64,000 bases of DNA, from the NCBI GenBank assembly GCA_964544275.1, contig CAZIZX010000002.1, forward strand, positions 2,056-66,055, written 5' to 3'. Within the stretch, counting starts at the first letter, position 1; each line of letters opens with the position of its first letter. Position numbers and translations under genes: made by a program. Below, one piece after another: positions 1-64,000 of the stretch. The notes beneath the pieces are model-generated. The model had not been told where the DNA came from. It made no database searches and saw nothing but the letters and a program-made list of their open reading frames with translations. This DNA comes from an uncultured Gammaproteobacteria bacterium (GTDB lineage Bacteria > Patescibacteriota > Microgenomatia > UBA12405).

Positions 1-2953
1 GAAAGTAAGTATTGTTTGAGAAGGTTTGAGCTCCTGCCCAGGTATTGGCGTTAGCTAGATTGAGGGACAGTTGATTACCAGAGTTGGTGAGGGTGGAGTT
101 GTAGAAGACGGCAATGGTTCGGCCAACACCGGTACCACTGATTGTAATGCCAATGCCAGGAGTTAAAGTGGTTAAAAAGCTACCAGTTTGACCAATACCA
201 ACAAAGCCAGTAGAAGGGATGCCATTGAGGTAGTTGGCATTAAGATTAGTTACCAGATTAGTAGAACCAACAGAGACGAAGGTGGCACCAACAGAGAAGT
301 TGGCATTGGTTCGGACATTAGTAGCAGTAAGACTGATACCAGTACCTAAGATGTTGGTGAGATAAGAGGAATGACCAAAGGTAACGTTACCATTGTTACC
401 CATGAAGAGTGGGGATTTAACAGCAGTGGAAGCAGTTAGGGTATTGCCGACAGAGAGAGAGTTGCTAAAGACAGAGTTACCAGTGACGCCAATACCATTG
501 GAACTGACGAAGAGATTATAGGTAGCATGAGTAGTTCCAATACCGAGTTTAGTGGTGACAGTTTCACCATTAATATGAAGTCTGTAGAGAGGATTGGTGG
601 TGTTAATTCCAACGTTGGAAGCAAAGTAGGCTGTACCGCCAACATTTAAAGTGTTGGTTAAATTGGTTGTGCCACTAATCCCAATGCCATTAGTAAAGGT
701 GTGTAGTCCAGTCCAAACAGGAGTGTAGCCAAGGTTTAACCTAATATCGTGATTGACCAAGGTAATACCAATAGAGGCAGTATAGGTGCCGCCGATGCCT
801 GAGGTATTAGCTGGTATCCAAGAGGTATTACCGGAAGCGTCGGTTTGGAGAATATATCCCGATTGAGCACCTTGGGGGAGAGTGAGGGTGCCGCCGATAT
901 TGAGATTAGTGGTAATGTGAGCATTACCACTAATGTGAAGTTTAGCTTGAGGATTGGTGGTGCCGATACCTAAGTTAGTACCGTCGGCCCAAAGGTTGCT
1001 GGATTCGAGAATGATCTTGCCGGCATTAAAAGTTCTTAGAGTTAAATTACTGGAATTAAAAGGTTCGCCGGCTTGAAGGTAGAGGGGAGCACTGGATTTG
1101 ATATAGGATGCTGTTTGATTAGTAAAAAGTAAGTCATGGGACAGAGAGACATCACCACTGCTAGTAAAGGAAGAAGGCAGATTGAAAGTAGCATTGGTAT
1201 CAGTAATGTCAACCAGAGTGTTACCGGCGGTATCACCAATACGGAGAAGGGAACCGCTGCCGACCAGGTGAAGACGAGAGGTGGGAGAAGTAGTACCTAA
1301 GCCAATATTGTTGAGGAAGTAGGCAGGAGCAGTCCAGGTATTGGTAGAGCCGAGATTGAGTTCGAGAGTATAAGGGCCGGAGCCAGAACGGATGAGGGTG
1401 GAGTTAGTGGCGCTGTTGACAAAAGGAAGATTACTTATGGTGTAACCGGCAAGTTGGTTAGCATTGATAATGCCGGTGCCGGCGAAGGTTAGTGAGGCGC
1501 CGGTGCCAATTGTCATTAGGGCTTGGGTGTTGGTGCCGGTAGTGATACCGGAGAAGGGAACTGAAGAGGCGCCGACACTGCTTGAGGGAGAGACCCAGAT
1601 GGGGGATTGACCAGGTCCGCGGGTTTGAAGGATGTAACCATTGGTACCAGGATTGAGGTTGGTTAGGTTTGATCCATTTCCATAGATAATTGATCCAGTT
1701 GTAGCGTTTAATCCGGCTAATAAATTTAATTCGGAAGCCGAGGAGGTGACGATGGTGCTACCGATTGATATATTTTGAGTGAGTAGGGTGGAACCAACCT
1801 GGAGGTTTCTAAAGACATTGGTATCGCCGTAGGCGTTGACAGAGAAACGGGATTGGAGTTGGGTGGTACCGATATTGAAGTTTTGAAAGTCGATAAAGTT
1901 GTAGCTGCGGTTGGTGTTGCGGATTTCACCCTGAAACAAATTACCTGAAGCTAAATTAGCATTGGAGGCATAGATAAAACCGCCAACTCCGGAAGGGGTG
2001 TTGCCTTCGGTAGTAAGTTTGATGACACCGTTGGCGTCGGGATTAATTTCAATGTTGCCTCCGGAGCCGTCATTGGCTTTGAGTAGTAAAGCTTCGCCTT
2101 TGAGGGCAAATATACCATTATCGGAATAGATGGAGGGACTTTCTTCGCCCAGGTAGATATCACCACTATCACCGATGACTAGCACAGTATTTTTTAGACC
2201 GCTAGCAGATGGAGGGAGACCTTGTAAGGTTTCTGAGTTTAGGGCGTAGGCAACGGTGGCGATTTGCTGGCGTTTGTCCATGGGTTCACCGCCAACGGCG
2301 ATGTCGAGCCAGACTTCGGCGTTTTCGGAAAAAACTTCCGGGGGGATTTCGTCTCCATGGGTCTTGCCGATAATTACCGAGAAGATACCGTTGTCGTCGG
2401 GATGAACGATGGTGCTGCCAATGCCGTTGCCGGTGCCGTAATCAGTCCAAGAATCATAAAGCGGAGGATCACCCATACCGGTAGTGCCGATATCGTAGAG
2501 CTTGAATTGAATGGCGGTGGGAGAGGTTATCGGATTGCCAACCCGGTCGGTGAGACGACCCTGGAAGGAGAGTTGGCGTCCGGGACGGGTCATTTCGGAA
2601 CTGGATGAGTAGGCTAGTTCTTGTTTGGCTTTAAGGTATGTTTGAGTGTAGATACCGACACCGAGGGCAGAAATAATTATGAAAATAAGGGCGCTTAGTA
2701 AATATTTATTAAAATGCCTACCGGGTAGTTTGGAGTCGGGAGTTATAGGATAAGAGGTTTGAGTTGTCGGGTTATAGCTTATAGGTTGAGAGGTGACGGT
2801 TTTGGGTAGGAAAGATTTTTTTTGGAGGAATTTTTTGAAAGAGACGAGAGAAGAAAGTTTTCTTTTGATTGAAGCATCAGATAAGCTCTGAGACTTGAGA
2901 AAGTCTGTATATTTGTTTATTTGATCTTGGTTTAATAGTTGATCAAGTTTCAT
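1..2953 (-). CDS. Giant repetitive cell-surface protein, partial (C-terminus lies beyond window position 1). N-terminal integrase-type SAM-like segment, single TM anchor, then Thr/Gly/Asn/Ser-rich beta-solenoid-like repeats.
   Basis: The reverse frame is open from the ATG (complement of 2951-2953) to position 1. It is missing from the ORF track because its stop codon is outside the window. Translation: MKLDQLLNQDQINKYTDFLKSQSLSDASIKRKLSSLVSFKKFL..., then TM LLSALIFIIISALGVGIYT, then recurring units such as LHISGNAHITTNLNIGG and GYILQT(D/R)xxGxxxW(I/V). Its start overlaps the upstream gene's stop by 11 nt. The + strand ORF 2264..2608 is an antisense shadow. Confidence 0.7.
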   Translation of the reverse strand, partial: MKLDQLLNQDQINKYTDFLKSQSLSDASIKRKLSSLVSFKKFLQKKSFLPKTVTSQPISYNPTTQTSYPITPDSKLPGRHFNKYLLSALIFIIISALGVGIYTQTYLKAKQELAYSSSSEMTRPGRQLSFQGRLTDRVGNPITSPTAIQFKLYDIGTTGMGDPPLYDSWTDYGTGNGIGSTIVHPDDNGIFSVIIGKTHGDEIPPEVFSENAEVWLDIAVGGEPMDKRQQIATVAYALNSETLQGLPPSASGLKNTVLVIGDSGDIYLGEESPSIYSDNGIFALKGEALLLKANDGSGGNIEINPDANGVIKLTTEGNTPSGVGGFIYASNANLASGNLFQGEIRNTNRSYNFIDFQNFNIGTTQLQSRFSVNAYGDTNVFRNLQVGSTLLTQNISIGSTIVTSSASELNLLAGLNATTGSIIYGNGSNLTNLNPGTNGYILQTRGPGQSPIWVSPSSSVGASSVPFSGITTGTNTQALMTIGTGASLTFAGTGIINANQLAGYTISNLPFVNSATNSTLIRSGSGPYTLELNLGSTNTWTAPAYFLNNIGLGTTSPTSRLHLVGSGSLLRIGDTAGNTLVDITDTNATFNLPSSFTSSGDVSLSHDLLFTNQTASYIKSSAPLYLQAGEPFNSSNLTLRTFNAGKIILESSNLWADGTNLGIGTTNPQAKLHISGNAHITTNLNIGGTLTLPQGAQSGYILQTDASGNTSWIPANTSGIGGTYTASIGITLVNHDIRLNLGYTPVWTGLHTFTNGIGISGTTNLTNTLNVGGTAYFASNVGINTTNPLYRLHINGETVTTKLGIGTTHATYNLFVSSNGIGVTGNSVFSNSLSVGNTLTASTAVKSPLFMGNNGNVTFGHSSYLTNILGTGISLTATNVRTNANFSVGATFVSVGSTNLVTNLNANYLNGIPSTGFVGIGQTGSFLTTLTPGIGITISGTGVGRTIAVFYNSTLTNSGNQLSLNLANANTWAGAQTFSNNTYF

Positions 2954-3569
2954 AAGGCTTATGAGCCAGTATATTTTTTAGCCAATTAAGCCCGGATTTA
3001 TTTTTTTCAGTGCTCACGCGTTGTGCTTCGCTTACATGATTGTGCTCTGAAAAAATAAATACCTGGTTATTATCGTTTTTGTGTTGTTTGGCCCAGGTGA
3101 GGTATTGGTGAATATCATTGATATAGTTTTTGATAGTTGTTGAAGTTTTTTTGTGCTGGAGAAGGTAGTTTTGGTAACGGGAAATTAGGCTGTCCAGGTC
3201 GGTGGTTTGGGGTGAGGCTAAGTTTTTCTTTTGTTGTTTTAGAAATGATTTGACGGGGTTTTGAGAAATTATGTTTTGATCAATGGCAAATTGGCAGAAT
3301 AGAGAAAGGCTTGCTAGAAACCTTTTGGAGTTTTTTTGGTTGTAAATTTGGAGGATATAAGCGTTTATGAGTTGTGAGGAAAAGAGATGTTTGGGGTCAT
3401 CGGCGATATCAGCCAGGAGAGTGGGATTGGTTGATTTTGTATCAGTTGATTGAGCGGTGGTGGAAACAAAGTTGAGGTACTTGTTGGTGTCGGCCAAGTA
3501 GTTTCGAATTGTGTTTTTATTATAGTTTTTGCTTTTGAGCCAGTTTTGGTAAGAGTGAATGAAGGTCAT
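2943..3569 (-). CDS. Protein made of two tandem phage-integrase N-terminal SAM-like (core-binding) modules, with no catalytic domain
   Basis: 208 aa. Two copies of the XerD/integrase N-terminal pattern (..TIRNYLADTNKYLNF.. and ..TIKNYINDIHQYLTW..). No R-H-R-Y catalytic region is present. Confidence 0.5.
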   Translation of the reverse strand: MTFIHSYQNWLKSKNYNKNTIRNYLADTNKYLNFVSTTAQSTDTKSTNPTLLADIADDPKHLFSSQLINAYILQIYNQKNSKRFLASLSLFCQFAIDQNIISQNPVKSFLKQQKKNLASPQTTDLDSLISRYQNYLLQHKKTSTTIKNYINDIHQYLTWAKQHKNDNNQVFIFSEHNHVSEAQRVSTEKNKSGLNWLKNILAHKPYET

Positions 3570-4350
3570 GGGCAGGGGTGAGAGTTATCTCCAAAGCCAC
3601 ATGAAGCAAGTGGCGATGATTAAGAAGGGAACCAGCTTCTCCAGCATCGGAGATAAACTTTTAGCTTTAGAATTATATTTTTTATACATGTTTATATGAT
3701 TTTTTTTGGCGCTTGCCAGTTTTTATAACTAATATATTTATCTACTATAAAAAAAAGCCTGTCAACAGGCACTTTTGAGCTAATTATTGATATGTTTTGA
3801 TAGTATGATTTGATTGATTATTTACCGATATTTATTTGCGGTAAAATTTCACAAGCTTTTACACGGGTGGTACACCTACTTGCAAAATATTACAAAATGG
3901 TTGAATATGGATAAAAATAGGTAGAGAGTGAAAATCAGGAATGCGGAGAAGTGCGGAATATAATAAATGTTTCTAATTGATATAGAAATAAAGTATTTAA
4001 CAGGACGGAGTGTGGTCGGGTTCGAGGCAGAACGGAACAGTAAAAATGATGGTTTAATTGTTGGTCGTAGACCTGGAGTAGAGGCGAGGTGTGGACAATG
4101 AGTGTATCTAAATAAAACAAACGGGGAAAATTGGTTTGTGTGTTGGTTGAGGTGGATTCTGCAATGTGATTATCCGGTGAACGGGTAAGTGTGGAGTGGG
4201 AATAGTTAATAAATTCAGTAATATAGAGAAAAAGTGGTTAATGTCTTTGTTAGCAGAAGCAAGCGGTAGTTGTTAAATTAGACATAAATTGGTTGTTTTG
4301 GAGAACAGCTATTGATTTTTGGGGATAAATGAATTAAATTTAGATAGTTT

Positions 4351-4767
4351 ATGAATAAAAATACTTTGATGGTAGTGGGTGGAATAGTATTTGGTTTGGT
4401 GGGATTGTATTTTATTGCCAGTGAAGCAGTGCCCCGAGTGATGGTGACAATGACTCGGGCAGCGCCGGAGAAAAATATAGATTTGCAGAGCTCTCATATT
4501 ATAGGTGAGAAGTTACTGGCGAGAGCAGATGGGAAAGAGGCATGTGTTATTAATGTTTTTATCATGGATAAAAATGGAATGGGAGTGGCTGGGAAGAGGG
4601 TAGAATTGACTGGAGCAAAAGAGGCGAAGACTTTGAATGAGATTACTGACAAAAACGGAAAAGTGAGTTATCAAGTTACTTCAGCGATTGAAGGTCAGTT
4701 TAAGTTGAGTGCGAGTGTTGAAGGGGTGCCGATGGGAAAAGAACTGACGGTGACGTTTAGGGACTGA
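4351..4767 (+). CDS. Small membrane-anchored Big_1-like (bacterial Ig-like) domain protein
   Basis: 138 aa. N-terminal hydrophobic anchor, then ..VINVFIMDKNGMGVAGKRVELTGAK..TDKNGKVSYQVTSAIEGQFKLSASVEG, which is an invasin/Big_1-like beta-sandwich pattern. Paralogous to the protein at 11411..11827. Confidence 0.6.
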   Translation: MNKNTLMVVGGIVFGLVGLYFIASEAVPRVMVTMTRAAPEKNIDLQSSHIIGEKLLARADGKEACVINVFIMDKNGMGVAGKRVELTGAKEAKTLNEITDKNGKVSYQVTSAIEGQFKLSASVEGVPMGKELTVTFRD

Positions 4768-4788
4768 TTACATAAGGAGAAGTAAGAG

Positions 4789-7700
4789 CTAATTGAATGA
4801 GACGGCGCCGTTGTTGTAGATGATTTTGATTTGTTCAGAGGTGAGAGGGTAGTTGTAAATGCGGATGTCATCGATTTGGCCGTTGAAGTTTTGGTTATAA
4901 ACCCTGCCAAATGCCGATGCCGCGCTATAATCTTGGATGCCAAGACCGGTGTGTGTGATGTTTTTGTCAAGTTTTCCGTTGATGTAGAACCGGCAGCCCA
5001 CTCCTCCTTCAATAACAAAAGCTACGTGTACCCACTCGTTTGCTGTTATAGAAGAATTTGATTCAGGCCAGTAGTTTACTCCTCCGGTAATATCTCCTAT
5101 CATTAGTCTCAGTCTCCGGTTGCCAGCATTATCCCGTACTTGGAAGTAGTGATAGCCAGCCATATATTGAGAAAATCCGTTAGCAATTGTTCCTGATTCA
5201 TGTGATTTTATCCAGAAGCTTGAGGTCGAAGATCCGTACGAGCCTCCATAGAGTGCCGGGTTATTTAATCCTTTGCCATTGAGGTTTACTTCGTCGTCGA
5301 TTCCATCAAAATTTATGCTGGAGTTTAGTTTTCCGTTTTGGCCATTTCCCCAAGCGGTAGCAGGAATGTCGCAGGTGCCAACACTAACTTGGGTGCCACC
5401 GACACCAACATTGAGGGTGCCGTGATAGTTATTGCCGGAAGAATCATGGATGGTGGTACCCTGACATTCATCTGCTTTCCAGTGAGCAATGGGAGCGCCG
5501 TGGTTATAGTCGTAAGCGATTTGGGCAGGAGTGCGGGCGTAATTGTAGATGCGAACATCGTCAATAGTACCGTTATATGAGTTGTTTTCCCAGACATTAT
5601 TTCCGATGTTTAGTTCATAGGCCCAGTTTCTAAGTCCGTTTTCGAAGTAGTCAGAATCAATATAAATACCATTCAGGAAGAGGGATCCGGTTGAAGTGGT
5701 GGTATCAAAAACGAAAGATGCGTAATACCATTGACCAAAATTTATTGAAGTTGAAGCAGATTCCCATCCACCATTTCCGTTTTGTAGGGTATAGCCAACT
5801 GTTCCGTTGTCGTTTACATTTAGGATAGACACACTACTTCCTCCACTAACCCCAGAACCAAGGAGGCTGGCACTTTTTGTATTTGGTTTAAACCAGACAT
5901 GAGCAGTAAAAGAGGTGTTGTTGCCAATGAAATTAGACATGCTGCTTATGGCTCGAATGTAATTAGAGTCACCGCCGTCAAACTGAACAGCGGCACCATT
6001 ATGGCCGGTGGTCCAAAAAGGGCTGGAGTTGCCGATACCAAAATTTCCATGCCTGTTGTTACCACTGGTGTCAAAAGCAGTAGAGCCAATATTTTCTTCA
6101 AATTTCCATTCAGCTATGGGGGGATCACAGTGAGAAGTATCACCAGGGATACAGTAGTCAAGAGAAGTGGTAGTACCACCGATGTTTTGGGTAGAAGAAC
6201 CCATGACAAAAGCAGAACCCTGATTCATGTCAAGTTTGATTTGGTCTTGAGTGAGAGCATAATCGTAGATTTTGACTTCGTCGAGATAGCCGTAGAGGGA
6301 TTGTTCGGTAATGGTGGAACTGTACCAGGTGTTGCGACCTAATTGGGGTACAATTAGAATATTTTGGTTTGAACGACTAGAGATATCGCTTTGGCCATTC
6401 AGATGACCATTGATAAAAAATTGACCAGTACCGGTGCGATTGGCGACGTAGACAACGTGATACCACCGACCCGGTTCTAGAGTTGAACTAGAATCATGAA
6501 CCCACCCAGTATAGGTGGCGCCGGTGTAACACCGAGCCGATAAGCTTCTTGAAGAATTGATTCCAAATTGAAAACTGTCGGTTGCTCCAGTACTAACAAT
6601 GCCGCCTCGATATGCATCATCGGGAGGGTTTGGCCGGATGTAAATCCAAGTGGAGACTGAGAAATCGGAGGTACCGATTTGAATATTACTTCTGCCTGTG
6701 TGATCTCCATTGCCATTAAAACTTAAAGCTTTACCGAATTTACCTTCTATCCAGGAAGGTGATAAAAGGTTAATGTCGAGACTAGGACCGATGGTGCCAG
6801 AATTTTTGGCAATAGAACCAAAACCGTCGTCAAGACGCCAGTGAGTGATGGGAGGGGAGAGCTGTGAGGTTCCTAGGGGAGAGCCGAGAATAGCCGAAGA
6901 ACCTTTAGATGTAGAAATGCCGGAGAGTCCGTTGTTGTAGTCGGTTAGAATTTGTTGCGGGGTACGGGTGTAGGAATAAATTTTTACTTCGTCAATGAGA
7001 CCGTCAAATTTGTAATTATTAAGGTAAGTGTTGGACCATTGTCCTACTAATATTTTGTCCAACCTAAAGTCTACTTGTTTTGAGAGTGTCCACTCGCCGT
7101 CTTTTTTTCCATTTATAAAAAACGTTACGGAGTTTTGGTTATGTTTATAAATTAATGTTATGTGTGTCCAGGTATTAGCTGTGATGGTATAAGTACTTTG
7201 TTTTGAATTGTATTCTCTTGTTCCATCGGTGTAACCAATTGATATTGAAAATTTGTTTCCATTTTGGTTGATACCAATATTTGAGGTGCTGGAGTGGTTG
7301 TGTGTAGTTAATATGCCGCGTAGGCCACTTGTAATATGTGGGTAGACCCAGGTTGAAAATGTTTGATCACCATTTAATAGAATATTGCCATTACTTCTAG
7401 TGTAATTGTTTGATGTTGAATCAAAATATAAACAATTATTGGATATACAATTTTCTCCAGTTTGCCAAGTGGCGCCAGTAATCGTACCGTGATTGATACC
7501 ACTGGAATCATAAGCTGTAGTTCCCACTCCTTCATCAAATTTCCAGTGAGCAATGGGGGCAGGGGAAAGTTCTTCGGACTGGGGAGTAGATTCGGGATCG
7601 GAAGATGCATATTTTCTCAACCTAACATTGTCAATGTCGATAGAGCAGGTTGTGCCTGGTGACAAATAAATTCTTGTTGGTAGATGTAGAGAGGAGCTTC

Positions 7701-8601
7701 CACTATTAATTGTTTCTGTTTTTTTTGCTAAATAGTTGTTGTTTTCATACACGGAAATACCTGTTGATTCTTGTACAATTTTTGTGTTTACGAAAGTGCC
7801 TCCAGCAGAGATAATAGAATTTGCAATATCAACCCACCCACTAGAATAGTATTGCCATTTATTTGTTGACGATGTTTTTCTTAAATCGAAACCACCAACA
7901 GAAGATTTAAATCCCAAAAGCATTTCTGCTGATGTGCAAGTATTTATTCTGATTTTTAACTCAGTAACTCTAAAGTTATTGAAGGAATTGTTTGACCGGA
8001 GAGTGTTGGAATAATAGTCTGTCGTGCCTAAATATGAGCCGCTTTTATTAAGCACCTGATTTGCTTCTGTGGTAGTAATTGGACTAGCATCATCGTCAAC
8101 AAACCACTTGTCGGTATCTATGGAATTATCATCAAAGTTATCAAAGAGTTCAAAGACCAAGTTGCCATCTTCAACATTAGTAGCTGAGGAATTGCCGTAG
8201 TAAACAAAAATGGTGGTGCCGGAAGAGGGCAGGATGGGGGCTTTAGTCCAGATTTTAGTTTCGGCTTGGCCACAGCCAGGATTACCTTCTTCAATCCAGT
8301 GGGGCAAGAGGCTGCCATTTTGATCAGTAATTCTAATATCGGAGCAGTCATTGTTAAACTTGGTGGTATCAGTAGTATCGAGAGTCAGGGAGACTTGAAA
8401 ATCAGTTAAGTCAGAACCGGAAGAATTATCAATGTTAATAGCCCGTCTAAATCTCCAGGTCTCGTTCCACCATGAAGCTTCAACTAAATTTTGGGGTTTC
8501 TGGGTAATTCTGACTAGAGCAACAATGCCAATTAACAAGAAGACGATAATGGTTAAAAGAGTCTTGTAGGAAAAAGAATTAAGAGAGAACTTTTTTGTCA
8601 T
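4789..8601 (-). CDS. Giant surface protein: N-terminal signal anchor, DUF2341 domain, four LamG/concanavalin-A-like lectin domains
   Basis: 1270 aa. WWNETWRFRRAINIDNS...DIRITDQNGSLLPHWIE is the DUF2341 signature. Four LamG-type C-terminal motifs: LDEVKIYSYTRTPQQI, LDEVKIYDYALTQDQI, IDDVRIYNYARTPAQI, IDDIRIYNYPLTSEQI. A TAAACT hexamer sits 7 nt upstream of the ATG. Confidence 0.85.
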   Translation of the reverse strand: MTKKFSLNSFSYKTLLTIIVFLLIGIVALVRITQKPQNLVEASWWNETWRFRRAINIDNSSGSDLTDFQVSLTLDTTDTTKFNNDCSDIRITDQNGSLLPHWIEEGNPGCGQAETKIWTKAPILPSSGTTIFVYYGNSSATNVEDGNLVFELFDNFDDNSIDTDKWFVDDDASPITTTEANQVLNKSGSYLGTTDYYSNTLRSNNSFNNFRVTELKIRINTCTSAEMLLGFKSSVGGFDLRKTSSTNKWQYYSSGWVDIANSIISAGGTFVNTKIVQESTGISVYENNNYLAKKTETINSGSSSLHLPTRIYLSPGTTCSIDIDNVRLRKYASSDPESTPQSEELSPAPIAHWKFDEGVGTTAYDSSGINHGTITGATWQTGENCISNNCLYFDSTSNNYTRSNGNILLNGDQTFSTWVYPHITSGLRGILTTHNHSSTSNIGINQNGNKFSISIGYTDGTREYNSKQSTYTITANTWTHITLIYKHNQNSVTFFINGKKDGEWTLSKQVDFRLDKILVGQWSNTYLNNYKFDGLIDEVKIYSYTRTPQQILTDYNNGLSGISTSKGSSAILGSPLGTSQLSPPITHWRLDDGFGSIAKNSGTIGPSLDINLLSPSWIEGKFGKALSFNGNGDHTGRSNIQIGTSDFSVSTWIYIRPNPPDDAYRGGIVSTGATDSFQFGINSSRSLSARCYTGATYTGWVHDSSSTLEPGRWYHVVYVANRTGTGQFFINGHLNGQSDISSRSNQNILIVPQLGRNTWYSSTITEQSLYGYLDEVKIYDYALTQDQIKLDMNQGSAFVMGSSTQNIGGTTTSLDYCIPGDTSHCDPPIAEWKFEENIGSTAFDTSGNNRHGNFGIGNSSPFWTTGHNGAAVQFDGGDSNYIRAISSMSNFIGNNTSFTAHVWFKPNTKSASLLGSGVSGGSSVSILNVNDNGTVGYTLQNGNGGWESASTSINFGQWYYASFVFDTTTSTGSLFLNGIYIDSDYFENGLRNWAYELNIGNNVWENNSYNGTIDDVRIYNYARTPAQIAYDYNHGAPIAHWKADECQGTTIHDSSGNNYHGTLNVGVGGTQVSVGTCDIPATAWGNGQNGKLNSSINFDGIDDEVNLNGKGLNNPALYGGSYGSSTSSFWIKSHESGTIANGFSQYMAGYHYFQVRDNAGNRRLRLMIGDITGGVNYWPESNSSITANEWVHVAFVIEGGVGCRFYINGKLDKNITHTGLGIQDYSAASAFGRVYNQNFNGQIDDIRIYNYPLTSEQIKIIYNNGAVSFN

Positions 8602-8621
8602 CTAGAATAGTTTACCCCAGA

Positions 8622-9530
8622 TCAGGGATGGACAGGATAGACTTTGCCATTTATTTCTTCGACAAGATTGTTGAGAGACATTAGTGAGACTTGGATGGAG
8701 AGATCTGAAACCGAGAGGTGAAGGCGAGGGGAGAGCTCGTCTATCGTGAGGGGTTCGGAAGAGACAAGGTCAATAATTTTTTGTTCGAGTGGAGAGAGTG
8801 AGGATGGGGATGAGGGTAGGGAAAGTTGCTTGATGCCGACAATATCCTGAGGAGAAGTTACCAGTTGAGCTTGATTGGTTTTGATGAGTTGGTTGGTACC
8901 GGAAGATAACGAAGAGGTGATAGGGCCAGGGATGCAAAAAAGAGGCTTGTTCTGTTTGAGAGCCAGGCGGGCGGTAATAAGCGAACCGGATTTGTGGTTG
9001 GCTTCGATGATGAGAACGCCTAAAGTGGAAAGGCCGGAAACGATACGATTGCGTTGAGGAAAAGACCAAAGAGTCGGTTTGAAATCAGGCTCGAATTCAG
9101 AAATAATCAGGCCGTTGTTGTCGATAATTTGGGAGAAAAGAGGGTTGTTTTCGGGAGGGTAGGGGTGGTTAAGGCCACTGCCCAGAACGGCGATAGTTTG
9201 GCCCCCGCAGTTTAGAGTTTCCTGATGGGCCAGAGTGTCAATACCGTACATAAATCCGGAAACGATGGTTATATTTTGTTGTATTAGCAGAGGAATGAAT
9301 TGTTTGATAACTTGGTGGCCGTAAGTAGTGGATCGACGGGAACCGACGATGGCAAGAGTATTTTGGAAGAGATTTGGATTGAAAGTCCCGGAATAGTAAA
9401 GTTTTTTAACTTTAGGCTTGATAGTAAGTAAGCTTGAAGGAAAATCGGGGTGGTCAGGGGTAAGGGTGTTAACAGGATAGGTTTTCATAGTGGTTAATAC
9501 GATTAACAGAATTGTCCTGATTGAGGACAA
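8622..9530 (-). CDS. dprA: DNA processing protein DprA (Smf)
   Basis: ..LAIVGSRRSTTYGHQVIKQF..IVSGFMYGIDTLAHQETL..AVLGSGLNHPYPPEN is the DprA Rossmann-like core. The start may instead be the internal Met (MKTYPV) at 9488. Confidence 0.85.
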   Translation of the reverse strand: MSSIRTILLIVLTTMKTYPVNTLTPDHPDFPSSLLTIKPKVKKLYYSGTFNPNLFQNTLAIVGSRRSTTYGHQVIKQFIPLLIQQNITIVSGFMYGIDTLAHQETLNCGGQTIAVLGSGLNHPYPPENNPLFSQIIDNNGLIISEFEPDFKPTLWSFPQRNRIVSGLSTLGVLIIEANHKSGSLITARLALKQNKPLFCIPGPITSSLSSGTNQLIKTNQAQLVTSPQDIVGIKQLSLPSSPSSLSPLEQKIIDLVSSEPLTIDELSPRLHLSVSDLSIQVSLMSLNNLVEEINGKVYPVHP

Positions 9531-9834
9531 TGCAGACAGCGTCGAGGCGGAAGCGGGAATAAGAAAGAGGGTGTGTCTGGATGAAACTTTGGGCAGTCTT
9601 TTGAATTTGTTTAATTTTGGAGGTAGAGATCATGTCTTCCGGGTTGCCAAAGTGGGAACCGATTTTGAGCTTGACTTCAACGAAGACGAGAGTATCTGAA
9701 TCTATCATTATCAGGTCAATTTCACCAAAACGGGTGTGGAAATTGTGATCGAGCGGTTGGAAACCTTTTTGGATTAAGAAATTTTGGGCAAGGGATTCGC
9801 CAAGTTTACCTTTGGAATAGTTTTGCTGTTTCAT
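9469..9834 (-). CDS. yraN: YraN-family (UPF0102) endonuclease
   Basis: 121 aa. ..AQNFLIQKGFQPLDHNFHTRFGEIDLIMIDSDTLVFVEVK.. is the UPF0102 pattern. Overlaps the comM stop (ATGA). Confidence 0.8.
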   Translation of the reverse strand: MKQQNYSKGKLGESLAQNFLIQKGFQPLDHNFHTRFGEIDLIMIDSDTLVFVEVKLKIGSHFGNPEDMISTSKIKQIQKTAQSFIQTHPLSYSRFRLDAVCIVLNQDNSVNRINHYENLSC

Positions 9835-11366
9835 TCTTGGGTTCTGATCCGATATTGTAAACTTTCGGCGATGTGGGTGTCGGTAATGGAATCTGATTGG
9901 GCCAGATCGGCAATAGTGCGGGAGACTTTAATAAGGCGAAAATAAGTGCGGGCGGAAAGAGCATATTTGTTGACGGCGGTTTTGAGGAGCAAGTTCCCTT
10001 GACGGGTGAGGTTGGCAAAAGCTTTGAGGTGAGAATTTTTCATGTCAGAATTGGTGTGGACGTTAGGGATATCTTTGAGGCGATGGGACTGGATTTGACG
10101 GGCGGTTAGTATCCGGGATTTGATATTTTCGGAACTTTCGGATTGAGGCTTGTTTGAGTTGACCATGAGTTTGTCAACGTCAACAGCAGGGACGTTGAGA
10201 TGAAGATCGATTCGGTCCATGATAGGACCGGAAAGTTTCTTTTGGTAGTTTAGGATTTGATGCTGGGTACACTTACATTCTTTTTTGGGATCATTTAAGT
10301 AGCCGCAGGGACAAGGATTAGCGGCGGCAACCAGCATGAATTGAGCAGGAAAGGTAACAGAACCGGAAGCGCGGGAGACGGTGATCTGGCCGTCTTCGAG
10401 AGGTTGACGGAGAGCTTCGAGACAGGAGCGGGGGAATTCGGGAAATTCATCCAAGAATAAAACGCCACGATGGGCCAAAGATACTTGGCCAGGCCGGGGA
10501 TTTCCGCCACCGCCGATGAGACCAATGGTGGAAGTAGTGTGGTGGGGAGATTGAAATGGACGGAGACGAATCAGAGAACCACCGGGAGGAATATTGCCGG
10601 TGATGGAGTAGATTTTGGTGACTTCGAGGCTTTCCTTTTGGGTAAGGTCGGGGAGGATGCCGGGGAGAGCGCGGGAGAGCATGGTTTTGCCACTGCCCGG
10701 ACTGCCCATCATAAAAATATTGTGGCCGCCAGCAGCGGCAATTTCCAGGGCGCGCTTGGCTTGTTGTTGGCCCAAAATTTCAGAAAAATTAAACTCAGGA
10801 TGAATATCGGACAGAAGTTGATCTGTTTTGATGGGTTTGAGAGGAGTCAGGATGCGGTCACCAGTGAGGTGTCGAATGAGTGAGTGGAGATTGTCAACCG
10901 GATAGACGTTGAGGCCGTCGATAACAGCGGCTTCGTTGGCGCAGAGGCGAGGGACAAAGAGGTTTTTGACACCCTGTTCTTTGGCCAAGACAGCCAGAAG
11001 AAAAACTCCAGTAGTGTGACGGAGGGAGCCGTCGAGGGATAATTCACCGTAGAAATAGGAAGGAATATTTGGCAGGGGAATTTGGGCGAAAGCAGAGACA
11101 ATGCCGACGGCAATAGGTAGGTCGTAACAAGAGCCGGTTTTGGGAAGGTCGGAAGGTGCCAGATTAACAGTAATCTTGGCGGTAGGAAATTCCAGGTTCG
11201 AGTTGATAATAGCGGTTTTGACCCGTTGGACAGCTTCTTCAACTGATTTATTACTGAGGCCGACAATGGAAAAACCAGGGAAGCCTTTGGAAGCAACATC
11301 GACTTCAACATCGATGTTGGTAGCCTGAAGGCCGTAACTGGTGGCAGAGGCAACTTTGACGAGCAC
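9831..11366 (-). CDS. comM: YifB/ComM-family Mg-chelatase-like AAA+ ATPase (competence-associated)
   Basis: 511 aa. N-terminal Lon-like domain, Walker A GSPGSGKTMLSRALPGILP, and a C-terminal region. GTG start. Confidence 0.9.
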   Translation of the reverse strand: MLVKVASATSYGLQATNIDVEVDVASKGFPGFSIVGLSNKSVEEAVQRVKTAIINSNLEFPTAKITVNLAPSDLPKTGSCYDLPIAVGIVSAFAQIPLPNIPSYFYGELSLDGSLRHTTGVFLLAVLAKEQGVKNLFVPRLCANEAAVIDGLNVYPVDNLHSLIRHLTGDRILTPLKPIKTDQLLSDIHPEFNFSEILGQQQAKRALEIAAAGGHNIFMMGSPGSGKTMLSRALPGILPDLTQKESLEVTKIYSITGNIPPGGSLIRLRPFQSPHHTTSTIGLIGGGGNPRPGQVSLAHRGVLFLDEFPEFPRSCLEALRQPLEDGQITVSRASGSVTFPAQFMLVAAANPCPCGYLNDPKKECKCTQHQILNYQKKLSGPIMDRIDLHLNVPAVDVDKLMVNSNKPQSESSENIKSRILTARQIQSHRLKDIPNVHTNSDMKNSHLKAFANLTRQGNLLLKTAVNKYALSARTYFRLIKVSRTIADLAQSDSITDTHIAESLQYRIRTQE

Positions 11367-11410
11367 TGATTAAAATGTAACACGGAAGAGAGTGAGGATA
11401 AATACAAAAT

Positions 11411-11827
11411 CTAATAGAAAACGACGGAGACGGTTTGGGGAACTTGGAGGCCATTGGATTGGGCAGAGACAGTGAAGCGGCCGGTAATGGAGGAAGAAAG
11501 ATCAAAAACAGCTTTGCCTGAATCGTCGGTGATAGGTTGAATAGGGTGGGCGTTAACGGTTGGAGGTAAATTGAGAGAGACATTTTGGTGGGGAATACCG
11601 AGCCCGCGGGAGTCGAGGAGAAAGACGGTGATGCGAACTAACTCTTGGCTATCGGCCTTGGCTTGAAGGGGTGAGGCAAAAAGATAGGAATTGGAGATGG
11701 AGCCGGCGGAGGTGGGTTGGCTAACTTGGGCCTGACCAAAAAAGACGGTGGTTTGCATTAAAAGATAAAGAGAGGCAAGCAGGGAGAGAACTAGAAATGC
11801 TATTAAGGCTATGATTCCGGGTTTCAT
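11411..11827 (-). CDS. Small secreted Big_1-like Ig-domain protein (paralog of 4351..4767)
   Basis: 138 aa. Signal/anchor, then ELVRITVFLLDSRGLGIPHQNVSLNLPP..TDDSGKAVFDLSSSITGRFTVSAQSNGL. Collinear similarity to the 4351 protein. Confidence 0.6.
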   Translation of the reverse strand: MKPGIIALIAFLVLSLLASLYLLMQTTVFFGQAQVSQPTSAGSISNSYLFASPLQAKADSQELVRITVFLLDSRGLGIPHQNVSLNLPPTVNAHPIQPITDDSGKAVFDLSSSITGRFTVSAQSNGLQVPQTVSVVFY

Positions 11828-11830
11828 TAA

Positions 11831-12682
11831 TTAATTGTAACGGATATTGGCAAGAGATACATGACGGATGGTCGGAAGATAACGAGGTGTGGGTTGAGGA
11901 AGAGTTTTTATTATCAAGTAGACAAAAAGAGTAAGAGTGAGAATAAAACAGGGGAGAAAAATAATCAGGAACTTGTGCGCCAGCCAGAAGAGATAGAGAA
12001 TAGAAGGAAGGCTGTAGTTTAGGGTATTTGATTTGGGGGTGTTGTTGTCTTGATAGAGAGCGGTGGCAAAGAGCCGGTAGTTGCTGGAATAGACGGTTGG
12101 CAGAGAGAAGCTGTAATTGCCAGATTCATCTGTTTTGATTGTAAATTGGGGTAAAGAGTAAGCATAGGTTTCTTTGGGGAAAGTCAAGGGATTTTGCTTG
12201 TCTTGGTAGAGGTAAATGTTGACAAAACTGTCAGGAATGGATTGACCTGAAGCCAGGCTGGTGGAATTGGCTTTGATATTATCGGAGTCGATGGTAATGG
12301 TGGGTGGTAGGAGGATGGGTCCGATATCGGTATGGATGTTTTCAGGAGGTGGTGGAGGGATACAGACGGGGTGGGAGCGGCGGGAGTGATTATCAGTGGA
12401 GGTGAGGCAAAGATCGGAAGGATTTTCGGGCAGGATAGACTTGTCAAATTCAAAGTAACCCGCTTGGTTGGTGTAAGTGACATCAAAAACCCGAGGAGAG
12501 CTAAGCTCAACCCGAGAATTGGGAGTGGTGAAGCCGTGAATGGTGACTTGATTCTTGCCAATGAAGGCTGATATCCGAACTGAAGGTGTTACTTCAGCTT
12601 GGGTGGAAGGAGGAGAAACTAAGATGAAAATAGTAGATATGGCTAAAAGTATGGCAGACCAGAATCTTTTAGGTACGATCAC
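11831..12682 (-). CDS. Secreted Ig-like surface protein with C-terminal TM anchor
   Basis: 283 aa. N-terminal signal peptide, beta-rich Ser/Thr/Asn-rich body, C-terminal hydrophobic helix (LIIFLPCFILTLTLFVYLII). Confidence 0.5.
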   Translation of the reverse strand: MIVPKRFWSAILLAISTIFILVSPPSTQAEVTPSVRISAFIGKNQVTIHGFTTPNSRVELSSPRVFDVTYTNQAGYFEFDKSILPENPSDLCLTSTDNHSRRSHPVCIPPPPPENIHTDIGPILLPPTITIDSDNIKANSTSLASGQSIPDSFVNIYLYQDKQNPLTFPKETYAYSLPQFTIKTDESGNYSFSLPTVYSSNYRLFATALYQDNNTPKSNTLNYSLPSILYLFWLAHKFLIIFLPCFILTLTLFVYLIIKTLPQPTPRYLPTIRHVSLANIRYN

Positions 12683-13652
12683 GGTATTTATTTTTTAGAT
12701 TTTCCAGATCAGGTTGATGAGGAGGCAGAGGTTTGTTTTTGTTGGTCCGATCCTTGTTCTTCAGGATAATGACGAGAAGAGCTATGAGAGCAATGAGGGC
12801 CATGAGGAAGGTGATGAGTCTCCAGGGAATGACCCAGAAGAAGACGGTGGCGGTTAATAGTCCGCCAGTAGTACCATAGGTGGCATTAACTTGAGCCTGA
12901 TAGCGACCAAGGAGCCATTTTTTGTCGAGTTGGTTAATAAATTCTCTTTGGGTATAGGGGAAGATATTGGTTTCGGTCAAGGGAAGTTGAGCGGTAGTAC
13001 CACCAAGCATATTTTTGATGGTGATTTGTCCGTTGGGGGTGATATGAACATCGGAAAGGTTTTCGATAATAGTTTGGATGTCTATGGGTCCGAATTCAGA
13101 AAAGCCAGGTACCGTTAGGTCAACAATGCGGGCATCCTGTTTGATATCTCCGGGAACGGTAATATAGATGAGGCTGCCAACATTGGTTTCGATAGCGGCG
13201 CCGGTGGTATCGAGAAAGACATCAGTTTGAGGATTGTGGAGGACCATAGCATAATGTCCACCAGGAAGGGCGTCAATTGGAGCAATAACGGTTAAGATGA
13301 GAGACTTGGTCTCACCCGGTTTAAGTTTGAGTTGAGTGGGAGAGACCTGAATCCAGGAACTAGCGGCCCAACGATTATCTTCTTCGGTAACGCCGTCAAT
13401 CTGAACAGGGGTACCGATAGTATCGGTGACGACGAAATCCTTGACATTGGTGGTGATAACTTTTTCGGTTTGAGATTCGTTCCGGACCTTGATCTCTTTG
13501 CTGACATGTTGGCCGGGCTCAACAGTGATTTCCAGTCGTGGAGGTATAGCCGATAGACCCAGAGCCGACTGAGCTTTGACATGGGGTGTTAGAAGGAAAT
13601 AAGTAGCTGATAGGAGTAGGAGGATGAGGCTGGTTTTGAATATATTTTTCAT
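12669..13652 (-). CDS. DUF916/DUF3324-like (CscA-like) cell-surface protein with C-terminal TM anchor
   Basis: Likely start at the internal MKNIFK (complement of 13650-13652), which precedes a signal peptide. The longer ORF start is 13748. The C-terminal block ..LGRYQAQVNATYGTTGGLLTATVFFWVIPW + TM matches the DUF3324 pattern (G-x-Y ... F-x-I + TM). Paralog of 18014..18880. Confidence 0.5.
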   Translation of the reverse strand: MKNIFKTSLILLLLSATYFLLTPHVKAQSALGLSAIPPRLEITVEPGQHVSKEIKVRNESQTEKVITTNVKDFVVTDTIGTPVQIDGVTEEDNRWAASSWIQVSPTQLKLKPGETKSLILTVIAPIDALPGGHYAMVLHNPQTDVFLDTTGAAIETNVGSLIYITVPGDIKQDARIVDLTVPGFSEFGPIDIQTIIENLSDVHITPNGQITIKNMLGGTTAQLPLTETNIFPYTQREFINQLDKKWLLGRYQAQVNATYGTTGGLLTATVFFWVIPWRLITFLMALIALIALLVIILKNKDRTNKNKPLPPHQPDLENLKNKYRDRT

Positions 13653-13663
13653 TGTTTTTTGGA

Positions 13664-15145
13664 TTAAAATGTGGCGGTAGCAGTATAAACAACTTTTGTT
13701 TCGTAGTTGCCGGCAGCTTGAAGGGTGTTGGCAACGATCCGGTAGCACATATAGATACTTTCGACAGCAGTAGGAGTGCTGGCATTGCTCATAATATTTT
13801 GGGCATTGACGAAACCGATGCCGAAGGGTTTGGCGGTGAAAGTAGTGCCGCTGGTGTTGTATTGAAAGGGAACGGTGGTGGCGTTGATATTCTGAATTGA
13901 ATAGCCAAAGCCAGATTCGGCCACATCCGAATGCCAGCGGGCGGCGGTAGTGACAGAACAGGTATAAGTAGGATTGTCGCAGTTAGTATCAGGGATGGTG
14001 GTACCGGTAGATATATTTGATAGATAACCGGATTCGTAGACGGTAACGGCGTAACCATTAGTGGCGTTAGTAGTAGCGCTAAGTCTTTGGGCTAGATTAT
14101 TACCGGTACTGCCGATGGAGAGTGAACCGAAAGCGACGGTAGTGGCGGTGGTGTTGTTGGCGCTGGCACCGAGAACATTACCGCAACGGGTCTGGCCGGA
14201 GCCGACGCCGGAATTGTCGATAGTAAAGGTAATAGTAGGATCAACCGTGGCGGTGACCCGAACCGATTCGACAACGGCGATACGACCTGAAGCGGTGTCG
14301 GCATCGATGACGGCACCAGTGGAATCCAAGTGGCGAACGAAGAAATTATAAACATCGGCAACGCCTTCGGAGGAGTAGGGGCGGCTGACTGAAGAGCTGG
14401 GATTGATCAGTTGACTACCGGTAGATAAATCGCGACCGATGCCGATACTGGTACCGATGTCGACCGGATTGTTAGCACCGGCGGCGAGAGTACAAGTAAT
14501 AGAGTGGTAAAGATTGCTACCAATAGTAACATTGGTGACTCCGATTGAGGCAGTGCCAAAAGGACAGGTGATATCGGCTGGTTTGAGACGGGTACCGATG
14601 CCAGTGTTGGTGGAGCCAACGTCGGAGCCGAGATCGAAGCCCTGCTGGTCGGGCATACCGTCAGCTGCCAGTTCCCCGACTCGGGAAGTAGCTTTTATGA
14701 GTAGTTGCCAGGCGCCGCCAGTGACAGAGCTTTTGGGAGTGAAATAGGTGGTGTGGATGGCTGATCGGGTAGCAACGATGATGCTAGTGTTGAAAGAATT
14801 ATTGTGAGCCAAGGTACCGCCGATTTGAAAGACGGCGGTGTTGCCGATACCGCTGACTGTGTAGTGGTCAAGTCCAGTGACTCCAGTTTTGGCGATACCG
14901 ATGACATCGCCGGCAAAGAGATTGGAGGTGGTATTGGACGGATTGCCGGAGGTCTGGATGGTTAGAAACGAACTGCCGGCAGTATTGCCGGTTCCAAGAC
15001 GGGCAAAGTAAGACATTTGAGAGTTGGACAGGACATTGCGGACACTGGTGGGTGGTACTGATCGAATATTGCTTTTGGGTGCCAGTAAAGAAATGGCTCC
15101 AACAGCAGTTAGTACGAGTAAGGTCCTAACCGTTAATTTTTTCAT
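13664..15145 (-). CDS. Secreted surface protein with WxL-like C-terminal domain (ends ..AAGNYETKVVYTATATF)
   Basis: 493 aa. Signal peptide MKKLTVRTLLVLTAVGAISLLAP. The C-terminal ~170 aa (TIPDTNCDNPTYTCS..W..GFGYS..AGNYETKVVY) are homologous to the C-terminus of 18883..19645. Confidence 0.5.
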   Translation of the reverse strand: MKKLTVRTLLVLTAVGAISLLAPKSNIRSVPPTSVRNVLSNSQMSYFARLGTGNTAGSSFLTIQTSGNPSNTTSNLFAGDVIGIAKTGVTGLDHYTVSGIGNTAVFQIGGTLAHNNSFNTSIIVATRSAIHTTYFTPKSSVTGGAWQLLIKATSRVGELAADGMPDQQGFDLGSDVGSTNTGIGTRLKPADITCPFGTASIGVTNVTIGSNLYHSITCTLAAGANNPVDIGTSIGIGRDLSTGSQLINPSSSVSRPYSSEGVADVYNFFVRHLDSTGAVIDADTASGRIAVVESVRVTATVDPTITFTIDNSGVGSGQTRCGNVLGASANNTTATTVAFGSLSIGSTGNNLAQRLSATTNATNGYAVTVYESGYLSNISTGTTIPDTNCDNPTYTCSVTTAARWHSDVAESGFGYSIQNINATTVPFQYNTSGTTFTAKPFGIGFVNAQNIMSNASTPTAVESIYMCYRIVANTLQAAGNYETKVVYTATATF

Positions 15146-15347
15146 TAAGGATTGCGCGTTTGTTAATGTTAATAATTAAAGATAGTGGAGAGAGAGAGTG
15201 GTTGTCAAGAGCTTGATTATTACTTTATGTGTGTGGTTTTGGAGAAAGGTGGTAATTGGATGTTCTGGGAGGTTGAAAATTAGGCGGTTTGGGGATAAAG
15301 TATGCAATACTAGATACGTATTAAAAGTTTTTTAAAAAGGACCAATC

Positions 15348-17987
15348 ATGCAAAAATATGTCTATTTTTTCGGTAATGGCAAGGCAGAAGGCGATAAGGA
15401 GATGAAGTTTTTGTTGGGTGGGAAAGGAGCGAATTTGGCGGAAATGACTAATTTGGGTGTACCCGTACCTCCAGGAATTACGATTTCGACTGAAGTTTGC
15501 CGATATTATTATGAGCATGATAAGTCTTATCCGGCAGAATTACAGAAAGAAATTGATGAGGGGTTGAAAAAAATAGAGGGAGTGACGGGGAAGAAGTTTG
15601 GTGACGAAAAAAATCCATTGCTGGTTTCGGTCAGGTCCGGAGCAGCTGCTTCGATGCCGGGGATGATGGATACGATATTAAATTTGGGTTTGACTGATAA
15701 GACAATTAAGGGGGTAATTGAGAAGTCGGGAAATCCGAGATTTGCCTGGGATTCTTATCGAAGATTTGTTCAGATGTTTGGTAACGTGGTGGATGGGATT
15801 GAACATGAGAAGTTTGAACATGTGATTGAGAGCATTAAAAACAAAAAGGGAATTAAAGAGGATTTGGAAATGAAGGCGGAGGATTGGGAGGAAGTGGTGG
15901 CCGGTTACCGGAAGCTTTATGTAATTGAAAAAGGTGAAGATTTTCCCCAGGACCCAAGAGTGCAACTGGAAAGATCAATTAACGCTGTTTTTGGGTCGTG
16001 GAATAATCCTCGAGCAATTACGTATAGAATATTGAATAAAATTGATGAGAAAAAGATATTCGGGACGGCGGTAAATGTTCAGTCAATGGTGTTTGGGAAT
16101 ATGGGTGAAGATTCGGGAACGGGAGTAGCTTTTACCCGAAATCCGTCAACGGGAGAAAACAAACCGTATGGTGAGTACTTAATGAATGCCCAAGGTGAGG
16201 ATGTAGTGGCCGGGATCCGAACACCTAAACATTTAGAATTACTAAGAGAAGATAATGAGGCTGCTTATGATCAGTTGATGGCTTTGTTTGACCGACTGGA
16301 AAAGCACTATAGAGATATGCAGGATGTGGAGTTTACTATAGAGAATGGGACATTATATGTGCTGCAGACCAGAAACGGCAAGAGAACTGCAGCAGCGGCA
16401 GTCAAAGTGGCGGTAGATTTGGTGGCTGAGGGAATGATTGATGAAAAAGTGGCATTAACGCGGGTTGAGGCTGAAGCTTTGGATCAGTTACTTCACCCGA
16501 CTTTGGACCCAAAATCCAAAAAAGATTTTAAGGTGATAGCTACCGGATTACCAGCTTCGCCGGGAGCGGCTTATGGTGCGGCGGTATTTACAGCCGAAGA
16601 CGCGGTAGAGAAAGCCGAGGCCGGTAAGAAAGTGATTTTGGTTCGGGCTGAGACTTCACCGGAGGATTTGGCCGGGATGCATGCGGCCCAGGGAATATTA
16701 ACAGCCAGGGGTGGTATGACTTCGCATGCGGCGGTAGTAGCCAGGGGCATGGGTAAGTGCTGCGTGTCCGGAGCTGAGTCGGTGGTGGTGTCAGAAAAGG
16801 CCAAAAACTTTAGAGTGGGTGAACTGACTGTGGCCGAGGGTGACATGATCACTTTGGACGGGTCAACCGGGGAAGTGTTTTTGGGACAGGTTTTGACCCA
16901 GACGCCGAGTTTGAGTGGAGATTTTGGAAAATTGATGTCCTGGGCAGATAAATACCGAAAGATGGGTGTTCGGACTAATGCTGATACGCCCAAGGATGCC
17001 AAAACGGCTCGGGAATTTGGAGCGGAAGGGATCGGTCTTTGCCGGACTGAGCATATGTTTTTTGAAGGAGACAGAATTTTTGCAGTGAGGCAGATGATTG
17101 TGTCGGAAACTTTGGAACAGAGAGAAGCGGCTTTGGCCAAGATCTATCCAATGCAGAAAAATGATTTCAAGCAGTTATTTGAAATTATGAAGGGTTTGCC
17201 GGTGAAAATCAGGCTGCTGGACCCGCCTTTGCATGAATTTTTGCCCAAAGAGGAAGCTGATATTGAGGCTATTGCCAAAGAAATGGGAATTACGGTGGAA
17301 AGACTAAAGGATAAGATTGAGTACTTGGCCGAATTTAATCCAATGATGGGTCATCGGGGAGTAAGGCTGGGGGTGACTTATCCCGAAATTTACCAGATGC
17401 AGGTACGGGCAATTATTGATGCGGCTTGTGAACTGAAAAAGGAAACAGGAGAGGAAATAGTGCCGGAGATTATGATCCCTCTAATTGGAGAGGCGGCGGA
17501 AATGCGTTGGATTAAAGCCAAATTATTACCGGTAATTGAGGAAACCATCAAAAAGGCCGGGGTGACATTGAAATATGAAGTGGGGACGATGATTGAAATT
17601 CCAAGAGCGGCCCTGTTGGCTGACGAGATAGCCGAAGAAGCGGACTTTTTCTCTTTTGGGACCAATGATTTGACCCAGATGACTTACGGTTTTTCCCGAG
17701 ATGATGCGGGTAAGTTTTTGAAAGAGTATTTGAAAGAGAAAATAATGGCTGAGGATCCTTTCCGAAGTGTGGATCAGGCCGGGGTGGGTAAGCTGATGGA
17801 AATGTCAGTGAGCTTGGGGCGGAAGGTAAGAAAGGATATGCATATCGGGATTTGTGGTGAGCAGGGAGGAGACCCTCAGACGGTGAAATTTTGTCACCGG
17901 ATTGGGTTGACTTATGTGTCGTGTTCACCCTTCCGGGTACCGATTGCTCGACTGGCGGCGGCCCAGGCAGCAGTGGAAGAATCGTGA
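15348..17987 (+). CDS. ppdK: Pyruvate, phosphate dikinase
   Basis: 879 aa. N-terminal ATP-grasp, central phospho-His domain (..GGMTSHAAVVARGMGKCCV..), C-terminal PEP-utilising TIM barrel. AAGGA 6 nt upstream. Confidence 0.95.
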   Translation: MQKYVYFFGNGKAEGDKEMKFLLGGKGANLAEMTNLGVPVPPGITISTEVCRYYYEHDKSYPAELQKEIDEGLKKIEGVTGKKFGDEKNPLLVSVRSGAAASMPGMMDTILNLGLTDKTIKGVIEKSGNPRFAWDSYRRFVQMFGNVVDGIEHEKFEHVIESIKNKKGIKEDLEMKAEDWEEVVAGYRKLYVIEKGEDFPQDPRVQLERSINAVFGSWNNPRAITYRILNKIDEKKIFGTAVNVQSMVFGNMGEDSGTGVAFTRNPSTGENKPYGEYLMNAQGEDVVAGIRTPKHLELLREDNEAAYDQLMALFDRLEKHYRDMQDVEFTIENGTLYVLQTRNGKRTAAAAVKVAVDLVAEGMIDEKVALTRVEAEALDQLLHPTLDPKSKKDFKVIATGLPASPGAAYGAAVFTAEDAVEKAEAGKKVILVRAETSPEDLAGMHAAQGILTARGGMTSHAAVVARGMGKCCVSGAESVVVSEKAKNFRVGELTVAEGDMITLDGSTGEVFLGQVLTQTPSLSGDFGKLMSWADKYRKMGVRTNADTPKDAKTAREFGAEGIGLCRTEHMFFEGDRIFAVRQMIVSETLEQREAALAKIYPMQKNDFKQLFEIMKGLPVKIRLLDPPLHEFLPKEEADIEAIAKEMGITVERLKDKIEYLAEFNPMMGHRGVRLGVTYPEIYQMQVRAIIDAACELKKETGEEIVPEIMIPLIGEAAEMRWIKAKLLPVIEETIKKAGVTLKYEVGTMIEIPRAALLADEIAEEADFFSFGTNDLTQMTYGFSRDDAGKFLKEYLKEKIMAEDPFRSVDQAGVGKLMEMSVSLGRKVRKDMHIGICGEQGGDPQTVKFCHRIGLTYVSCSPFRVPIARLAAAQAAVEES

Positions 17988-18013
17988 GGCTTGAAATTAG
18001 AGAAAGTGGGGGG

Positions 18014-18880
18014 TTAAGAGGTTCGGTGTCGAGGTAGTTTGTGGTGGCGATAAAAGGTTAGAGCAAGCAAGGAAAGTGGCAGCAGAAGAATTAGTAGAGA
18101 AAAAGGGAAGACGTAGAAGGTGGTAGTGACGGGTTTGGCGGAGTCGGTAGCGGAGAGAGAGAGGCTGGCAGTGTAAGCTCCGGGCCAGAAGGGTGGTTTG
18201 AGGGTGCAGGTGTGAGCGGGAGTGCAAAGGATAGAGCGGGAGTGGTTGGCCAAGACGTTTTGGGGAGATAGCTGCAATTGGACCATTTCCCGGTTATCTT
18301 TGTAAACTGTGATTTTACCTTCAGTTTTGAAGAAATTACCGGTCTGGTTTTTGATGAGGGCGGAGAGATTGACAGGAGTAAGGAAGCAGTCTTTGATTTT
18401 GGGCAGGGCAATAAAGTCGAATATTTGAGCAGAAAGAGGTAGTTTTTCGGTATCGGAGACAGAGAAGAGAAGGTGAGAGCCGATTTTGGCGTGAGTGCTG
18501 GATCTGGCTGAGTCAGGATTGATTTGGTTAGTTTGGGCTTGATTGACAAAAAGGGTGTAGTAATAATCTTTTTTGAGAGTATTTGAATCGGGCTTGATCT
18601 TGAGGACCAGTTGTCTTTTTTCGTCGGGTTTTAGGGCGAAAGTATCTCCCAATTTCAGGTCGGCGTTGTTGAGGGAAAATTGGATGTTTTCACTTTCGGG
18701 GACATGATCGTAGGAAAGCGAGCCGTCCGATCCGGAAGGTTGCCAGGCTTCGACGGAGGTGTTTAAGTAAAGGGTGTTGCCGGAGTTGTTGGTTAAGTCA
18801 TATGCCTGAAGGACAGTGGCACCGGGTTTGATGATAAATTCGGATTGGGCTGGATTGATGGTGAGACTGTAATCGGCCAT
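18014..18880 (-). CDS. DUF916/DUF3324-like (CscA-like) surface protein with C-terminal TM anchor (paralog of 12669..13652)
   Basis: 288 aa. ..LKPPFWPGAYTASLSLSATDSAKPVTTTFYVFP + TM FSLLILLLPLSLLALTF has the same G-x-Y...F-x-V + TM architecture. The N-terminal region is similar to the 12669 gene. Confidence 0.5.
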   Translation of the reverse strand: MADYSLTINPAQSEFIIKPGATVLQAYDLTNNSGNTLYLNTSVEAWQPSGSDGSLSYDHVPESENIQFSLNNADLKLGDTFALKPDEKRQLVLKIKPDSNTLKKDYYYTLFVNQAQTNQINPDSARSSTHAKIGSHLLFSVSDTEKLPLSAQIFDFIALPKIKDCFLTPVNLSALIKNQTGNFFKTEGKITVYKDNREMVQLQLSPQNVLANHSRSILCTPAHTCTLKPPFWPGAYTASLSLSATDSAKPVTTTFYVFPFSLLILLLPLSLLALTFYRHHKLPRHRTS

Positions 18881-18882
18881 GG

Positions 18883-19645
18883 TTAATATTTGGGAACGGC
18901 AATAAAAGTAATGGAATTGGAATAATTACCGGCTGATTGGAGAGGAGAAATGTTGGCTTTGTAAGTGATACGGGCAGAGTGCTGTTCAACAGGTGAATCT
19001 TCGGACATGATTATTTGGCTGGTTTCGGGTGGAGTGGCGGAGGAGTTGGCAAATTGGCGAAAATAGCTGGAGTCGGGAAAGTGTTGGGAAGTGCCAATAC
19101 CGATGGGAGAAAGAAGGTGGTTGATACCAGAGGCATTGAAGCCGAAGCCATAAGTAGCGCCGTTGGTCCAGACGCCGGAGACTGATTCGGAGCAGGTATG
19201 GGTATCGCAAGTAGTGTCGGGGATGGTAACTCCGGAAGCGAGGGAGAGAGGGTGGTTTTGGAAGGTTAGGATTTGGTAGCCTTGGCCAGAAGGAGTAGTG
19301 ATGGTAATAATGTTGGAGTCGGTGGAGCCGATACCGGGAGTAAGAGTGCCGAGGTTGACTAAGAGGTTATCAATTTCAAAAGAAAAATCACTGCGGAAGG
19401 AGTCGTAAATGTATTGGAAGCCGGATTTGAGAGTGTAGCCATTATTGTCAAATTGGCCGGGGGCATTTTGACCAATAGTATCGGTGAGGTTGTAGTTGGA
19501 AGAAGACTTGCTGCCGGAGGTAATGTTAAAGTTGCCCCAATCTATTTGGTAGGAAGGGGAAGTAAAAGTCTGACTGAAAACGAGTTGGGTAAAAAGGAGG
19601 AAGAGTGGAGTGGCGGCGATAAAAAAAATTAATTTAAGTTTCATC
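18883..19645 (-). CDS. Secreted surface protein with WxL-like C-terminal domain (ends ..SAGNYSNSITFIAVPKY)
   Basis: Start at MKLKLIFFIAATP (complement of 19643-19645), a signal peptide. The ORF-track start is 19842. The C-terminal domain is homologous to 13664..15145 (TIPDTTCDTHTCS..W..GFGFN..AGNY). Confidence 0.5.
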
Positions 19646-20281
19646 AGTTTCCCGGTCGATTTGACGGGTGAGATTTTGGGAAGAATCGAGTAATGATTGA
19701 GAGATTTTTTTGATTTTGACAAGTTCATTTTTTTGATTGGGGGTGAGTTTGGGATTGGATTGAAGGAGAGAGACAGAATCAAGGATGTCAAGCAGGTGGT
19801 TTTTGAAATCAAGAGAAAGGAAAAAGAAGATGTCGGTTTCATTCTTGGCGAGACTGTTGGTCATTTTGAGATTATTCAGGTATTGACGGCCGACGTACCA
19901 AGCCAGGGGTGAAATGAAAACGAGTGATAGAAGAGGGAGGAGGGAAGAAGTGGAGTTGAGAGATTGGGATAGGAGTATTATGAGAAAAAGAGAGTAAGCT
20001 AGGGTGGTGCTAGGCGGATGGTGAAAGGCCAGGACAAATAAGAGGAAGTAAATTAAGAAAAAGAAAGGTGAGCTGAGACCCGAGGTGCCAAAGACAATGA
20101 GGTTGATTAAAAGGGAGACGAGGAATAAATTAAGAGTTTGGCGGCGAAGAGAAACGGTTAACAGGACAATTGAGATAAGGGCAATAATTTGGGGTAGATA
20201 ATGAGAAAGCGGGGTGAGAGAAAGGAGAAACCCAAAAAGGGAGGTGAGCGACAATAATGAAATAACTGTTAGTTGTGACAT
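19634..20281 (-). CDS. Polytopic membrane protein, function unknown
   Basis: 215 aa. About 5-6 predicted TM helices, then a polar C-terminal tail. Overlaps the downstream gene by 12 nt. Confidence 0.45.
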   Translation of the reverse strand: MSQLTVISLLSLTSLFGFLLSLTPLSHYLPQIIALISIVLLTVSLRRQTLNLFLVSLLINLIVFGTSGLSSPFFFLIYFLLFVLAFHHPPSTTLAYSLFLIILLSQSLNSTSSLLPLLSLVFISPLAWYVGRQYLNNLKMTNSLAKNETDIFFFLSLDFKNHLLDILDSVSLLQSNPKLTPNQKNELVKIKKISQSLLDSSQNLTRQIDRETDET

Positions 20282-20345
20282 GATGTAATTTTAGTATAGT
20301 CAAAATTTTGTCTATTAACGAGAGGGAATCAAGTGCTAGACTGAG

Positions 20346-20927
20346 ATGGTGTTGAATAAATTACATAAGTTTAGCTGGCTGGATTTGGTTTTGTTGGCTG
20401 GTTTGGGGTTGATCGTGGTTGGGTTGGGGATGAGTATACGAAACAGTAGCAAAACGGCTGAGGTGGAAATAATTAAGAGAGGGAAAGCGGAAGAAGCAGA
20501 AGTTGATAGTGATATTATGGTTGACATAGCAGGAGAGGTGATAAAACCTGGAGTTTACAAATTGAGGCGAGGGATGAGAATAAATGATGGGTTGGCGGCG
20601 GCGGGCGGGTTATCGGCTGGGGCAGATAGGGAATGGGTAGAAAAAAGTTTAAACAGGGCGGAGTTGGTATATGATGGACTGAAAATATATATTCCAAAAC
20701 AAGGGGAAGTGATGGCCAGTGTGGCTGAAGCTGGCGGCAAAATCAGTATTAACCGATCCGGGCTGGAAGAGCTAAATAAATTGACGGGGATCGGGCCAGC
20801 TTTGGCCCAGAGAATAATTGACTATCGGGAGAAAATGGGTGGATTTAAAAATGTAGAAGAGATAAAGGCGGTAAGTGGAATTGGAGAAAAGATGTATGAA
20901 AAAATCAAAGACGAGATTAGTTTGTGA
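20346..20927 (+). CDS. comEA: Competence protein ComEA (DNA receptor, helix-hairpin-helix)
   Basis: 193 aa. TM anchor, SLBB-like middle, C-terminal tandem HhH (..LNKLTGIGPALAQRIIDYREKMGGFKNVEEIKAVSGIGEKMYEKI). Confidence 0.85.
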   Translation: MVLNKLHKFSWLDLVLLAGLGLIVVGLGMSIRNSSKTAEVEIIKRGKAEEAEVDSDIMVDIAGEVIKPGVYKLRRGMRINDGLAAAGGLSAGADREWVEKSLNRAELVYDGLKIYIPKQGEVMASVAEAGGKISINRSGLEELNKLTGIGPALAQRIIDYREKMGGFKNVEEIKAVSGIGEKMYEKIKDEISL

Positions 20928-21852
20928 GGAGTGGGGGATAAACTTTGGTTTGGTGGTAGCGATATATTTGATGTATAGGTTTATAGATAAGCAGGGTTTG
21001 ATTGATGTGGTTTGGCGAGCTTTGCCGGACAGGGAAGCCGGTTTGTTGTCGGGAATGCTTTTGGGGGTGAAGGATTTTGAGGGGCAGTTTTATAATGATT
21101 TAAAGGAGGTGGGGTTGGTTCATCTGGTGGTGGCCAGTGGAGCTAATGTGGCTTTGATAACCAGGATGGTGACTGAAAAGCTGGCAGGTTGGCTGGGTAG
21201 GAAAAGGGCTGTCGTGTTGGGCTTGGCAGCGGTTTGGGGATATGCCCGAATGGTGGGGTGGGAGGCGCCGATTATTAGAGCAGCGATCTTGATTTCGATT
21301 TTTTATTGGGGCCAATTGTTGGGAAGGAAATACAATGTGTTGAGGGGTTTGGGATTGGCGATAATAGTTATGATGGTGGCGAATTTCGACTATGTGACTT
21401 CAGTGAGTTTTTGGTTGAGCGTGGTGGCTTTTGGGGCAATTGCGATAAGAAATAATGAGGGACAAGGAAAGATGTGGCTGGTAGACGATTTAAAAACTAC
21501 AGGTTGGGTAAGTTTGTGGGTTAGTCCAATATTGGCCAAAGTATTTGGGGAGTTTAGTTTGGTGGGACCAATGATTGGCGCATTTTGTTTGTTTCTGGTG
21601 GAATATATTAGTGTGGTGGGAGGAGTGGGGGTGTTAGTTGGGTTAGTTTGGCCGTTTGGAGGAAGGTTGATATTGATGTTTTTGTATCCATTTTTAAAGT
21701 ATTTAGTTATGGTTTCTGAGGGCGTTGGTAGTTGGTCGTGGATAACTGTAGATTTGAATTTTAATTGGTATCTTTTGGCGGGATGGTATGTGGTACTTTT
21801 GTATGTATTACTGAGGAGAGTTAATGAAAACAAGAATCCTGCTTTTATTTAG
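20875..21852 (+). CDS. comEC: ComEC/Rec2 competence (membrane channel) domain protein, the N-terminal half of a split comEC
   Basis: ..LVHLVVASGANVALITRMV..WGYARMVGWEAPIIRAAILISIFYWGQLLGRKYNVLRGLGLAIIVMM.. is the Competence domain (PF03772) pattern. The ORF-track start overlaps comEA by 53 nt, so the real start may be downstream. Confidence 0.75.
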   Translation: MELEKRCMKKSKTRLVCEEWGINFGLVVAIYLMYRFIDKQGLIDVVWRALPDREAGLLSGMLLGVKDFEGQFYNDLKEVGLVHLVVASGANVALITRMVTEKLAGWLGRKRAVVLGLAAVWGYARMVGWEAPIIRAAILISIFYWGQLLGRKYNVLRGLGLAIIVMMVANFDYVTSVSFWLSVVAFGAIAIRNNEGQGKMWLVDDLKTTGWVSLWVSPILAKVFGEFSLVGPMIGAFCLFLVEYISVVGGVGVLVGLVWPFGGRLILMFLYPFLKYLVMVSEGVGSWSWITVDLNFNWYLLAGWYVVLLYVLLRRVNENKNPAFI

Positions 21853-22600
21853 TGCAATTTTTTTGGTGGCGGCATATTTGATAGCGATGCCTGACGGGAG
21901 GGCGAGAATAATATTTTGTGATGTGGGACAAGGTGATGCTATATTGGTGAGCCGGGGATTTGAACAGATATTGGTGGATACCGGGACTGACAATAAAAAA
22001 GTGTTGAGGTGTTTGGACAAGTACCTAGCTTTTTGGGATAAGAATATTGATTTGTTAATTATTAGCCATGAGGATAAAGACCATTTCGGAGGATTGGCGG
22101 ATGTGGAAAAGAATTATAAGATAGGAGAGATAGTATATGGGGTGAGTCAGAGTAAAGAATTTGAACAAAAAAGTAATGCAAAACAAGTGAGGAGAAATGA
22201 TATTGTCAGAATGGGGGATATATATTTTGAGGTGGTAAATCCGGAGGAAAAATTCATAAGTAATTTTGGAGATAATGATAATTCGGTAGCTGGTATCTTA
22301 AAATATAAAGATATAAGAATATTGTTGACAGGAGATGTGTCAGAGGAGGTGGAGAAGATGTGGGTGTGGAGAGAAATGCTGACGGAGCGAATTGATGTGT
22401 TAAAAGTAGCGCATCATGGGTCGGGCCATTCGACCAGCGGTGAGTTTTTGGATTTAATCAAACCAATTGAGGCGGTGATTAGTGTAGGGAAGAATAGTTA
22501 TGGACATCCAAGTGGAGAAGTGTTGGAGAGACTGGAAAAGAGAGGGGTAAAGGTGAGGAGAACAGACGATGGAGGAGACGTGGTTTTCTTTATTGATTAA
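21824..22600 (+). CDS. comEC: ComEC C-terminal metallo-beta-lactamase domain protein (second half of split comEC)
   Basis: ..IIFCDVGQGDAILV..DLLIISHEDKDHFGG..LLTGD..KVAHHGSGHS..SVGKNSYGHPSGEVL is the MBL-fold HxHxDH-type motif series of the ComEC C-terminus. It begins 29 nt before the upstream ORF ends, in another frame. Confidence 0.8.
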   Translation: MKTRILLLFSAIFLVAAYLIAMPDGRARIIFCDVGQGDAILVSRGFEQILVDTGTDNKKVLRCLDKYLAFWDKNIDLLIISHEDKDHFGGLADVEKNYKIGEIVYGVSQSKEFEQKSNAKQVRRNDIVRMGDIYFEVVNPEEKFISNFGDNDNSVAGILKYKDIRILLTGDVSEEVEKMWVWREMLTERIDVLKVAHHGSGHSTSGEFLDLIKPIEAVISVGKNSYGHPSGEVLERLEKRGVKVRRTDDGGDVVFFID

Positions 22601-23582
22601 CGTGGGCGAAGGTGGCGGCAGATATTTTTTTGATAGTTTGCGATAAGTTGTCAAAATCTTGTCCTCGGGTCATAACGCAAAGAAGATATGGTTTTTGGGG
22701 ATGATAGATGATACCGCAGTCATGGAGTTGTTTTTCGTGGGAGGGGAGGAATTGACGCTCGCCGAATTTGTGAGCGACGTCTATATTTTTGGGTACACCG
22801 GCACGAAGAGCGTTAGTGTACTTGGTTTGGGTTAATAATTTGAGAGCTTTTTCAGACATGGTTTGATTTAGATAGGAGGCGTTGAAAAGAATTCGGTAAA
22901 AGGCGGCGTAGTCTTTGACCCTGATTATGTTGCCGGACGGATTGTCTTTGGCTTTGCTAAGATTGATACCTAATAAGTCGTAAATGTGATAAATTTTTGA
23001 GTTGTCAATGTTTTCGGCTAAAGTTTCGTAGGCCTGATTGTCGGAATAGATGATCATGCGATTGATAAGTTCTTCAACAGAATATTCTTTGTTGGCAATA
23101 ACGGTTGTTTCTGGGTCAATATTTTGATCTTCGGGATTATAGATTTCTTTGTTGACAATTAGTTTCTGGAGAATTTCAGGATGAGTCTCGGCCTCTTTGT
23201 AATAGGCCATCATGACAGGAACTTTGATCAGACTGGCCGGGGAAAAGAGCTCTTTTTCTTTTATACCTATCCAAGGTCCATTGTTGAGGTCGCGGTAATA
23301 GATGGATATAAATTGAGCGTTGTTTTGAGAAACTTGGTCAGCAATGATATTTTCAAAAGATTTTTTGAGAGTTAAAAGGCCGGTTTCGTTTGTAGACTGG
23401 GAGTTTTCGCACTCAAGGAGGGGATTGGTGTAAGAATTGTTTTGTTTACTTCTAATTTCGCTAAATACGGAGGTAGAGGTGGAGGTGGGGGGGTTAATGG
23501 CATAGGAAATTATCAGGCCCAAAAAAATTCCGCCAATTGAAAAAAATAAACAGTTAAGCTTTTGGTTAGAAAAATGAGCCAT
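22590..23582 (-). CDS. Membrane-anchored class-A beta-lactamase-fold serine hydrolase
   Basis: 330 aa. N-terminal anchor, SxxK (FSPASLIKVP), SDN (YSDN) and a KTG-like (HKFG) motif in the correct order. Confidence 0.7.
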   Translation of the reverse strand: MAHFSNQKLNCLFFSIGGIFLGLIISYAINPPTSTSTSVFSEIRSKQNNSYTNPLLECENSQSTNETGLLTLKKSFENIIADQVSQNNAQFISIYYRDLNNGPWIGIKEKELFSPASLIKVPVMMAYYKEAETHPEILQKLIVNKEIYNPEDQNIDPETTVIANKEYSVEELINRMIIYSDNQAYETLAENIDNSKIYHIYDLLGINLSKAKDNPSGNIIRVKDYAAFYRILFNASYLNQTMSEKALKLLTQTKYTNALRAGVPKNIDVAHKFGERQFLPSHEKQLHDCGIIYHPQKPYLLCVMTRGQDFDNLSQTIKKISAATFAHVNQ

Positions 23583-23654
23583 GATTAGTAGTATATTAGC
23601 AGTATTTTGGATAGTATGAAGGGGGTAAGTTGGTGTGGTAAAATTCTGCCATAA

Positions 23655-26105
23655 ATGGCAGATAAATTATTTAAAAGCAGAGAAAGAAAATGGCAGAAGT
23701 ACTGGGAAGAACACCCTGAGTTTTATAGGGTGAAAGGTGAAGATGATAAAACGAAGAAAAAGTATGTATTGGTAGAATTTCCTTATCCATCGGGAAGTGG
23801 TTTGCACATTGGGCATACTTTTACTTTTACAGGAGGAGATGTGTATGCTAGGTATTTGAGGATGAGAGGATTTGAGGTGCTGTTCCCAATGGGGTGGGAT
23901 GCTTTTGGGCTGCCAACGGAAAATTATGCAATAAAAAGCGGCAGGAAGCCTCAAGAGGTGACGAAGGAAAATACGGATATGTTCCGAAAACAAATGAAAG
24001 AACTAGCTTTTTCATTTGACTGGAGCCGGGAAGTTAATACGAGCGACCCGAATTATTACAAGTGGACACAGTGGATATTCATACAGTTGTATAAACATGG
24101 ATTAGCTTATAAGCAGGAGATGCCGATTAACTGGTGCCCATCATGCAAGACGGGCCTGGCCAATGAGGAGGTGGTGGAGGGGAAGTGTGAAAGATGTGGG
24201 TCAGAAGTAAGCCGGAGAAATATTTCTCAATGGGTGGTGAAAATAACCAATTATGCAGATAAGCTTTTGGAAGGATTAGAAAAAACAGATTTTGTGGAGA
24301 AAGTGAAGGCGGCCCAGATAAATTGGATTGGGAAGTCGGAGGGAGTAAAGGTCAGGTTTAAACTACCCGATAGTCACGACTTGGAGGTGTTTACCACCAG
24401 ACCGGATACTTTGTTCGGGGCGACTTTTATGGTAGTGGCACCAGAACACGAGTTGGCTTTGGAGGCGGCAAAGACAAAAAAAGAAGTGGAGGCTTATTTG
24501 GAGGCGGCCAGGAAAAAATCGGACATGGAAAGGACGGAACTGAACAAGGAGAAAACGGGGGTATTTTCCGGTGTTTATGCAATCAACCCGGTGAACGATA
24601 AGGAAATTCCAGTTTGGGTTTCCGATTTCGTATTAGCGTCTTATGGTACCGGGGCAATTATGAGTGTGCCGGCTCATGATGGGAGAGATTGGGCTTTTGC
24701 TAAAAAATTCGATTTGCCGATTGTGCCGGTGGTGGAAACGGAGAGCAAGTGGGATTTTGACAAGAGGGCCAGAGAGGAAGTGGACGAGGGAAAGATGATG
24801 AATTCGGATTTTATAAATGGTATGACGCCAAAGATGGCAATTGAAAAAATGACAGTCTGGCTGGAAGAAAAGCAGTTGGGAGTCAGGACTAATTCGTATC
24901 ATCTGAGAGATTGGATATTTAGTCGACAACATTATTGGGGAGAGCCGATTCCGATGATATATTGTGATGAGTGCGGTTGGCAGCCAGTTGAGGAAAAAGA
25001 TTTGCCGGTGAGATTACCGGAGGTAGAAAAATATGAGCCGAACGATAGGGGTGAAAGTCCTTTGGCTAATATATCAGAATGGGTGAATACGACTTGTCCT
25101 GGGTGTGGCGGTAGGGCTAAAAGAGAAACGGACACAATGCCCAACTGGGCTGGTTCAGATTGGTATTTTTTGAGATATATTGATCCTATAAATGATATAG
25201 TTTTAGCTAGTTTGGAAAAGTTGAAATATTGGCTGCCGGTAGATATTTATGTAGGGGGTGACGAACACAACACGCTTCATTTGCTATATTCCAGATTTAT
25301 ATATAAGTTTTTGTATGATATTGGAGTGGTGCCAGAGGAAATTGAAGAGCCGTACTATAAAAGATTGTCTCATGGGGTAATTTTGGGTTCAGATAACCAG
25401 AGAATGAGTAAGTCCCGAGGGAATGTAATATTGCCAGAAACAGTGTCTGCCGAATATGGAGTGGACGTAGTGAGAATGTATTTGATGTTTATGGGGCCGT
25501 TTGACAGCACTATGGCCTGGAACGAAAAGACATTAATGGGGGTGAAGAGGTTTCTGGACAGGTTTGAAAAGCAGGTGAAGCTAAAAATTGAGCAGTTAGA
25601 TACGATTAGTGCTAGCAGTCATGATGTGAAAGTGATAATAAACAAGTTAATTAAAGGGGCGGGAGAGGATTTGGCTAAGTTGAGATTTAATACCATGATA
25701 GCCAAGATGATGGAAGCGTTAAATGAATTATCAACAGAGGAGAGAGTGATGGACAGAAGTGATGTCAAGGCGTTGATTCAAGTTTTGGCCCCGGTGGCGC
25801 CATACTTGTCTGAGGACCTGTGGAGTAGAGTGAGAGAAGAAGCTGATCCGGTTTCGGTGCATGTGAGCCGGTGGCCTGAGATTAATGAAAGTTATTTGAT
25901 AGAAGAAAAAATTAAAATGGCGGTGGCGGTGAACGGAAAAGTTCGGGATGAGATAGAGGTTGAGTCCGGTTTGGTTAATGAAGAAGAGATGGTAGTTGGT
26001 TTGGCCAGAAATCTTTCCAAGATAAAGAGCTGGATTGAAGGGAAAGAGGTGGTAAAGGAATTTTATGTACCCGGGAAGATGGTTAATTTTGTAGTGAGAG
26101 AATAA
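23655..26105 (+). CDS. leuS: Leucyl-tRNA synthetase
   Basis: 816 aa. HIGH (..LHIGHTF..), KMSKS (..RMSKSRGN..), CP1 editing region and a Zn-binding Cys cluster. An extended -10 (TGGTAAAAT) lies upstream. Confidence 0.95.
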   Translation: MADKLFKSRERKWQKYWEEHPEFYRVKGEDDKTKKKYVLVEFPYPSGSGLHIGHTFTFTGGDVYARYLRMRGFEVLFPMGWDAFGLPTENYAIKSGRKPQEVTKENTDMFRKQMKELAFSFDWSREVNTSDPNYYKWTQWIFIQLYKHGLAYKQEMPINWCPSCKTGLANEEVVEGKCERCGSEVSRRNISQWVVKITNYADKLLEGLEKTDFVEKVKAAQINWIGKSEGVKVRFKLPDSHDLEVFTTRPDTLFGATFMVVAPEHELALEAAKTKKEVEAYLEAARKKSDMERTELNKEKTGVFSGVYAINPVNDKEIPVWVSDFVLASYGTGAIMSVPAHDGRDWAFAKKFDLPIVPVVETESKWDFDKRAREEVDEGKMMNSDFINGMTPKMAIEKMTVWLEEKQLGVRTNSYHLRDWIFSRQHYWGEPIPMIYCDECGWQPVEEKDLPVRLPEVEKYEPNDRGESPLANISEWVNTTCPGCGGRAKRETDTMPNWAGSDWYFLRYIDPINDIVLASLEKLKYWLPVDIYVGGDEHNTLHLLYSRFIYKFLYDIGVVPEEIEEPYYKRLSHGVILGSDNQRMSKSRGNVILPETVSAEYGVDVVRMYLMFMGPFDSTMAWNEKTLMGVKRFLDRFEKQVKLKIEQLDTISASSHDVKVIINKLIKGAGEDLAKLRFNTMIAKMMEALNELSTEERVMDRSDVKALIQVLAPVAPYLSEDLWSRVREEADPVSVHVSRWPEINESYLIEEKIKMAVAVNGKVRDEIEVESGLVNEEEMVVGLARNLSKIKSWIEGKEVVKEFYVPGKMVNFVVRE

Positions 26106-26121
26106 GGTAAAATAGAGATAG

Positions 26122-27351
26122 ATGGAAGAGCAGAAATTGGTAGAACTGAATAATGGTATCAGGCTGGTTTTGGTTCCGGTAGCGGGTTTGAGAGCGGTAA
26201 CTACGGAAGTGTTTTTTATGATGGGATCAAAGTACGAGACAAAAGATGAACAAGGAATTAGCCACTTTTTGGAGCATATGGCATTTAAGGGAAGCAAAAA
26301 GCGGTTGAGTGCTTATGATATTAACGGTGAAATAGACGGCAAGGGAGCTTCTTACAATGCAGGGACGAGTTATGAAACGACTTCGTATCACATTACTACA
26401 GTGAAGGAGAGTTTACCCTGGGCGGTGGAAATATTATCGGATATTTTGATTAACGCTACATACCCGGAAAATGAAGTAATAAAAGAAAGAGGGGTGATAG
26501 CTGAGGAAATAAAAATGTATCAAGACAATCCAATGATGGGTTTGAGTGGGGATTTTACAGAGTTTATGTACGGAAGGTCCCCGATTGGCTGTTGGAATAT
26601 TGCCGGTAGAGTGGGCGATGTAGTGAGAATAGACCGAAAGCAGCTGGTTGATTACAGGAATAGATACTTGAATACCAAAGACTTGGTAATAGTGGTGGCG
26701 GGAGATGTGAACGAGGCAGTAGAAGAGGATGTTAAGAAATATTTTGGTGGGCTGGAGGTTAGACCGAGTGTTTTGCCGGAGGTTGAAATTATATTAACGG
26801 AAGACAAGGAAAAGAAAGTTAGACGAAAGGAAATTGAGCAGGGCCATTTTTGTATGGGATTGCCGACGATAGCGCGAAACGATAAAAGAAGATACGCGCT
26901 GAAATTGCTGGACTTAATATTGTGTGGGAATACGTCATCTAGGTTATATAACCTGATTCGGGAAGAAAAAGGATGGGCTTATTATATATTTTCTGCCAGC
27001 GAGTCGTTAAAAGAGGATGGTTTTTGGGCGGTCCAGTCGGGAGTAAAGATGGATAAGCTGAATGAGGCGATAGAATTGTGCCAGGAGGAAATAACAAGTT
27101 TGAGTGGGACGTTGACTGAGGGAGAGCTACAGAGATCCAAGGACTATGTGATGGGTAAGATGAAATTGGCAATGGACAGGAGTGACTTTTGGTCGGGGTT
27201 CGTTGGCAGGAGATTGCTGCTGGACGGAGAGCTGGTTAAGTTGGAAGAAGAACTGACAAAGTATAGACAGGTAAGTATTGGAGAAGTGAGAGAAGTGGCC
27301 CGAACTTTTTTCGTGAAAAAGAATATAAGAATTATGACAGTTTCACGATAA
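26122..27351 (+). CDS. M16-family (pitrilysin-like) zinc peptidase
   Basis: 409 aa. Inverted zinc motif HFLEH (..GISHFLEHMAFKGS..) and a downstream E. TAAAAT lies 10 nt upstream. Confidence 0.85.
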   Translation: MEEQKLVELNNGIRLVLVPVAGLRAVTTEVFFMMGSKYETKDEQGISHFLEHMAFKGSKKRLSAYDINGEIDGKGASYNAGTSYETTSYHITTVKESLPWAVEILSDILINATYPENEVIKERGVIAEEIKMYQDNPMMGLSGDFTEFMYGRSPIGCWNIAGRVGDVVRIDRKQLVDYRNRYLNTKDLVIVVAGDVNEAVEEDVKKYFGGLEVRPSVLPEVEIILTEDKEKKVRRKEIEQGHFCMGLPTIARNDKRRYALKLLDLILCGNTSSRLYNLIREEKGWAYYIFSASESLKEDGFWAVQSGVKMDKLNEAIELCQEEITSLSGTLTEGELQRSKDYVMGKMKLAMDRSDFWSGFVGRRLLLDGELVKLEEELTKYRQVSIGEVREVARTFFVKKNIRIMTVSR

Positions 27352-27639
27352 TTGAGTAAAAAATTCTTGGAAAAAGCGGCTTTTAGCAATCGATTGTTTT
27401 TCTGCTAAGGAGATTTTTGATAGTTTTTTCTGAGAAAATAGGGGTTTTAACAAGATTTCGGTTGTTTGTTTCTATAGTGGAAAAGTTGATAAAGTTAAGA
27501 GGCGTATTCTGGGGTAAATGATGTATTTTGTAATAGTTTAAGGAGAATTAATAAAAACAGGGGTAAATGTTGATTGAAAATTATGAACTTGATGGAGGGG
27601 GAAGTGAAGTTTTGTGGCTATATGCGGTTTTTATGTTAT

Positions 27640-27850
27640 AAATACGATTTATTTGATATAAATAGGTAGGGGTTTTTGAAAGAAATAATGCGGATAAATT
27701 ATAGTGATATTTAATGGTAAAAATGTTGATTAAAGAAATAAAAATACTGCGGGAAAAAACAAAAATAAAGCGGTGAAATGGTTGATAAGAGGCTAAAAAG
27801 TGCGGTAAAAAAATAAGTTAATGCGGTAATATTGAAAATGGATGAAGGAG
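27640..27850. repeat. Degenerate AT-rich direct repeats (units resembling GCGGTrAAAT..GtTGATwrAG) in a 520-bp convergent non-coding region
   Basis: Recurring GCGG(A/T/G)(A/T)AAA and (G)GTAAATGTTGATTrAA-like units: ggtaaatgttgattgaaaa, ggtaaaaatgttgattaaag, gcggtgaaatggttgataagag, gcggtaatattgaaaatggatgaag. No coding potential in the ORF track. Confidence 0.3.
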
Positions 27851-27870
27851 GGTTAAGAGAAAATGAATTC

Positions 27871-27945
27871 TGGTGTCCCCACCAGGAATCGAACCTGGAT
27901 TTGTCGCTTAGGAGGCGACTGTTCTATCCATTGAACTATGAGGAC
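27871..27945 (-). tRNA. tRNA-Arg (anticodon CCU), CCA encoded
   Basis: The reverse complement folds as GTCCTCA / TA / GTTC-AATGGATA-GAAC / A / GTCGC-CTCCTAA-GCGAC / AAAT / CCAGG-TTCGATT-CCTGG / TGGGGAC-A-CCA. The 7-bp acceptor stem includes one G-U pair. Anticodon loop is CU-CCU-AA. Confidence 0.8.
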
Positions 27946-28006
27946 GGGTATCAAAGAGGGATACTGGCGGGAACTTGAGAAGACAAGCTTTTGGACCAGT
28001 ACCTAG

Positions 28007-28080
28007 TCGGGGATACTGGATTCGAACCAGCAACCTCGCGAACCCGAATCGCGCGCGCTAGCCAATTGCGCCAATCCCCG
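28007..28080 (-). tRNA. tRNA-Pro (anticodon CGG), CCA not encoded
   Basis: The reverse complement folds as CGGGGAT / TG / GCGC-AATTGGCTA-GCGC / G / CGCGA-TTCGGGT-TCGCG / AGGTT / GCTGG-TTCGAAT-CCAGT / ATCCCCG-A. Anticodon loop is UU-CGG-GU. Upstream on the minus strand is a candidate promoter, CTGACT-16-TATAAT, at about 28095-28125. Confidence 0.8.
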
Positions 28081-28384
28081 TTTTGGATATGGTGTATTAT
28101 AACTTATTTGGTTGAGAAGTCAGTTAAATTTATTATGATATGTTTAGAGTTATAAAGGTAGATAAAGATATAGATAAGCTGGCAGTCGAGTGGTGTTACT
28201 GGCAGATTAGGTAAGGGATTGCTAGATAAGATTTAATGAATATTAGTCAGATAAACCCAAATAAAGTTAATGTTTCTGTATTTGGGTGAAGGTTTTAGAA
28301 GTTTTTCGGGGTGAAATGATGTGGTTAAAATATAGGATATGCCCAAGGGCTTGACTATAGGAACCAGAGTAATTAAACTGAAGT

Positions 28385-28750
28385 ATGACAGATAATCAAA
28401 GAAATGCGAGAACATTGATAGTTTGTTTTTCGATAGCTTATTTGGTCCTGATCCCATTGAGGATGGTTGAAATCGGAAGAGATCGGGTCGAAAATAATGT
28501 TGGGGAAATGAGTGTTTTGGGGGAGCAGACACGGGTGGAATTACCGGATGCAGAGCTTTCCGGCTTGGAATTACCTTATAGAGAGATTGAGGCGGAAGAA
28601 TTAAAGAGTGACAGCTGCCTGGATGAAGTTGAGGCAAGAGAGCTTTTGGGTGATTATGTGGAGTACCTAGGTGAGGAAAATTTAACTGAAACTCAAATTG
28701 ATGAAGTACTAGACCAGATAAGGAATGTCCAAAAAGAGATTTGCCGATAG
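28385..28750 (+). CDS. Hypothetical small acidic protein
   Basis: 121 aa ORF with an N-terminal hydrophobic segment and a Glu-rich C-terminus. No recognisable family. Kept only because it fills an otherwise empty gap after the tRNAs. Confidence 0.35.
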   Translation: MTDNQRNARTLIVCFSIAYLVLIPLRMVEIGRDRVENNVGEMSVLGEQTRVELPDAELSGLELPYREIEAEELKSDSCLDEVEARELLGDYVEYLGEENLTETQIDEVLDQIRNVQKEICR

Positions 28751-28757
28751 GCGGTGG

Positions 28758-29972
28758 TTAGCGAATAGTGACAGCGTATAGGTTTTCGGGTGCACCTTCG
28801 TAGGGAGAGACTAGGGTGACAATGCGACTGCCATCCGCCCAAGGGAAGACATATTCGGGGTTAAAGTTGCCGGCGAACAATGTTTGATTGTTGGTGCTAT
28901 CGTATTCGATAACTTTGATCTGTTTATCTGACAGGTAGATAATGCTGTTGGAGTTGGGCAGCCAAAAGGGTTTTCTGATGGCGTCGGCTGCTGCCAGAAG
29001 GAAGTTGGTATCGTCTTTGAGGTCGTAAACATAATAGTTTCCAGCTTTGACATCACGGCTTTGGTTTTGGGTACTTTGAGCTGGAGGAGGGGTGATAATG
29101 TTTGGTTTGATTTGGCCGTTGGTGTGGGCAAGGTAGAGAACTTTTTCGTCGGCACTATTGAAGGAGATTTGGCTTTGGGCTGAGTCAGTGGATATGAGCT
29201 GTTTGATTTCAGGAGGGACTTTTTCCAGCTTGACCAGATTATTTTGAATAATTTGGCGTTGCCAGTCTTCACGAATGAGAGGAATTCGGGGAGTGACATC
29301 ATATAGGTTTCTGGTATTTATGGGAGAATCGAGAGAAATGAGATAGCTGATGTTGGTAGTTTTGTTTGAGGCCAATATGGATCGGCCGTCTGGGGAAAAC
29401 TCAAAGGTGAATTTGGACCAATCTATTCCAGGGTAGTTAGGTGCAATTTGTTTGGTGGGAGAGCGGTTTATCAATATGGGATTGTCGACAAGGTCAATCT
29501 GGTAGAGACCATTGTCGCGAGCAGCGGAAGCAGAAGCGACGGAGTAGATTATTTTGGTGCCGTCGGGACTGAGGGTGGAAGCGATAGCACCGGAGAGAGT
29601 GACCGGGCGAAGATCAGGAACCGATCGGTAAAGTTGAGCGTCGGTTTGAAAGACAATTTCTTTTTTGATGATAATTTCTTTTTCCCAGGGGAGATAGCCG
29701 TCTTTGACGATTTTGATAGAGTAGTCGCCGGGAGGTAGATTAATAGTGTCGTCGGTGGCTGTAATTAAGCGGTCGTTGACATAGACTGAAGCTGATTTGG
29801 GACGGGAAGTGGCAGAGAGTAGCCCGGTGGCCTGGAGGACAACTCCTTTTTGAAGATTAAGCTGATAGCCGCGAGCGTAAAAAGAGATGAGGTAGGTAGA
29901 AAAAGCTACAAGTAGGAGAACAGAAAACATTATCAAAAGACTTTTTTTGTCTGAAGATCTGGCCATGAGCAT
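28758..29972 (-). CDS. Membrane-anchored PEGA-domain + TolB-like beta-propeller protein
   Basis: The start is at MLMARSSDKK (complement of 29970-29972), or at the next ATG (29966), which sits exactly 6 nt after a TATAAT. The ORF-track start at 30182 adds 70 non-hydrophobic residues with no signals. TM LLIMFSVLLLVAFSTYLISFY. PEGA pattern VYVNDRLITATDDTINLPPGDYSIKIVKDGYLPWEKEI. Repeated ..SPDG(T/R)(K/S)I(I/L).S.. blades. Confidence 0.7.
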   Translation of the reverse strand: MLMARSSDKKSLLIMFSVLLLVAFSTYLISFYARGYQLNLQKGVVLQATGLLSATSRPKSASVYVNDRLITATDDTINLPPGDYSIKIVKDGYLPWEKEIIIKKEIVFQTDAQLYRSVPDLRPVTLSGAIASTLSPDGTKIIYSVASASAARDNGLYQIDLVDNPILINRSPTKQIAPNYPGIDWSKFTFEFSPDGRSILASNKTTNISYLISLDSPINTRNLYDVTPRIPLIREDWQRQIIQNNLVKLEKVPPEIKQLISTDSAQSQISFNSADEKVLYLAHTNGQIKPNIITPPPAQSTQNQSRDVKAGNYYVYDLKDDTNFLLAAADAIRKPFWLPNSNSIIYLSDKQIKVIEYDSTNNQTLFAGNFNPEYVFPWADGSRIVTLVSPYEGAPENLYAVTIR

Positions 29973-30033
29973 ATTATACCTTAGAGAGAAGTAGTCAGTA
30001 GCTAGTAGTTGGCAGTTGGGATAGAATAAAAAC

Positions 30034-31035
30034 ATGAAGTTGTTTAAGAAACTGGGGATTGATCTGGGAACGGCAAATAGCCTGGTGTGGGAGGCTAATG
30101 AGGGAGTAGTTTTGAATGAACCGACGGTGGTGGCGGTAGGGATTGAGGATCGGAAGGTGTTGGCGGCGGGGACTGAAGCCAAAAAGATGCTGGGGAAGAC
30201 CCCGGAATATATAGAGGTGATCAGGCCACTGTCTGACGGGGCGATTGCGGACTATGAAGTGACCGAGGCAATGTTGCGGTATTTTATGAAGCAAGTGATG
30301 GGAAATAACTGGTTTGTCGGGCCTGAAGTGATGGTTTGTGTGCCGGCGGGAGTGACCCAGGTGGAACAAAGAGCAGTTTTGGATGCGACTTTAGCGGCTG
30401 GAGCCAGGAGGGCGTATCTGATAGATGAGCCGTTGGCGGCAGCGATTGGCGCTAAAATTCCGGGGGCCGATGCCTATGGGAATATGATAGTAGATATCGG
30501 AGGCGGAGCGGCCGAAGCGGCAGTGATTGCTCTGGGTGGAGTGGTAACACATAAAAGTGTCAGGGTGGGAGGAGATAAACTAGACAGAGCAATCGTGGAA
30601 TACCTGAAAAAGAAGTATAACCTGGTGGTGGGGGAGCAAACGGCGGAGAATATTAAGATAGAACTTGGAAGTGCGATTAAATTAAAACGGCCGGAGAAAA
30701 TGGAAGTTCATGGCAGAGATTCTATTTATGGTTTACCTAAAAATATAGAGGTTACTTCGGATGAGGTGTATGAAGCGATCAGACCGATATTGGATCAAAT
30801 TATTATGTCTATTCGGGATACTCTGGAGATTACGCCACCGGAATTGGTAGCGGATATCGTGGACCGGGGGATTGTCTTAAGTGGCGGTACGGCCCAGTTG
30901 AGGAATTTTAATGTGTTGGTGACAAGGGAAATAGGGGTGTCGGCGCATGTGGCATTGGAGCCCCAATTTTGTGTGATCAGAGGAACAGGAACTGCTATAG
31001 AAAATCTGGAAGTTTATCGGCGGGCGATTAGGTGA
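30034..31035 (+). CDS. mreB: Rod-shape determining protein MreB (actin-like ATPase)
   Basis: 333 aa. ..GIDLGTANSLVW.., ..VIRPLSDGAIADYEVTEAMLRYF.., ..IVDIGGG.., ..VLSGGTAQLRNF.. Confidence 0.95.
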   Translation: MKLFKKLGIDLGTANSLVWEANEGVVLNEPTVVAVGIEDRKVLAAGTEAKKMLGKTPEYIEVIRPLSDGAIADYEVTEAMLRYFMKQVMGNNWFVGPEVMVCVPAGVTQVEQRAVLDATLAAGARRAYLIDEPLAAAIGAKIPGADAYGNMIVDIGGGAAEAAVIALGGVVTHKSVRVGGDKLDRAIVEYLKKKYNLVVGEQTAENIKIELGSAIKLKRPEKMEVHGRDSIYGLPKNIEVTSDEVYEAIRPILDQIIMSIRDTLEITPPELVADIVDRGIVLSGGTAQLRNFNVLVTREIGVSAHVALEPQFCVIRGTGTAIENLEVYRRAIR

Positions 31036-31403
31036 TACAGTTTGTTTTAGCTGTATATAAGTCTTTATTATTGATGAATTTTAGATTGTAAATATTCTTT
31101 AAAAATATCATTATAATTTTAATTATATTGAAGTGATGTTGTTTTGGTCTTTTTTGCATATTTGGCGGCTACATTGGCGTAATAAATGAGTAATAAATTT
31201 GATCATTAGAGAAAGAGTGAGAGTAAAAAGATTGGAAGGAGGTAAAACTTATAGTTGACAGGGATTTTGAGGGTGATATATTTATATTGATAACCTTATA
31301 ATTATTATGTATGGGGTAATATGAAAGTCCTATAATATAATAAATTTTTTATTATTTTGATAAAATTTTTGAAAAAACCAAAAAAGGGTTGAGTTACTAG
31401 CGT

Positions 31404-32261
31404 TTGGATGTTGGTTGTGAGATAATTTTGGGTGAAATGATGGCTAGTAAATGTGGAAAAGTGGATAAAGTGGAGTTAAAATATACCGATAAAATAGGGT
31501 TAATATGGGGAATACCCATATTTGGCAGAGGATACAAGCAAGTGCTAGTATTGCTGGAGAGTTGGTTGAGGGAGAAAAAACGCCGAATATGGGTGGCCAC
31601 GGTTAACCCGGAGTTTGTGATGGTGGCCAAAAAAGACAAAAAATTCCTGGAGTTGTTACAAAAAAAGACGAGTTTGAATGTGGTGGATGGGGTGGGGTTG
31701 TTGTGGGCGATGAAAATTCAAGATTCGAAACAGAAACTAAGGGAGGGAGTGAAAGTGGCGGGAGAAATTTTGGGAGGAAAGCATAACAGTGAAATTGCGG
31801 CTGGAAGTGATTTGATTGATGGTTTGTGTCGGGTGGCGGCCCGGAGGAACTGGAGTGTGTTTTTCTTGGGTGGGTGGGAAGACAGGGCCAGGAGAACGGC
31901 AGACAAATTGTTGATCAAATACCCTGGGTTAAAAGTAAAAGGGACTTATGGAGGGATGGCAAATGGGGAGGACGAAAAGATATTAGAAGTTTTGGGTAAG
32001 GATCACATTGATATATTATTTGTAGCGTATGGGATGAAGAGGCAGGAAGATTGGATCGGACGAAATATTAATAAGCTGGATGTGGGTCTGGTGATGGGAG
32101 TGGGCAGAAGTTTTGATTATTATAGTGGGGACCTGAAGCGGGCGCCCGGATGGGTGAGGAAAATGGGGATGGAGTGGTTGTATTCTTTGGTGAAGGAACC
32201 GAAAAGGTGGAGAAGGCAATTGGTGCTGCCTAAATTTGTATGGGAAGTGATCAGGGGGTAG
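31404..32261 (+). CDS. WecB/TagA/CpsF-family glycosyltransferase (UDP-ManNAc(A) transferase-like)
   Basis: C-terminal family signature ..GVGRSFDYYSGDLKRAPGWVRKMGMEWLYSLVKEPKRWRR.. The start may be the internal MMASK (31436). A possible promoter, TTGACA-17-TATATT, lies at about 31254-31282. Confidence 0.8.
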   Translation: MDVGCEIILGEMMASKCGKVDKVELKYTDKIGLIWGIPIFGRGYKQVLVLLESWLREKKRRIWVATVNPEFVMVAKKDKKFLELLQKKTSLNVVDGVGLLWAMKIQDSKQKLREGVKVAGEILGGKHNSEIAAGSDLIDGLCRVAARRNWSVFFLGGWEDRARRTADKLLIKYPGLKVKGTYGGMANGEDEKILEVLGKDHIDILFVAYGMKRQEDWIGRNINKLDVGLVMGVGRSFDYYSGDLKRAPGWVRKMGMEWLYSLVKEPKRWRRQLVLPKFVWEVIRG

Positions 32262-32507
32262 AAAAGCGGTTGATGTTGAGTATAAAATGGGTTAGATGAT
32301 TGGGTTTCTGGAAAGAGTAAAGGAAAGATTATTGCACAGAGAAGTTCCGGCTATTAGGTTGGAGGATGGGTCTTTGTGTACAGACAGGACTTTTGTGGGT
32401 GGTTTGGATCCTCAGAATGTCGATGCGGTTTTGGTTGAGGAAAGGAATCATCCTCTGGCGGAGTGGACGTTGAAGGAGATTATACCGAGGGGTGATGAGG
32501 GAGGTAG

Positions 32508-33449
32508 TTAGAATTGACCCAAAAACTTGATTTCGGGCTGGAGGTCGAGGTTAAGTTTCTGTTTGGCTTGAGATTGGATATACCTGATTAGGTCAAGATA
32601 GTCCCGGGCAGTGGCGGTGCCATCATTGACAAGAAAATTGGCGTGTTGGTCGGAGACCCTGGCTCCATTGATGGAGAAATTTTTTAGATTTAATTCCTGA
32701 TCGATAATCCGTCCGGCAGAGTCGGCGGGGGGGTTTTGGAAGACACAACCGGCGGAATTGGGGGGTTGGGTGATGGTTTTTTGGGCGATGATGTTCCGGA
32801 CGAGCTGTTTGGCTGGGATGGGGTTGCCTGGTGTCAGGTTTAGATTGACGGAGAGGATGATCCATTCGGGGTGGTCCTGAAATTGGGAATAATCATAAGA
32901 CCAGCGAAGTTGATTGGCTTTTTGGGTGGTAATTTTGCCGGTGAGAAGATTAATAAATTTAACTGAGTTGATAATTTGGGAAAAGTGGTGATGGTCGATT
33001 CCGTGAATGTGAGAATAAACGGCACCACCGATAGTGGCCGGGATGTAGGCATAGTATTCCAGACCGGTGAGATGGCGGTTTAGGGTGGAACTGATGGCGA
33101 AGGCCAGAGAAGTGCCAGAACTGAGGGTGACGAGTGAGGGATTTTTTTTGGAGATGGTTAAATGATTACCACTATTTTTGATGACAATGCCTCTGATACC
33201 GGAATCGGAGATGAGGACATTGGAGCCGTTGCCGAGAATGGTTAATTGTAGATGCGGCGTTGTTGCTTTGACATTATTGGAAAGAAAAATTAAAACGTCG
33301 TGAAATTCTTTTGGGTTGCGGGTGTGGATGAAGATGTCGGCCGGGCCGCCGATTTTGAGGGTGGTGTAGGGGGCAAGGGAGTGATTTTCCCGAATGGAAA
33401 GATGGGGAAATTTGGAGGAGAGACTGGAGAACAGCTGATGGTAATCCAT
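32508..33449 (-). CDS. murB: UDP-N-acetylenolpyruvoylglucosamine reductase MurB
   Basis: 313 aa. FAD-binding N-domain ..LAPYTTLKIGGPADIF.., ..LGNGSNVLISDSGIRGIVI.. TATAAT lies 6 nt upstream of the ATG on the minus strand. Confidence 0.9.
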   Translation of the reverse strand: MDYHQLFSSLSSKFPHLSIRENHSLAPYTTLKIGGPADIFIHTRNPKEFHDVLIFLSNNVKATTPHLQLTILGNGSNVLISDSGIRGIVIKNSGNHLTISKKNPSLVTLSSGTSLAFAISSTLNRHLTGLEYYAYIPATIGGAVYSHIHGIDHHHFSQIINSVKFINLLTGKITTQKANQLRWSYDYSQFQDHPEWIILSVNLNLTPGNPIPAKQLVRNIIAQKTITQPPNSAGCVFQNPPADSAGRIIDQELNLKNFSINGARVSDQHANFLVNDGTATARDYLDLIRYIQSQAKQKLNLDLQPEIKFLGQF

Positions 33450-33612
33450 GGATTGATTATAGCTTAAGGTTTGTGTTTTGGAGCAGAGATTGGCCTTATA
33501 AGTTGAGTGATTTGATGTAATATTTATATATAGGTTGTGGATGTGGAAAAGTGGATAGAATTAATGTTATCCTATAGTTTTATTGGAAGCGGAAATAGGA
33601 TAAAATTAGGTA

Positions 33613-34440
33613 ATGAAAAGTTGGTGGAAGTGGGTAGTGTTTTTGGTTTTGATTATAATTTCCGGTATATATTTGACCTCTGACAGGGAAGTGGAGAGGG
33701 CGATTGAGAGTCAGGAGGCAGTATTGGTAGAGGAAGATAAAAAAGAGTTGGGGTTGAAGTTTGCGGTAATGGCAGATGTTCATTCGGAGTGGGGAAGGTG
33801 GCGAAAATTATTGGAAAAAGCGCGGGATGGTGGTAATGAAATGGTGATAATTGCCGGGGATTTGGCGTCGGAGGCCAGAAAAAGGGATTTTTTGGAAGCC
33901 AAAAAGGTATTGGACGGAGCGGGGTTGGAGTATTATGTGGTCCCGGGAAACCATGATTGGAGGTGGGGTGAGAGTAGGGGGAGGAACGAGTACGGGGAAG
34001 TGTTTGAAGAGGATTATATGAGCTTTAAAAAGGGTGAGGTTAAATTTATTTTGGTCAATAATGGTGGTTATTTGGGTTTGGGAGAGAAACAATGGGCGTG
34101 GTTAAGGGAAGAAACAAAAGAATGTGAGGATTATTTTTGTGTGGCAGTGATGCATATGCCGTTGAACCATAATTTTTTGATGGATATTATGGGGAGAGAA
34201 AATGAAAGGTTGAGGAAAGAGGCATCAGAGTTATTAGTTTTTTTGAGGGAGAGCGGAATAAAAGATATAATTACCGGACATATGCATTATTCGACTTCTT
34301 ACGAACTGGATGGAGTGAGGACTTATATTGTCGGGGCAGTGGGAGAAGATAATAATCCGCAAGGGTCGAGGTATACGGAGTTTGAGTTCCAGGAAGGGAA
34401 GTTAGGGCGGAAAGTAGTAACTTGGGAGGAGTTAGAGTGA
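33613..34440 (+). CDS. Membrane-anchored calcineurin-like metallophosphoesterase
   Basis: 275 aa. TM, then ..FAVMADVHSEW.., ..IIAGDLASEA.., ..VVPGNHDWRWG.., ..GHMHYS.. motifs. TAAAAT lies 6 nt before the ATG. Confidence 0.8.
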   Translation: MKSWWKWVVFLVLIIISGIYLTSDREVERAIESQEAVLVEEDKKELGLKFAVMADVHSEWGRWRKLLEKARDGGNEMVIIAGDLASEARKRDFLEAKKVLDGAGLEYYVVPGNHDWRWGESRGRNEYGEVFEEDYMSFKKGEVKFILVNNGGYLGLGEKQWAWLREETKECEDYFCVAVMHMPLNHNFLMDIMGRENERLRKEASELLVFLRESGIKDIITGHMHYSTSYELDGVRTYIVGAVGEDNNPQGSRYTEFEFQEGKLGRKVVTWEELE

Positions 34441-34907
34441 TTTTGGGAATTGATCCGGGATTGGCAAACACCGGTTGGGCGGTATTGAGGGATGAGAGAA
34501 CTTTGGTGGATTGTGGTTGTCTGGTGACGAAAATTGCTGATGGTTCGGCGGCCAGGCTGGATCATATATATAGTGAACTGGAACAAATTATAAAAAAATA
34601 TAGTATCAACGAGATGGCGATTGAGACTTTGTATTTTGCCAAAAATGCCAAATCAGCAATTAAAGTGGCGGAAGCAATTGGAGTGATAAAAGTATGTGGT
34701 CGGCGGAACCGGATAGAAGTGAGCGAATATACTCCGTTGCAGGTAAAAATGGCATTGGTGGGGTATGGACGGGCGGAAAAGGAGCAGGTGGAATTAATGG
34801 TGAGAACTTTTTTGGACAGAAGTGAGCCGATTGTGCCAAGACACGCTTCGGATGCGGTAGCGGTAGGATTGACGCATTTGTTTACAGCTAAATTAAAGGT
34901 GGCCTGA
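34437..34907 (+). CDS. ruvC: Holliday junction resolvase RuvC
   Basis: ..VILGIDPGLANTGWAVL.., ..MAIETLYFAKNAKSAIKVAEAIGVI.., ..YTPLQVKMALVGYGRAEKEQV.., ..HASDAVAVGLTH. GTG start at 34437 with GGGAGGA 6 nt upstream. The ORF-track TTG start is at 34422. Confidence 0.85.
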   Translation: MILGIDPGLANTGWAVLRDERTLVDCGCLVTKIADGSAARLDHIYSELEQIIKKYSINEMAIETLYFAKNAKSAIKVAEAIGVIKVCGRRNRIEVSEYTPLQVKMALVGYGRAEKEQVELMVRTFLDRSEPIVPRHASDAVAVGLTHLFTAKLKVA

Positions 34908-34927
34908 ATATAGTAGAATTAGGATAA

Positions 34928-35248
34928 ATGGACTGCGGTTTAGGTGAAAGTGGCCGATCTATGGTGGGGGCAATTTTGATATTGCTGTTTATGGCGGGGA
35001 TGTTGCCGACTTTGATGAAGGTGGTGGGAGAAAGGCAGGACTGGCGGGATAGAGCTTCGGACAAATTACCAGGGAAAGATGCTTATGTGCTTGAGGGGAA
35101 GAGTGAGGAAGACATTGATAATATGTTTGCTTTGACTTTGACAAAAACAAGCAGATCCTGTTTGCTGATTGACTTGGGCAAGGGCTGTTTTTGTCTGGCG
35201 GGTTTGCAGTGTGTCAGTGGAGAGTGTGCCGGCTGGTACTGCGAGTGA
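34928..35248 (+). CDS. Hypothetical small membrane protein with Cys-rich C-terminus
   Basis: 106 aa. One hydrophobic helix (VGAILILLFMAGMLPTLMKVV) and C-terminal CxxGxGCFCLAGLQCVSGECAGWYCE. No family assignment. Confidence 0.3.
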   Translation: MDCGLGESGRSMVGAILILLFMAGMLPTLMKVVGERQDWRDRASDKLPGKDAYVLEGKSEEDIDNMFALTLTKTSRSCLLIDLGKGCFCLAGLQCVSGECAGWYCE

Positions 35249-35286
35249 AATTAGATGATTTGGTAAATTTACTTTATAATGCTGAT

Positions 35287-35856
35287 ATGATTTCCAGCCT
35301 AAAAGGGGTATTAAACAAAATCAGAAACAGGGATGTTGAGGTGGAAGTAAACGGAGTGGGTTATCTAGTACGGGTGGGCAGCGGTTTTTTGAGAAGACAT
35401 GTTGAGGGAGAAGAAGTGCGGATAGAGACTTACATGGCGGTGTCGGAGAATGATATGAGTTTGTACGGATTTGATTCTGGTGAGGAAGTGGAGTTGTTTA
35501 AGATGTTTTTGGGAGTTTCCGGTATTGGTCCAAAGACGGCTTCTTTGATTTTGGGAGAGTGTGAAGTAGAGGCGGTAATGAAGGCGATAGGGGAAGCGGA
35601 TGTGAAATATTTTGAGAAAATTAAGGGAGTGGGTAAAAAGGCAGCCCAAAGAATTATTATTGATTTGAAATCGAAAATTGGCGGGTTAGGGGAACTGGAC
35701 TTAAGGCAGGATGAAGATGGTGGGGATGAATTGTATTTGAGTTTGAGGCAATTGGGTTTCGCCCGGGTGGAAATTGAAGCGGTGGTTAAAAAGATGCCGA
35801 TGGAAGTTTTGACTATCGAAGAAAGGCTGAGTTGGTGTTTGAATAATTTGGGGTAA
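35287..35856 (+). CDS. ruvA: Holliday junction DNA helicase RuvA
   Basis: MISSLKGVL..VEVNGVGYLVRV.. is the OB-fold domain I. HhH motifs GVSGIGPKTASLIL and IKGVGKKAAQRIIIDLKSK. TATAAT lies 6 nt before the ATG. The ORF-track start at 35191 is in-frame upstream junk. Confidence 0.9.
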   Translation: MISSLKGVLNKIRNRDVEVEVNGVGYLVRVGSGFLRRHVEGEEVRIETYMAVSENDMSLYGFDSGEEVELFKMFLGVSGIGPKTASLILGECEVEAVMKAIGEADVKYFEKIKGVGKKAAQRIIIDLKSKIGGLGELDLRQDEDGGDELYLSLRQLGFARVEIEAVVKKMPMEVLTIEERLSWCLNNLG

Positions 35857-35957
35857 AATAGCGCATGGCCGAGAAAAAGATTTTTAGGGTTTGGTCCCAG
35901 AAGAATGTGTGGCGGCTGATTTGGGTTTTGTTTGGTGGTTTATTGTAAAATAATGAA

Positions 35958-36920
35958 ATGAGCGATAGCAACCTGGACCCGAAGCCCAAGAAAGAAGATA
36001 AAATTATTGAGAAAAGTTTGAGACCACAGAGTTTGGCAGAGTTTATTGGACAGGAGAGACTGAAGGAGCAGTTGAGAATATTTGTGGAGGCGGCAAGAGC
36101 GAGGAGCGAACCCCTGGATCATATCTTGTTTTATGGTCCACCGGGATTGGGAAAAACAACGTTGGCATTTTTGATGGCCAAGGAGATGGGGTCAAATATT
36201 AAAATTACTTCAGGTCCGGCCATGACACGAGCTGGGGATTTGGCGGCGATACTGTCGGGGCTAAAAAGAGGAGATTTTTTGTTTATTGATGAAATTCATC
36301 GGATGAATAAGTTGGTGGAAGAAACTTTGTATGGTGCGATGGAAGATTTTGCCTTGGATATTGTATTGGGTAAGGGTCCGTCGGCAAAGACGGTCAGGTT
36401 AAACCTACAAAAGTTTACGATTGTGGGGGCGACAACGAGGATTGGGTTGATATCTGGGCCAATGAGAGACCGGTTTGGTTATGTTCAACAGCTGGATTTT
36501 TATGATGAAGAAAGTTTGAGGGAAATTGTGGAGAGAACGGGCGAAGTGTTAAAAGTAAAAATTGAAGAGAAGGCGGCAATGGAAATTGCTAAAAGATCGC
36601 GAGGAACACCGAGAGTGGCCAATAGATTATTGCGAAGGGTGAGGGATTATGCTCAAGTGAACAATGACGGGTTGATTACCATTAACGAAGCTAAGATGGC
36701 TTTGAAGATGATGGGTGTGGACGAAATGGGTCTTTCGGACGCAGACAGGAAATATCTGGAGGTGGTTAGAACACATTATGGTGGCGGACCGGTGGGGGTG
36801 GAAAATTTAGCGGCAGCGTTAACTGAGGATATTGGTACTATCACGGAAGTTTATGAGCCTTTTTTGATGAAGAGAGGTTTAATTAAAAGGACACCAAGAG
36901 GCAGGGTGCTGGTTGGGTAG
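35958..36920 (+). CDS. ruvB: Holliday junction DNA helicase RuvB
   Basis: 320 aa. Walker A GPPGLGKTTLA, Walker B DFLFIDEIHR, sensor ..TTRIG.., C-terminal winged helix. TAAAAT lies 6 nt before the ATG. Confidence 0.95.
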   Translation: MSDSNLDPKPKKEDKIIEKSLRPQSLAEFIGQERLKEQLRIFVEAARARSEPLDHILFYGPPGLGKTTLAFLMAKEMGSNIKITSGPAMTRAGDLAAILSGLKRGDFLFIDEIHRMNKLVEETLYGAMEDFALDIVLGKGPSAKTVRLNLQKFTIVGATTRIGLISGPMRDRFGYVQQLDFYDEESLREIVERTGEVLKVKIEEKAAMEIAKRSRGTPRVANRLLRRVRDYAQVNNDGLITINEAKMALKMMGVDEMGLSDADRKYLEVVRTHYGGGPVGVENLAAALTEDIGTITEVYEPFLMKRGLIKRTPRGRVLVG

Positions 36921-36949
36921 TATTTAGATATTATCTAAAATATAAATTT

Positions 36950-37207
36950 TTATTCCGATTGGATGCCCAGGAGCCAAAGGACGGCTTCTTTACGGTAGCG
37001 GCGATCACCGCGAGCGTTAATACGGATAGCCGGGAGTTTGCCCCTTTTACCCCATCTTTTGATAGTAAGTTTACTGACTCGAAGTAAGTCGGCAACTTCG
37101 GCGACGGTAAGTAAGTCGGGAAGATTGTCGATTGAGACTCCATTAACTTTTTTGGGAGGGTGGGATTGAGACACTAGTTTATCTTGTGTCTGAGTTTGTT
37201 CATCCAT
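36950..37207 (-). CDS. Excisionase-family helix-turn-helix DNA-binding protein (Xis/MerR-like)
   Basis: 85 aa. ..LLTVAEVADLLRVSKLTIKRWGKRGKLPAIRINARGDRRYRKEAV.. matches the HTH_17 excisionase-family pattern. No adjacent integrase. Confidence 0.6.
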   Translation of the reverse strand: MDEQTQTQDKLVSQSHPPKKVNGVSIDNLPDLLTVAEVADLLRVSKLTIKRWGKRGKLPAIRINARGDRRYRKEAVLWLLGIQSE

Positions 37208-37363
37208 AGACTGGCTCCTGTTGTATCAGAATAATGTATAACTGTAATCAGTAAAACACATTGGATATTTGTGTGTCAATGAGGCAAATAAGAGTGGTTT
37301 GACGCTAGATGTAGTGTAGGTGGTAGCTGTGGGAAAAAGATAAATATAGTGTAAAATTCTGGT

Positions 37364-38377
37364 ATGGATAAACAAGGGAATGTCAAGATCGCTTTTTTTG
37401 GAGTTAAATCGTGGGAAAGAGAGACGATCGAGAAGGAATTAGTCAAGATTGATAGTTATGGAGTGGGAATTTTTGAGGAGGAGGTACAGGATAAGGTGGA
37501 GCTGGCGGGTGAGTATGAAGTAATTTCTATTTTTATATATTCGAAGATGGATAAGAAGGTATTGGATAAGCTGCCAAGGTTAAAAATGATTGCTACCAGA
37601 TCAACCGGAACAGACCATATTGATTTGGACGAAGCGAAAAAGAGGGGAATAAAGGTAGTTAACGTGCCGGTGTATGGGTCGGAGACAGTGGCAGAGTATT
37701 CAATGGCTTTACTTTTGGCGGTGGCCAAAAAAATTGTTTGTGGTCATCAGGCGGTTGAAGATAATTATTTTAATCCGGAGGGTTTAACGGGGGTGGATTT
37801 AGCCGGAAAAACATTGGGTGTAATTGGGGTCGGAAGGATAGGGCAGAATATGATACGTTACGCCAGAGGCTTTAGGATGAAAGTTTTGGGGGTAGACGGT
37901 AATAGATTGCCCGGATTGGAAAAAAAATTGGGATTTCGGTATACGGATCTGGAAAATTGTCTGAAGGAATCTGATTTTGTGAGTTTGCATGTTCCAAGTA
38001 TTCCGGAAACGTTTCATATTATAAATAGAAATAATGTTAAATTAATGAAGAGAGGGTGTGTGTTGATTAATACATCGCGGGGGACGGTGGTGGAATCAGA
38101 GGCAATTGTGTGGGCGTTGAACAAAGGAATTTTGGCCGGAGCGGGACTGGATGTGGTGGAAGAAGAGGGTTTGCTGATTGATGATGGCAGTATGGCTTTG
38201 GATAAATCGGTGACTAAAGATGATTTGAGAGAAATGGTGAGCTACCATTTGCTGAGGGACAGGGACGATGTGATACTAACACCCCATAATGCTTTTAATA
38301 CCAAAGAGGCAATTGAGAGAATAATATCAACAACGGTGAATAGTATCGGCGAGTATTGTCAGGTAGTAGTGAGATAG
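37364..38377 (+). CDS. D-isomer-specific 2-hydroxyacid dehydrogenase (D-lactate/phosphoglycerate dehydrogenase family)
   Basis: 337 aa. NAD-binding GxGxxG (..LGVIGVGRIGQNM..), catalytic R/E/H arrangement (..TSRGTVVE.., ..LTPHNAF..). TAAAAT lies 6 nt before the ATG. Confidence 0.85.
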   Translation: MDKQGNVKIAFFGVKSWERETIEKELVKIDSYGVGIFEEEVQDKVELAGEYEVISIFIYSKMDKKVLDKLPRLKMIATRSTGTDHIDLDEAKKRGIKVVNVPVYGSETVAEYSMALLLAVAKKIVCGHQAVEDNYFNPEGLTGVDLAGKTLGVIGVGRIGQNMIRYARGFRMKVLGVDGNRLPGLEKKLGFRYTDLENCLKESDFVSLHVPSIPETFHIINRNNVKLMKRGCVLINTSRGTVVESEAIVWALNKGILAGAGLDVVEEEGLLIDDGSMALDKSVTKDDLREMVSYHLLRDRDDVILTPHNAFNTKEAIERIISTTVNSIGEYCQVVVR

Positions 38378-38466
38378 GTGGTAGGTGTGTAATTGATATG
38401 TATCCTATAATATATTGACAACGGTTAGGTTGGTGTGTAAAATATGTTCAAGAAGCAGGAATTTAT

Positions 38467-39426
38467 TTGAAGCCTGCGGGTTTTTTGTTTATGGCTACCG
38501 AAAGAAGATATGGCAGGAGAGATTTTTTGAAGTTGACTGGATTGACTGCGGCCGGGTTAGCGGTTGGGGCGGTAGCGGACAAACTTAAGATAAACAGTGT
38601 GGTTGAGGCGGCATCGGTGGCGGAGGCGTTGCCGGAGAGAATTAGCTGGGAGGAGAATCTACCGTTTGAGGCGTCATTACAGGCAAGTACAAACTGTGCC
38701 ATATTTTCGGCGGCGGAATTGATGAGAATGCATGTGAACAGGTTGAGAGGCGGGTTTCAGCGGGGAAGAGTAAATCAGTATTCAGGTGATCCTGATTCTG
38801 ATTGTGTATTTAATCCCAGTTTCATCAGTGGAATTACAGGGAATGAATACGGTAATTTTAATTTAATTGGCGGGGTTCTGGTTAATCAGGGGATTTGTCG
38901 GAATCATTTGGCCCCAAACCATCTTGAGGTGGGGGTTCCAACAAATCCTCCTTCGGAGGAACAATTAAATGACGCTTTGAATTATCGAGCTACAAGCTTT
39001 GAGACTAGGTTTTACCAAGTTTCTGAAATGGGGGGAGTTATAGATGAGCTAAAAAGAAAGCTAAAAGGAGGACCGATGTTGCTTGCCTTTCCGACTCACC
39101 AACGATCTTTGGAAACAAGAGGCGGAATAGTTCAGAGGTTGCCGGGAGGATTTGAATTCGTGAGTAGTCATGCTTGCCCTCTTTTTGCAATTGACGATAA
39201 TTTTGATACCGGTGATGGAGACAGGGGGGCTTTGGGTTTGTGGTGGAACAGTGGAAGTTTTGATGTGGCAAAAGCCTGGATGCCGTATAAATATTTGACA
39301 GAAGATTTGGCTCAAGTAACTGATCCCGGTTGGTGCCATCTGGTTGATACACTTGTATTAGGGTTTGAGCCTAAGTCAGAATTGCCTAACAAGGTTTATT
39401 TGCCTCATGTAGCAAGAGGGAGTTGA
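38467..39426 (+). CDS. Tat-signal secreted papain-like (C1-like) cysteine peptidase
   Basis: Twin-arginine motif RRDFLKLTGLTAAGLAVGA. The start may be the internal MATERR (38491). Q-x5-C (QASTNCAIF), a His in SSHACPLFAIDD, and an NS(W)G-like WWNSGSF, in papain order. Confidence 0.55.
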   Translation: MKPAGFLFMATERRYGRRDFLKLTGLTAAGLAVGAVADKLKINSVVEAASVAEALPERISWEENLPFEASLQASTNCAIFSAAELMRMHVNRLRGGFQRGRVNQYSGDPDSDCVFNPSFISGITGNEYGNFNLIGGVLVNQGICRNHLAPNHLEVGVPTNPPSEEQLNDALNYRATSFETRFYQVSEMGGVIDELKRKLKGGPMLLAFPTHQRSLETRGGIVQRLPGGFEFVSSHACPLFAIDDNFDTGDGDRGALGLWWNSGSFDVAKAWMPYKYLTEDLAQVTDPGWCHLVDTLVLGFEPKSELPNKVYLPHVARGS

Positions 39427-39458
39427 AAGAAGCGATTGGTTGATGTTTAATAATAAGT

Positions 39459-39884
39459 GTGAAGGTAAATTTGAAATGGTTACTGTTGCTGGGGGCTTTA
39501 GTGTTTGTGAATATTCTGCTGGTAACCAATCTGTTTTTTTTGGATAAAGGGGCTGATGTCAAGGAAAATGTGATAGTAGTTGAAAGCGACAAAGACGGTG
39601 ACGATAACGAGCCATTAACAGTCATCAGCGGGATGATTGATAATATGGCCGGAGGGGGTGGGCTATTTTTTTTGATTAGTGAAGAGGGAGAGTCAGTTTC
39701 AGTGAATATTACTGATGAGACTGAATTGGTTATTGACAGGAATGAACGGAAAGTGGCCGTTTCGTATTTACCGCAGTTTGTGGGCCAGAAGGCAAGGATT
39801 TATTTTGATATTCCATTGGATGCGGCCAGACCTAACGTGGACACATCGGTTAGTGCAAAAAGGATTGTAATTGTTTATGATTAA
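39459..39884 (+). CDS. Hypothetical small secreted/anchored protein
   Basis: 141 aa. N-terminal signal/anchor (LLLLGALVFVNILLV), Gly-run, acidic. Overlaps the next gene's start by 14 nt, which suggests an operon. Confidence 0.4.
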   Translation: MKVNLKWLLLLGALVFVNILLVTNLFFLDKGADVKENVIVVESDKDGDDNEPLTVISGMIDNMAGGGGLFFLISEEGESVSVNITDETELVIDRNERKVAVSYLPQFVGQKARIYFDIPLDAARPNVDTSVSAKRIVIVYD

Positions 39885-42816
39885 AACAATGAAGAAATGG
39901 TTTCGGGTGGTGCTATTGGTGGTAGTTTGTTTTGCCGTTTTGCCAAAAATTACATTGGCTCAGCAATCGCTGGTGTGTGAGCCGGTGGGTGATAGGTGGA
40001 ATACGGACAGCATCAGGATAACAAATTATAAAAATCATGCGACATCTGTTGCGTTTATGCAGCATGTTTGTGACAATGAGGGCCAGTTTGTGAGTGAGGG
40101 CCCTTATGCGGGAGAGTGTCAACTACAACATAGCGGAAGTAACCCCAAAACGTATCATTTTTCCGTCTGTTTGAACCCGGGTGAAAGTCGGGTAGTAACA
40201 TTGCCAGTAATATCGGGTAAGGTGGCGACGTTTAAAGCTTATGAGCACAGGTCAGAGTGTGAGAGATATGGTGATACATATTGTGGGTGTTATCAGACCA
40301 ATAGAACGGCTTTATGGGATAGGTGGTATGATTATAATGGCAATTATTATCAGGGTAAGATTACGACAAAAAAGTGGGGAACAGTGTCAAACTATGTACC
40401 GATAGGGTGTGATAATAGTCAGGTATTTATGAGCAGTAACACACCGGTTCGATTAGGGGAGAATATTACTTTTTCTATAAGTGGGTGTACCGGCTACAAC
40501 TGGTTGGGGGATACTTTCACTGGAGGAATTTCAGATACAAGCGGGGTGCCATGGAACGCAACAACCAGCAGGCAAACGACCAGTGCGGGAAATTTTAGTT
40601 GGACGCATTCGTGGAAAGAATGCCGACCTGTACACACTGACAGTGGAGGTTTGCCGGCTGGTTGTAACAATTGTGCCAAAACTTTGAATTATACTATTAG
40701 CAATGCTGTTAATGACCCTAAAAGGTGTTCCGTTTCAGTAAGCAGCAGCACGATGGCATCGGGCGGGTCGACAGTAGTAACGGTGTCGGGGACAGGAAAT
40801 CTATTAGGGGAGCCGGTAAGGTTGTTTGTCGAAAAGAGTGACGGGAGTTTGGTGCCGGGTTTGGGGACAGCGTATCAGTCGGCCGAGGGGAATTATTACC
40901 ATGAGCTAGGCACGTGTACCTATAGCCAGACAGGTGTACCCTGCACGATTACAAGGACAGTGAGCAATTTACCTTTGGGGACTTATTATACTCATTGTGA
41001 TTTGCCTACCAACCCGCCGAACCCAGGCCCGTTGGCGTTAAGGTGTTCGGGAAACCCATTCTGTCCGCCGCCTCCGGGAATAGGACTGGTTGGAATGGTA
41101 ACCAGGGACAACTGTGATGGGTGGTTGAGTTGTAGTGCTGACGATGTGAAGAGCTTTAGCGTGGTAAACAGTGTTCCCAGCACTGTCGCTTTCCGAATTC
41201 AGAGACCCAGTACGGGGACAGTGGTACCAGCAGAGGGTTCTGGTAATAATCATGTTTGCCAACAGGAAGAATTTATTGATGGCAGTGGAAATGAGAGAAG
41301 AATGCGTTTGGCGGTGGATGCCAGTGATGCTGATGGGGCAAATAATATTTCTCAAGTAGAAGTGAGGATGGTAGCGGGTAGTTATTCGGTGACACTGGTG
41401 GGGACGGTGAGCGGTAGTAATATGAGTATTGGGATAAATAATGTTAGTGCACCGGGGGTGACAACTTATGGAGCGGGGATTGTGGAGAATATAAATACGA
41501 CGACGAGGAGATTCATATTTCCAATTCAATATGCTGAGGTTATGGCTAATAGAACATATGCAATCAGTTATAGGGTAAAGGATATTAACAATGCCTGGAG
41601 TAATGGTGGAAGCTGGACTTCTTCGGGGAGGAATATGAAGGTGTGGGACTGTAATGTGCCGGTTAGTGGGTCTTTGTATGATCAGGCGGGAGCAGAGGGC
41701 GTTTGTCCTAATTCAAACTTATATACAAATTTATTTGCAACCAGCTATGCATTAACGTATCAGGGAATTGGGACTCCGAGTAAATTAATGAATGTGACAG
41801 CGACGGCCAATCCGCAATATACTTCGGAAAGCAACCCACTTAAGTGGGGAAAACAATATCAAGCTGTTTTTGGTTCAATTGAAGGATCGCCGCCGACAGG
41901 TCCTCGTTTTGATGATCTGGGGAGAGTTGGAGAAAATATTCCGTGTAATATGACTTTTACCATAAACAATTCTGTAGTTGATCCTTATTCTGCCAATACT
42001 TCGTTGCGAGTGGATTATTCGTCTTTGAGAAATCAGCCACCATGGTATCAAGTAGAAGGAGGAGGGGTGGCTGGGGTGGGTGGTGTGGTTAGTAAGGTGC
42101 CAGTGACTTGTATCGGTTTATCGTGTACGCCTTATTTTAGTGTAAGCACGGCAAATTGTAGTAGTGGTTTGGTGGCGGGACAACCTTTGTCCGGGGCGGT
42201 TGCCGGCAGGACTTATTATAGTCAGACGAGTAACTGGCACGTTTCAGAAAAAGATGTGGTTGACGGGTCGTACGGTTATGATTTTTTCCACAGTCGCTAC
42301 CATGTGAGGATGGGAAAGGGTGTGGTAATTTCAGGTAATGCGAAAACCAGTGAAGTGTTTGGTTTAATTTCGATGGATACGATGGCCCTGCAATCGTTTG
42401 CAATGTTGGGTGGTACGGTTCAGATGGAAGTACAGGGTGATGGTACGAGTCAGGCGGTGGCAAGTGAGATTGTGTTTGTAGACGGGGATTTGATAATTGA
42501 TCATGATGTCGATTTGCCCGATGGCAGGTTCATTTTGATAGTGGTAAAGGGAAATATTACTATTGAACCAATTGTAACCAAAGTGGAGGGGGTGTATATA
42601 ACGGATTCGACAATTAGTGCCGGAGGAACTAATAATACTCAATTGATTATTGAGGGAATATTATTAGCTAAAGGAGGAGTGGGTATAAATCGGGGTTACG
42701 GTAATCCTGTGTCAAACAATACCTCGCCGGCAGTAGTGGTAAGGTACAATCCGATGTATGTATTTGGAATGTCTAAAGACATTAAAGAAGCGGTGTCCTG
42801 GTATTATGGGGATTAA
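39871..42816 (+). CDS. Giant (981 aa) Cys-rich secreted protein of unknown function
   Basis: Signal peptide MKKWFRVVLLVVVCFAVLPKITLA. More than 40 Cys in the first ~430 aa, including CxxC pairs. Beta-rich Gly/Thr/Ser-rich remainder. No family recognised. Confidence 0.7.
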   Translation: MFMIKTMKKWFRVVLLVVVCFAVLPKITLAQQSLVCEPVGDRWNTDSIRITNYKNHATSVAFMQHVCDNEGQFVSEGPYAGECQLQHSGSNPKTYHFSVCLNPGESRVVTLPVISGKVATFKAYEHRSECERYGDTYCGCYQTNRTALWDRWYDYNGNYYQGKITTKKWGTVSNYVPIGCDNSQVFMSSNTPVRLGENITFSISGCTGYNWLGDTFTGGISDTSGVPWNATTSRQTTSAGNFSWTHSWKECRPVHTDSGGLPAGCNNCAKTLNYTISNAVNDPKRCSVSVSSSTMASGGSTVVTVSGTGNLLGEPVRLFVEKSDGSLVPGLGTAYQSAEGNYYHELGTCTYSQTGVPCTITRTVSNLPLGTYYTHCDLPTNPPNPGPLALRCSGNPFCPPPPGIGLVGMVTRDNCDGWLSCSADDVKSFSVVNSVPSTVAFRIQRPSTGTVVPAEGSGNNHVCQQEEFIDGSGNERRMRLAVDASDADGANNISQVEVRMVAGSYSVTLVGTVSGSNMSIGINNVSAPGVTTYGAGIVENINTTTRRFIFPIQYAEVMANRTYAISYRVKDINNAWSNGGSWTSSGRNMKVWDCNVPVSGSLYDQAGAEGVCPNSNLYTNLFATSYALTYQGIGTPSKLMNVTATANPQYTSESNPLKWGKQYQAVFGSIEGSPPTGPRFDDLGRVGENIPCNMTFTINNSVVDPYSANTSLRVDYSSLRNQPPWYQVEGGGVAGVGGVVSKVPVTCIGLSCTPYFSVSTANCSSGLVAGQPLSGAVAGRTYYSQTSNWHVSEKDVVDGSYGYDFFHSRYHVRMGKGVVISGNAKTSEVFGLISMDTMALQSFAMLGGTVQMEVQGDGTSQAVASEIVFVDGDLIIDHDVDLPDGRFILIVVKGNITIEPIVTKVEGVYITDSTISAGGTNNTQLIIEGILLAKGGVGINRGYGNPVSNNTSPAVVVRYNPMYVFGMSKDIKEAVSWYYGD

Positions 42817-42845
42817 AAAAATATTTATTTGAGGAGATTGAAAGT

Positions 42846-43850
42846 ATGAAACCAGTAATAATTTGCGGGGGGATCGGCTCCAAAATGTGGCCGGTGAGCC
42901 GGAGCAGTTGTCCAAAGCATTTTGCCAAATTGTTGGGAGATAAGTCGTTGTTTGAAATAAATTATGAGGCATTGAGATTAAGGTTTCAGCCGGAAGAGAT
43001 TTTTGTCCAGACCAATCAGGAGCAGGCTTTGATGGCTCAGAATCTGGTGCCGGAAATACCAAAAGAGAATTACTTTGTTGAACCGGAGATGAGGAATCAA
43101 GGGCCGGCTACTGGTTTTGCGGCAGCTATGCTTTTTGAAAAATATCCGGATGAACCGTTTATGCTGGTACAAGCGGATGTATTGCGGGAACCACCGGAAA
43201 AATTTATCGAAATGGTGGAACTGTTTGATAGTACGATTAGAAGAGAGGGCAGATTGATGACAGCCGGGTTAAAACCGGATTTTGCGGTGATGGGAGTTGA
43301 TTATTTAGTGGTTGATCCGCAGACCCATCGGATGCAGCAGTGGTTGGGCAGAGGGGAAAAGGAAGTAATTGAAGGATACTTGAAGGATGGTGAGGCTTTG
43401 ATTCATACTAATCACTATGCGTGGACGCCGAGGAAGTTGTTGGAGTGCTTGAAGGGAAGGAAGCCGGAATGGTATGAACCATTAATGAGTATTATTAATG
43501 GGGGTAACGTGGCCGAGGAGTATGCCAAGATGCCGAAAGGTCCAATTGAGGAAATTACGCAATTTGAACTAATGGAAGGATTGGTAATAGAACTGCCGTT
43601 TGTATGGAGGGACTTTGGGACTTGGGAGTCGTTGGCCTCTTACTTGGGCGACAAACCGGCTAACATGGAAATTGAGAGCAAAAACAATTTTGTCTGGCCG
43701 AGCAAGAGATATATTGCCACTATCGGGGTAGAGGATTTGGTGATTGTGGATACACCTGATGCTTTGTTGGTGATGAAAAAAGACCAAAGTGGTAAGGTGG
43801 GAGGAGTGGTGGATAAGTTAAAGGAGGAAGGTAGGGCTGAGTTGTTGTAA
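42846..43850 (+). CDS. Mannose-1-phosphate guanylyltransferase-like sugar nucleotidyltransferase
   Basis: 334 aa. N-terminal ..VIICGGIGSKMWPVS.. is the G-x-G-t-R-l-W-P-type NTP-transferase motif. GAGGAG SD upstream. Confidence 0.8.
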   Translation: MKPVIICGGIGSKMWPVSRSSCPKHFAKLLGDKSLFEINYEALRLRFQPEEIFVQTNQEQALMAQNLVPEIPKENYFVEPEMRNQGPATGFAAAMLFEKYPDEPFMLVQADVLREPPEKFIEMVELFDSTIRREGRLMTAGLKPDFAVMGVDYLVVDPQTHRMQQWLGRGEKEVIEGYLKDGEALIHTNHYAWTPRKLLECLKGRKPEWYEPLMSIINGGNVAEEYAKMPKGPIEEITQFELMEGLVIELPFVWRDFGTWESLASYLGDKPANMEIESKNNFVWPSKRYIATIGVEDLVIVDTPDALLVMKKDQSGKVGGVVDKLKEEGRAELL

Positions 43851-43884
43851 ATAAAGGGTGGGAGGAGATGGAGTAGAATAAGGT

Positions 43885-44964
43885 ATGGGAGAGTTGGGAG
43901 ATAAATTTAGAGAACATTTGACTCCTGAGGGGATGCGGGAGTTGTGGGGCAAGCGGAAAGAGTGGGGAAGGATAGTGGGAGAGGTAAAAAGAGGGATTTT
44001 GGGAAAGGAGATGAGAATTGGTGATTTGGGTAGAATTACTCTGGAAACAGAGGAGATGAGAGATTTGGCGGAAGAAAGAGGGAAGGAGATGGTTGGCCCG
44101 ATTTCGGTTGAATTGGGTGAGGGATGGTTGGGAGTAGTGGCGATGGTGCCGTTGCCAAAGGGGAACCAGGTATCGTTACTGATACCGGAGCAAGCCAGAA
44201 ATGCCGAGAGAAGCACGTTTGCCAAGGTGGCGGCTTACAACATCAACAATTTACCTTGGGGAAGTTGGGTGGTGAGAGGGCCGACGTCCAGTTCTGGCGG
44301 GACAAGAAGAGCTTTTTTCAATAATGGGGCGGTTATATTTGGAGAGGGAGGGGAAGTCAGGGAGACCGAGAAGGATTTGGCGCCGATGAAGGGGGCGGTA
44401 GCGGTAGGTTTTGATGATAAGGAGGGCAGGAGAGGGCGGTTGAAGTTGTTGAGTCCGGCAGAGGTGGTGGCGGCGGTTAGTCAGGGGCGAAGAGAAGAGT
44501 ATGGGAATGGTGGGGTGATGGTGGGAGTGTCAACTTATTTTGAGGTAAGACCGGGTGAGCGAGAGAGAACAGAGAAAACAGTGATAGATATCATGGCCAG
44601 AAATGGTTACGATGCCACCAGTAATACTATCCTGGGTTTTTTTATGGAGGTGGGTGAGGAGATGTTTTATGGAAATAGTTGGGTAGTAGTGAACGAGACA
44701 AAGGAGGAATGGGTGCGAGAGTACTATCGGAGAGGGGGAAGAGAGGAGTTGCCGATGGATACAGATAAAAAGGGTGCGGGGGAAATTTATTTTTCAAAGA
44801 AGATGAAGATGATGGCAATGGTTCAGTCGGTCTGGGCTCTGGCGGCGATAAAAGCAGAAGAAAGCGGCATGAGGACCAGAGTAGCTTTTATGGAGGAACA
44901 AGGTTCGGCAAAACTGATGAAAGAAGACAGTTTGACTAATTTACTGCCAGATTGGGTGATGTAA
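43885..44964 (+). CDS. Hypothetical protein (Gly/Glu/Arg-rich), unknown function
   Basis: 359 aa ORF. TAGAAT hexamer 5 nt upstream. No recognisable motifs. Its composition may partly reflect the purine-rich coding strand. Confidence 0.45.
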   Translation: MGELGDKFREHLTPEGMRELWGKRKEWGRIVGEVKRGILGKEMRIGDLGRITLETEEMRDLAEERGKEMVGPISVELGEGWLGVVAMVPLPKGNQVSLLIPEQARNAERSTFAKVAAYNINNLPWGSWVVRGPTSSSGGTRRAFFNNGAVIFGEGGEVRETEKDLAPMKGAVAVGFDDKEGRRGRLKLLSPAEVVAAVSQGRREEYGNGGVMVGVSTYFEVRPGERERTEKTVIDIMARNGYDATSNTILGFFMEVGEEMFYGNSWVVVNETKEEWVREYYRRGGREELPMDTDKKGAGEIYFSKKMKMMAMVQSVWALAAIKAEESGMRTRVAFMEEQGSAKLMKEDSLTNLLPDWVM

Positions 44965-44973
44965 AATGGGGTA

Positions 44974-46473
44974 ATGAAAACCGGATTTGATACGCAAGCT
45001 TATCTGAAGGCTCAGAAGATTGCGGTGGAAGAAAGACTAGAAAAGTTTTCGGGAAGGTTATATCTGGAATTTGGAGGAAAACTGATGGATGATTTCCATG
45101 CGTCCAGGACTTTGCCTGGATATGATCCGAATGCCAAGTTGACATTGTTGAAGAGCTTAAAGCGAAATTTGGGGGTAATTTATTGTATATCGGCTAAACA
45201 ACTGGCTGATGGGAAATTAAGAGGTGATTGGGGACAGGGTTATGATGAGGCAACTATAAGGGCGATAAAGGGGTTGATGGAAGAGGGGATTGAGGTGGAA
45301 GGTGTGGCGATTAATCGGTATGAGGGAGAGAGGGAGGCAGATATTTTCCAAAGGAGACTGAGGCAGATGGGGATGAAGGTATTTAAGCGAAAGGAAATTA
45401 GAGGGTATCCTAAGAGAATTAAATATATTTTGAACGACAAGGGTTTTGGATCGGATGAATATTTGACACCAAAAAATAAATTGGTGGTGGTATGGGGAGC
45501 AGGTCCGGGGTCGGGAAAGTTATCAACTTGTCTGGGGCAGATATATCACGAAGAAAGAATGGGCTTGAATTCCGGGTATGCCAAATTTGAAACGTTTCCG
45601 GTTTGGGATTTACCTTTGGAGCACCCGGTAAACATAGCCTATGAAGCAGCCACGGCGGATTTAGGGGATTATAACGTGATTGATAAATTTCACCGACAGG
45701 CCGGTAAGGGAGAGGCAGTTAATTACAACCGGGATATCGAATCATTTCCAATTATTAAAGGAATATTTGAAAAGTTAATGAGCAAGGGTAATTTTGCCAG
45801 AAATTATGAGTCGCCGACAGATATGGGATTTAATCGATTGTCGGCAGGGATTGTAGATGATGAGGTGATAAGGGAAGCGGCCAGAAAGGAAATAAATTAT
45901 TATGTTTTTCGGTACAGGGAGGAATATAAAAAGGGGTTGGTGGAAAAGGATACACTGGATAGGATGGAAAATATATTAAAAAGGGTGGGGGTAAAAGAGG
46001 ATTATTTGAAAACTGTAAGTATGGCTAGGTTGGCCAGAGCTGAGGTGGCCAGGAGAAAAGATAAAGGAAGCATGGGAATAAATTGTGGAGCAGCAATTGA
46101 GCTGGAAACGGGAGAGGTAGTTACGGGAAAGAACTCGCCTTTGTTGCATGCTGAGGCGGCGGCAGTGCTGAACGCGGTTAAGGTGATAGCCGGGATAGAG
46201 GATCAATTTGAACTGATATCACCGTCGGTAATTAAGGAGGTGAATTTGTTGAATAAAAGATTGGGAGACAAATCATGTTCGCTGGATTGTGCCGAGATGA
46301 TGTTGGCTTGGGCAATATCAGCCCGAGATAACCCACTGGCGCGGAAGGGTTTGAGATATTTGGGGAAATTAAAAAGTTGCTTTATGCATACGACCCATCA
46401 GCCGTCAGCGGCAGATTGTAACTTGTTCCGAAAATTGGGGATGTGGGTATCGACGGATGGGTTGATTGCCTGA
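44974..46473 (+). CDS. UPF0371/DUF1846-family protein
   Basis: 499 aa. Blocks RLYLEFGGKLMDDFHASRTLPGYDPNAK, AKFETFPVWDLPLEHPVNIAYEAATADLGDYNVID and TGKNSPLLHAEAAAVLNAVK match the conserved UPF0371 blocks as I remember them. TAAAAT lies 6 nt before the ATG. Confidence 0.75.
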   Translation: MKTGFDTQAYLKAQKIAVEERLEKFSGRLYLEFGGKLMDDFHASRTLPGYDPNAKLTLLKSLKRNLGVIYCISAKQLADGKLRGDWGQGYDEATIRAIKGLMEEGIEVEGVAINRYEGEREADIFQRRLRQMGMKVFKRKEIRGYPKRIKYILNDKGFGSDEYLTPKNKLVVVWGAGPGSGKLSTCLGQIYHEERMGLNSGYAKFETFPVWDLPLEHPVNIAYEAATADLGDYNVIDKFHRQAGKGEAVNYNRDIESFPIIKGIFEKLMSKGNFARNYESPTDMGFNRLSAGIVDDEVIREAARKEINYYVFRYREEYKKGLVEKDTLDRMENILKRVGVKEDYLKTVSMARLARAEVARRKDKGSMGINCGAAIELETGEVVTGKNSPLLHAEAAAVLNAVKVIAGIEDQFELISPSVIKEVNLLNKRLGDKSCSLDCAEMMLAWAISARDNPLARKGLRYLGKLKSCFMHTTHQPSAADCNLFRKLGMWVSTDGLIA

Positions 46474-46486
46474 AGTGGGTGAGGGG

Positions 46487-46523
46487 GTGATGATTAAACC
46501 CCCTCTGGATGAAGGGGGTTTTT
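46487..46523. terminator. Bidirectional intrinsic terminator between convergent DUF1846 gene and rplL
   Basis: gggggtgatgattaaaccccc overlaps ccccctctggatgaaggggg + ttttt on the + strand. The reverse complement gives GC hairpins followed by TTTAAT for the minus-strand rplJL transcript. Confidence 0.5.
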
Positions 46524-46542
46524 GGGTCAAACGGAAAGAAAT

Positions 46543-46950
46543 TTACTTGAGATCGACTTGGGCACCGGCTTCGGTGATTTTGGCTTTGGCGTTTTCAGCC
46601 TCTTCCTTTTTCATAGTACCGAGGGAAGCAGGAACGGCATCAACCATGTCTTTGGCTTCTTTGAGACCCAGTTCAGGTTTAAATTCGCGGACAGCCTTGA
46701 TGACGGCGATTTTGTTGGCGCCGGCATTGGTGATGACAACTTCAAACTCATTTTTTTCCTCGACCGGAGCAGCGGCTTCACCGGCGGCTGATACACTACC
46801 AGCGGCGGCTACAGGAGCAGCAGCAAGCGCTTGGACATCGAATTTTTCTTCTAAAGCTTTGACTAAATCTGAAAGCTCAAGAACTGAGAGCTCAGAAACA
46901 GAATCGATGATTTTCTGTAATTTATCTGAGACTTGGGTTGTTTCTGACAT
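46543..46950 (-). CDS. rplL: 50S ribosomal protein L7/L12
   Basis: 135 aa. N-terminal dimerisation helix, Ala/Pro-rich hinge, C-terminal ..[36 protein letters not shown].. Confidence 0.95.
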
Positions 46951-46974
46951 AATTTTTTTAGTTTTAATAAATAA

Positions 46975-47493
46975 TTAATTAGTTTGATCTTTGGCGGCGA
47001 TAGCTTTGAGGACTAGAGTGAGGCGGGTTTGGTTGTACCTGAGAGAGTAAACAAGACGTTGAAGGGGGTTTTTGAGGCCACCAACAAATTGGGCAAAAAG
47101 GGTGGATTTGGACGGGAGGGTGAGAAATTTTTTGATTTCTTCAACAGAGAGAAGTTTGTGGTCAAAAATTCCAAATTTAAATTGGGTCAGTTCTTTTTCC
47201 TGGTTGATTTTGTCGATTTCTTTGAGAGGAGCGATTTCGTCGTCAAGACAGTAGGTGATGGAGGTGGGTCCGGTCAATTTTTCCGGGAGTTCGATTTTGA
47301 GACTTTGGAGGGCGCGGGAAATAAGGGTGTTTTTGACAACCTCCATCTGGCCACCGGCCTGTTTGATGTTGTCACGGAGGGTGGCGATATCTCCAGCGCT
47401 TAAGCCCTGGTATTGAATTAAGGCAGCCGATTTTGATTGACTGATTTTGTCTGCAATTTGTTTGACCTGGTCAATTTTTTGTTGAGTAGGCAT
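46975..47493 (-). CDS. rplJ: 50S ribosomal protein L10
   Basis: 172 aa. ..KIDQVKQIADKISQSKSAALIQYQGLSAGDIATLRDNIKQAGGQMEVVKNTLI.. Confidence 0.95.
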   Translation of the reverse strand: MPTQQKIDQVKQIADKISQSKSAALIQYQGLSAGDIATLRDNIKQAGGQMEVVKNTLISRALQSLKIELPEKLTGPTSITYCLDDEIAPLKEIDKINQEKELTQFKFGIFDHKLLSVEEIKKFLTLPSKSTLFAQFVGGLKNPLQRLVYSLRYNQTRLTLVLKAIAAKDQTN

Positions 47494-47504
47494 ATTTTTT
47501 GAAT

Positions 47505-47600
47505 TAAAAAACCTCGCCTGAAGGAGCGAGGTGTAAATAACAATTTAGCTGTATTTGCCTCGGTAGGTAGCTTCGACCCAGTGGGTACCTACGGTCTTCG
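47505..47600 (-). promoter_or_regulatory. Structured rplJ leader region (two stem-loops), possible L10-L12 autoregulatory/attenuator element
   Basis: On the minus strand: hairpin CCTCGC-n8-GCGAGG (47512-47531) followed by UUUUU, immediately 5' of the rplJ start. A second stem GTAGGTA...TACCTAC at about 47565-47595. Confidence 0.3.
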
Positions 47601-47649
47601 GTTAAAGGATAGGGAGATTATACAGACAAACGGGAAAAGTATCAAGACC

Positions 47650-49137
47650 TTATCTATAGTTAACAAAAAGGCGGTTGTAGATACGAGAAGGGGTATATTG
47701 AGTGTAATTTTGACCAAGCAGTTCGGTGGAGGAGAGACGATTTAGATTGTAGAGAGTGTAGTTGGCGTGCTGGAAGATAATATTTTCTGAAGACGGGCAG
47801 GGGGTTTCATCCGGATTTTGAAAACAGGTGCCGATGTTCATACCACTATCACTGATTCGATTTTGGCGGTATAAAAGGTAAAAAATAGGCAGGTTTAACT
47901 GATCGTCGGGTGAGTGGCGGGTGAAAAAATTATATGAACCAGGATTTAATTGGTCCAGAGAGTTCATAAAGGCGAAAATAATTGGGGCCTGAGATTTTTG
48001 GTTAATTGTTTTTATATTGGAGTAAGTTGAAGTCAAAAAAATAACGACAGTAACAAGGACGAAGAGTTGCTTTTTAGTTTGGAAAAGGAGCCAGAGAGAA
48101 AAGGCGGTAAGAAAAAGAAAATATGGGTGGAAGGCAATGAGATACTCGGAGGACCGGACCCCTTTGTAATAACGAAGGAGAAGTACCTGAACAAAGAGAG
48201 ACAAGATGATGGCGAATAAGCTGAAGGGGAGTTTTTTGATTTTTTTGAAAAAAAGAAGTGAGAGTAGGAATATTAAAATTAATAAGTAACCCAAAACAGG
48301 AAGGCCGGTAATAATTTCACCCCAGAGTTGAGGCCAAAAATCACGAATGTCAGTGAGCCAGCGGACAGGATAATAAAATTTATTCTGACCTTGGGTGTAG
48401 TAGTTGTAGACGCTGGTTGACCAGACAAAATTGTTTTTTAGGTCAAAAATGATTAGGGGAATAAAAGAAGTAAGTAAGCCTGAGAGCATAGTTAGGGCAG
48501 AATATATTCGTTTTTTGAGGCTTAATTGATTGACTAAGACGGCAGATAATAACAGGGACAGTAGTCCCAGAGACTGGAAGTGGCAATTGATAGAAAAACC
48601 GACAAAAAAAGCAAGAAAAAAGGCGGAAGAGTAATTAAACGACTTAAGGTATTTGATCAAAAATAGAAAAGTGGTGGAGGCCAAGAAGGCGACAATGACA
48701 GTGTTGAGCATGTCGGTGGAGAAAAAAATGGGGGAAGAGGCGATGGCGGGGATCAGGGCAAAGATTAGGCCGGTTGACCGTTGGCCCAGGGTGGTACCGA
48801 TGAGATAAAAAATAATGATGGTGGCGGCTGAAAGCAGAGTGAAAGCCACCCAGGGACCGGAAACGAAAGGAAAGAAAAGGGTGGAGGTAATGACTAAATA
48901 ATTATAAAGAGGGCCGAAGTTGAAAGGACCGGCAGAAGAAGGAGAGCCAAGAAGGGGAATTTGATGGTTTCGGATGGCGTAAAGAGCGTTGGAAACATCC
49001 CGGGCCTGGTCCTGATTTAAGACCCAACGGTGGGGATAGTCATAAAAACGAAAAAACAGGCCAACAAGTAAAATCAGGAGAAGGAGGCGGTGTTGCTTTA
49101 GAAAAACAAGCAATGGGTGCATAAGTGATAATAGCAT
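47650..49137 (-). CDS. GT-C fold glycosyltransferase, family 39/ArnT/PMT-like, polytopic membrane protein
   Basis: 495 aa. About 11 TM helices. The first extracytoplasmic loop, FFRFYDYPHRWVLNQDQARD, is the D-E/D-x-D-type catalytic loop of ArnT/PMT-like enzymes. Large C-terminal soluble domain. A possible alternative start is the 2nd Met (TATTAT, 5 nt, ATG). Confidence 0.8.
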   Translation of the reverse strand: MLLSLMHPLLVFLKQHRLLLLILLVGLFFRFYDYPHRWVLNQDQARDVSNALYAIRNHQIPLLGSPSSAGPFNFGPLYNYLVITSTLFFPFVSGPWVAFTLLSAATIIIFYLIGTTLGQRSTGLIFALIPAIASSPIFFSTDMLNTVIVAFLASTTFLFLIKYLKSFNYSSAFFLAFFVGFSINCHFQSLGLLSLLLSAVLVNQLSLKKRIYSALTMLSGLLTSFIPLIIFDLKNNFVWSTSVYNYYTQGQNKFYYPVRWLTDIRDFWPQLWGEIITGLPVLGYLLILIFLLSLLFFKKIKKLPFSLFAIILSLFVQVLLLRYYKGVRSSEYLIAFHPYFLFLTAFSLWLLFQTKKQLFVLVTVVIFLTSTYSNIKTINQKSQAPIIFAFMNSLDQLNPGSYNFFTRHSPDDQLNLPIFYLLYRQNRISDSGMNIGTCFQNPDETPCPSSENIIFQHANYTLYNLNRLSSTELLGQNYTQYTPSRIYNRLFVNYR

Positions 49138-49165
49138 TTAGGATGAGAGGTTTTTGGGGTAAAAT

Positions 49166-50194
49166 ATGGGAGTGACGAAGAAAGCCGTGTTGGGATTGGG
49201 GATTTTGTTGGCTGTAGTTTTTTTGGGTTTTGTTTATTGGAAGTGGGGGATGAGATTGGTGGAACCGAGAGGGGTGGAGACTAAAATTTTGGAGGCTGAT
49301 TGGGAAAAGTATGATTTTGACAGTTTGAGAAAAAGAGGTGGAGTGGCAAGTTTGATTGAACTTTCGGGTGAGCCTGAAGGAGTGGTGGTCAGAAGGAAAG
49401 AAACGGCGGCGGAATTGGGCATTGATAGTAAAGTTTTTTATTTTTATTCCGAGGGCAAGAAGATTTCGGGGATGGTGAATATACCGGAACTTGATGAAAG
49501 CCGGAAAAGAGGGGCAATAATTATGATCCGGGGTTATGCGGACAAACAAGGTTACTATGTTGGATCGGGGAGTTGGCGGGTGGCAGATGAGTTGGCAAAA
49601 ATGGGATTTATGACGTTTTCGATAGATTTTTTGGGCTTTGGGGAATCGGAAGGGGAAAGTCTGGACATGATGGAGGCGAGGTTTGAAAAAGTGCCGGCAG
49701 TTCTGGACTTAATCGAATCGGTAAAAGCGGTGGGGATGGTGGATGAAAGTAAGATTGGAATATGGGCTCACAGTAATGGGGGCCAGATAGCTTTGTCGGT
49801 TTTGGAAATTACGGGGGGTGATTATCCGACCAGTTTGTGGGCGCCGATGACTAATCCATTCCCTAAGAGTGTATTAGAGACAGCTTCAGGTTTGAGTGAC
49901 GGCGGAAAAGCGGTAGTTAGTGCTATAAAAGAATTTGAGAGGAGCCACGACAGTCGAAGATATGCGTTTGAGAATTATTATGATTGGATAAAGGCGCCAG
50001 TGGTGATCCATCAGGGAACCGGAGATGAGTGGTGTGAGGTGGTTTGGCAGGAAGAGGTGGTTTTGGGTTTGAAAAGAGCGGGCAAAGAGGCTGTTTTGTA
50101 CGAGTATCCCGGGGATGATCACAATTTATCCGGAAGTTGGGAAGAGGTGGTGGAGAGGGATGGATTATTTTTTAAAAATTATCTGATAGATTGA
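49166..50194 (+). CDS. Membrane-anchored alpha/beta hydrolase (dienelactone hydrolase / S9-like)
   Basis: 342 aa. N-terminal TM. Nucleophile elbow ..IGIWAHSNGGQIAL.. Downstream D and H (..GTGDEWC.., ..PGDDHNL..). TAAAAT directly precedes the ATG. The GTG at 49172 would give the 6-nt spacing seen elsewhere. Confidence 0.75.
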   Translation: MGVTKKAVLGLGILLAVVFLGFVYWKWGMRLVEPRGVETKILEADWEKYDFDSLRKRGGVASLIELSGEPEGVVVRRKETAAELGIDSKVFYFYSEGKKISGMVNIPELDESRKRGAIIMIRGYADKQGYYVGSGSWRVADELAKMGFMTFSIDFLGFGESEGESLDMMEARFEKVPAVLDLIESVKAVGMVDESKIGIWAHSNGGQIALSVLEITGGDYPTSLWAPMTNPFPKSVLETASGLSDGGKAVVSAIKEFERSHDSRRYAFENYYDWIKAPVVIHQGTGDEWCEVVWQEEVVLGLKRAGKEAVLYEYPGDDHNLSGSWEEVVERDGLFFKNYLID

Positions 50195-50329
50195 ACGGCT
50201 GGTTTGAGGACACATGCGTATTGGATGTTGCTGGAACAAAGGAGCGAGTAAAGTTTTATTTAGGCTAAAATGCCTGAATAATGATATACTTCCAGTTGTT
50301 TTAATTAAGAATTTATTTAAAATAAGTTT

Positions 50330-51151
50330 ATGGAAAAAGAAGATCTTTGTCGGGCGCTAAGGGGCAGGGAAAAACATGGCTTTCGAATTGACAATTCGGA
50401 ATATTGGAGAAATTATTATGAGAAGAAGTTTAAAAATCTTGATTTGGTGAGAGAAAAAAAATACGCGAAGTTTCTGAAGGAGACATATCCGGGTTACAAA
50501 AAGTATCTGGACGTGGCTTCGGGCTATGGATTTTTACCTTTGGAATTGACTAGACTGGGAATAAAGGTGGTTTGCGTGGATAAGTTTAAAACCATGAGGG
50601 AGGCAGCAAAAAATTATTTTAAGAGTAACGGTTATGAGATTGAAATAGTGGGATCAGATATCACAAAAATGCCTTTTGAAAAGAATGAATACGAGGTGGT
50701 AACGGCAATTTCTATATTGGAGCATTTTCCGATGGTAGAGATAAAAAAAGATGTTTTTGGAGAGATAAACAGAGTTTTGAAAAAAGGTGGAATATTGGTG
50801 GCGCATGTGCCGATAAAGAGTGTGGTAACGAGAATCAAAAGATGGTACAGAACTAAAATAAAGAAGGATTTGCCTGAGTGGGCGGTGGACGATGACGGGG
50901 ATGTAACTCACAAAATTTGGTTCACGGCAGATTCCTGTCTGGCTTTACTGAAAGAGATGGGCTACAGGGTGGACTATGTAATGTTTAACTTTAAGAGAAG
51001 TAACGAAGAGTTGGCTTCAATTAAATTTCTTGACGGATTATTATCGCCGGGGTTGGGGAAATTTTATAGAATGAATGACGTGTTGACCTGGAGGCAGAAA
51101 CTTATCTCTGTTTTTGCCTCTTCTGTGGTATTTGTTTGCAGAAAAAAATAA
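50330..51151 (+). CDS. Class I SAM-dependent methyltransferase
   Basis: 273 aa. Motif I ..YLDVASGYGFLPLELTRLGIKVVCVD... Motif II/post-I ..GSDITKMPFEKNEYEVV... TAAAAT lies 6 nt before the ATG. Confidence 0.8.
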   Translation: MEKEDLCRALRGREKHGFRIDNSEYWRNYYEKKFKNLDLVREKKYAKFLKETYPGYKKYLDVASGYGFLPLELTRLGIKVVCVDKFKTMREAAKNYFKSNGYEIEIVGSDITKMPFEKNEYEVVTAISILEHFPMVEIKKDVFGEINRVLKKGGILVAHVPIKSVVTRIKRWYRTKIKKDLPEWAVDDDGDVTHKIWFTADSCLALLKEMGYRVDYVMFNFKRSNEELASIKFLDGLLSPGLGKFYRMNDVLTWRQKLISVFASSVVFVCRKK

Positions 51152-51174
51152 GTAAATGTAGTATAATTTAGGCC

Positions 51175-51750
51175 ATGAAAGTATTTTTTGTAGCTTCCCC
51201 CAGATCGGTCAACAGGGAGCCGGAAAATTTCAGGAACCTTTTTGGGCATATTGAAAAGGATAATAAGATGCTATCTGATTGGGTTCTGGATTGGGGTAAG
51301 GGCAATGTAGAAAGTTTCTATAGCGGGACACATAAAGAAAGAATCGAACATTTCAAAGAGACAATGGACTATATCAAAAGAGCGGAATTAGTAATAGTGG
51401 AGGTGTCGGAACATAGTATGTCGATGGGATATATAGTCAATAAAGCTTTGGAAATTGGTAAGCCGGTAATTGCTCTTTTTAAGGAAGGATTTGAACCATA
51501 TTTTTTTAGCGGAATTGAAGATACAAAGCTGCAGATAGTCGGTTATGATGAAAATAACTACAGACAGGTGTTGGATGAATCTGTTGAGAGAGCCAGAAGT
51601 AATATTGATGTCAGGTTTAACTTTTTTGTGTCACCTAAAATTTTGAATTATCTCGATTGGGTAGCGAAGAAGAGAATGATTCCCAGGTCGGTATTTTTGA
51701 GAAATCTGATTGAGAGGGAAATGAAGAAAGATAAAGAGTTTGCGAATTAG
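51175..51750 (+). CDS. Fusion protein: nucleoside 2-deoxyribosyltransferase-like domain + C-terminal ribbon-helix-helix (CopG-like) domain
   Basis: 191 aa. The N-terminal part (MKVFFVASPRS ... VIVEVSEHSMSMGYIVNKALEIGKPVIALF) fits the Nuc_deoxyrib_tr-like pattern (..E..G.A.A.GKPVi..). The C-terminal part (VRFNFFVSPKILNYLDWVAKKRMIPRSVFLRNLIEREM) fits RHH/CopG. TATAAT lies 7 nt before the ATG. Confidence 0.55.
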   Translation: MKVFFVASPRSVNREPENFRNLFGHIEKDNKMLSDWVLDWGKGNVESFYSGTHKERIEHFKETMDYIKRAELVIVEVSEHSMSMGYIVNKALEIGKPVIALFKEGFEPYFFSGIEDTKLQIVGYDENNYRQVLDESVERARSNIDVRFNFFVSPKILNYLDWVAKKRMIPRSVFLRNLIEREMKKDKEFAN

Positions 51751-52973
51751 GATTTGGTTGAGCTTTGACGGAAGATGTTTTTGGTTTTTAGCCAGTGATT
51801 TGTTTGGCGGCAAAGGAGTTTTTTGTCGGATGGGTTTTGGAGCAGGGACTTTACCAGTTCTTCCAAAAAGATTGTATTTTGGGAACCTTTGACCAGAATG
51901 GTTGAGTTTTGGGGTAAGTTTTCTTGAAGATATTCGGCTGCCTGCCACCAATAGGTAAATTTTTTGGATTTGGGCCCGAAATATTTCCTAGTTTCCGGTC
52001 CGACACTGATTATCTTATCAGCGGTTGCAACCGCTTTTTTATATAAAGCCTGGTGTTCCTGTTTTGACATTTGGCCAAGTTCTCTCATATCGCCCAAAAC
52101 GGCAATTCGAGATGATGAAGGGAAGGTTTTGAGGAAATTAAGCATTTCTTGGGCGGCTAGCGGGGAAGAATTATAACTACTGTCGATAATGGTGGAGTTG
52201 CCAATACCCTTGATGATGGAAGAGCGGCTGGGAGGTAGTTTAAAGTGGTTAACAATATTGATAATGGCGGTTTCCGATTTGAGACCGAGGGTCTGGGCGA
52301 CAGCGATAGCGGCGCCGAAAGAAACATCATAAATTGGAGGAATAACAAAGCCGGGGAAATTTATTTGAGTGGGGATAATGGGTATGGTCCTAGCTGAAGT
52401 GTTTTGGCCATACTTTTTGACCAGAGGGTCGTTTAGGTTGAGAATGGCAAAGCCGGTTGGTGGTAGAGACTCGATCATTTTGGCTTTTTCCCGGGCGATG
52501 TGATCGATATTATCAAAATACTGGACATGAACAGTACTGACATTGAGAAAAACACCAATGTCGGGACGAAGGATTTTGAGAAGGTAAGACATATTTTTGG
52601 GTTCGTTGGGGCTGTCGATACCCATTTCTACCAGGTACAACTCATAGGTGTGCCAGTTGGTGAGTATTTTTATCGGAGCCTGAAGGGCAACATTTAGCCA
52701 ATCGGTGAGAGTAAATGCTTTGATCTTTAGACCCAGGATGTCTAAAGGGATGCCTGATTCGGAATTGGCACCGGAGTTGGTTTTGAGCTTGAAATGAGGA
52801 GAAAGAGCTGCCTCCAGAGCGGAAAGAGTGGAGCTTTTGCCGGCAGAACCAGTGACGCCGATAACTTTTATAGGTTTTTGGCGAGCTAATTGTATTATTT
52901 TGATTTTGTAAAGCTGGATTTTGGCTAATAGCCGGAGGTAGACCAAAAAAAAATAGGAAATTTTTTGTTTCAC
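51747..52973 (-). CDS. Mur ligase family protein (MurF-like UDP-MurNAc-peptide ligase, short N-terminus)
   Basis: 408 aa. P-loop ..VIGVTGSAGKSST.., central Mur-ligase domain, C-terminal domain ..SRIAVLGDMRELG.. GTG start. Confidence 0.8.
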   Translation of the reverse strand: MKQKISYFFLVYLRLLAKIQLYKIKIIQLARQKPIKVIGVTGSAGKSSTLSALEAALSPHFKLKTNSGANSESGIPLDILGLKIKAFTLTDWLNVALQAPIKILTNWHTYELYLVEMGIDSPNEPKNMSYLLKILRPDIGVFLNVSTVHVQYFDNIDHIAREKAKMIESLPPTGFAILNLNDPLVKKYGQNTSARTIPIIPTQINFPGFVIPPIYDVSFGAAIAVAQTLGLKSETAIINIVNHFKLPPSRSSIIKGIGNSTIIDSSYNSSPLAAQEMLNFLKTFPSSSRIAVLGDMRELGQMSKQEHQALYKKAVATADKIISVGPETRKYFGPKSKKFTYWWQAAEYLQENLPQNSTILVKGSQNTIFLEELVKSLLQNPSDKKLLCRQTNHWLKTKNIFRQSSTKS

Positions 52974-53003
52974 TTTATTGTTATTTTAACTTATAATTCG
53001 GGA

Positions 53004-53927
53004 ATGAGGAGAAGAGTGTTGGTGCTGATGGGAGGAAATGGTCCGGAGAGAGAGGTTTCTTTGAATAGTGGAAAGGAAGTGGTCAAAAATTTTGACAGAG
53101 AGAAGTTTGAGGTGTTTCAGTTCGATTTGAATAATAATCTCCCTGATTTAATAAAGTTTATTCAAGATAATAAGATTGAGGTGGTGTTTGTGGCTTTGCA
53201 TGGGAAAGGGGGTGAAGATGGACAAATTCAAGGGGTTTTAGATTTGTGTAATGTTGTTTATACCGGGTCGGGTGTGCTGGCTTGTGCGATTGGAATGGAT
53301 AAAGCGATGTTTAAGAGAGTGATCGAGTTTGAGGGAATAAGAGTGCCGAAGTGGTTTGAGGTTGTTGAGAATATGAGTGAATTTGACTTAAATAAAGTTA
53401 AAAAATTGGGAACTAAATGGGTAGTTAAGCCGTGTGATCTGGGTTCGAGTATTGGAGTAAGAATAGTGGCGAAAGAAGGGGATTTAATAAAGACGATCAG
53501 TTCGGTGCTGGAGTTGAGCAGGAAGGCAATTGTGGAGGAATATGTTGAGGGAGTGGAAGTGTCTTGTGGTGTAATTGGCAATAAAAATCTGAGAGCTTTG
53601 CCATTAATTGAGATTGTGCCGGAAAATGATTTCTTTGATTATCAGGCAAAATATGAGGGAAAATCCAAAGAAATAGTACCGGCGAGGGTTGAAAGAGAAG
53701 TGGCCGAGGAAGTTTGGGAAATATCAAAGAAAATTCACAAGCTTGTCGGAGCTCGGGGTTTTTCCCGGGTAGATTTTATTATCAGAGATAATATTCCTTA
53801 TGTTTTGGAAATTAATATAATACCCGGTCTAACTTCAGAATCATTATTACCAAAAGAATCCAGGGCTGCCGGGATGACTTATGCTGAGTTGCTGGAAGAA
53901 ATTGTGGTGGTGGCAATTAACAAGTAA
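53004..53927 (+). CDS. ddl: D-alanine--D-alanine ligase
   Basis: MRRRVLVLMGGNGPEREVSLNSGKEV.., ..VALHGKGGEDGQIQGVLDL.., ATP-grasp C-terminal half. TATAAT (52992-52997) lies 6 nt before the ATG at 53004. The ORF-track start at 52965 adds 13 upstream residues. Confidence 0.9.
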   Translation: MRRRVLVLMGGNGPEREVSLNSGKEVVKNFDREKFEVFQFDLNNNLPDLIKFIQDNKIEVVFVALHGKGGEDGQIQGVLDLCNVVYTGSGVLACAIGMDKAMFKRVIEFEGIRVPKWFEVVENMSEFDLNKVKKLGTKWVVKPCDLGSSIGVRIVAKEGDLIKTISSVLELSRKAIVEEYVEGVEVSCGVIGNKNLRALPLIEIVPENDFFDYQAKYEGKSKEIVPARVEREVAEEVWEISKKIHKLVGARGFSRVDFIIRDNIPYVLEINIIPGLTSESLLPKESRAAGMTYAELLEEIVVVAINK

Positions 53928-54021
53928 TTCTTACTTAATTCTTGCTGGTTTCTTTTTGCTTTCCTAAGTAAATTTTTGAAGATATGGTTAAGTAATTAAA
54001 ATTTAAAGCAGGAGGAAAATT

Positions 54022-54582
54022 ATGGCTGGAATGATGGTAGGAATGTTTGATTCTTTTGATGATGCCGACAGGGCGTTGAGGGATCTGAGGGATGCCGGTT
54101 TTGAGGTGGAGGATATGGAGGTGGGTGGAGGACGAAGGCAGAGAGAAGTCAGAGAAGCCGGTAGAAGGGGAGGGATGACAACGGTGAGGCGAGATAGGAC
54201 CGGTAATATTGGAAATGGCGTGATTACTGGGGCGATAGTAGGAGGACTGGCGGGTTTGATTTATGGGATGGTGGCTTCATTGGTGCCGGGCTTGGGAAGT
54301 ATATTGTTTGTCGGTCCGATAGCTGGAGCGTTGGGCTTGACCGGAATCGGGGCGGTAACAGTGACTGGAATGGTGTTGGGGGCTGCGATTGGGGGCCTGG
54401 TTGGAACTTTGGAGAGAACCGGGGAGGTTTCGGAAGAAGTCGGAACATATTATAACGAAGAAGTAAGGGGCGAAGATGTACTGTTGATGGTGCCTGTGGC
54501 TGACGGCAGAAGTAGTGAAGTGGAAAGAATAATGAACAGGAATGGGGTGGGGCAAGTAAGAATGGTCGATGTTAATATTTAA
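54022..54582 (+). CDS. Glycine-zipper membrane protein (general-stress / YflT-DUF1269-like)
   Basis: 186 aa. N-terminal DADRALRDLRDAGFEVEDM, then a Gly-rich TM region (GAIVGGLAGLIYGMV..GPIAGALGLTGIGAV..GAAIGGLVG), then C-terminal ..EDVLLMVPVADGRSSEVERIMNRNG. AGGAGG SD. Confidence 0.55.
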   Translation: MAGMMVGMFDSFDDADRALRDLRDAGFEVEDMEVGGGRRQREVREAGRRGGMTTVRRDRTGNIGNGVITGAIVGGLAGLIYGMVASLVPGLGSILFVGPIAGALGLTGIGAVTVTGMVLGAAIGGLVGTLERTGEVSEEVGTYYNEEVRGEDVLLMVPVADGRSSEVERIMNRNGVGQVRMVDVNI

Positions 54583-54592
54583 AGCAGCGAAC

Positions 54593-55336
54593 CTAGAGAG
54601 CGACTTTGATGGCAGGACCCATAGTAGCTTTGAGAGCCAGTTTTTTGATTTTGGTCGATCCGATTACTTTGATTAGTTCTTCCACGTTGGCCTCGAGTTC
54701 TGTTGCCGGTTGAGCGACTTCACCGGTAACAATGTGAATAACGGGAGCTTTTTTTTCAGTTTTGAGAGAAGTTTTGGCAACAGAAAGCTTCTGGACGGCT
54801 GTTTTGGGATCGTCGGTTAAGGTGCCGCTTTTGGGATTGGGCATAAGACCTTTGGGGCCCAGTACACGGGCGAAGGGTAATAATTTAGGCATGGTGGCTG
54901 GAGTAGCGATTAAAACATCAAACTCGATACGACCATCTTTGATGGCGGCTAAAACCAAGTCATCGAGGACGGCAATTTTTTTGGTGGCTGTTTTCAGATG
55001 AGGGAAAGTGATATCGCCAATTGTTCCCATGCCGGAGACAGTAATGTGGGCCTCGATTTTGCCGCCAAATTTGGCGTAGGAAGTTTCCTTTACCAGGCTG
55101 ATAGCTTCGGAGAGAGGATAATACTTATTAATATCCACTTTGGCTTTGACTGTCTGGTACTTTTTACTTCTGACCTTGACGGTTTTAGTGGTGGTTTGGG
55201 TGGATTCAGGAGCTTCGACAGTTTGACTGGTTGAAGTTTCCTGAGTGTCGCGAACAGTGCCAGCTGACTGCTCTTCCACTAGTTTTTGCTCTTGACGAGC
55301 TTTTTTGGCTTTGTTTTCTTGAGTGGTTTTGCTCAT
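54593..55336 (-). CDS. rplA: 50S ribosomal protein L1 (with ~70-aa low-complexity N-terminal extension)
   Basis: ..KFGGKIEAHITVSGMG..DVLIATPATMPKLLPFARVLGPKGLMPNPKSGTLTDDP.. Lys/Gln/Thr-rich N-terminal extension. Confidence 0.9.
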   Translation of the reverse strand: MSKTTQENKAKKARQEQKLVEEQSAGTVRDTQETSTSQTVEAPESTQTTTKTVKVRSKKYQTVKAKVDINKYYPLSEAISLVKETSYAKFGGKIEAHITVSGMGTIGDITFPHLKTATKKIAVLDDLVLAAIKDGRIEFDVLIATPATMPKLLPFARVLGPKGLMPNPKSGTLTDDPKTAVQKLSVAKTSLKTEKKAPVIHIVTGEVAQPATELEANVEELIKVIGSTKIKKLALKATMGPAIKVAL

Positions 55337-55356
55337 ATTTTTTTAAATTGTTAAAT

Positions 55357-55782
55357 TTATTCAGTGATTTCGATGCCCATGGAACGGGCAGTGCCCATAA
55401 CGGTGTTTTTGGCCGCTTCTAGATCCTTGGTATTCATATCAATGATCTTGTCGCTGGCAATTTGCTCTACCTGGGCCATGGTTAGTTTGCCAACCTTTTC
55501 CCGACCTGCGGTTTGAGCGCCTTTGGAGAGACCGGCCATTTTTTTGATAGTGTCGGAAACGGGTGGTTTTTTGATGATGAAATCGAAAGAGCGGTCTTCG
55601 TAGATAGTAATGAGGGAGGGTATCAATGAACCTCGCATGTTTTTGGTTTTTTCATTGAACTCGTTGCAGAAGTCCATGATTTTGATACCGTGGGGCCCGA
55701 GAGCGGTGCCAACCGGAGGAGCCGGATTAGCACTACCAGCAGGAAGGGCAATTTTGACTATGGTTTTGATTTTTTTGGCCAT
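55357..55782 (-). CDS. rplK: 50S ribosomal protein L11
   Basis: MAKKIKTIVKIALPAGSANPAPPVGTALGPHGIKIMDFCNEFN.. (141 aa). The ORF-track entry 55357..56094 extends upstream in-frame, but that part overlaps nusG in another frame. The L11 start is 1 nt after the nusG stop. Confidence 0.9.
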   Translation of the reverse strand: MAKKIKTIVKIALPAGSANPAPPVGTALGPHGIKIMDFCNEFNEKTKNMRGSLIPSLITIYEDRSFDFIIKKPPVSDTIKKMAGLSKGAQTAGREKVGKLTMAQVEQIASDKIIDMNTKDLEAAKNTVMGTARSMGIEITE

Positions 55783-55783
55783 T

Positions 55784-56380
55784 TTATAATTCTTTGGTAA
55801 CTTGTAAAAAGTCGAGTTCAACTGGAGTTTCCCGCTCGAAGAAGGAAACCAGACAGCGAATTTTGCCTTTTTCCTGATCAATTGAGTCGATAGTACCAAT
55901 AAAGTCAGCAAAAGGACCATTGGTAATTTTGACGACATCGCCAATAGCGAAGGGGGTTTGATATTTGGGTTTTTCCTCTTCGACGGTCTTGATAATGGTG
56001 TCAACTTCTTTTTGGGAAATGGGGGAGGGTTGGTTGCCAATGCCGACAAAGCCGGTAACTCCCTGGGTGGTTCTGACGGTGATCCAAGAGTCATCGGTTA
56101 AGGCCATTTGAATCAAAACGTAACCGGGGAAAGTTTTTTCCTGGGTTTTGACCTTTTGGCCACGACGGATAACCATTTTGCTTTGGATAGGAACGATGGC
56201 CTGAAAAATTTTGTCTTCCAGGTTCATGGTTTTGATGCGGGTTTTGAGGGCGTCAATAACTTTGTATTCGTGACCGGAATAAGTGTTGATCACATACCAG
56301 GCGGCATCAAACTTCGGCTCTTTACTAGAGAGCTTGAATAAAAATTCCTTTTTTTTGGTTTTATTTGACGTATTGGGCAT
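55784..56380 (-). CDS. nusG: Transcription termination/antitermination factor NusG
   Basis: Start at MPNTSNK (complement of 56378-56380), 1 nt after the secE stop. NGN domain ..WYVINTYSGHEYKV.. KOW ..FAIGDVVKITNGPFADFIGTI.. Confidence 0.9.
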   Translation of the reverse strand: MPNTSNKTKKKEFLFKLSSKEPKFDAAWYVINTYSGHEYKVIDALKTRIKTMNLEDKIFQAIVPIQSKMVIRRGQKVKTQEKTFPGYVLIQMALTDDSWITVRTTQGVTGFVGIGNQPSPISQKEVDTIIKTVEEEKPKYQTPFAIGDVVKITNGPFADFIGTIDSIDQEKGKIRCLVSFFERETPVELDFLQVTKEL

Positions 56381-56381
56381 A

Positions 56382-56672
56382 TTAGTTGTTGATATCTGAT
56401 GATTGAGTTGATTCCGGAGAGCTGTTTTCCGGAGAATCCGGTTCAGATATAGTTTCGGGTTCGAGTTCTGTTGTCGGGGTGGTTTGATTGATGCCACCCA
56501 AAAGAGCAATTGAATTAGTAAATAAGTAATCGAAACCTCCTAAAATTAGGGAAGTTATGATCGAGATTGATATTACCACAACTGAAAGCTGAATTAAAGT
56601 ATCTTTTTTGGGCCAGGAGATGTTTTTGAATTCGGCCTTGACTTCGTTGTAAAAACGGATGAGTTTTTGCAT
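56382..56672 (-). CDS. secE: Preprotein translocase subunit SecE
   Basis: 96 aa. ..EVKAEFKNISWPKKDTLIQLSVVVISISIITSLILGGFDY.. is the SecE pattern (K-x-V-x-W-P + one TM). TATAAT lies 6 nt before the ATG. Confidence 0.75.
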   Translation of the reverse strand: MQKLIRFYNEVKAEFKNISWPKKDTLIQLSVVVISISIITSLILGGFDYLFTNSIALLGGINQTTPTTELEPETISEPDSPENSSPESTQSSDINN

Positions 56673-56800
56673 GAAGATATTATACCTTAGGATTTGATTA
56701 TTATCTAAAAAACTGGAGATTGAACTAAATTATTGTTCAACTAAGAAACTGATTTTTGGTGGATTTGATATATTTTTGCCCATTACTTTCTAGTTGACTG

Positions 56801-56848
56801 ACACTATTGGTGGGGTTTATGATGACAATCATCCACTATGATTAGTGG
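56801..56848 (+). promoter_or_regulatory. Tandem NrdR boxes upstream of nrdR-nrdJ
   Basis: Box 2 is ccactatgattagtgg (56833-56848), a 16-bp palindrome CCACTA..TAGTGG matching the acaCwAtATaTwGtgt consensus core. Box 1 is acactattggtggggt (56801-56816), with a good left half-site. The boxes are 32 bp apart centre to centre and 27 bp from the nrdR ATG. Confidence 0.5.
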
Positions 56849-56874
56849 TTTTAAAAATTTAGCGAAAAAAGCGT

Positions 56875-57321
56875 ATGTTATGTCCTTATTGTGGTTTTGA
56901 CGAGTCGAATGTACTGGAGAGTCGGGATGCTCAGGAAGGGAAGGCGACCCGAAGGCGGAGGGAATGCCTAAAGTGCAATAAAAGATTTACGACTTATGAA
57001 AAAACGGGAAATATTGAACTGAGGGTAGTCAAAAAGGATGGTCGGATAGAGGATTATTCCAGGGAAAAGCTGGAAAAGTGTTTTGATAAAGCCTGCTGGA
57101 AGTTGTCAACCGAAGAAAGAAGTCGAATGATAGACGAAGTTGAAAAGAGACTTTTGAATTGGGAAAAAGTAGAGATACCCAGCCGGGAGATTGGCCTGAT
57201 GGTGATGGAGATGATTAAAGATATTGATCCGGTGGCTTATATTCGGTTTGCTACGGTTTATCTGGATATCAAATCGATTGAAGATTTCAGTAATTTATTA
57301 GTTGAATTTCAAAACAAATAA
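56875..57321 (+). CDS. nrdR: Transcriptional repressor NrdR (Zn-ribbon + ATP-cone)
   Basis: MLCPYCG..CLKCNKRFTTYE.. is the zinc ribbon. The ATP-cone follows. Stop overlaps the nrdJ start (TAATG). Confidence 0.9.
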   Translation: MLCPYCGFDESNVLESRDAQEGKATRRRRECLKCNKRFTTYEKTGNIELRVVKKDGRIEDYSREKLEKCFDKACWKLSTEERSRMIDEVEKRLLNWEKVEIPSREIGLMVMEMIKDIDPVAYIRFATVYLDIKSIEDFSNLLVEFQNK

Positions 57322-59849
57322 TGACTGACATTAGAATGTTATCAAGCAGGGATAACTTAAAAGAGGGCTTACCCGAGGTAAAGATATCGGAAAATGCCCG
57401 ATATATTGCCGAAAGCAGGTATGCCATGAAAGACAGTGAAGGCAGAGCTACCGAAAAGGTTGACGATATTTATTGGAGGGTAGCCAGTAACATAGCTAAA
57501 GCTGACGGGGTGTTTAATAAGAATGATGGTCAGGTAAATGATTTGGCGGTTAGTTTTTTTGGGTTGATGGCGGAACAAAAATTTTTTCCCAATACACCGT
57601 GTCTGGTGAATGCAGGTAAGGAAAATCAGCAATTATCGGCTTGTTTTGTGCTGCCGATAGAGGATTCAATGAAGTCTATTTTGGAGACGATGTCAGATAT
57701 GGCCATGATTCATAAAAGCGGAGGAGGGACGGGGTTTTCATTTTCGCGACTGAGACCTTATGGGGATTATATAAAAACTAGTGGTGGAACGACGGTGGGT
57801 CCGGTGTCGTTTATGCAGGCTTATAACGATGTGACCTCGCAGATTAAGCAAGGTGGGGTGAGAAGAGGGGCGAATATGGGAATGCTGTCGATTGAACACC
57901 CGGACGTACTGAGGTTTGCGGTGGTCAAATTGGATGAGTATAGCTTGACTAACTTCAACATATCGTTGGCGGTGACTAATAAGTTTATGGAAAAAATTGA
58001 GGGGGACAAAAAGTTTGTGGCGGATGATTCGGTACCGGAGGGGACGGTTGAGTTTATTCGAGAAGCGGAACAGAATCGGGATGTAGATATGAAGTTGAGG
58101 CAAATAGAGGAAGGAGTGGCTAAATTATATGAGTGGGCGGAAGCCAAGAGTGAGGGTGAAGGATATGAGTTGATTAACCCTAGAGATGGAAAAGTGACTA
58201 TGAGGTTGAATGCTTATAAGGTATTTAATTTGATTACCAGGTTGGCCTGGCAATATGGTGATCCGGGATTGGTGTTTATTGACAGGATGAATGACGAAAG
58301 GTCGAATCCGGTGATAAAGTTGGGGAAAATTGAAGCCACAAATCCGTGCGGGGAACAACCGTTGTTGCCTTATGATGCCTGTAATTTGGGTAGTTTAAAC
58401 CTGGCTAAATTTGTAACAGGCGAGGGTAGAGTGGATTGGGATGATTTGGCGAAAACAACCAGGCAGGCAGTTCATTTTTTGGATAATGTGGTGGAGACGA
58501 ATCAGTTTCCGGTGGAGAAGATTGGGGAAACGGTTAGGAAATTTCGGAGGATCGGGTTGGGGGTGATGGGGTTTGCCGATATGCTGTTTAAGTTGGGGGT
58601 TAAATATGATTCAGACGAGGGTTTGGAATGGGCGGGAAAGATAATGAAATTTATCGATGAAAAGGCCAGAGAAGCAACGGCGGAATTAGGAAGGGAAAGA
58701 GGGGTGTTTCCAGCTTGGGAGGAGAGTGTGTTTGCGGGAACTGATTATCGACCAAGAAATATGGCCCTAACGACGATTGCGCCAACCGGAACAATCAGCA
58801 TGATTGCCGATACCAGCAGTGGAATAGAACCGGTTTTTTCGCTGGCTTATCAAAAAAATACGGTTGAAGGCAAGGTACTTTATAATGTCAACCCGGTTCT
58901 GGTGGAAGTGTTGAAGAAGCGAAATTTGTATGACGAAAAGTTAATTGAGAAAATTGTGGCCAATGGTGGGGTGCTGGGTGGGTTAACAGAGGTGCCGGAT
59001 GATATTAAAAAAGTTTTTGTGAGTGCTCTGGAGATTTCACCTGAGTGGCACGTTAAAATTCAGGCGGCTTTTCAGAAACATGTGGACAATGCGGTGTCCA
59101 AGACGATAAATTTCCCCAAAGAAGCGAGAGTAGAAGACGTGCGAGAGGCGTATTTACAAGCGTATACTTTGGGGACTAAAGGTATAACAATATATCGTAC
59201 TGGATCAAGAGAAAAGGAAATTTTGCAGAAAGTGAAAACGGGGGACAAGAACAAGGAAGCAGGGGGTGAGGGTAACGGTAAGTCGAATTGGCATTTGGCT
59301 AAGAAGAAAAGTACGCCGAGTATTGCCAATGGGGTGCGGGTGAAGAAGGGCTGTGACATGGGGAATGTTTACACTTCGGTGTTTTTTGAGGAGGGAGACG
59401 GGCCGGTGGAAGTGTTTGTGACTTTGGGTAAAAGTGGCGGGTATATGGCCGGAGCGGCCGAAGTAACAGGCAGATTGGCTTCGTTGGCATTGAAATATGG
59501 GGCCAGTTTGAATGAGGTAGCTGAAGAAATGGTAGGAATATCATGTGGACAAAGAGTAGGGTTGGGCAGCAATGCGGTTTTGAGTATGTTTGATGCAGTA
59601 GGGAAATCGATTTTGGAGATTTGGAGGGGGGAGCAGTTGGACTTATTTGGCGCAGAGGAGGGAGCGAATAAGGTTAACTCGGCACCAACCCTAAATCTGG
59701 AGGCGGATATGTTATCGGAAATCAGGACCAAATTAGCTGATACTGAGAGTAAATTCAGTTCCTGTCCGGATTGTGGTAGTCCGCTGTATGCGGAAGAGGG
59801 ATGTTTTAAATGTTCAAACAGTTTTTGCGGTTACAGCAAGTGTAGTTAA
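57321..59849 (+). CDS. nrdJ: Class II (adenosylcobalamin-dependent) ribonucleotide reductase NrdJ
   Basis: 842 aa. ..FFPNTPCLVNAG..LSACFVLPIEDSM.., active-site NPCGEQPL, C-terminal Cys cluster CPDCG..CFKCSNSFCGYSKCS. Confidence 0.9.
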   Translation: MTDIRMLSSRDNLKEGLPEVKISENARYIAESRYAMKDSEGRATEKVDDIYWRVASNIAKADGVFNKNDGQVNDLAVSFFGLMAEQKFFPNTPCLVNAGKENQQLSACFVLPIEDSMKSILETMSDMAMIHKSGGGTGFSFSRLRPYGDYIKTSGGTTVGPVSFMQAYNDVTSQIKQGGVRRGANMGMLSIEHPDVLRFAVVKLDEYSLTNFNISLAVTNKFMEKIEGDKKFVADDSVPEGTVEFIREAEQNRDVDMKLRQIEEGVAKLYEWAEAKSEGEGYELINPRDGKVTMRLNAYKVFNLITRLAWQYGDPGLVFIDRMNDERSNPVIKLGKIEATNPCGEQPLLPYDACNLGSLNLAKFVTGEGRVDWDDLAKTTRQAVHFLDNVVETNQFPVEKIGETVRKFRRIGLGVMGFADMLFKLGVKYDSDEGLEWAGKIMKFIDEKAREATAELGRERGVFPAWEESVFAGTDYRPRNMALTTIAPTGTISMIADTSSGIEPVFSLAYQKNTVEGKVLYNVNPVLVEVLKKRNLYDEKLIEKIVANGGVLGGLTEVPDDIKKVFVSALEISPEWHVKIQAAFQKHVDNAVSKTINFPKEARVEDVREAYLQAYTLGTKGITIYRTGSREKEILQKVKTGDKNKEAGGEGNGKSNWHLAKKKSTPSIANGVRVKKGCDMGNVYTSVFFEEGDGPVEVFVTLGKSGGYMAGAAEVTGRLASLALKYGASLNEVAEEMVGISCGQRVGLGSNAVLSMFDAVGKSILEIWRGEQLDLFGAEEGANKVNSAPTLNLEADMLSEIRTKLADTESKFSSCPDCGSPLYAEEGCFKCSNSFCGYSKCS

Positions 59850-59851
59850 TT

Positions 59852-60328
59852 ATGTCGATAACAACTAAAACAGGAGATGGAGGAAAAAGTCGGTGGATGG
59901 GAAGAGAGGAAGACAAAGACGGTGTTTTGCTGGAGGCGATAGGAGTAATAGATGAATTGAAAGCGGTGACCGGGATGATAAAAACGGCAGATATTGATAA
60001 TGAGATGGGGAAAATCGAGGAGGACTTGTGGGGAATAATGGGTGAGTTGAGTTGTGAGGTGGTTTTTGGGGGTTACGATGAGCGAGTTAGGGAGATGGAG
60101 GAGGAAATTGTCAAAATTGAGTCTGGGGTGAGGCCAATTAGTAAATTTGTGGGGTTTGAAAGTGAAGTGGGGGTAAAATTGAATTGGGTTCGGACAGTAG
60201 CCAGAAGGGCGGAAAGAAGAGTGGTGGGTTTGAGTAAGAGGAGGAAAGTTGATCCGAGAGCTTTAGTTTATTTTAATAGATTGTCGGATTATTTGTTTAT
60301 GCTGGGGAGGAGGGCGGAAGAAGATTAA
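59852..60328 (+). CDS. PduO-type ATP:cob(I)alamin adenosyltransferase
   Basis: 158 aa. N-terminal ..ITTKTGDGGKS.. and ..EAIGVIDEL.. helices match Cob_adeno_trans (MMAB/PduO). It sits directly after the AdoCbl-dependent nrdJ. Confidence 0.75.
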   Translation: MSITTKTGDGGKSRWMGREEDKDGVLLEAIGVIDELKAVTGMIKTADIDNEMGKIEEDLWGIMGELSCEVVFGGYDERVREMEEEIVKIESGVRPISKFVGFESEVGVKLNWVRTVARRAERRVVGLSKRRKVDPRALVYFNRLSDYLFMLGRRAEED

Positions 60329-60335
60329 TTAAAAA

Positions 60336-60410
60336 GGGGAAGCGGGGTGAAATTCCCCCACTGTGCCGCAACGGTGATAGTCCGAGGACCAAATCTTTCG
60401 AGCAAAAGAT
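60336..60410 (+). ncRNA. Candidate compact cobalamin (AdoCbl-variant-like) riboswitch element
   Basis: GGGGAAGCGGGGTGAAATTCCCCCACTGTGCCGCAACGGTGATAGTCCGAGGACC carries, in the correct order, GGGAA, GGUGaAAuUCC, CCACUGU and a B12-box-like AGUCCGAGGACC (consensus AGYCMGGAGACC). It is short for a canonical riboswitch and needs a covariance-model check. Confidence 0.35.
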
Positions 60411-61313
60411 ATGTTGGGGCGGGTAGAAGTTGTAAACCAATATTTTGATCCGAGGAAGTACAAAAGAGACGATTTGGCGAGGATTTTGATGGAAAACAGA
60501 GATACATCGGATTTAGCCAAGAGGGTGGCTCCTTATGAATTGAATTTTGATAAATATGGTAATCCGAATTTTCCGGTGAGAAGAGAAACGAGAATTGATT
60601 TGCTGGAAATTGCGGCCTATGAGAGGATGAGAAGTTTGGCTTATGAGGGACAAAAATATATTTTGTGGATTAGTCCACCGTCGGAGGAGGCCGGATATGT
60701 GGAGAATCGGTTCGTGGTGGCGATAGTGAGGCGAGTGGGGGAGGAGGTAGAAATGGAATGTCGGGGAATTTGTGCTAAATATAGTGAAGAGGAGTGTCTG
60801 GAATTGGGTAACAGGATATTTTCCGAATGTTCTTCTTACCATGAATTGGAAAATAGCGACGATTTGAGAAGGACACCGATTCCGGTTGGGGTAGATGAGG
60901 AAAAAGAGAATTGGATCGATGTATTGGAAAAATTTATTGATTTGCCTTCGGTATGGGGGGCAATAAGGCAGGGGATAGATTTGGACAATTTAAGAAAAAT
61001 GAATGAGGTGGCCAGGACAGTGGAAGTGCAATTTAGAGGTATTTTAGAAAGAGGGATAAAAACCCAGGAAGAATCAATAATGATTGGGGCGATGATGGAA
61101 CAGTTTATTGAGAGACGCTTTGGGATTAGTTTGATGGCAGGAGGGGGGCACGGGATGTCCAACAGTGCGGCATTAGGACGGGTTTCGGCCAGAAGCCCGT
61201 TTACGGAGTTGTTTGACAGGAGTAAGGTGATAGGCAGGGAGGGGAAAAAATACTGTGAACTATGTGGTACTTGGTATAGCGGCGAGAAGTGTCCTTATTG
61301 TGGGAAGGGATGA
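60411..61313 (+). CDS. Hypothetical protein with C-terminal CxxC..CxxC zinc ribbon
   Basis: 300 aa. Ends ..KKYCELCGTWYSGEKCPYCGKG. No family recognised. Lies downstream of the candidate riboswitch. The start may be at an internal Met. Confidence 0.5.
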   Translation: MLGRVEVVNQYFDPRKYKRDDLARILMENRDTSDLAKRVAPYELNFDKYGNPNFPVRRETRIDLLEIAAYERMRSLAYEGQKYILWISPPSEEAGYVENRFVVAIVRRVGEEVEMECRGICAKYSEEECLELGNRIFSECSSYHELENSDDLRRTPIPVGVDEEKENWIDVLEKFIDLPSVWGAIRQGIDLDNLRKMNEVARTVEVQFRGILERGIKTQEESIMIGAMMEQFIERRFGISLMAGGGHGMSNSAALGRVSARSPFTELFDRSKVIGREGKKYCELCGTWYSGEKCPYCGKG

Positions 61314-61320
61314 GGGAAAA

Positions 61321-61965
61321 TTATTCGTTGGCTTTGAGCCATTTTTCCCGTTGAAGATAGAGAAAACCCAGAACCAGGAAGATGCCAAGGACAGTGAGAA
61401 GAGACTCGATTTTGTCGAGGCCGTGAGCCAGTTGAACAAAGGCTTCACCAAGCTGAAAACCGATGAAACCCAAAATTGTGGCTCGAAGAAGAAGGGCCAG
61501 AAAAAGCATGGGGTAGAATTTGGCAGGAGGGACTTTGAAGCCCCCGCAGAAGCCGGTAATGAGAGAAACCGGGACAATGGGAATGGTGCAAGCAATGAGA
61601 ATAAAAAGTTCGTCTTTGATGGATTTTTGAAAATCAGTCCTGACTTTTTCGATTAACTTCCAAGAAAGACCAATGTATGGGCCAATTTTGTCGATAATGG
61701 GCTTACCGCCAAAATAGGCAAAGAAGTAGACCAAGCTGGTACCAAGAGTAGCGCCGATAGAATAGGGCAGGGCGACGTGAAGGAAGACGTTCCAGATAGT
61801 TTCAAAAAATGGATGGCCGTGTTCGACCAGGAAAGCGCCCCCGGCCATGGTGATGATGGGAGAAGGGATGGGAACAATGATTTGTTCGATAAAGCCTCCG
61901 GTCAGCATGGCCAGAGGGCCATTAACATGAACCAGTTCAAGGATATGATTGAGGATTTCAGTCAT
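61321..61965 (-). CDS. DedA/TVP38/SNARE-associated family membrane protein
   Basis: Start at MTEILNHILELV (complement of 61963-61965), with TATACT 6 nt upstream. ..GPLAMLTGGFIEQIIVPIPSPIITMAGGAF.. is the DedA signature. The ORF-track start at 62268 adds 100 Pro/Ser-rich residues in-frame that overlap the next gene. Confidence 0.75.
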   Translation of the reverse strand: MTEILNHILELVHVNGPLAMLTGGFIEQIIVPIPSPIITMAGGAFLVEHGHPFFETIWNVFLHVALPYSIGATLGTSLVYFFAYFGGKPIIDKIGPYIGLSWKLIEKVRTDFQKSIKDELFILIACTIPIVPVSLITGFCGGFKVPPAKFYPMLFLALLLRATILGFIGFQLGEAFVQLAHGLDKIESLLTVLGIFLVLGFLYLQREKWLKANE

Positions 61966-61996
61966 GTTTTGAGTATATAGGGGGATTTTCAATATA

Positions 61997-63058
61997 TCAA
62001 TTACCACTCCGAGTGCGATACCAATTGTCGATGCCCTGATGGTTTTTGGTAAAGAAGGCGTAGAAGTCGAGACCGTATTGTCGGCTACCGCCGGAGTAAC
62101 GGGTGGCCGCTTGGATGAGGGCTTCTTTGATGGATGGCTTTTGATCAAAGGATTCCCGGAGATAATCGGCAAAAACCCGGTAGCCGGTTTGGATATTAGT
62201 TTTGGGATCAAAGGGATTTTCTTTGTTCTGGAAATGAAAGGGCATAACCTGCATGAGACCCATAGCACCGGCAGTAGAAGTTAGATCGGGTGTACCCATA
62301 GATTCAAATTGGATAATAATGCCGGTGACGGAGCGGGAATATCCGGATGGAATAGATTTGACAATTTCCTGCCTCCAGGCGAGTACCTGGGGAACAAGGA
62401 ATAGTGGTAGTTGGTCGGTGTCGAGAAGGGGTATTGATTGGCTACCAGGAATTAAAACTGAGGGAGGAGTGGTTTGAGACTGAAAATATTGATTGAGGCT
62501 GATCTCTTGGAACGGTTTACCTGAAGTAGGACAGTAAAGGGTGAGTTTGTCGTGAAGAAGATCAGTGCCAGCGACAAGGTGGGTATAAGTGTATTGGGAA
62601 TTCTCGGGTTGGTGTTGAAGTAATAATGGGGCGGGAGACTGGACGGACAGTTGATGAAGCTGATCGGGGGTGGAGATTTGTCGGGTTTGATAGTCGGCTC
62701 CATAGGAATTAGCTAAGTCTTTGAGGGATTTCAGGTCGGTGCCTGAAGCTTGCCAGTTTTGTCTTGATAAACCCCGGAAGACTACTCCTTTGATGGAGTC
62801 GGGATTATTTTCAATAACCTGATTTTTGATGAGAGTTGAGGCCAGGGCCAACGGTCCGCTGGAGTTGCAGAGGCGGATATCATCTTCACGAAAGTCAGAT
62901 GATTTGATTTGAGGAAAACTGTGATGATGGATTTCGGGAGGAAGTCCTGAGAATGAGTCTGGGGTATGGGGGTGTCGGGTTCTGGGCAAAATCGTGTTTG
63001 CCGCTGTCAGGCCTGAAAGTCGTAGAAAATCCCGACGGGAATAAGTGCGTTCTGACAA
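61997..63058 (-). CDS. Tat-signal secreted lytic transglycosylase (SLT domain)
   Basis: TTG start. Twin-arginine motif SRRDFLRLSGLTAA. C-terminal ..STAGAMGLMQVMPFHFQ..NIQTGYRVFADYL is the SLT catalytic-region pattern. Confidence 0.7.
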   Translation of the reverse strand: MSERTYSRRDFLRLSGLTAANTILPRTRHPHTPDSFSGLPPEIHHHSFPQIKSSDFREDDIRLCNSSGPLALASTLIKNQVIENNPDSIKGVVFRGLSRQNWQASGTDLKSLKDLANSYGADYQTRQISTPDQLHQLSVQSPAPLLLQHQPENSQYTYTHLVAGTDLLHDKLTLYCPTSGKPFQEISLNQYFQSQTTPPSVLIPGSQSIPLLDTDQLPLFLVPQVLAWRQEIVKSIPSGYSRSVTGIIIQFESMGTPDLTSTAGAMGLMQVMPFHFQNKENPFDPKTNIQTGYRVFADYLRESFDQKPSIKEALIQAATRYSGGSRQYGLDFYAFFTKNHQGIDNWYRTRSGN

Positions 63059-63151
63059 AGGATTTTTGTAAAAATACTGACAACACTAAATTATACCTGA
63101 TTTGAGGCCGTAAAGCAAGGATATATCCTTATAACGTGGGATTGGTTGAAT

Positions 63152-64000
63152 TTAAATTTTACGGTCGGGAAGGGTGGAGAGTTCTTTTTGCCAATTTGGC
63201 AGTCCGCACCACTGATGTTTTGCTTCGGGGCAAGGTGGAATCAGACCGACCTGGCGGCGGATAGCGCAGGGAGTTGGCTGATTAAAATAAGTACCAAGGA
63301 GAGAGTCGTATTGTTGGAGTTGGCGAAGCATTTCTAAGTTAAGACGCCAAATTTCTTCTTGGGCACGATAACAAGATCTGACAGCAGCAAAATGATAAAG
63401 AGTGCCAATTGGTGCTTTAATTTGCTTGGCAATAAGGGTGTTGTTGGTGGCCAGATATTCTGTTAAGGATGGATCGACACCCATATCTATAAGTTTGGTG
63501 CGGGATTTGGTGGCAAAGTCAGAAAGTCGGTGATATAAGTCTAGGGCTTCTTGATTTTCGGTAATTATGGGAGGGATATAGTAATCGTTTTCTTTGGTCG
63601 GAATGGGAATAGATCTATGGGGAGTGTGGGAAAAGCCGCGGTGGCGTTGTAATTGCGCATCGGCAGAAAGGCTGAGTCGGATAAGGAAGCCAGCGGTGGC
63701 GTTGTTTAGCGTTTGAGAAAATTGATCCAGAACAATCTCACCGTCAACCGAAGCAAGATACGAGTTGTTGGTTGGATTTAGAACACAGTCAAGTGCTTGG
63801 GAATCAGACATTTGAGATGGAGGATAACCCAAATGAAGACGGATGGCATTGGCGATTTGTTGACTAGGTTTGATATCAGGGGTTTCAAGCTTAATATTGC
63901 CACTATTTAGTTGATTAGTAATCACGGATTCAAATGCCACGTGATTCGGGGAGCCGAATCTTTTAATGGCTTTGGTTGCGGGTGAATTTTGAGGCAGGGG
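63152..64000 (-). CDS. Hypothetical protein, partial (N-terminus beyond window end)
   Basis: The reverse frame is open from 64000 down to the stop at 63152, with no stop in 63941-64000. The ORF-track start (GTG at 63940) is probably internal. No family recognised. Confidence 0.45.
   Translation of the reverse strand, partial: PLPQNSPATKAIKRFGSPNHVAFESVITNQLNSGNIKLETPDIKPSQQIANAIRLHLGYPPSQMSDSQALDCVLNPTNNSYLASVDGEIVLDQFSQTLNNATAGFLIRLSLSADAQLQRHRGFSHTPHRSIPIPTKENDYYIPPIITENQEALDLYHRLSDFATKSRTKLIDMGVDPSLTEYLATNNTLIAKQIKAPIGTLYHFAAVRSCYRAQEEIWRLNLEMLRQLQQYDSLLGTYFNQPTPCAIRRQVGLIPPCPEAKHQWCGLPNWQKELSTLPDRKI

Follow-up and report, generated by a model that had tools for sequence, protein, structure and literature searches.

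In almost all cellular genomes the amounts of G and C are approximately equal within a single strand. Only one of 17,873 complete genomes departs obviously from this strand parity, that of Candidatus Chazhemtobacterium aquaticus Ch65 (PMC11514846), one strand of which contains 29.83% C and 14.97% G over 801,504 bp, a skew of 0.33 (PMC7143001). The cumulative skew of Ch65 is monotonic and is not accompanied by an AT trend (AT skew about −0.01), its genes are divided between the two strands as 449 and 389, its rRNA genes lie on the C-rich strand, and unidirectional replication has been proposed for this organism (PMC7143001). Weaker disparity is described in the same work for Collierbacteria (MFAS01000001; 0.135) and Beckwithbacteria (CP011210; 0.155) (Microgenomatia order UBA1400; Kadnikov et al. 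2020, PMC7143001).

The stretch of DNA analysed here (the window; 64,000 nt) is a further and stronger case of the disparity seen in Ch65, a phenomenon that the preliminary description of this DNA had treated as new but that was published in 2020 for sister lineages (PMC7143001). Ch65 belongs to the Microgenomates group, as the window probably does, and the two are similar in GC content (44.8% versus 43.9%), in combining a large G/C disparity with nearly equal A and T, in the near-even split of genes between strands, and in the location of translation-apparatus genes on the C-rich strand (rRNA in Ch65; rplKAJL, nusG, secE, and two tRNAs in the window). The window is the more extreme of the two, exceeding even the parity outlier of PMC11514846 (0.383 over 64 kb versus 0.33 genome-wide in Ch65, with Collierbacteria and Beckwithbacteria far lower), and it comes from a different lineage, its named relatives being nearly all Shapirobacteria, which are absent from PMC7143001. 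The window is likely to be an ordinary segment of a Shapirobacteria-related chromosome carrying a lineage-wide, mutation-driven strand asymmetry that is made up of two biases and is of the same kind as in Ch65.

An exact count of the + strand gives 19,445 G, 8,674 C, 18,429 A, and 17,452 T (30.4%, 13.6%, 28.8%, and 27.3%, respectively), corresponding to a G/C ratio of 2.2 on one strand, whichever direction the genes read, with a GC skew of +0.383, an AT skew of +0.027, and a GC content of 43.9%. The preliminary description, which had placed G at about twice C and the skew near +0.35, was close to these values, and the measured skew is well above the floor of about 0.1 named there; its GC estimate of about 47% was too high. 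The excess of G over C amounts to 64 binomial standard deviations, and 59.2% of the + strand across the whole window is purine. GC skew is positive in all 2-kb bins (range 0.16 to 0.56) and is zero or below in only 2 of 636 windows of 500 bp, the low 500-bp values all falling in a gene encoding a LamG-domain protein (4789-8601, −) and in rplL. No sign change in GC skew occurs across positions 1..64000, and the skew is monotonic through the window plus 4 kb from a further record (L085), with a slight weakening of the asymmetry in the last quarter of the window. The genes and RNAs of the window that bear on the asymmetry are as follows.

4789..8601, − strand: 1270-aa surface protein with LamG and DUF2341 domains; overall skew 0.13, with stretches near zero
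8622..9530, − strand: DprA; sense strand is the C-rich strand; skew at codon positions 1, 2, and 3 of −0.21, −0.49, and −0.61
9831..11366, − strand: ComM; sense strand is the C-rich strand; third-position GC skew −0.67
15348..17987, + strand: pyruvate phosphate dikinase; sense strand is the G-rich strand; third-position GC skew +0.54
23655..26105, + strand: LeuRS; sense strand is the G-rich strand; coding-strand third-position GC skew +0.56
27871..28080, − strand: tRNA-Arg(CCU) and tRNA-Pro(CGG), both on the − strand
46543..47619, − strand: rplL, rplJ, and the L10 leader, all on the C-rich strand
54593..56672, − strand: secE, nusG, rplK, and rplA, all on the C-rich strand; third-position GC skew −0.41 to −0.47
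57321..59849, + strand: ribonucleotide reductase; sense strand is the G-rich strand; third-position GC skew +0.55

The earlier suggestion that the ribosomal genes are the least skewed holds for rplL (overall skew 0.04, the lowest in the window), rplK (0.16), and rplA (0.19), but not for rplJ (0.34), and the surface-protein gene is equally low (0.13). The near-zero skew in the surface-protein gene is due to amino-acid content, with a skew of +0.33 at codon position 1 while position 3 is still at −0.60. Similarly, it is mainly the abundance of G at first codon positions that lowers the skew of the ribosomal genes, and at third positions it remains −0.47 to −0.67 (−0.47 in rplL, despite its having the lowest overall skew).

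Nearly every one of the best LeuRS and ComM homologues with a named source is labelled Candidatus Shapirobacteria or Patescibacteria group, and the Shapirobacteria and Ch65 lineages both fall within the NCBI 'Microgenomates group'. Judging by these homologues, the host is probably an uncultured Shapirobacteria-related Microgenomates bacterium (Patescibacteria/CPR). In 50 other bacterial LeuRS loci the strand-linked third-position skew has a median of 0.09 and a 90th percentile of 0.20 and peaks at 0.35, whereas in the window it is 0.60, in keeping with the earlier statement that the skew is far beyond ordinary replication skew. The LeuRS regions of six Shapirobacteria relatives (L003, L004, L005, L090, L092, and L094) have locus-wide skews of 0.18-0.40, and LeuRS is on the G-rich strand in all six of those examined. 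A sister lineage has skews of 0.32 (L084) and 0.26 (L098), with a sign that is constant in record coordinates over 56 kb of one contig. In these sequences the asymmetry is lineage-wide in Shapirobacteria and a sister lineage, which extends the trait to a large, widespread clade. In one Shapirobacteria genome (a record of 1,117,440 bp), the strand-linked third-position skew is 0.28 at 0.98 Mb and 0.02 at 0.30 Mb, with no reversal, and in two other species the skew of the ComM region is below that of the LeuRS region (0.31 versus 0.66 and 0.34 versus 0.55). Along these chromosomes the asymmetry therefore varies, in contrast to the near-linear cumulative curve reported for Ch65; a single polarity extends over the whole Ch65 chromosome, whereas two regions of the relatives can vary strongly. 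No region of negative skew was found in any relative when the sequences were oriented by conserved genes.

To our knowledge, replication is the only process that distinguishes the two strands over tens of kilobases independently of transcription, and the same strand therefore presumably keeps the same replication role over long distances. In all known bacteria the G-rich strand is the leading strand. If this also applies here, the translation genes of the window (rplK, rplA, rplJ, rplL, nusG, secE, and the two tRNAs), all of which are read on the C-rich (−) strand, should be oriented head-on to replication, as should the rRNA operon in Ch65, an arrangement that would be unusual. The alternative that survives best, although it is on balance unlikely, is that this is the ordinary skew of a bidirectionally replicated chromosome with two replichores, only larger, the window lying inside one replichore, the sign reversing at an origin and a terminus elsewhere, and the mode of replication being in no way unusual. 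A stretch of 64 kb is too short to reveal such a switch, the drop from 0.28 to 0.02 between 0.98 and 0.30 Mb in the Shapirobacteria record would fit either a switch or a broad termination zone, and the transition asymmetry described below matches that of Firmicute loci in direction and size. However, cumulative skew is monotonic in the closed genomes of Ch65, Collierbacteria, and Beckwithbacteria (PMC7143001), the relatives oriented by conserved genes contain no negative region, and a gene distribution of about 57:43 with the translation genes on the C-rich strand is not normal for a strongly skewed two-replichore genome. It is possible, and is proposed here only tentatively, that in Shapirobacteria and related Microgenomates the fork travels in one fixed direction over most of the small chromosome (unidirectional replication or strand displacement), and that these bacteria additionally have a lineage-specific, strand-asymmetric transversion process (e.g., a replicase error bias, or missing repair of oxidative damage or abasic sites). 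If so, a fixed fork and a transversion process together would produce the strongest violation of strand parity known in cellular genomes, and either highly expressed translation genes would be head-on or the leading strand would be C-rich, opposite to every characterised bacterium. Such genomes offer a natural system for studying replication organisation in unculturable bacteria with tiny genomes.

The low-GC Firmicutes have strong GC skew with an excess of purines (G+A) on the leading strand. Firmicute comparator loci (L014, L022, L027, and L028) resemble the window in having G > C and A >= T on the same strand and a similar transition asymmetry at two-fold sites, but their strand-linked third-position GC skew is at most 0.35 (0.60 in the window) and their orientation-averaged purine fraction at four-fold sites at most 0.59 (0.73 in the window). 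The Firmicute-type co-orientation of genes with the purine-rich strand (>70%) is also not seen in the window, where the G-rich strand carries 57% of coding sequence. No polymerase gene, such as one for the PolC replicase of Firmicutes, lies within the window. At two-fold sites, where only transitions are synonymous, C/(C+T) on the + strand is 0.21-0.23 and G/(G+A) is 0.50-0.53, with agreement between the two gene orientations at 0.23/0.21 and 0.53/0.51, respectively, an asymmetry comparable to that of the Firmicute comparator loci. The purine fraction of the + strand at four-fold sites is 0.67/0.78, and the orientation-averaged fraction is 0.64-0.73 in the window, L003-L005, and L084, compared with no more than 0.59 in ten comparator loci. 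On the G-rich strand T is not in excess of A; the strand-linked third-position AT skew of the window and of four relatives lies between +0.07 and +0.15.

The asymmetry is thus two superimposed biases, a transition asymmetry of ordinary Firmicute size and an unusual transversion bias from pyrimidines to purines, both read from equilibrium composition, which cannot tell which substitutions are biased. On the G-rich strand, the transition bias would move the C/T balance towards T and the A/G balance towards G, while an unusually strong pyrimidine-to-purine transversion bias would act on the same strand, such that one physical strand would keep losing C and gaining G whatever it encodes. The two effects would add for G versus C and largely cancel for A versus T, and would thereby lead to a very large GC skew and a nearly absent AT skew. 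The transversion bias could stem from asymmetric polymerase errors, from the lack of a repair activity, or from a pool of damaged nucleotides. Comparison with a 99.8% identical strain yielded 37 SNPs (18 C/T, 17 A/G, and 2 transversions), and no pattern was found in the 15 of these 37 that could be polarised.

A transversion component places the trait beyond the reach of deamination models, which bears directly on the proposal, built on the preliminary description's example of a single-strand-biased deaminase or repair defect, that a single-stranded DNA deaminase or the loss of uracil repair on one strand could by itself give the skew. The transition-only sites do carry the signature expected of such a process, with C/(C+T) of 0.22 versus G/(G+A) of 0.52 on the G-rich strand. 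The proposal nevertheless predicts an excess of T over A that matches the excess of G over C (16.8% of bases), whereas the measured T−A is −1.5%. Transitions, the outcome of deamination (C>T, A>G), do not alter how much of a strand is purine; since the + strand is purine-rich (59.2% overall and 67-78% at four-fold sites), a deaminase cannot be the whole cause. In addition, the transition asymmetry is no greater than in the Firmicute comparator loci, a UDG-family gene occurs in a relative (L097, 16199-16864), and no DNA deaminase gene was seen in the window. The earlier notion of an unusual mutational regime stands, but deamination as its sole agent is improbable. Vertebrate mitochondrial DNA has a GC skew between heavy and light strands of about 0.3-0.4, with one polarity over the whole molecule and independent of gene orientation. 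The window is comparable in the size of its GC skew and in this independence, but in mitochondria transitions predominate (C>T and A>G on the displaced strand), and a strong AT skew and a positional gradient accompany the asymmetry, whereas the AT skew of the window is near zero and its asymmetry declines only weakly, in the last quarter.

Several properties of the window show that the bias follows the strand rather than the genes. Measured on the coding strand, third-position GC skew is +0.56 for + genes and −0.61 for − genes, a difference whose absence the preliminary description would have counted against its own claim, and when third positions are read on the + strand the two sets agree (G3 of 0.36 in + genes and 0.378 in − genes; C3 of 0.101 and 0.093), as the earlier claim of independence from gene orientation implies. 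Coding sequence is split about 57:43 (+:−); a greedy set of open reading frames places 42% on the − strand, or approximately 43-44% once a frame running off the left end is included, which bears out the 45% estimated previously. Intergenic DNA (9.7 kb) has a GC skew of 0.384 and an AT skew of +0.04, and skew is largest at four-fold sites (0.58/0.74) and smallest at codon position 2. The matching G3 and C3 values in both orientations, the intergenic skew, and the four-fold sites together indicate that the asymmetry resides in the DNA strand itself and is mutational; gene orientation or selection is not its driver. The idea that transcription or selection makes the skew, through purine loading of mRNA, codon preference, or selection on protein composition, can draw on a small A/T orientation effect (T > A at coding-strand third positions in + and − genes alike) and on the resistance of conserved ribosomal-protein genes to skew at codon position 1. 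It is, however, highly improbable as the source of the G/C skew and was ruled out by the third-position, intergenic, and orientation data, given that the orientation component of third-position skew is only about −0.02, that intergenic skew equals the window average, and that skew is greatest at four-fold sites and least at position 2. An assembly or sequencing artefact, or a rolling-circle plasmid or phage as the origin of the window, was dismissed as having a negligible chance of being correct, no supporting evidence having been found: two SRA runs yielded the sequence in independent assemblies (SRR27370451, 99.8% identical; SRR8925753, 99.9-100% identical), it is part of an NCBI MAG contig of 201,521 bp, its reading frames are intact and Pfam-recognisable, its content is that of a chromosome (e.g., LeuRS, ribosomal proteins, Mur enzymes, MreB, RuvABC, and ribonucleotide reductase), and the same bias is present in relatives from JGI, ENA, NCBI, and Logan.

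Strand-specific codon and amino-acid usage was reportedly described in Borrelia burgdorferi, Treponema pallidum, and Buchnera by McInerney in 1998 and by Lafay et al. and Rocha et al. in 1999. As in those bacteria, where a replication-strand mutational bias divides the proteome into two compositional classes according to coding strand, amino-acid usage in the window shifts by strand as the nucleotide bias predicts, both across window genes and in ComM and DprA orthologues. The three earlier cases differ in having a sign switch at origin and terminus and a leading strand rich in G+T, whereas in the window the effect is larger and A/T asymmetry is nearly absent. The products of + genes contain more Glu (8.7% versus 3.4%) and Met (3.1% versus 0.9%) and less Gln (2.0% versus 4.7%) and Thr (4.3% versus 8.1%) than those of − genes, and the contrast holds when only Pfam-recognised housekeeping genes are considered (chi-square 363, p about 1e-65), bearing out the view that coding strand shapes the proteome; the two peptides quoted in support of that view were located at 19468-19560 (−) and 43885-43995 (+). 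This strand-linked composition arises because non-synonymous sites are affected too, genes on the G-rich strand giving proteins richer in Glu, Gly, Val, Arg, Met, and Trp, and genes on the C-rich strand giving proteins richer in Gln, Thr, Ser, Pro, His, and Asn. In such genomes, coding strand will be a source of bias for gene finders, for binning by composition, for growth predictors based on codon usage, and for phylogenetic models, and the same genomes provide a natural system for asking to what extent mutation bias on its own can shape proteomes. The ComM of the window is 70-72% identical to three Shapirobacteria orthologues that lie on the opposite strand, and these sequences constitute a natural experiment on the effect of coding strand, in which composition differs as predicted, as it also does for DprA. 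Even at this level of identity the effect is visible, with G, E, V, R, D, M, and W summing to 27-28% of ComM when the sense strand is C-rich and 33-34% when it is the other strand. The corresponding sums for DprA are 20-21% and 27-37%, and Q, T, S, P, H, and N jointly account for 42% of DprA in the window and 24-30% in the orthologues on the other strand.

Exact base counts across the window (G 19,445, C 8,674, A 18,429, T 17,452; 43.9% GC) give a GC skew, (G-C)/(G+C), of +0.383 and an AT skew of +0.027, with the excess of G above C amounting to 64 binomial standard deviations. The asymmetry put forward from hand counts in the preliminary description (G about twice C, a skew of about 0.35) is fully confirmed, its size having been slightly underestimated and the GC content (47%) placed a little too high. 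All 2-kb bins are positive (range 0.16 to 0.56), and at the 500-bp scale 2 of 636 windows lie at zero or below, values under 0.1 being confined to rplL or to the LamG-domain gene for a 1270-aa surface protein (4789-8601, minus strand). Third-position skew has a positional slope of -0.026 per 10 kb (p = 0.01); this gradient was dropped as evidence because it stems from the group of housekeeping and ribosomal-protein genes that fills the final quarter of the window. The same DNA was assembled independently in SRR27370451 (a 27-kb contig, 99.8% identical) and in SRR8925753 (99.9-100% identical), and a protein 100% identical to one from the window occurs on a 201,521-bp NCBI contig. The skew is not an artefact and the DNA is chromosomal, with ordinary housekeeping genes recognized by Pfam on both strands:

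Genes and RNA features of the window
8622-9530, minus strand, DprA (Pfam)
9831-11366, minus strand, ComM (Pfam)
23655-26105, plus strand, LeuRS (Pfam)
Plus strand, other Pfam genes: PPDK, M16 peptidase, MreB, RuvC, RuvA, RuvB, Ddl, NrdR, ribonucleotide reductase, ComEA/ComEC
Minus strand, other Pfam genes: MurB, Mur ligase, rplL, rplJ, rplA, rplK, nusG, secE, ThyX
Minus strand, RNA features (Rfam, ARAGORN): two tRNAs and an L10 leader
Plus strand, RNA feature (Rfam, ARAGORN): AdoCbl riboswitch

The gene set used for composition comprises 55 greedily chosen non-overlapping ORFs (31.7 kb on the plus strand and 22.6 kb on the minus strand), the minus-strand total being further raised by an ORF that extends past the left end of the window. 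The 2.2 kb at that end, which lacked an ORF and had been considered as an RNA gene, gave nothing in Rfam at E <= 0.1 and is a minus-strand ORF continuing beyond the window (frame open for at least 799 codons in 1-2400, past the left edge). Coding-strand skew differs between the two orientations at every codon position:

Coding-strand GC skew by codon position
Position 1: plus genes +0.58; minus genes +0.03
Position 2: plus genes +0.09; minus genes -0.36
Position 3: plus genes +0.56; minus genes -0.61

When third positions are read on the plus strand, base frequencies are nearly the same for plus genes (G 0.360, C 0.101) and minus genes (G 0.378, C 0.093), so that the G/C asymmetry has essentially no orientation component (-0.02), in agreement with the earlier claim that it is independent of gene orientation. 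In the 9.7 kb of intergenic DNA the skew is 0.384, and four-fold degenerate sites reach 0.58 in plus genes and 0.74 in minus genes. The gradient from four-fold sites through intergenic DNA to position 2 reflects mutation pressure opposed by selection, rather than selection favoring the skew. The earlier interpretation is borne out in part, the bias being a mutational regime tied to the DNA strand and felt in protein composition.

Products of plus-strand genes are enriched in Glu, Met, Trp, Arg, Val, Gly, and Cys, and those of minus-strand genes in Gln, Thr, His, Ser, Pro, Asn, and Ile. The strand-linked composition described earlier is borne out when only Pfam-recognized housekeeping genes are counted (Glu 9.5% on plus versus 5.1% on minus; Gln 2.2% versus 5.3%; chi-square 363, p about 1e-65). 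A natural experiment without functional confounding is provided by ComM and DprA. Their sense strand is the C-rich one in the window and the sister-lineage locus L098, and the opposite one in loci L095-L097 of three Shapirobacteria species; for DprA it is also the opposite one in the more distant relatives L087 and L088. The ComM proteins of the window and of the three Shapirobacteria are 70-72% identical, and their compositions follow the strand:

Composition of ComM and DprA by sense strand
ComM, G+E+V+R+D+M+W: C-rich 27-28%; other 33-34%
ComM, Q+T+S+P+H+N: C-rich 33%; other 25%
ComM, position 1 skew: C-rich 0.02; other 0.43-0.48
DprA, G+E+V+R+D+M+W: C-rich 20-21%; other 27-37%

The ComM-DprA block is an old relocation with inversion that now shows full compositional re-equilibration, its third positions being skewed at -0.61 to -0.67. 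This comparison is more telling than that of the highly conserved LeuRS with 77 other bacteria, in which Glu, Val, and Met are raised and Gln and Thr lowered as predicted, by a modest 1-1.5 standard deviations. Ribosomal-protein genes, singled out earlier as the least skewed, do resist at position 1; their third positions are still skewed at -0.47 to -0.67, so that the earlier remark holds only in part.

As to the kind of mutational bias, the single-strand deaminase suggested in the preliminary description fails as a sole cause: transitions (C/T, A/G) leave the purine fraction of a strand unchanged, and pure deamination therefore predicts an excess of T over A equal to that of G over C (16.8% of bases), whereas T-A is -1.5% and the plus strand is 59.2% purine. 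The components can be separated at two-fold sites, where synonymous changes are transitions only, and at four-fold sites, which were used for transversions. At two-fold sites, C/(C+T) on the plus strand is 0.23 in plus genes and 0.21 in minus genes, and G/(G+A) is 0.53 and 0.51, respectively; the agreement of both orientations shows that transitions are truly strand-asymmetric, about 3.5-fold versus about 1. At four-fold sites, the plus-strand purine fraction is 0.67 in plus genes and 0.78 in minus genes, and the mean of 0.725 implies that pyrimidine-to-purine transversions exceed the reverse about 2.6-fold on this strand. Both components are present in the related loci L003-L005 and L084 (mean purine fraction 0.64-0.73). 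Ten comparator loci have mean purine fractions of at most 0.59, although a transition asymmetry like that of the window occurs in Firmicute loci. From equilibrium composition, we infer a two-component mutational bias in which the transition and transversion biases would act together on the balance of G and C and against each other on that of A and T, which would account for the great size of the GC skew and the near absence of an AT skew.

Direct differences from near-identical strains are few. Comparison with two Logan contigs (L001 and L085; 99.8% identity) gave 37 SNPs (18 C/T, 17 A/G, 1 G/T, and 1 A/C), of which the 15 that could be polarized with the outgroup L084 (70-79% identical) form no pattern; the full set of 37, with 35 transitions and 2 transversions, is too small to test the two-component account. 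Differences from the SRR27370451 strain (99.8%) are clustered, with 8 within 86 bp (46441-46526; the DUF1846 gene at its 3' end, plus adjoining intergenic DNA) and 9 inside the Mur ligase gene over a span of 358 bp (52056-52413), which suggests short recombination tracts. In A/T-flanked trinucleotides, C depletion appears greater in TC than in AC contexts, an observation set aside as confounded by codon structure and neighbor-base skew.

The best GTDB species-representative matches to LeuRS are three Candidatus Shapirobacteria MAGs (62-67% identity), and the top source-named LeuRS and ComM matches in a search of 5.8 billion proteins are nearly all Candidatus Shapirobacteria or 'Patescibacteria group bacterium', with exceptions among the ComM matches (a few labeled Woesebacteria and one Methanoperedens). 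A metagenome scan with DUF1846 yielded two usable relatives only. Locus-wide skew was calculated with each locus oriented by the conserved query gene, and strand-linked GC3 skew as the mean over plus and minus genes, which removes orientation effects:

GC skew in the window and in relatives (locus-wide; strand-linked GC3 where given)
Window: GC3 0.60
L003, Shapirobacteria LeuRS region: 0.30; GC3 0.54
L004, Shapirobacteria LeuRS region: 0.375; GC3 0.60
L005, Shapirobacteria LeuRS region: 0.32; GC3 0.55
L090, Shapirobacteria LeuRS region: 0.18
L092, Shapirobacteria LeuRS region: 0.40
L094, Shapirobacteria LeuRS region: 0.31
L084, closest sister lineage (JGI Ga0591959_0000049): 0.32; GC3 0.43
L098, closest sister lineage (JGI Ga0591959_0000049): 0.26
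L087, more distant relative: 0.27
L088, more distant relative: 0.23
50 other bacterial LeuRS loci: GC3 median 0.09, 90th percentile 0.20, maximum 0.35

L084 and L098 have the same skew sign in record coordinates across 56 kb. The trait is a property of the clade and not of a single genome, and describing it as far beyond ordinary replication skew was justified (0.60 in the window versus a maximum of 0.35 in the 50 comparator loci). Within the Microgenomates, Ch65 and Shapirobacteria such as LEMO22-1 are strongly skewed, Ga0395526, Collierbacteria, and Beckwithbacteria weakly so, and CP011212 is unskewed.

Exactly this phenomenon was reported by Kadnikov et al. 2020 for Ca. Chazhemtobacterium aquaticus Ch65 (801,504 bp, closed; Microgenomates order UBA1400), one strand of which contains 29.83% C, 14.97% G (skew 0.33), 27.87% A, and 27.33% T, with near-linear cumulative skew over the entire chromosome, 449 versus 389 genes per strand, and the rRNA genes on the C-rich strand (PMC7143001). 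Weaker versions were described in Collierbacteria (0.135) and Beckwithbacteria (0.155), and none in a PJMF01 genome (PMC7143001). In a 2024 survey of 17,873 complete genomes, Ch65 stands out as the obvious outlier to strand parity (PMC11514846). Within the library of papers searched, none explains the mechanism or describes the trait in Shapirobacteria; Beckwithbacteria, Collierbacteria, and Shapirobacteria are absent from the supplementary files holding the 'rolling-circle' list of Chen et al. 2020 (PMC7111523, Table S7), the first entries of which are Actinobacteria. The window is thus no new discovery; it is a somewhat stronger case (0.383 versus 0.33 for the whole Ch65 chromosome) of a phenomenon already published for sister lineages, and the same two-bias account presumably applies to Ch65. 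This extreme trait is now open to testing through near-complete relatives, among them JGI 3300040998 Ga0395526_000001 (1,117,440 bp), ENA ERZ28596294 LEMO22-1 scaffold_1 (906,714 bp), and NCBI JAQWEN010000001.1 (735,491 bp).

The 64-kb window contains no origin or terminus marker. When set beside comparator loci whose leading strand is evident from the co-orientation of their genes, the transition asymmetry runs in a direction that points to the G-rich strand as the leading one. The two tRNAs and the secE-nusG-rplK-rplA and rplJ-rplL genes would then be head-on to replication, as is the Ch65 rRNA operon; otherwise the polarity would be reversed in this lineage, and either would be unusual. Strand-linked third-position skew is much weaker in uvrABC-ComM-DprA regions than in LeuRS regions of Shapirobacteria (0.31 in L095 versus 0.66 in L092; 0.34 in L096 versus 0.55 in L094), which indicates that the asymmetry is uneven along their chromosomes. 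This contrast is a conserved regional difference accounted for by no model tested. In a 1,117,440-bp Shapirobacteria record (JGI Ga0395526_000001), a two-point sampling of one near-complete genome gave 0.28 at 0.98 Mb (L090, 976-999 kb) and 0.02 at 0.30 Mb (L097, 291-313 kb), with both loci in the same orientation. A nearby switch point, forks that do not always run the same way, or a fairly recent rearrangement might lie behind the unevenness, and in view of it an ordinary two-replichore model has some probability for the Shapirobacteria clade, though less than even.

Several features of gene arrangement were also observed. Two paralogous 138-aa Big_1-domain proteins (4351-4767, plus; 11411-11827, minus) are tail-to-tail neighbors in Shapirobacteria (L004 653-1389; L005) and are split in the window by a 6.6-kb minus-strand block encoding the LamG protein, DprA, and ComM; in Shapirobacteria, ComM-UPF0102-DprA adjoins uvrABC on the other strand, and the region listed with this relocation in the sister lineage is L098 9503-17175. 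Beside the surface-protein genes, a 208-aa ORF (2943-3569, minus) that matches only N-terminal SAM-like phage-integrase domains and lacks the catalytic domain may be a mobile-element remnant. The usually contiguous secE-nusG-rplK-rplA-rplJ-rplL cluster is broken (46543-47619 and 54593-56672, minus) by about 7 kb encoding unrelated Ddl, Mur ligase, methyltransferase, hydrolase, and a 495-aa unknown protein, and no rpoB or rpoC follows rplL in the window; the sister-lineage locus L084 has the same split. A 981-aa protein (39871-42816, plus) without a Pfam match has as homologues at E <= 1e-10, among 5.8 billion proteins, itself and one sister-lineage sequence (43% identical), and a metagenome scan with it found nothing; the gene is very fast-evolving and lineage-restricted, inside an otherwise conserved syntenic block. 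The ThyX ORF (63152-64000, minus) leaves the right edge and may encode a fusion, since its product in L085, at 544 aa, is roughly double an ordinary ThyX; it is followed just outside the window by dcd, tmk, and glyA. An AdoCbl-II (B12) riboswitch (60321-60397, plus) lies directly after a Cob_adeno_trans gene (59852-60328), with NrdR and ribonucleotide reductase immediately upstream (neighborhood 56875-61313, plus), and just ahead of a 300-aa ORF without a Pfam match (60411-61313) that may encode a B12-regulated transporter or binding protein.

Follow-up and report, generated by a model that had tools for sequence, protein, structure and literature searches.

ToxR/ToxS, TcpP/TcpH and CadC-type regulators are N-in single-pass membrane proteins: a DNA-binding domain lies in the cytoplasm, the bulk of the chain lies outside, and small accessory proteins are encoded in the same operon. 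In Nanoarchaeum equitans, the adjacent or unlinked ORFs of split genes correspond to one chain in relatives, and non-covalent assembly of their products is presumed to restore function. A large share of bacterial diversity belongs to the CPR, whose members live attached to hosts; little is understood of the ways in which these are sensed and held. Integrase N-terminal or core-binding domains can serve as repressors, as do those of SPβ YopR and P4 Int (PMC8612738). Across CPR lineages, a ‘tail fibre-like protein’ is reported to co-localise with the pam operon (preprint 10.64898/2026.03.03.709456), where no mention is made of a split partner or of any integrase-like domain in the cytoplasm.

The locus described here belongs to an uncultured ultra-small CPR bacterium, Shapirobacteria-like, and lies in a 64-kb stretch of DNA, called the window below. 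Three genes follow one another, first that of a membrane peptide of 34 aa, then that of a soluble protein of 208 aa and last that of a giant surface protein with N-in single-pass topology, and a single operon is the best explanation of the arrangement. Its features are as follows.

3739..3765, minus strand, promoter-like element of 27 nt, TTGACAGGCTTTTTTTTATAGTAGATA, ~50 nt 5′ of the micro-ORF
3585..3689, minus strand, 34-aa micro-ORF, MYKKYNSKAKSLSPMLEKLVPFLIIATCFMWLWR, opening the operon, without annotation
2943..3569, minus strand, gene of the soluble SAM-like adaptor, 208 aa (ORF)
3249..3566, minus strand, complete SAM-like domain 1 with the recombinase core-binding fold, aa 2–107 (Pfam SAM_1, Foldseek, NCBIfam)
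3084..3200, minus strand, first half of SAM-like domain 2, helices A′B′, aa 124–162 of the 208-aa protein (Pfam SAM_1, AF2)
2946..3083, minus strand, lineage-specific 46-aa tail of the 208-aa protein, disordered in AF2, with a hairpin-forming insert at 2985–3065
2943..2953, minus strand, 11-nt gene overlap, the giant ATG lying 5′ of the small-gene TGA
1..2953, minus strand, 5′ part of the giant surface-protein gene, 984 codons, an open frame running past the window edge
2816..2929, minus strand, second half of SAM-like domain 2, helices C′D′, giant aa 9–46 (Pfam SAM_1, AF2, alignment with fused homologues)
2645..2704, minus strand, single TM helix, giant aa ~84–103, N-in signal anchor (AF2, charge bias)
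2249..2581, minus strand, juxtamembrane β-sandwich ectodomain, LSFQGRLTD ... ATVAYALNSETLQG (alignment, AF2)
4351..4767, plus strand, membrane-anchored Big_1/Invasin_D3 protein of 138 aa, divergent neighbour (Pfam Big_1, E 1e-12)

The likeness to ToxR/ToxS, TcpP/TcpH and CadC is one of layout: N-in single-pass topology, a DNA-binding-type domain in the cytoplasm, the bulk outside and small accessory proteins from the same operon. The first-pass annotation had proposed a ToxR-like arrangement, and its topology fits, since the single-pass protein has a basic fold of the DNA-binding type facing the cytoplasm. The fold itself does not: only SAM-like families match, and no OmpR/PhoB-type winged helix is found. 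The ectodomain, too, is a fibre of 2,000–6,000 aa in place of a small sensor domain, and DNA binding and regulation are putative.

What the cytoplasmic modules share with the tyrosine-recombinase core-binding domain (XerC/XerD, λ Int CB; Phage_int_SAM_1/4/5) is the four-helix fold and the sequence signature. Compared with tyrosine recombinases, the N-terminal core-binding domain is present and the C-terminal R-K-H-R-H/W-Y catalytic domain is missing; the modules stand in tandem, are joined to a TM helix with a giant ectodomain beyond it and, in this clade, are split between two genes. As had been read from the sequence at the outset, neither protein has a Phage_integrase Pfam match: the 208-aa protein stops at residue 208, and the giant chain continues straight into its TM helix. 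The PGAP label ‘site-specific integrase’ for these proteins is a misnomer. YopR and the P4 integrase N-terminal domain offer a precedent for core-binding-type domains that bind DNA without recombination (PMC8612738), as proposed here, but they are soluble phage proteins, YopR retains a catalytic-like C-terminal domain, and none is membrane-tethered or split. With the split genes of N. equitans the locus has in common that its two ORFs are a single polypeptide in relatives; it differs in that the break falls inside a small four-helix domain, within a tightly overlapping gene pair, and leaves one part in a soluble chain and the other in a membrane protein.

An ORF check gives the 208-aa frame at 2943–3569 on the minus strand, as annotated before. 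The protein matches Phage_int_SAM_5 with 30 bits and Phage_int_SAM_1 with 28.6 bits, both above the Pfam gathering cutoff (22.3 bits for either). Tested alone, domain 1 aligns to positions 2–82 of the 83 in SAM_1, and it bears a lineage-specific loop insertion at aa ~36–62. The top 16 Foldseek matches of domain 1 in the PDB are all tyrosine-recombinase core-binding domains (λ Int, XerD, IntI), over ~110 columns and with probabilities of 0.72–1.00 (at least 0.85 for the top ten), but with E values of 0.1–1.5. The NCBIfam XerC/XerD models align through their N-terminal positions 2–105 only, scoring 35 bits against cutoffs of ~330. The protein has a pI of 9.6 and an AF2 mean pLDDT of 80.5. Its 71 homologues, mostly 141–222 aa long, all stop shortly past helix B′. 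The 46-aa tail that follows here is missing in most of them; its pLDDT is below 50 over aa 169–186, its dS is just 0.17 versus ~1.0–1.4 in the flanks, and the hairpin insert within it has an RNA fold z-score of −3.06.

The first-pass annotation had counted three SAM-like modules, two in the small protein and one in the giant. Both motifs of the small protein exist (TIRNYLADTNKYLNF, aa 20–34; TIKNYINDIHQYLTW, aa 145–159), but the second ‘copy’ matches only profile positions 1–43 of 83, helices A′B′. The giant N-terminus is not a third copy either: it matches Pfam SAM_1 positions 43–81, helices C′D′, and its segment aligned with XerD is ...ATSSARLLSAVRRLFQYL... and not the LSENTLNAYRRDL helix chosen earlier. 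Profile coverage gives one complete and one split domain. On its own the giant N-terminus covers half of the SAM_1 profile at 15.5–20.4 bits, below threshold. Scored separately against Phage_int_SAM_1, the two halves of domain 2 reach 18.4 and 20.4 bits; concatenated in silico, A′B′ and C′D′ cover positions 1–81 of 83 with 40.6 bits (E 3e-10). In hhalign, an A′B′+C′D′ profile built from 33 loci aligns with the domain-1 profile over all four helices, at 98.7% probability and E 2e-16. Judged from these profiles, the match of domain 2 is well beyond chance.

AF2 models of both chains contain the predicted helices: A′ and B′ at aa 125–138 and 143–162 of the 208-aa protein (pLDDT > 90), C′ and D′ at giant aa 9–21 and 26–45 (pLDDT 90–93). 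Aligned with fused homologues, the giant N-terminus falls on the C–D half of complete domains, and the gene boundary cuts domain 2 exactly in the B–C loop. The cytoplasmic side is made up of two four-helix domains of the recombinase core-binding type.

The giant ORF opens at ATG 2953 on the minus strand and stays open for 984 codons up to the window edge; its 11-nt overlap with the small gene, at 2943–2953, is as first described. The short open frame that precedes helices C′D′ offers no start codon other than ATG 2953, and an equivalent start lies 28–30 codons ahead of an RKLSS motif in 36 of the 39 split loci. Because of this start and its equivalents, the cytoplasmic N-terminus of the giant protein, which depended on initiation upstream of the TM helix, is upheld. 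The helix itself is again predicted, at giant aa ~84–103 (AF2 helix 79–112). Around it, 135 family representatives carry on average 2.64 K+R on the N side versus 1.36 on the C side (N above C in 95, below in 17), and 131 of them have a net positive charge ahead of the TM helix. The AF2 helix, the positive-inside statistics and the conserved start 5′ of the helix all support an N-in single-pass topology.

Outside, the ectodomain exceeds 800 aa, as annotated, and is rich in Thr, Gly and Asn; full-length giant homologues range from 1421 to ~6300 aa. The juxtamembrane β-sandwich is near-invariant in the alignment, its AF2 strands having pLDDT 77–88, and Foldseek finds only weak matches for it, to Ig-like, Big-1 and phage minor-tail β-sandwiches. 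The 984 giant residues of the window have no Pfam or PHROG fibre match. Homologues provide the likeness to phage tail fibres and to the CPR pam ‘tail fibre-like protein’: one complete giant homologue (locus L008) matches the tail fibre family phrog_9942 (E 6e-11), and Levybacteria giant forms (L055, L060) match Peptidase_G2. From these homologue matches, the giant ectodomain may be tail-fibre-like.

The split pair is kept in ~40 species-level Shapirobacteria/Woesebacteria genomes, and a second lineage (L066) has the same split, also with an 11-nt overlap. Single-ORF fused forms occur at L012, L017 and the Levybacteria loci L055–L064, two of which (L055 and L060) have two full-length SAM_1 matches each. 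With a contiguous ORF in relatives and apparently separate initiation here, the pair looks like the outcome of gene fission. A census of 144 top family representatives found 53 with one full domain, 38 with two and 38 starting with the C-half only. The profile search retrieves 11,986 protein clusters at E ≤ 1e-10, and the architecture of one or two SAM-like domains, a TM helix, a β-sandwich and a giant fibre is that of thousands of protein clusters from CPR bacteria. Giant CPR fibres of a very large family thus carry a recombinase-type DNA-binding fold on their cytoplasmic side and are mislabelled in databases as ‘site-specific integrase’; a systematic annotation error is hereby corrected. One big clade of the family offers a natural, evolutionarily validated case of a domain split within its fold.

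Docking of the small protein onto the giant one, which had been suggested as one option, is supported more strongly than proposed, because each chain holds half of one domain and the same two domains lie on a single chain in relatives. The overlap geometry, with the giant ATG before the small-gene TGA, is of the translational-coupling type, and overlaps of the same type (11, 14, 17 or 20 nt) are found at most related loci. Coupled translation would yield the two proteins in a roughly 1:1 ratio; the small protein would then dock non-covalently onto the N-terminal tail of the giant, rebuilding domain 2, and each fibre would gain a basic tandem-domain cytoplasmic foot like that of its single-chain homologues. 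From the comparison of sequences, we put the probability of docking by complementation of split domain 2 at roughly 0.55. At L054 and L057, the small protein ends in A′B′ and is followed by a different TM protein without C′D′; the A′B′ half-domain can thus be kept where no partner is encoded next to it.

A weaker guess, ToxR-like in its logic and held with less than even confidence, is that DNA or another nucleic acid is bound by the foot at the membrane, which would connect the host-contact fibre with gene control or with the nucleoid; the split would make the DNA-binding subunit detachable, and the 27-nt element is a candidate target. Basic charge and the conserved, operon-specific element hint in this direction, with the cautions that the positive-inside rule alone also predicts a basic pre-TM region and that a transcription-factor role is unusual for an abundant structural fibre. 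The hypothesis of a host-contact fibre coupled to the cell interior is testable.

The same two-chain assembly might instead serve as a scaffold that faces protein or lipid, does not bind nucleic acid, and positions, oligomerises or helps insert the fibre, maybe together with the 34-aa peptide and Pam-like pilus machinery. Much of the setting suits such a role: the tiny TM peptide is regularly present in the operon (~40 loci; 37 by tblastn), Pam-like pilin and chaperone genes and Big_1/LamG surface proteins adjoin, the Big_1/Invasin_D3 neighbour is likewise divergent at 41 of 55 related loci, the preprint reports its ‘tail fibre-like protein’ alongside the pam operon in various CPR lineages, the family is huge and structural-looking, and basic juxtamembrane regions are generic. 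Against this, scores of 40–64 bits to genuine core-binding domains are high if DNA binding were lost, and the core-binding consensus residues (T..NY..D; R.L[AS]SL..F) are near-invariant family-wide. We regard a purely scaffolding foot as somewhat unlikely.

Of the possible uses of a complemented domain 2, the most far-reaching is also improbable: the C′D′ tail might keep the small SAM-like protein membrane-bound, and host contact or fibre load might release or recruit it to act on DNA, for example on the operon's own 27-nt element. If true, episymbiotic CPR bacteria would sense contact by a novel type of signalling, based on fragment complementation of a recombinase core-binding domain.

Complementation presupposes two chains, and a single polypeptide could also arise by programmed +1 frameshifting or stop-codon readthrough, with no separate small protein. 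The giant frame is indeed +1 relative to the small frame at most junctions, four loci (L018, L022, L026, L043) are in-frame with one stop codon between, an A6 run lies just 5′ of the window's junction, and synonymous divergence is reduced over it. Yet no slippery site is common to the loci, junction frames vary between +1, +2 and 0 (the in-frame stop codons being TGA as well as TAG), and spacing runs from overlap up to a 67-nt gap, some gaps of 33–67 nt holding several stop codons. The fixed distance of the start from RKLSS in the 36 of 39 loci, several with a GAGG(G) Shine-Dalgarno sequence, also speaks for separate initiation, and recoding appears very unlikely.

It was also proposed that a tyrosine recombinase formerly drove shufflon-like variation of the surface protein and is now in decay, with the SAM-like pieces as what is left of it. 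The fold does derive from recombinases, and variation systems typically target giant surface proteins, but the SAM-like modules are under purifying selection (dN/dS 0.13–0.21, within 0.06–0.21 over the coding pieces of the operon) and are built into the N-termini of thousands of giant homologues. No catalytic recombinase domain occurs at any of ~55 loci, tblastn with XerD finds none in the 64-kb window at E < 0.3, and the Pfam-scanned ORFs of the window include no recombinase. The complete L008 giant gene is followed 3′ by an unrelated TPR gene and not by alternative cassettes. We consider decay from such a system scarcely credible.

The A6 homopolymer close to the junction could raise the suspicion that this genome has a pseudogene here or a frameshift from sequencing or assembly, but the comparative data effectively refute it, with ~40 independently assembled species-level genomes sharing the split through differing junction sequences and the closest relative (75% amino-acid identity) also overlapping by 11 nt.

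The operon also reveals a strongly conserved, unannotated micro-protein and a dedicated promoter-like element. The 34-aa peptide is basic at its N-terminus and ends in a TM helix, and its exact sequence is absent from the protein collection searched. ORFs of 29–53 aa with a shared pattern end 2–16 nt before the small gene, or overlap it, at ~40 loci. Compared with L001, the micro-ORF has a dN/dS of 0.056 at a dS of 1.23. The −35 part of the 27-nt element was picked up as a terminator-like signal, yet its palindrome is not kept across loci. The element occurs once in the window (0 expected); each of 40 related loci has a single copy, equivalent in position and strand, with 19 of its 27 positions 95–100% conserved.

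Five features lie on the minus strand of the window (window positions).

2943-3569, (-): ORF of the small protein, 208 aa, with its TGA stop at 2943-2945.
From 2953, (-): ORF of the giant protein, a membrane-anchored, tail-fibre-like surface protein, with its ATG at 2953-2951 and open for 984 codons up to the window edge.
2985-3065, (-): hairpin-forming insert in the lineage-specific 46-aa tail, with arms TATTTATTTTTTCAG / CTGAAAAAAATAAAT.
3585-3689, (-): unannotated micro-ORF of 34 aa, MYKKYNSKAKSLSPMLEKLVPFLIIATCFMWLWR, directly upstream of the small gene.
3739-3765, (-): promoter-like element of 27 nt, consensus TTGACAGCCTTTTTCTAATAGTAGATA, around 50 nt upstream of the micro-ORF.

The small-gene TGA is placed 8 nt past the giant-gene ATG and the two ORFs overlap by 11 nt, as the first-pass annotation had it; both sequence motifs that it quoted are also present. 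Scored with Pfam, the small protein exceeds the cutoff (22.3 bits for either model) with Phage_int_SAM_5 (30 bits) as well as Phage_int_SAM_1 (28.6 bits), which bears out the proposed similarity to the SAM-like, core-binding domain of tyrosine recombinases. Its C-terminal module (aa 129-170) corresponds to profile positions 1-43 of 83 only, and aa 7-45 of the giant protein correspond to positions 43-81. Joined in silico, these halves match Phage_int_SAM_1 over positions 1-81 with 40.6 bits (E 3e-10); scored separately, they reach 18.4 and 20.4 bits. We name the halves of this second domain A'B' and C'D' after their helices. An A'B'+C'D' profile built from 33 loci aligns with the domain-1 profile over all four helices (hhalign, 98.7% probability, E 2e-16). 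The pair therefore holds one complete domain and one split: the small protein contains domain 1 in full (aa 2-107, including a loop insertion) and helices A'B' of domain 2, whose helices C'D' open the giant protein. The earlier count of three modules, two in the small protein and one in the giant, is thus wrong, and aligning the start of the giant protein with helix B of XerD had picked the wrong helix, the segment being C'D'.

AF2 models of both proteins agree with this layout. In the small protein (mean pLDDT 80.5), the domain-1 helices span residues 2-13, 18-41, 65-75 and 81-97, followed by a linker helix (105-118), the A'B' helices (125-138 and 143-162) and a disordered tail. The giant protein starts with helices 9-21 and 26-45 (pLDDT 90-93) and continues with a disordered linker, a TM helix (79-112) and a beta-sandwich. 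Recombinase core-binding domains, from lambda Int, XerD, Brujita Int and IntI, make up all of the small protein's top 16 Foldseek matches in the PDB; they align over about 110 columns at a probability of 0.72-1.00 (at least 0.85 for the top ten), but with E-values of just 0.1-1.5. NCBIfam XerC/XerD models match N-terminal positions only, with scores far under their cutoffs: a catalytic recombinase domain is absent, as initially noticed. Neither the small protein nor the giant one of the window has a match in the PHROGs.

When the small-protein profile is searched against PDB sequences, the top match (E 1e-4) is chain 14 of 9i5v, a P. gingivalis protein of about 400 aa deposited as the ribosome-associated inhibitor RaiA, and involves its N-terminal ~105 aa. 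Judged by sequence, this protein evidently bears a recombinase-type SAM-like N-terminal domain; because 34 residues alone are modelled in the ribosome structure, the entry is uninformative for the small protein.

We examined 9 loci from an exact look-up and 56 loci from species-level genomes. About 40 of these have a small gene and, after it, a giant gene starting with C'D'. The small-protein homologues (n=71, mostly 141-222 aa) all terminate shortly past the TIKNYINDIHQYINW helix. The junctions vary. Depending on the locus, the giant gene is read in frame +1, +2 or 0 with respect to the small one; the genes overlap by 11, 14, 17 or 20 nt, stand in frame with a TGA or TAG stop between them, or are separated by gaps of up to 67 nt. 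The start of the giant gene is fixed: an ATG, TTG or GTG lies 28-30 codons ahead of the RKLSS motif in 36/39 loci, and several of these starts are preceded by a GAGG(G) Shine-Dalgarno-like motif. Together, the conserved split, the varied junctions and the fixed start fit translationally coupled, separate genes. They argue against a common recoding mechanism, be it frameshift or readthrough, and exclude a sequencing error, as the same split recurs in ~40 loci with differing junctions. The shufflon explanation raised in the first-pass annotation is rejected: tblastn with XerD finds no recombinase in the window, and no cassettes come after the complete giant gene of L008. The SAM-like parts are under purifying selection (dN/dS 0.13-0.21).

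Fused relatives, with both complete domains, the TM helix and the same ectodomain in a single ORF, are found in L012 and L017, close relatives of the split loci, and in Levybacteria (loci L055, L056 and L058-L064, proteins of 1421 to >2191 aa); L055 and L060 each give two full-length SAM_1 matches in Pfam. Proteins of other Patescibacteria (P0079, P0083-P0086, P0096-P0098) have a single complete domain ahead of the TM helix, and in our alignment of N-termini (A3) the window's giant N-terminus falls on the C-D half of that domain. In a neighbour-joining tree, weak and with no support values, L017 groups inside the split clade and L012 branches at its base, with the fused forms of Levybacteria falling outside.

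A second divergent lineage, locus L066, has the same split with an 11-nt overlap. Its relatives L054 and L057 lack C'D' in the gene that follows the small one, a caveat for obligate pairing. In this variant (L054:5926-7902 and L057), the A'B'-ending small protein is followed by a 470-aa TM/TPR-like protein, whose C-terminus FKWWII resembles FNWLIVN of the Levybacteria fused proteins. In L066 itself (1630-2771) the giant gene is interrupted by a stop at 2484 and the ectodomain resumes in an ORF from 2550, an interruption that may stem from misassembly, mark a pseudogene or represent a further split.

A near-identical low-complexity peptide, SLKEGGSLKTAPFFKGSCPEPxEGLRGF, occurs in two loops belonging to distinct proteins and genomes: the linker of the giant protein P0078 and the domain-1 loop of a small protein (L045:4699-5250). 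The tails in L018, L019, L034 and L038 have similar oddities, and B'-C' tails contain the related strings RPVKGDVTK and SPVKGRSPQDRGVL. These shared peptides suggest that loops receive small elements by in-frame insertion, and the split may have arisen from such an event.

Compared with L001, its closest relative, the window shows a nucleotide identity of 90-98% over 3154-2735(-), a stretch running from helix B' through the tail, junction and C'D' to the linker, versus 70-80% in the flanks. The dS is 0.17 in the tail and 0.36 over giant aa 1-83, compared to 1.0-1.4 elsewhere. The low divergence may be due to an RNA or DNA element overlapping the junction or to a tract that recombined recently. 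The hairpin insert of the tail has an RNA fold z of -3.06; its origin from a multicopy MITE is unsupported, since it is single-copy in the window and in every fetched locus.

The micro-ORF product is basic at its head and ends in a TM helix. Counterparts of 29-53 aa occupy the same place in ~40 loci, tblastn finds the micro-ORF in 37 loci, and its dN/dS is 0.056 relative to L001 (dS 1.23). Some Levybacteria fused genes are preceded by analogous TM-ending small ORFs. The 27-nt promoter-like element is present once in the window, with 0 copies expected by chance, and once per locus across 40 loci. At 19/27 positions, including the would-be promoter spacer, it is 95-100% conserved; the encoded proteins share just 35-45% identity. 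A hairpin at 3757-3770 is better read as the -35 part of this element than as a terminator, and the idea of an operator palindrome there was dropped because the palindrome is not conserved across loci. Rfam detects no RNA family in 2800-4800.

A profile of the N-terminal 260-aa region, searched against 1.84 billion representative proteins, retrieves 40,074 clusters at E<=1e-3, 11,986 at E<=1e-10 and 707 at E<=1e-30. Among the 144 best new representatives, which reach 6,346 aa in length, 53 have one complete SAM-like domain at the N-terminus, 38 have two and another 38 start with a C-half only; none is detected in 13, and 2 show a mixed pattern. The topology of the giant family is N-in. Beside the TM helix, the mean K+R count is 2.64 on the N side versus 1.36 on the C side (higher on the N side in 95 representatives, lower in 17), and the pre-TM part is net positive in 131/135, with a median charge of +12. 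The pI of the small protein is 9.6.

The ectodomain opens with a near-invariant beta-sandwich (LSFQGRLTD...), whose structural matches are generic Ig-like, Big-1 or phage minor-tail folds only; Foldseek matches to dioxygenases and CBM48 reflect generic beta-sandwich likeness and were discarded. A homologue in locus L008 matches a PHROG tail-fibre family (E 6e-11) and Peptidase_G2 is matched in homologues; the window giant protein's own 984 aa match neither.

We propose that the small and giant genes are translationally coupled, and that the A'B' hairpin of the small protein would pack on the C'D' hairpin of the giant one. With domain 2 rebuilt in this way, the foot of each fibre would be a basic tandem of core-binding-type domains, as in the single-chain homologues. 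We put the probability that the small protein docks on the giant protein by rebuilding domain 2 at roughly 0.55-0.7. That the foot might bind DNA or nucleic acid at the membrane is our committed guess, at somewhat less than even odds. It draws on the strong similarity to genuine core-binding domains, with consensus residues retained, on the basic charge of the foot, on the operon's own near-invariant promoter-like element and on the known action of integrase N-terminal domains as repressors (PMC8612738). A scaffold or assembly role that does not involve DNA is nearly as likely.

The ingredients, namely the core-binding domain, giant fibres anchored in the membrane and gene fission, are each already known. 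Full-text literature searches found no earlier description of the combined SAM-like/TM/giant architecture, and databases label these proteins as 'site-specific integrase' or 'hypothetical'.

A gene for a 138-aa Big_1 protein, divergent from the operon, is present in 41/55 loci; the window encodes a second Big_1 protein at 11411-11827. Further upstream, the window encodes a giant LamG protein as well as proteins that are secreted or TM-anchored. NCBIfam models of the CPR pilus, PamT and Pam-pilin, match the 18883-19842(-) protein at E 1e-10, under their cutoffs, and the 13664-15145(-) protein weakly matches the Pam pilin C-domain. As a whole, 11411-15145(-) and 18014-19842(-) form a cluster of surface-structure genes similar to the Pam pilus system of CPR bacteria; its signal-peptide proteins with C-terminal TM helices at 12669-13748, 18014-18880 and 11831-12682 fit a PamC/PamD/PamR-like architecture. 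Homologues of this cluster are found upstream of the SAM/giant operon in 13-27 loci. A preprint on the CPR Pam pilus describes a 'tail fibre-like protein' that consistently co-localises with the pam operon, and does not mention an integrase-like domain (10.64898/2026.03.03.709456).

Database annotation assigns the homologues to Candidatus Shapirobacteria or Woesebacteria (Microgenomates, CPR). The remainder of the window is ordinary chromosome, encoding LeuRS, ribosomal proteins L11 and L1, and NusG, along with DprA, a ComM-like Mg-chelatase, ComEA and ComEC. We rejected competence as a specific association, the last four genes being rarely within 6 kb in other loci. ComEC is encoded by two overlapping ORFs at 20875-22600(+), one with the Competence domain (20875-21852) and one with the Lactamase_B domain (21824-22600); it may be another split gene of this genome. 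Many MAG records with the CPR operon (L010, L012, L014, L019 and others) carry the title 'uncultured Gammaproteobacteria bacterium'; one names Candidatus Methanoperedens and another Balneolaceae. Such records probably represent mislabelled bins or contaminating contigs.

Follow-up and report, generated by a model that had tools for sequence, protein, structure and literature searches.

A probable divergent Pam pilus operon, split by ppdK, in a Microgenomatia genome

Seven minus-strand genes at positions 11411-20281 of the window (the whole stretch of DNA analysed, 64,000 nucleotides in length) were found to form one operon, g7-g6-g5-g4-g3-g2-g1, which is split between g5 and g4 by an inserted ppdK gene (Table 1) and which probably codes for a divergent form of the Pam pilus, a structure specific to CPR bacteria. 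The computed basis of this reading is homology to Pam pilin models, predicted folds, conservation of a linker strand, synteny and topology signals; since every NCBIfam score falls far short of its curated cut-off, Pam membership rests on consistent sub-threshold homology. The source genome belongs to Microgenomatia, close to Candidatus Shapirobacteria.

Pam pili of ultrasmall CPR bacteria are described in a 2026 preprint (10.64898/2026.03.03.709456). In it, the system of Candidatus Mycosynbacter amalyticus (Saccharimonadia) comprises the pilins PamA, PamB and PamE, the tip PamT, the chaperones PamC and PamD and the anchor PamR, all components carrying a signal peptide. The pilins have two domains and a donated linker, which ranks among their most conserved parts, and the tip has one domain; the two chaperones are PapD/FimC-like with C-terminal transmembrane helices, and PamR is a membrane-anchored, two-domain protein with an extra N-terminal strand. 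Pam homologues in Microgenomatia are also reported there, so that the sequence-only reading of the locus as an apparatus undescribed outside Firmicutes has been overtaken.

Operon organisation and neighbourhood

Six of the seven genes had been listed from sequence as two paralogous cassettes on the minus strand. These open reading frames are real, as identical proteins with the same gene calls are present on two public contigs, and the cassette coordinates hold except for the end of the second cassette at 19645, which is one base off. The conserved gene g7, the end of which overlaps the start of g6 by 11 nt, had been missed.

Table 1. Positions of the operon genes and associated features in the window.
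Feature	Position	Strand	Length	Description
g7	19634..20281	-		polytopic membrane protein, ~4-5 hydrophobic segments and helical C-terminal tail; first operon gene
g6	18883..19644	-	253 aa	PamT-like short pilin, candidate tip subunit
g5	18014..18880	-	288 aa	chaperone-like paralogue of g3
ppdK	15348..17987	+		pyruvate phosphate dikinase, between g5 and g4; outside the system
Promoter-like site upstream of g4	15179..15208	-		consensus scan, pattern match only
g4	13664..15145	-	493 aa	PamA-like major pilin
g4 linker	14237..14269	-		candidate donor strand, residues 293-303, E-S/A-V-R-V-T-A-T-V-D-P
g3	12669..13652	-	327 aa	membrane-anchored chaperone-like protein, PamC/PamD-like, WxLIP-like
g2	11831..12682	-	283 aa	candidate pilus terminator and membrane anchor, PamR-like architecture
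g2 mature N-terminal strand	12557..12583	-		S-V-R-I-S-A-F-I-G
g1	11411..11827	-	138 aa	small Big_1 protein, membrane-anchored or secreted; last operon gene

The synteny survey that had been proposed revealed the gene order to be conserved, often as one contiguous operon, in 78 related loci, mostly of Ca. Shapirobacteria, with homologues also from Woesebacteria and Beckwithbacteria. In 48 related loci the gene immediately before g6 is a g7 homologue, g2 follows g3 in 54, and the g5-g4 gap is shorter than 600 nt with no intervening gene in 28; ppdK occupies this gap here and in 12 related loci. In most related loci g1 follows g2, often with another Big_1 gene on the opposite strand. Both pilin genes, g6 and g4, directly precede a chaperone-like gene. 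Because the seven genes are contiguous in many relatives, the locus is better read as a single operon than as two independent cassettes.

ppdK, for which the domains PPDK_N, PEP-utilizers and PEP-utilizers_C are given by Pfam on the public contig, is an opposite-strand insertion. A consensus scan upstream of g4 returned TTGACA and TATCTT separated by 18 nt (10/12 consensus matches), and this site could drive g4-g1, now parted from g7-g5 by ppdK. The flanking region contains competence genes, whereas pamA loci are reported with an ATP synthase neighbourhood (10.64898/2026.03.03.709456). No such neighbourhood is present in the genes inspected near this locus, which counts against the Pam assignment.

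Pilin-like proteins g4 and g6

The homology of the C-terminal domains of g4 and g6, already noticed from sequence, was confirmed by BLASTP (32% identity over 167 aa, E 2e-14) and by hhalign comparison of the two families (probability 99.6%, E 1.3e-23). Across the family, this domain consistently matches the Pam pilin models of NCBIfam (NF058579, NF058581) below the curated cut-offs.

In g4, a signal peptide is followed by an N-terminal beta-sandwich (~33-292), the linker strand (293-303) and a Pam-type C-terminal pilin domain (304-493), conforming with an all-beta AlphaFold2 model of two beta domains (mean pLDDT 88.5). Residues 333-493 match CPR_Pam_pilin_C with E 0.011 and 16 bits against a cut-off of 55 bits, and 24 of the 42 g4-family members match it as well (best E 5e-7). 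The positions of the linker, ESVRVTATVDP, are invariant or nearly invariant across 42 homologues, with no regular secondary structure being assigned to it in the monomer model. Cysteines C194, C218, C321, C389 and C467 are invariant in the family, and C396 is at least 90% conserved. More than 422 homologues of g4 exist, every one named hypothetical protein, and all g4-family homologues recovered are from CPR bacteria. The g4-type gene is present in a single copy here and is duplicated in some relatives.

The shorter g6 consists of a signal peptide, a conserved N-terminal region of ~70 aa and the Pam-type C-terminal domain, and no copy of the g4 linker strand was found in it. It matches CPR_pilus_PamT over residues 8-253 (model positions 8-241 of 241; E 6e-11) with 42 bits, far lower than the curated cut-off of 240 bits, and CPR_Pam_pilin_C with E 6e-8 and 33 bits against 55. 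Both models are matched by 43/43 g6-family members (best E 1e-15 and 2e-11, respectively), the PamT alignment being full-length in each of them.

Chaperone-like and remaining proteins

The proteins downstream of the two pilins, g3 and g5, are paralogous (21% identity over 260 aa, E 5e-7, BLASTP); their family HMMs match each other with E 7e-16 and 2e-23, the former being the value of the g3-family HMM on g5. According to hydropathy, g2, g3 and g5 each end in a C-terminal hydrophobic helix, and a signal-like segment is found at the N-terminus of g1, g2, g3, g4 and g6.

In g3, a signal peptide precedes beta-sandwich domains at 33-166 and 174-274 and a transmembrane helix at 277-304. A Foldseek search of the PDB with its AlphaFold2 model (pLDDT 80) revealed as top solved structure 'WxLIP from Enterococcus faecium bound to long WxL' (9i25_C, E 2.7e-11; alignment of 243 columns on a chain of 251 residues), accompanied by CfaA (5e-11), the WxLIP 9i1y (1.4e-10) and then CsuC, FimC and Caf1M, to E 7e-8, as well as DraB. 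The two-domain match to WxLIP and chaperone-usher chaperones covers about 245 columns. Weak Pfam matches to WxLIP_PGBD (DUF916) were obtained for 41/42 g3-family (best E 8.8e-6) and 11/44 g5-family members (best E 5e-5), and the g3-family HMM matches DUF916 proteins of Arthrobacter and Clavibacter and one Deinococcus protein. The prediction of DUF916-like regions is supported by these weak matches; for DUF3324 there was no match among the Pfam families listed.

g5 likewise consists of two beta domains followed by a membrane helix at the C-terminus (hydrophobic segment 250-278), and no N-terminal signal peptide was found in it, which is hard to square with an extracytoplasmic chaperone. This loss is conserved across Shapirobacteria; the homologues at loci L075 and L078 retain the signal peptide.

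In g2, a signal peptide and an N-terminal strand are followed by two Ig-like/transthyretin-like domains with a proline-rich joint and by a C-terminal membrane helix (hydrophobic segment 227-263), and weak Pfam matches in its family are to Big_6 (12/44) and CarboxypepD_reg (25/44). The g2 strand resembles S-V-R-V-T-A-T-V of the g4 linker, as judged from residue frequencies per column in alignments A1 and A6; the family consensus is S-V-T/S-V/I-S-A-S-I-G, and VTVTATID is found in the L075 homologue. g1 matches Pfam Big_1 (bacterial Ig-like group 1) above cut-off (E 1.2e-11, 44.9 bits against 34.9), as predicted. For g7, no Pfam match was obtained, and its conserved motif is F-x-T-G-G-l-n-S-P-x-f-F-L-x-Y-F-L-L-F. 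Neither g1 nor g7 has a counterpart among the pam components described in the accessible part of the preprint (10.64898/2026.03.03.709456).

Assembly model and rival explanations

Like the described Pam system, the operon occurs in CPR bacteria and combines a short protein fitting the PamT model full-length, a long pilin with a conserved linker and paired cysteines in its Pam-type domain, two chaperone-like proteins ending in membrane helices and a two-domain protein with N-terminal strand and C-terminal helix, with neither usher nor sortase. It differs by low sequence similarity, the likeness to PamA/PamB being based on sequence models and description, by one major pilin gene in place of PamA, PamB and PamE, by the signal peptide missing from g5, by the additional conserved genes g7 and g1, by its interruption by ppdK and by its neighbours. 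To our knowledge, there is no Microgenomatia organism in which a filament has been seen, and this also counts against a Pam pilus.

From the g4 linker and the similar g2 strand we infer assembly by donor-strand exchange; the order of subunits, any roles of g2, g1 and g7 and a function in host contact are likewise inferred. The pilins g6 and g4 would be exported by Sec, each with a C-terminal Ig-like domain one strand short, and the membrane-anchored chaperones, g5 beside the tip gene and g3 beside the major pilin gene, would keep these domains soluble by means of their PapD/FimC-like and WxLIP-like two-domain fold. g6, having no linker strand, would cap the distal end, and g4 would polymerise, its linker filling the groove in the C-terminal domain of the next subunit. 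Growth would be terminated by g2, whose N-terminal strand SVRISAFIG may enter the last subunit and whose C-terminal helix may anchor the fibre in the membrane. The model includes no usher and no sortase, and the fibre would probably serve host-cell contact.

The fold of g3 also suits a WxL/Csc-type surface complex, in which WxLIP-like g3 and g5 would hold g6 (short) and g4 (long) non-covalently as monomers, with no fibre. In Lactobacillales and Listeria, such clusters encode a small WxL, a large WxL and a WxLIP (DUF916-DUF3324-TM), a beta-hairpin strand of DUF916 being predicted to enter WxL in chaperone-like strand complementation, and WxL proteins have been characterised as monomers bound to peptidoglycan and not as fibres (PMC10599100, PMC9772566, PMC1534035; PDB 9i25, 9i1y). 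Their logic of a short, mostly-domain protein, a long protein with the domain C-terminal and a two-domain protein with C-terminal membrane helix (PMC10599100) is shared by the operon, and the WxLIP structure as best match of g3, the weak but family-wide DUF916 matches and an Arthrobacter plasmid on which a g3-like DUF916 gene adjoins that of a small protein weakly matching WxL (E 5.5e-4) point the same way. The shared C-terminal domain, however, which the sequence-only reading had likened to WxL, matches Pam pilin models instead: Pfam WxL has zero matches among g4, g6 and 42 g4-family members, the W-x-L motif, dual in WxL proteins, is absent from both domains, hhalign gave a probability below 1% against a WxL-like actinobacterial family (18 and 151 sequences), and the 50 best PDB matches to the g4 model include chaperone-usher pilins but not the long-WxL chain of 9i25. 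The conserved PGBD motif NQIDKxxxYFDLK is also absent, and neither an LPxTG motif nor an LPxTG partner gene was found in the operon. Strand exchange, unlike a monomeric anchor, would predict an inter-domain strand that is invariant and has a look-alike in g2. This explanation is considered unlikely.

Somewhat less likely still are unrelated Ig-like adhesins or S-layer-type surface proteins with no more in common than beta-sandwich folds and with no dedicated assembly pathway. The many weak Ig-fold cross-matches (FixG_C, fn3_5, NPCBM_assoc, integrins, MSCRAMMs) and the sub-threshold level of every Pam and WxLIP sequence score would suit them, but the gene order conserved over 78 loci, the chaperone-like gene after each pilin gene, the near-invariant linker, the full-length PamT alignments and the g3 match over both domains would not. 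A classical chaperone-usher pilus (Pap/Fim, CFA/I class 5, archaic Csu, Caf1) gained from a diderm donor, for which the chaperone matches of g3 speak together with those of the g4 model to CfaB (probability 1.0, TM-score 0.52, Foldseek), CsuE, Saf and CfaE, is very improbable. Such pili share with the operon the PapD-like two-domain chaperone fold and a pilin-like incomplete Ig domain, with donor-strand exchange being probable here, but no usher or large outer-membrane barrel was found among the seven genes and the flanking genes examined, an outer membrane is lacking, the chaperones are membrane-anchored instead of soluble, the donor strand is a linker between two domains instead of an N-terminal extension, and the g4 family was recovered from CPR bacteria only.

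The initial observation of a shared domain and paired downstream proteins holds, and its interpretation was half right, the WxLIP/CscA-like nature of g3 and g5 being supported. Pam and WxL systems may descend from a shared ancestor, and we regard this as the most interesting lead.

Operon layout and genomic context

The locus consists of seven minus-strand genes, g7 to g1 in the order of transcription, whose products are all currently annotated as 'hypothetical protein'. Two public metagenome contigs have the genes called in the same way and encode identical products.

Features of the operon in the window, and loci outside the CPR bacteria with DUF916-type genes
Feature	Position or accession	Strand	Remark
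g7	19634–20281	minus	215 aa
g6	18883–19644	minus	253 aa, start at MKLKLIFF
g5	18014–18880	minus	288 aa
ppdK	15348–17987	plus	between g5 and g4
promoter-like site	15208–15179	minus	just upstream of g4; pattern match alone
g4	13664–15145	minus	493 aa
g3	12669–13652	minus	327 aa, start at MKNIF
g2	11831–12682	minus	283 aa
g1	11411–11827	minus	138 aa
L003, Deinococcus plasmid	NZ_CP140100.1		
L004, Arthrobacter	NZ_CP099467.1		
L005, Clavibacter	NZ_CP040796.1		

From the sequence alone, six of these genes, g1 to g6, had been read as two paralogous cassettes flanking ppdK. With one genome scanned per species, the search for relatives of g4, the candidate major pilin, yielded 187, and 78 loci were kept, against all ORFs of which the window proteins were searched. 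The kept loci belong mostly to Candidatus Shapirobacteria, with a few from Woesebacteria, Beckwithbacteria and unclassified Patescibacteria. The distance between g5 and g4 was below 600 nt, with no intervening gene, in 28 loci, many of which have comEA on the opposite strand followed by g7 g6 g5 g4 g3 g2 g1 on one strand (full contiguous order, for example, in L010, L015, L020, L025, L047, L055 and L063). An opposite-strand ppdK lies between g5 and g4 in 12 loci, the same as in the window, and in a few loci the two genes are 4–8 kb apart with no match to ppdK in the gap. Scanning the window for additional copies of the system genes revealed none. Most simply, the seven genes form one operon, split by ppdK in part of the lineage, and this takes the place of the two cassettes.

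Tandem duplication of g4 was found in 12 loci (L027, L036, L039, L044, L046, L054, L056, L057, L062, L064, L068 and L070), recalling the PamA/PamB pair of the Pam pilus of CPR bacteria. Many loci carry a second Big_1 gene past g1 on the opposite strand. Many of the MAGs concerned are titled 'uncultured Gammaproteobacteria bacterium' (L006, L010, L012, L019 and many others), and one record with this clearly CPR operon is titled 'Candidatus Methanoperedens sp.'; such titles appear to be placeholders or mistaken taxonomic assignments.

Competence (DNA-uptake) genes flank the operon (window 8622–11366 and 20346–21852), with comEA and comEC upstream and divergent, and a ComM-like Mg-chelatase-family ATPase gene, a YraN/UPF0102 gene and dprA downstream. 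The junction of comEA and g7 is kept in about 45 related loci. No ATP synthase genes were present among the genes examined around the operon; this differs from the Pam system, for which the describing preprint reports ATP synthase genes around pamA (10.64898/2026.03.03.709456), the place being taken here by the competence genes.

The plus-strand GC skew, (G−C)/(G+C), is extreme, being 0.16–0.56 in every 2-kb segment of window 1–64000, and at third codon positions, counted in the plus-strand sense, it is 0.54–0.89 whichever strand the gene is on. In related Shapirobacteria loci (within L006–L083), the skew was −0.2 to −0.45 with the operon set to the plus strand, so that the bias is lineage-wide and the operon always lies on the C-rich strand.

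The first operon gene, g7, encodes a conserved polytopic membrane protein with a helical tail and no family match, containing the motif F-x-T-G-G-l-n-S-P-x-f-F-L-x-Y-F-L-L-F, which may recall membrane domains of some sensor kinases. At the other end of the operon, g1 is indeed a Big_1 protein, with a score above the Pfam cut-off. Neither g7 nor g1 has a counterpart among the pam components described in the accessible part of the preprint.

Pilin-like and chaperone-like proteins and a candidate anchor

The similarity noticed earlier between the C-terminal ends of g4 and g6 was borne out over about 165 residues (32% identity, E 2e-14), and profile–profile comparison of the two families gave a probability of 99.6% (E 1.3e-23). 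Comparison with NCBIfam revealed a whole-length alignment of g6 with CPR_pilus_PamT (E 6e-11, 42.2 bits) and coverage of all 148 model positions of CPR_Pam_pilin_C (NF058581) by g6 (E 6.4e-8, 32.8 bits) as well as by residues 333–493 of g4 (E 0.011, 15.9 bits). Both models were matched by 43/43 g6 homologues (best E 1e-15 and 2e-11, respectively), and CPR_Pam_pilin_C by 24 of the 42 g4 homologues (best E 5e-7). All three scores of the window proteins are far under the curated cut-offs of 240 bits (PamT) and 55 bits (Pam_pilin_C), which points to distant relatives and accounts for the label 'hypothetical protein' left by automatic annotation. These profile matches support homology of g4 and g6 to the Pam pilin models and mark the two proteins as distant Pam relatives, not equivalogs. 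The models derive from a 2026 preprint, in which PamA and PamB are identified by filament cryo-EM in the saccharibacterium Ca. Mycosynbacter amalyticus, with Pam homologues mainly in Saccharimonadia and Microgenomatia (10.64898/2026.03.03.709456).

The AlphaFold2 model of g4 (mean pLDDT 88.5) is all-beta and comprises an N-terminal (33–292) and a C-terminal domain (305–491), the segment between them (293–304) being unstructured in the monomer; this agrees with the two-domain, linker-joined pilin of the Pam system as presented in the preprint. PDB matches of the model were weak and included subunits of chaperone-usher pili, namely CfaB (probability 1.0, TM-score 0.52), CsuE, Saf and CfaE, and searching g4 and g6 by sequence against the PDB returned chance-level matches only. 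Across the family, g4 has five invariant cysteines and one more with at least 90% conservation, enough for three disulfides; paired cysteines are described in PamA and PamB in the preprint (10.64898/2026.03.03.709456).

The interdomain segment of g4, E-S/A-V-R-V-T-A-T-V-D-P, hardly varies, if at all, among 42 homologues, which are about 50–60% identical outside it, and shows the alternating pattern typical of an edge strand. According to the preprint, a Pam pilin lends its linker to the subunit that follows, this linker being among the most conserved pilin parts, and PamT, the proposed tip, consists of the C-terminal domain only (10.64898/2026.03.03.709456). The motif ESVRVTATVDP is absent before the C-terminal domain of g6; by analogy with the Pam tip, which has the C-terminal domain and no donor linker, this is as expected for a tip subunit.

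In g2, two putative Ig-like/transthyretin-like domains are marked by weak, family-wide matches to Big_6 and CarboxypepD_reg; the family profile gave chance-level matches only against PDB sequences. Its mature N-terminus, S-V-R-I-S-A-F-I-G, is a look-alike of the g4 linker strand, the family consensus at this strand being S-V-T/S-V/I-S-A-S-I-G and the homologue in L075 reading VTVTATID. A hydrophobic helix at the C-terminal end, already suspected as an anchor in the sequence-only reading, is common to g2, g3 and g5. In the preprint, PamR has an additional strand at its N-terminus, a pair of FnIII-like domains and a helix at its C-terminus, and is the proposed terminator and anchor (10.64898/2026.03.03.709456); judged from its sequence features, g2 fits as a candidate for a PamR-like terminator/anchor. 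We infer a strand-exchange scheme and a subunit order in which g6 would form the tip, the linker of g4 would be donated as a strand to the next subunit, and the N-terminal strand of g2 would plug the last subunit while its C-terminal helix would anchor the fibre, the role of which may be host contact.

The paralogy of g3 and g5 was confirmed (E 5e-7), with cross-matches of the family HMMs at 7e-16 and 2e-23. The AlphaFold2 model of g3 (pLDDT 80) shows two beta-sandwich domains followed by a transmembrane helix (277–304). Its best PDB match in Foldseek was 9i25_C, the WxL-interacting protein (WxLIP) of Enterococcus faecium locus A bound to long WxL (E 2.7e-11; 243 aligned columns of 251 residues, covering both domains), followed by the class 5 chaperone CfaA (5e-11) and then the WxLIP 9i1y; CsuC (1.6e-9), FimC (6.6e-9) and Caf1M (8.9e-9) were matched as well. 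The C-terminal hydrophobic segment of g5 spans residues 250–278. Thus g3 combines a PapD/FimC-like chaperone fold with a transmembrane helix at its C-terminal end, and g5, as its paralogue, probably has the same build. PamC and PamD are of this same type in the preprint (10.64898/2026.03.03.709456). The NCBIfam models for the Pam chaperones and PamR did not match g2, g3, g5 or the g3 family, and the profile of the g3 family gave chance-level matches only against PDB sequences.

A signal peptide is present in g1, g2, g3, g4 and g6. It is missing from g5 of the window as well as from about 50 homologues, unlike in the Pam system, where the preprint gives one to every component. The signal-less homologues begin M-x-F-N-L-S-L-S-P-A-Q, at the expected mature start of two divergent homologues that have kept the signal peptide (L075:8952–9914 and L078:9011–9937). 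Loss of the signal peptide from this chaperone-like paralogue, whose gene adjoins that of the candidate tip, extends to nearly all Shapirobacteria, the C-terminal membrane helix and the positively charged tail being kept. The R/H/K-rich tail past the helix predicts the N-terminal domain to be outside, and this topology signal in a signal-less protein hints at an unusual export route. Export of g5 as a g6–g5 fusion formed by read-through or frameshift is unlikely because, by the ORF coordinates, the distance from the stop codon of g6 to the start of g5 differs between loci.

Relation to WxL clusters and other surface systems

In WxL (Csc) clusters, a small WxL protein and a large one with the domain at its C-terminus occur with a WxLIP composed of DUF916, DUF3324 and a transmembrane helix, and an AlphaFold prediction has a beta-hairpin strand of DUF916 inserting into WxL (PMC10599100), which amounts to chaperone-like complementation. 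The cluster logic is the same in this locus, and g3 and g5 end in a transmembrane helix as WxLIP does. The Csc/WxL likeness proposed from the sequence alone holds for these chaperone-like proteins, with the best solved-structure match of g3 being WxLIP and both families weakly matching DUF916, and fails for the shared C-terminal domain, which gives no WxL signal. WxLIP_PGBD (DUF916, PF06030) was weakly matched by 41/42 g3 homologues (best E 8.8e-6) and by 11 of 44 g5 homologues, g3 itself reaching 12.6 bits where the cut-off is 27.3, and one homologue bears a UniRef name starting 'DUF9', apparently of DUF916 type. The motif NQIDKxxxYFDLK, conserved in PGBD, is absent, and DUF3324 (PF11797) was not among the 25 commonest family matches listed for the g3 or g5 families. 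Clusters of the WxL/Csc type have at least two proteins with a WxL domain (PF13731) and two Trp-x-Leu motifs, whereas g4 and g6 have neither: PF13731 gave no match to g4 or g6 at E ≤ 10 or to 42 g4 homologues at E ≤ 1, and the W-x-L motif is absent from both C-terminal domains. The long-WxL chain of 9i25 was not among the best 50 PDB matches of the g4 model.

When g3 was searched against plasmids by tblastn, Arthrobacter and Clavibacter each gave a 'DUF916 domain-containing protein', and Deinococcus gave a protein at E 3e-8; the g3-family HMM scored the three at 42, 28 and 69 bits, respectively, and the Clavibacter protein clears the Pfam DUF916 cut-off. These g3-like genes outside CPR and Firmicutes adjoin genes for small secreted proteins, of which the Arthrobacter neighbour (L004:5224–5733) is weakly WxL-like (Pfam WxL E 5.5e-4). 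Seeding from this protein and deepening among 1.8 billion representatives gave an actinobacterial WxL-like family of 2339 members, with short forms (about 175 aa) and long forms that have a C-terminal domain. The C-terminal domain families of g6 and g4 were set against actinobacterial WxL-like sequences, first 18 and later 151, by hhalign in local, global and permissive modes, and the probability stayed below 1%; the permissive alignment pairs V-x-F-G-S-L with V-x-G-G-x-L-S-I at the first strand, as well as the last motif, A-G-x-Y, and is not significant. No Pam-type pilins were detected by HMM search beside the DUF916-like genes in the Deinococcus, Arthrobacter and Clavibacter loci. Searches of an actinobacterial DUF916 protein and of WxL-like proteins against PDB sequences gave chance-level matches only, and the deposited WxLIP/WxL chains were not recovered.

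The two-domain, PapD-like chaperone fold of g3 is shared with chaperone-usher systems, but g3 is membrane-anchored, and no usher was found by size or family match among the seven operon genes and the flanking genes examined. Assembly by sortase would call on elements that were likewise sought: no LPx[TSA]G motif occurs in g1–g7, and neither the operon nor the neighbouring genes examined encode a sortase. Probably, the operon represents a divergent form, in Microgenomatia, of the Pam pilus system recently described from CPR bacteria.

Significance for CPR bacteria and WxL proteins

Much of bacterial diversity belongs to the CPR, whose members are mostly believed to live attached to other cells; to our knowledge, the manner of cell contact in Microgenomatia is not known. 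The locus indicates that in Shapirobacteria and relatives a probable Pam-type pilus operon, divergent from the described Pam, is complete and strongly conserved. Its concrete parts list comprises genes for a candidate tip, a major pilin, a pair of chaperones and an anchor, together with two accessory genes, and the naming of a likely donor strand makes the system testable.

WxL surface proteins matter in gut colonisation and virulence. The structural link between the chaperones and the WxLIPs of lactobacilli, enterococci and Listeria suggests a chaperone or strand-complementation mechanism for WxL surface proteins and could join two literatures; in the literature searched, including the Pam preprint and the WxL papers, WxL is linked neither with Pam pili nor with chaperone-usher systems. 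More tentatively, and with the odds somewhat against it, Pam pili, WxL/WxLIP (Csc) clusters and the clusters of DUF916 and small proteins on actinobacterial and Deinococcus plasmids may share one ancestry in an ancient, widespread, usher-less surface-assembly family, in which a membrane-anchored PapD-like chaperone would complete its client's Ig-like domain, itself incomplete. WxL proteins would in that case be clients of chaperones, with polymerisation by strand exchange a possibility, and the Pam pilus would not have been invented by CPR bacteria.
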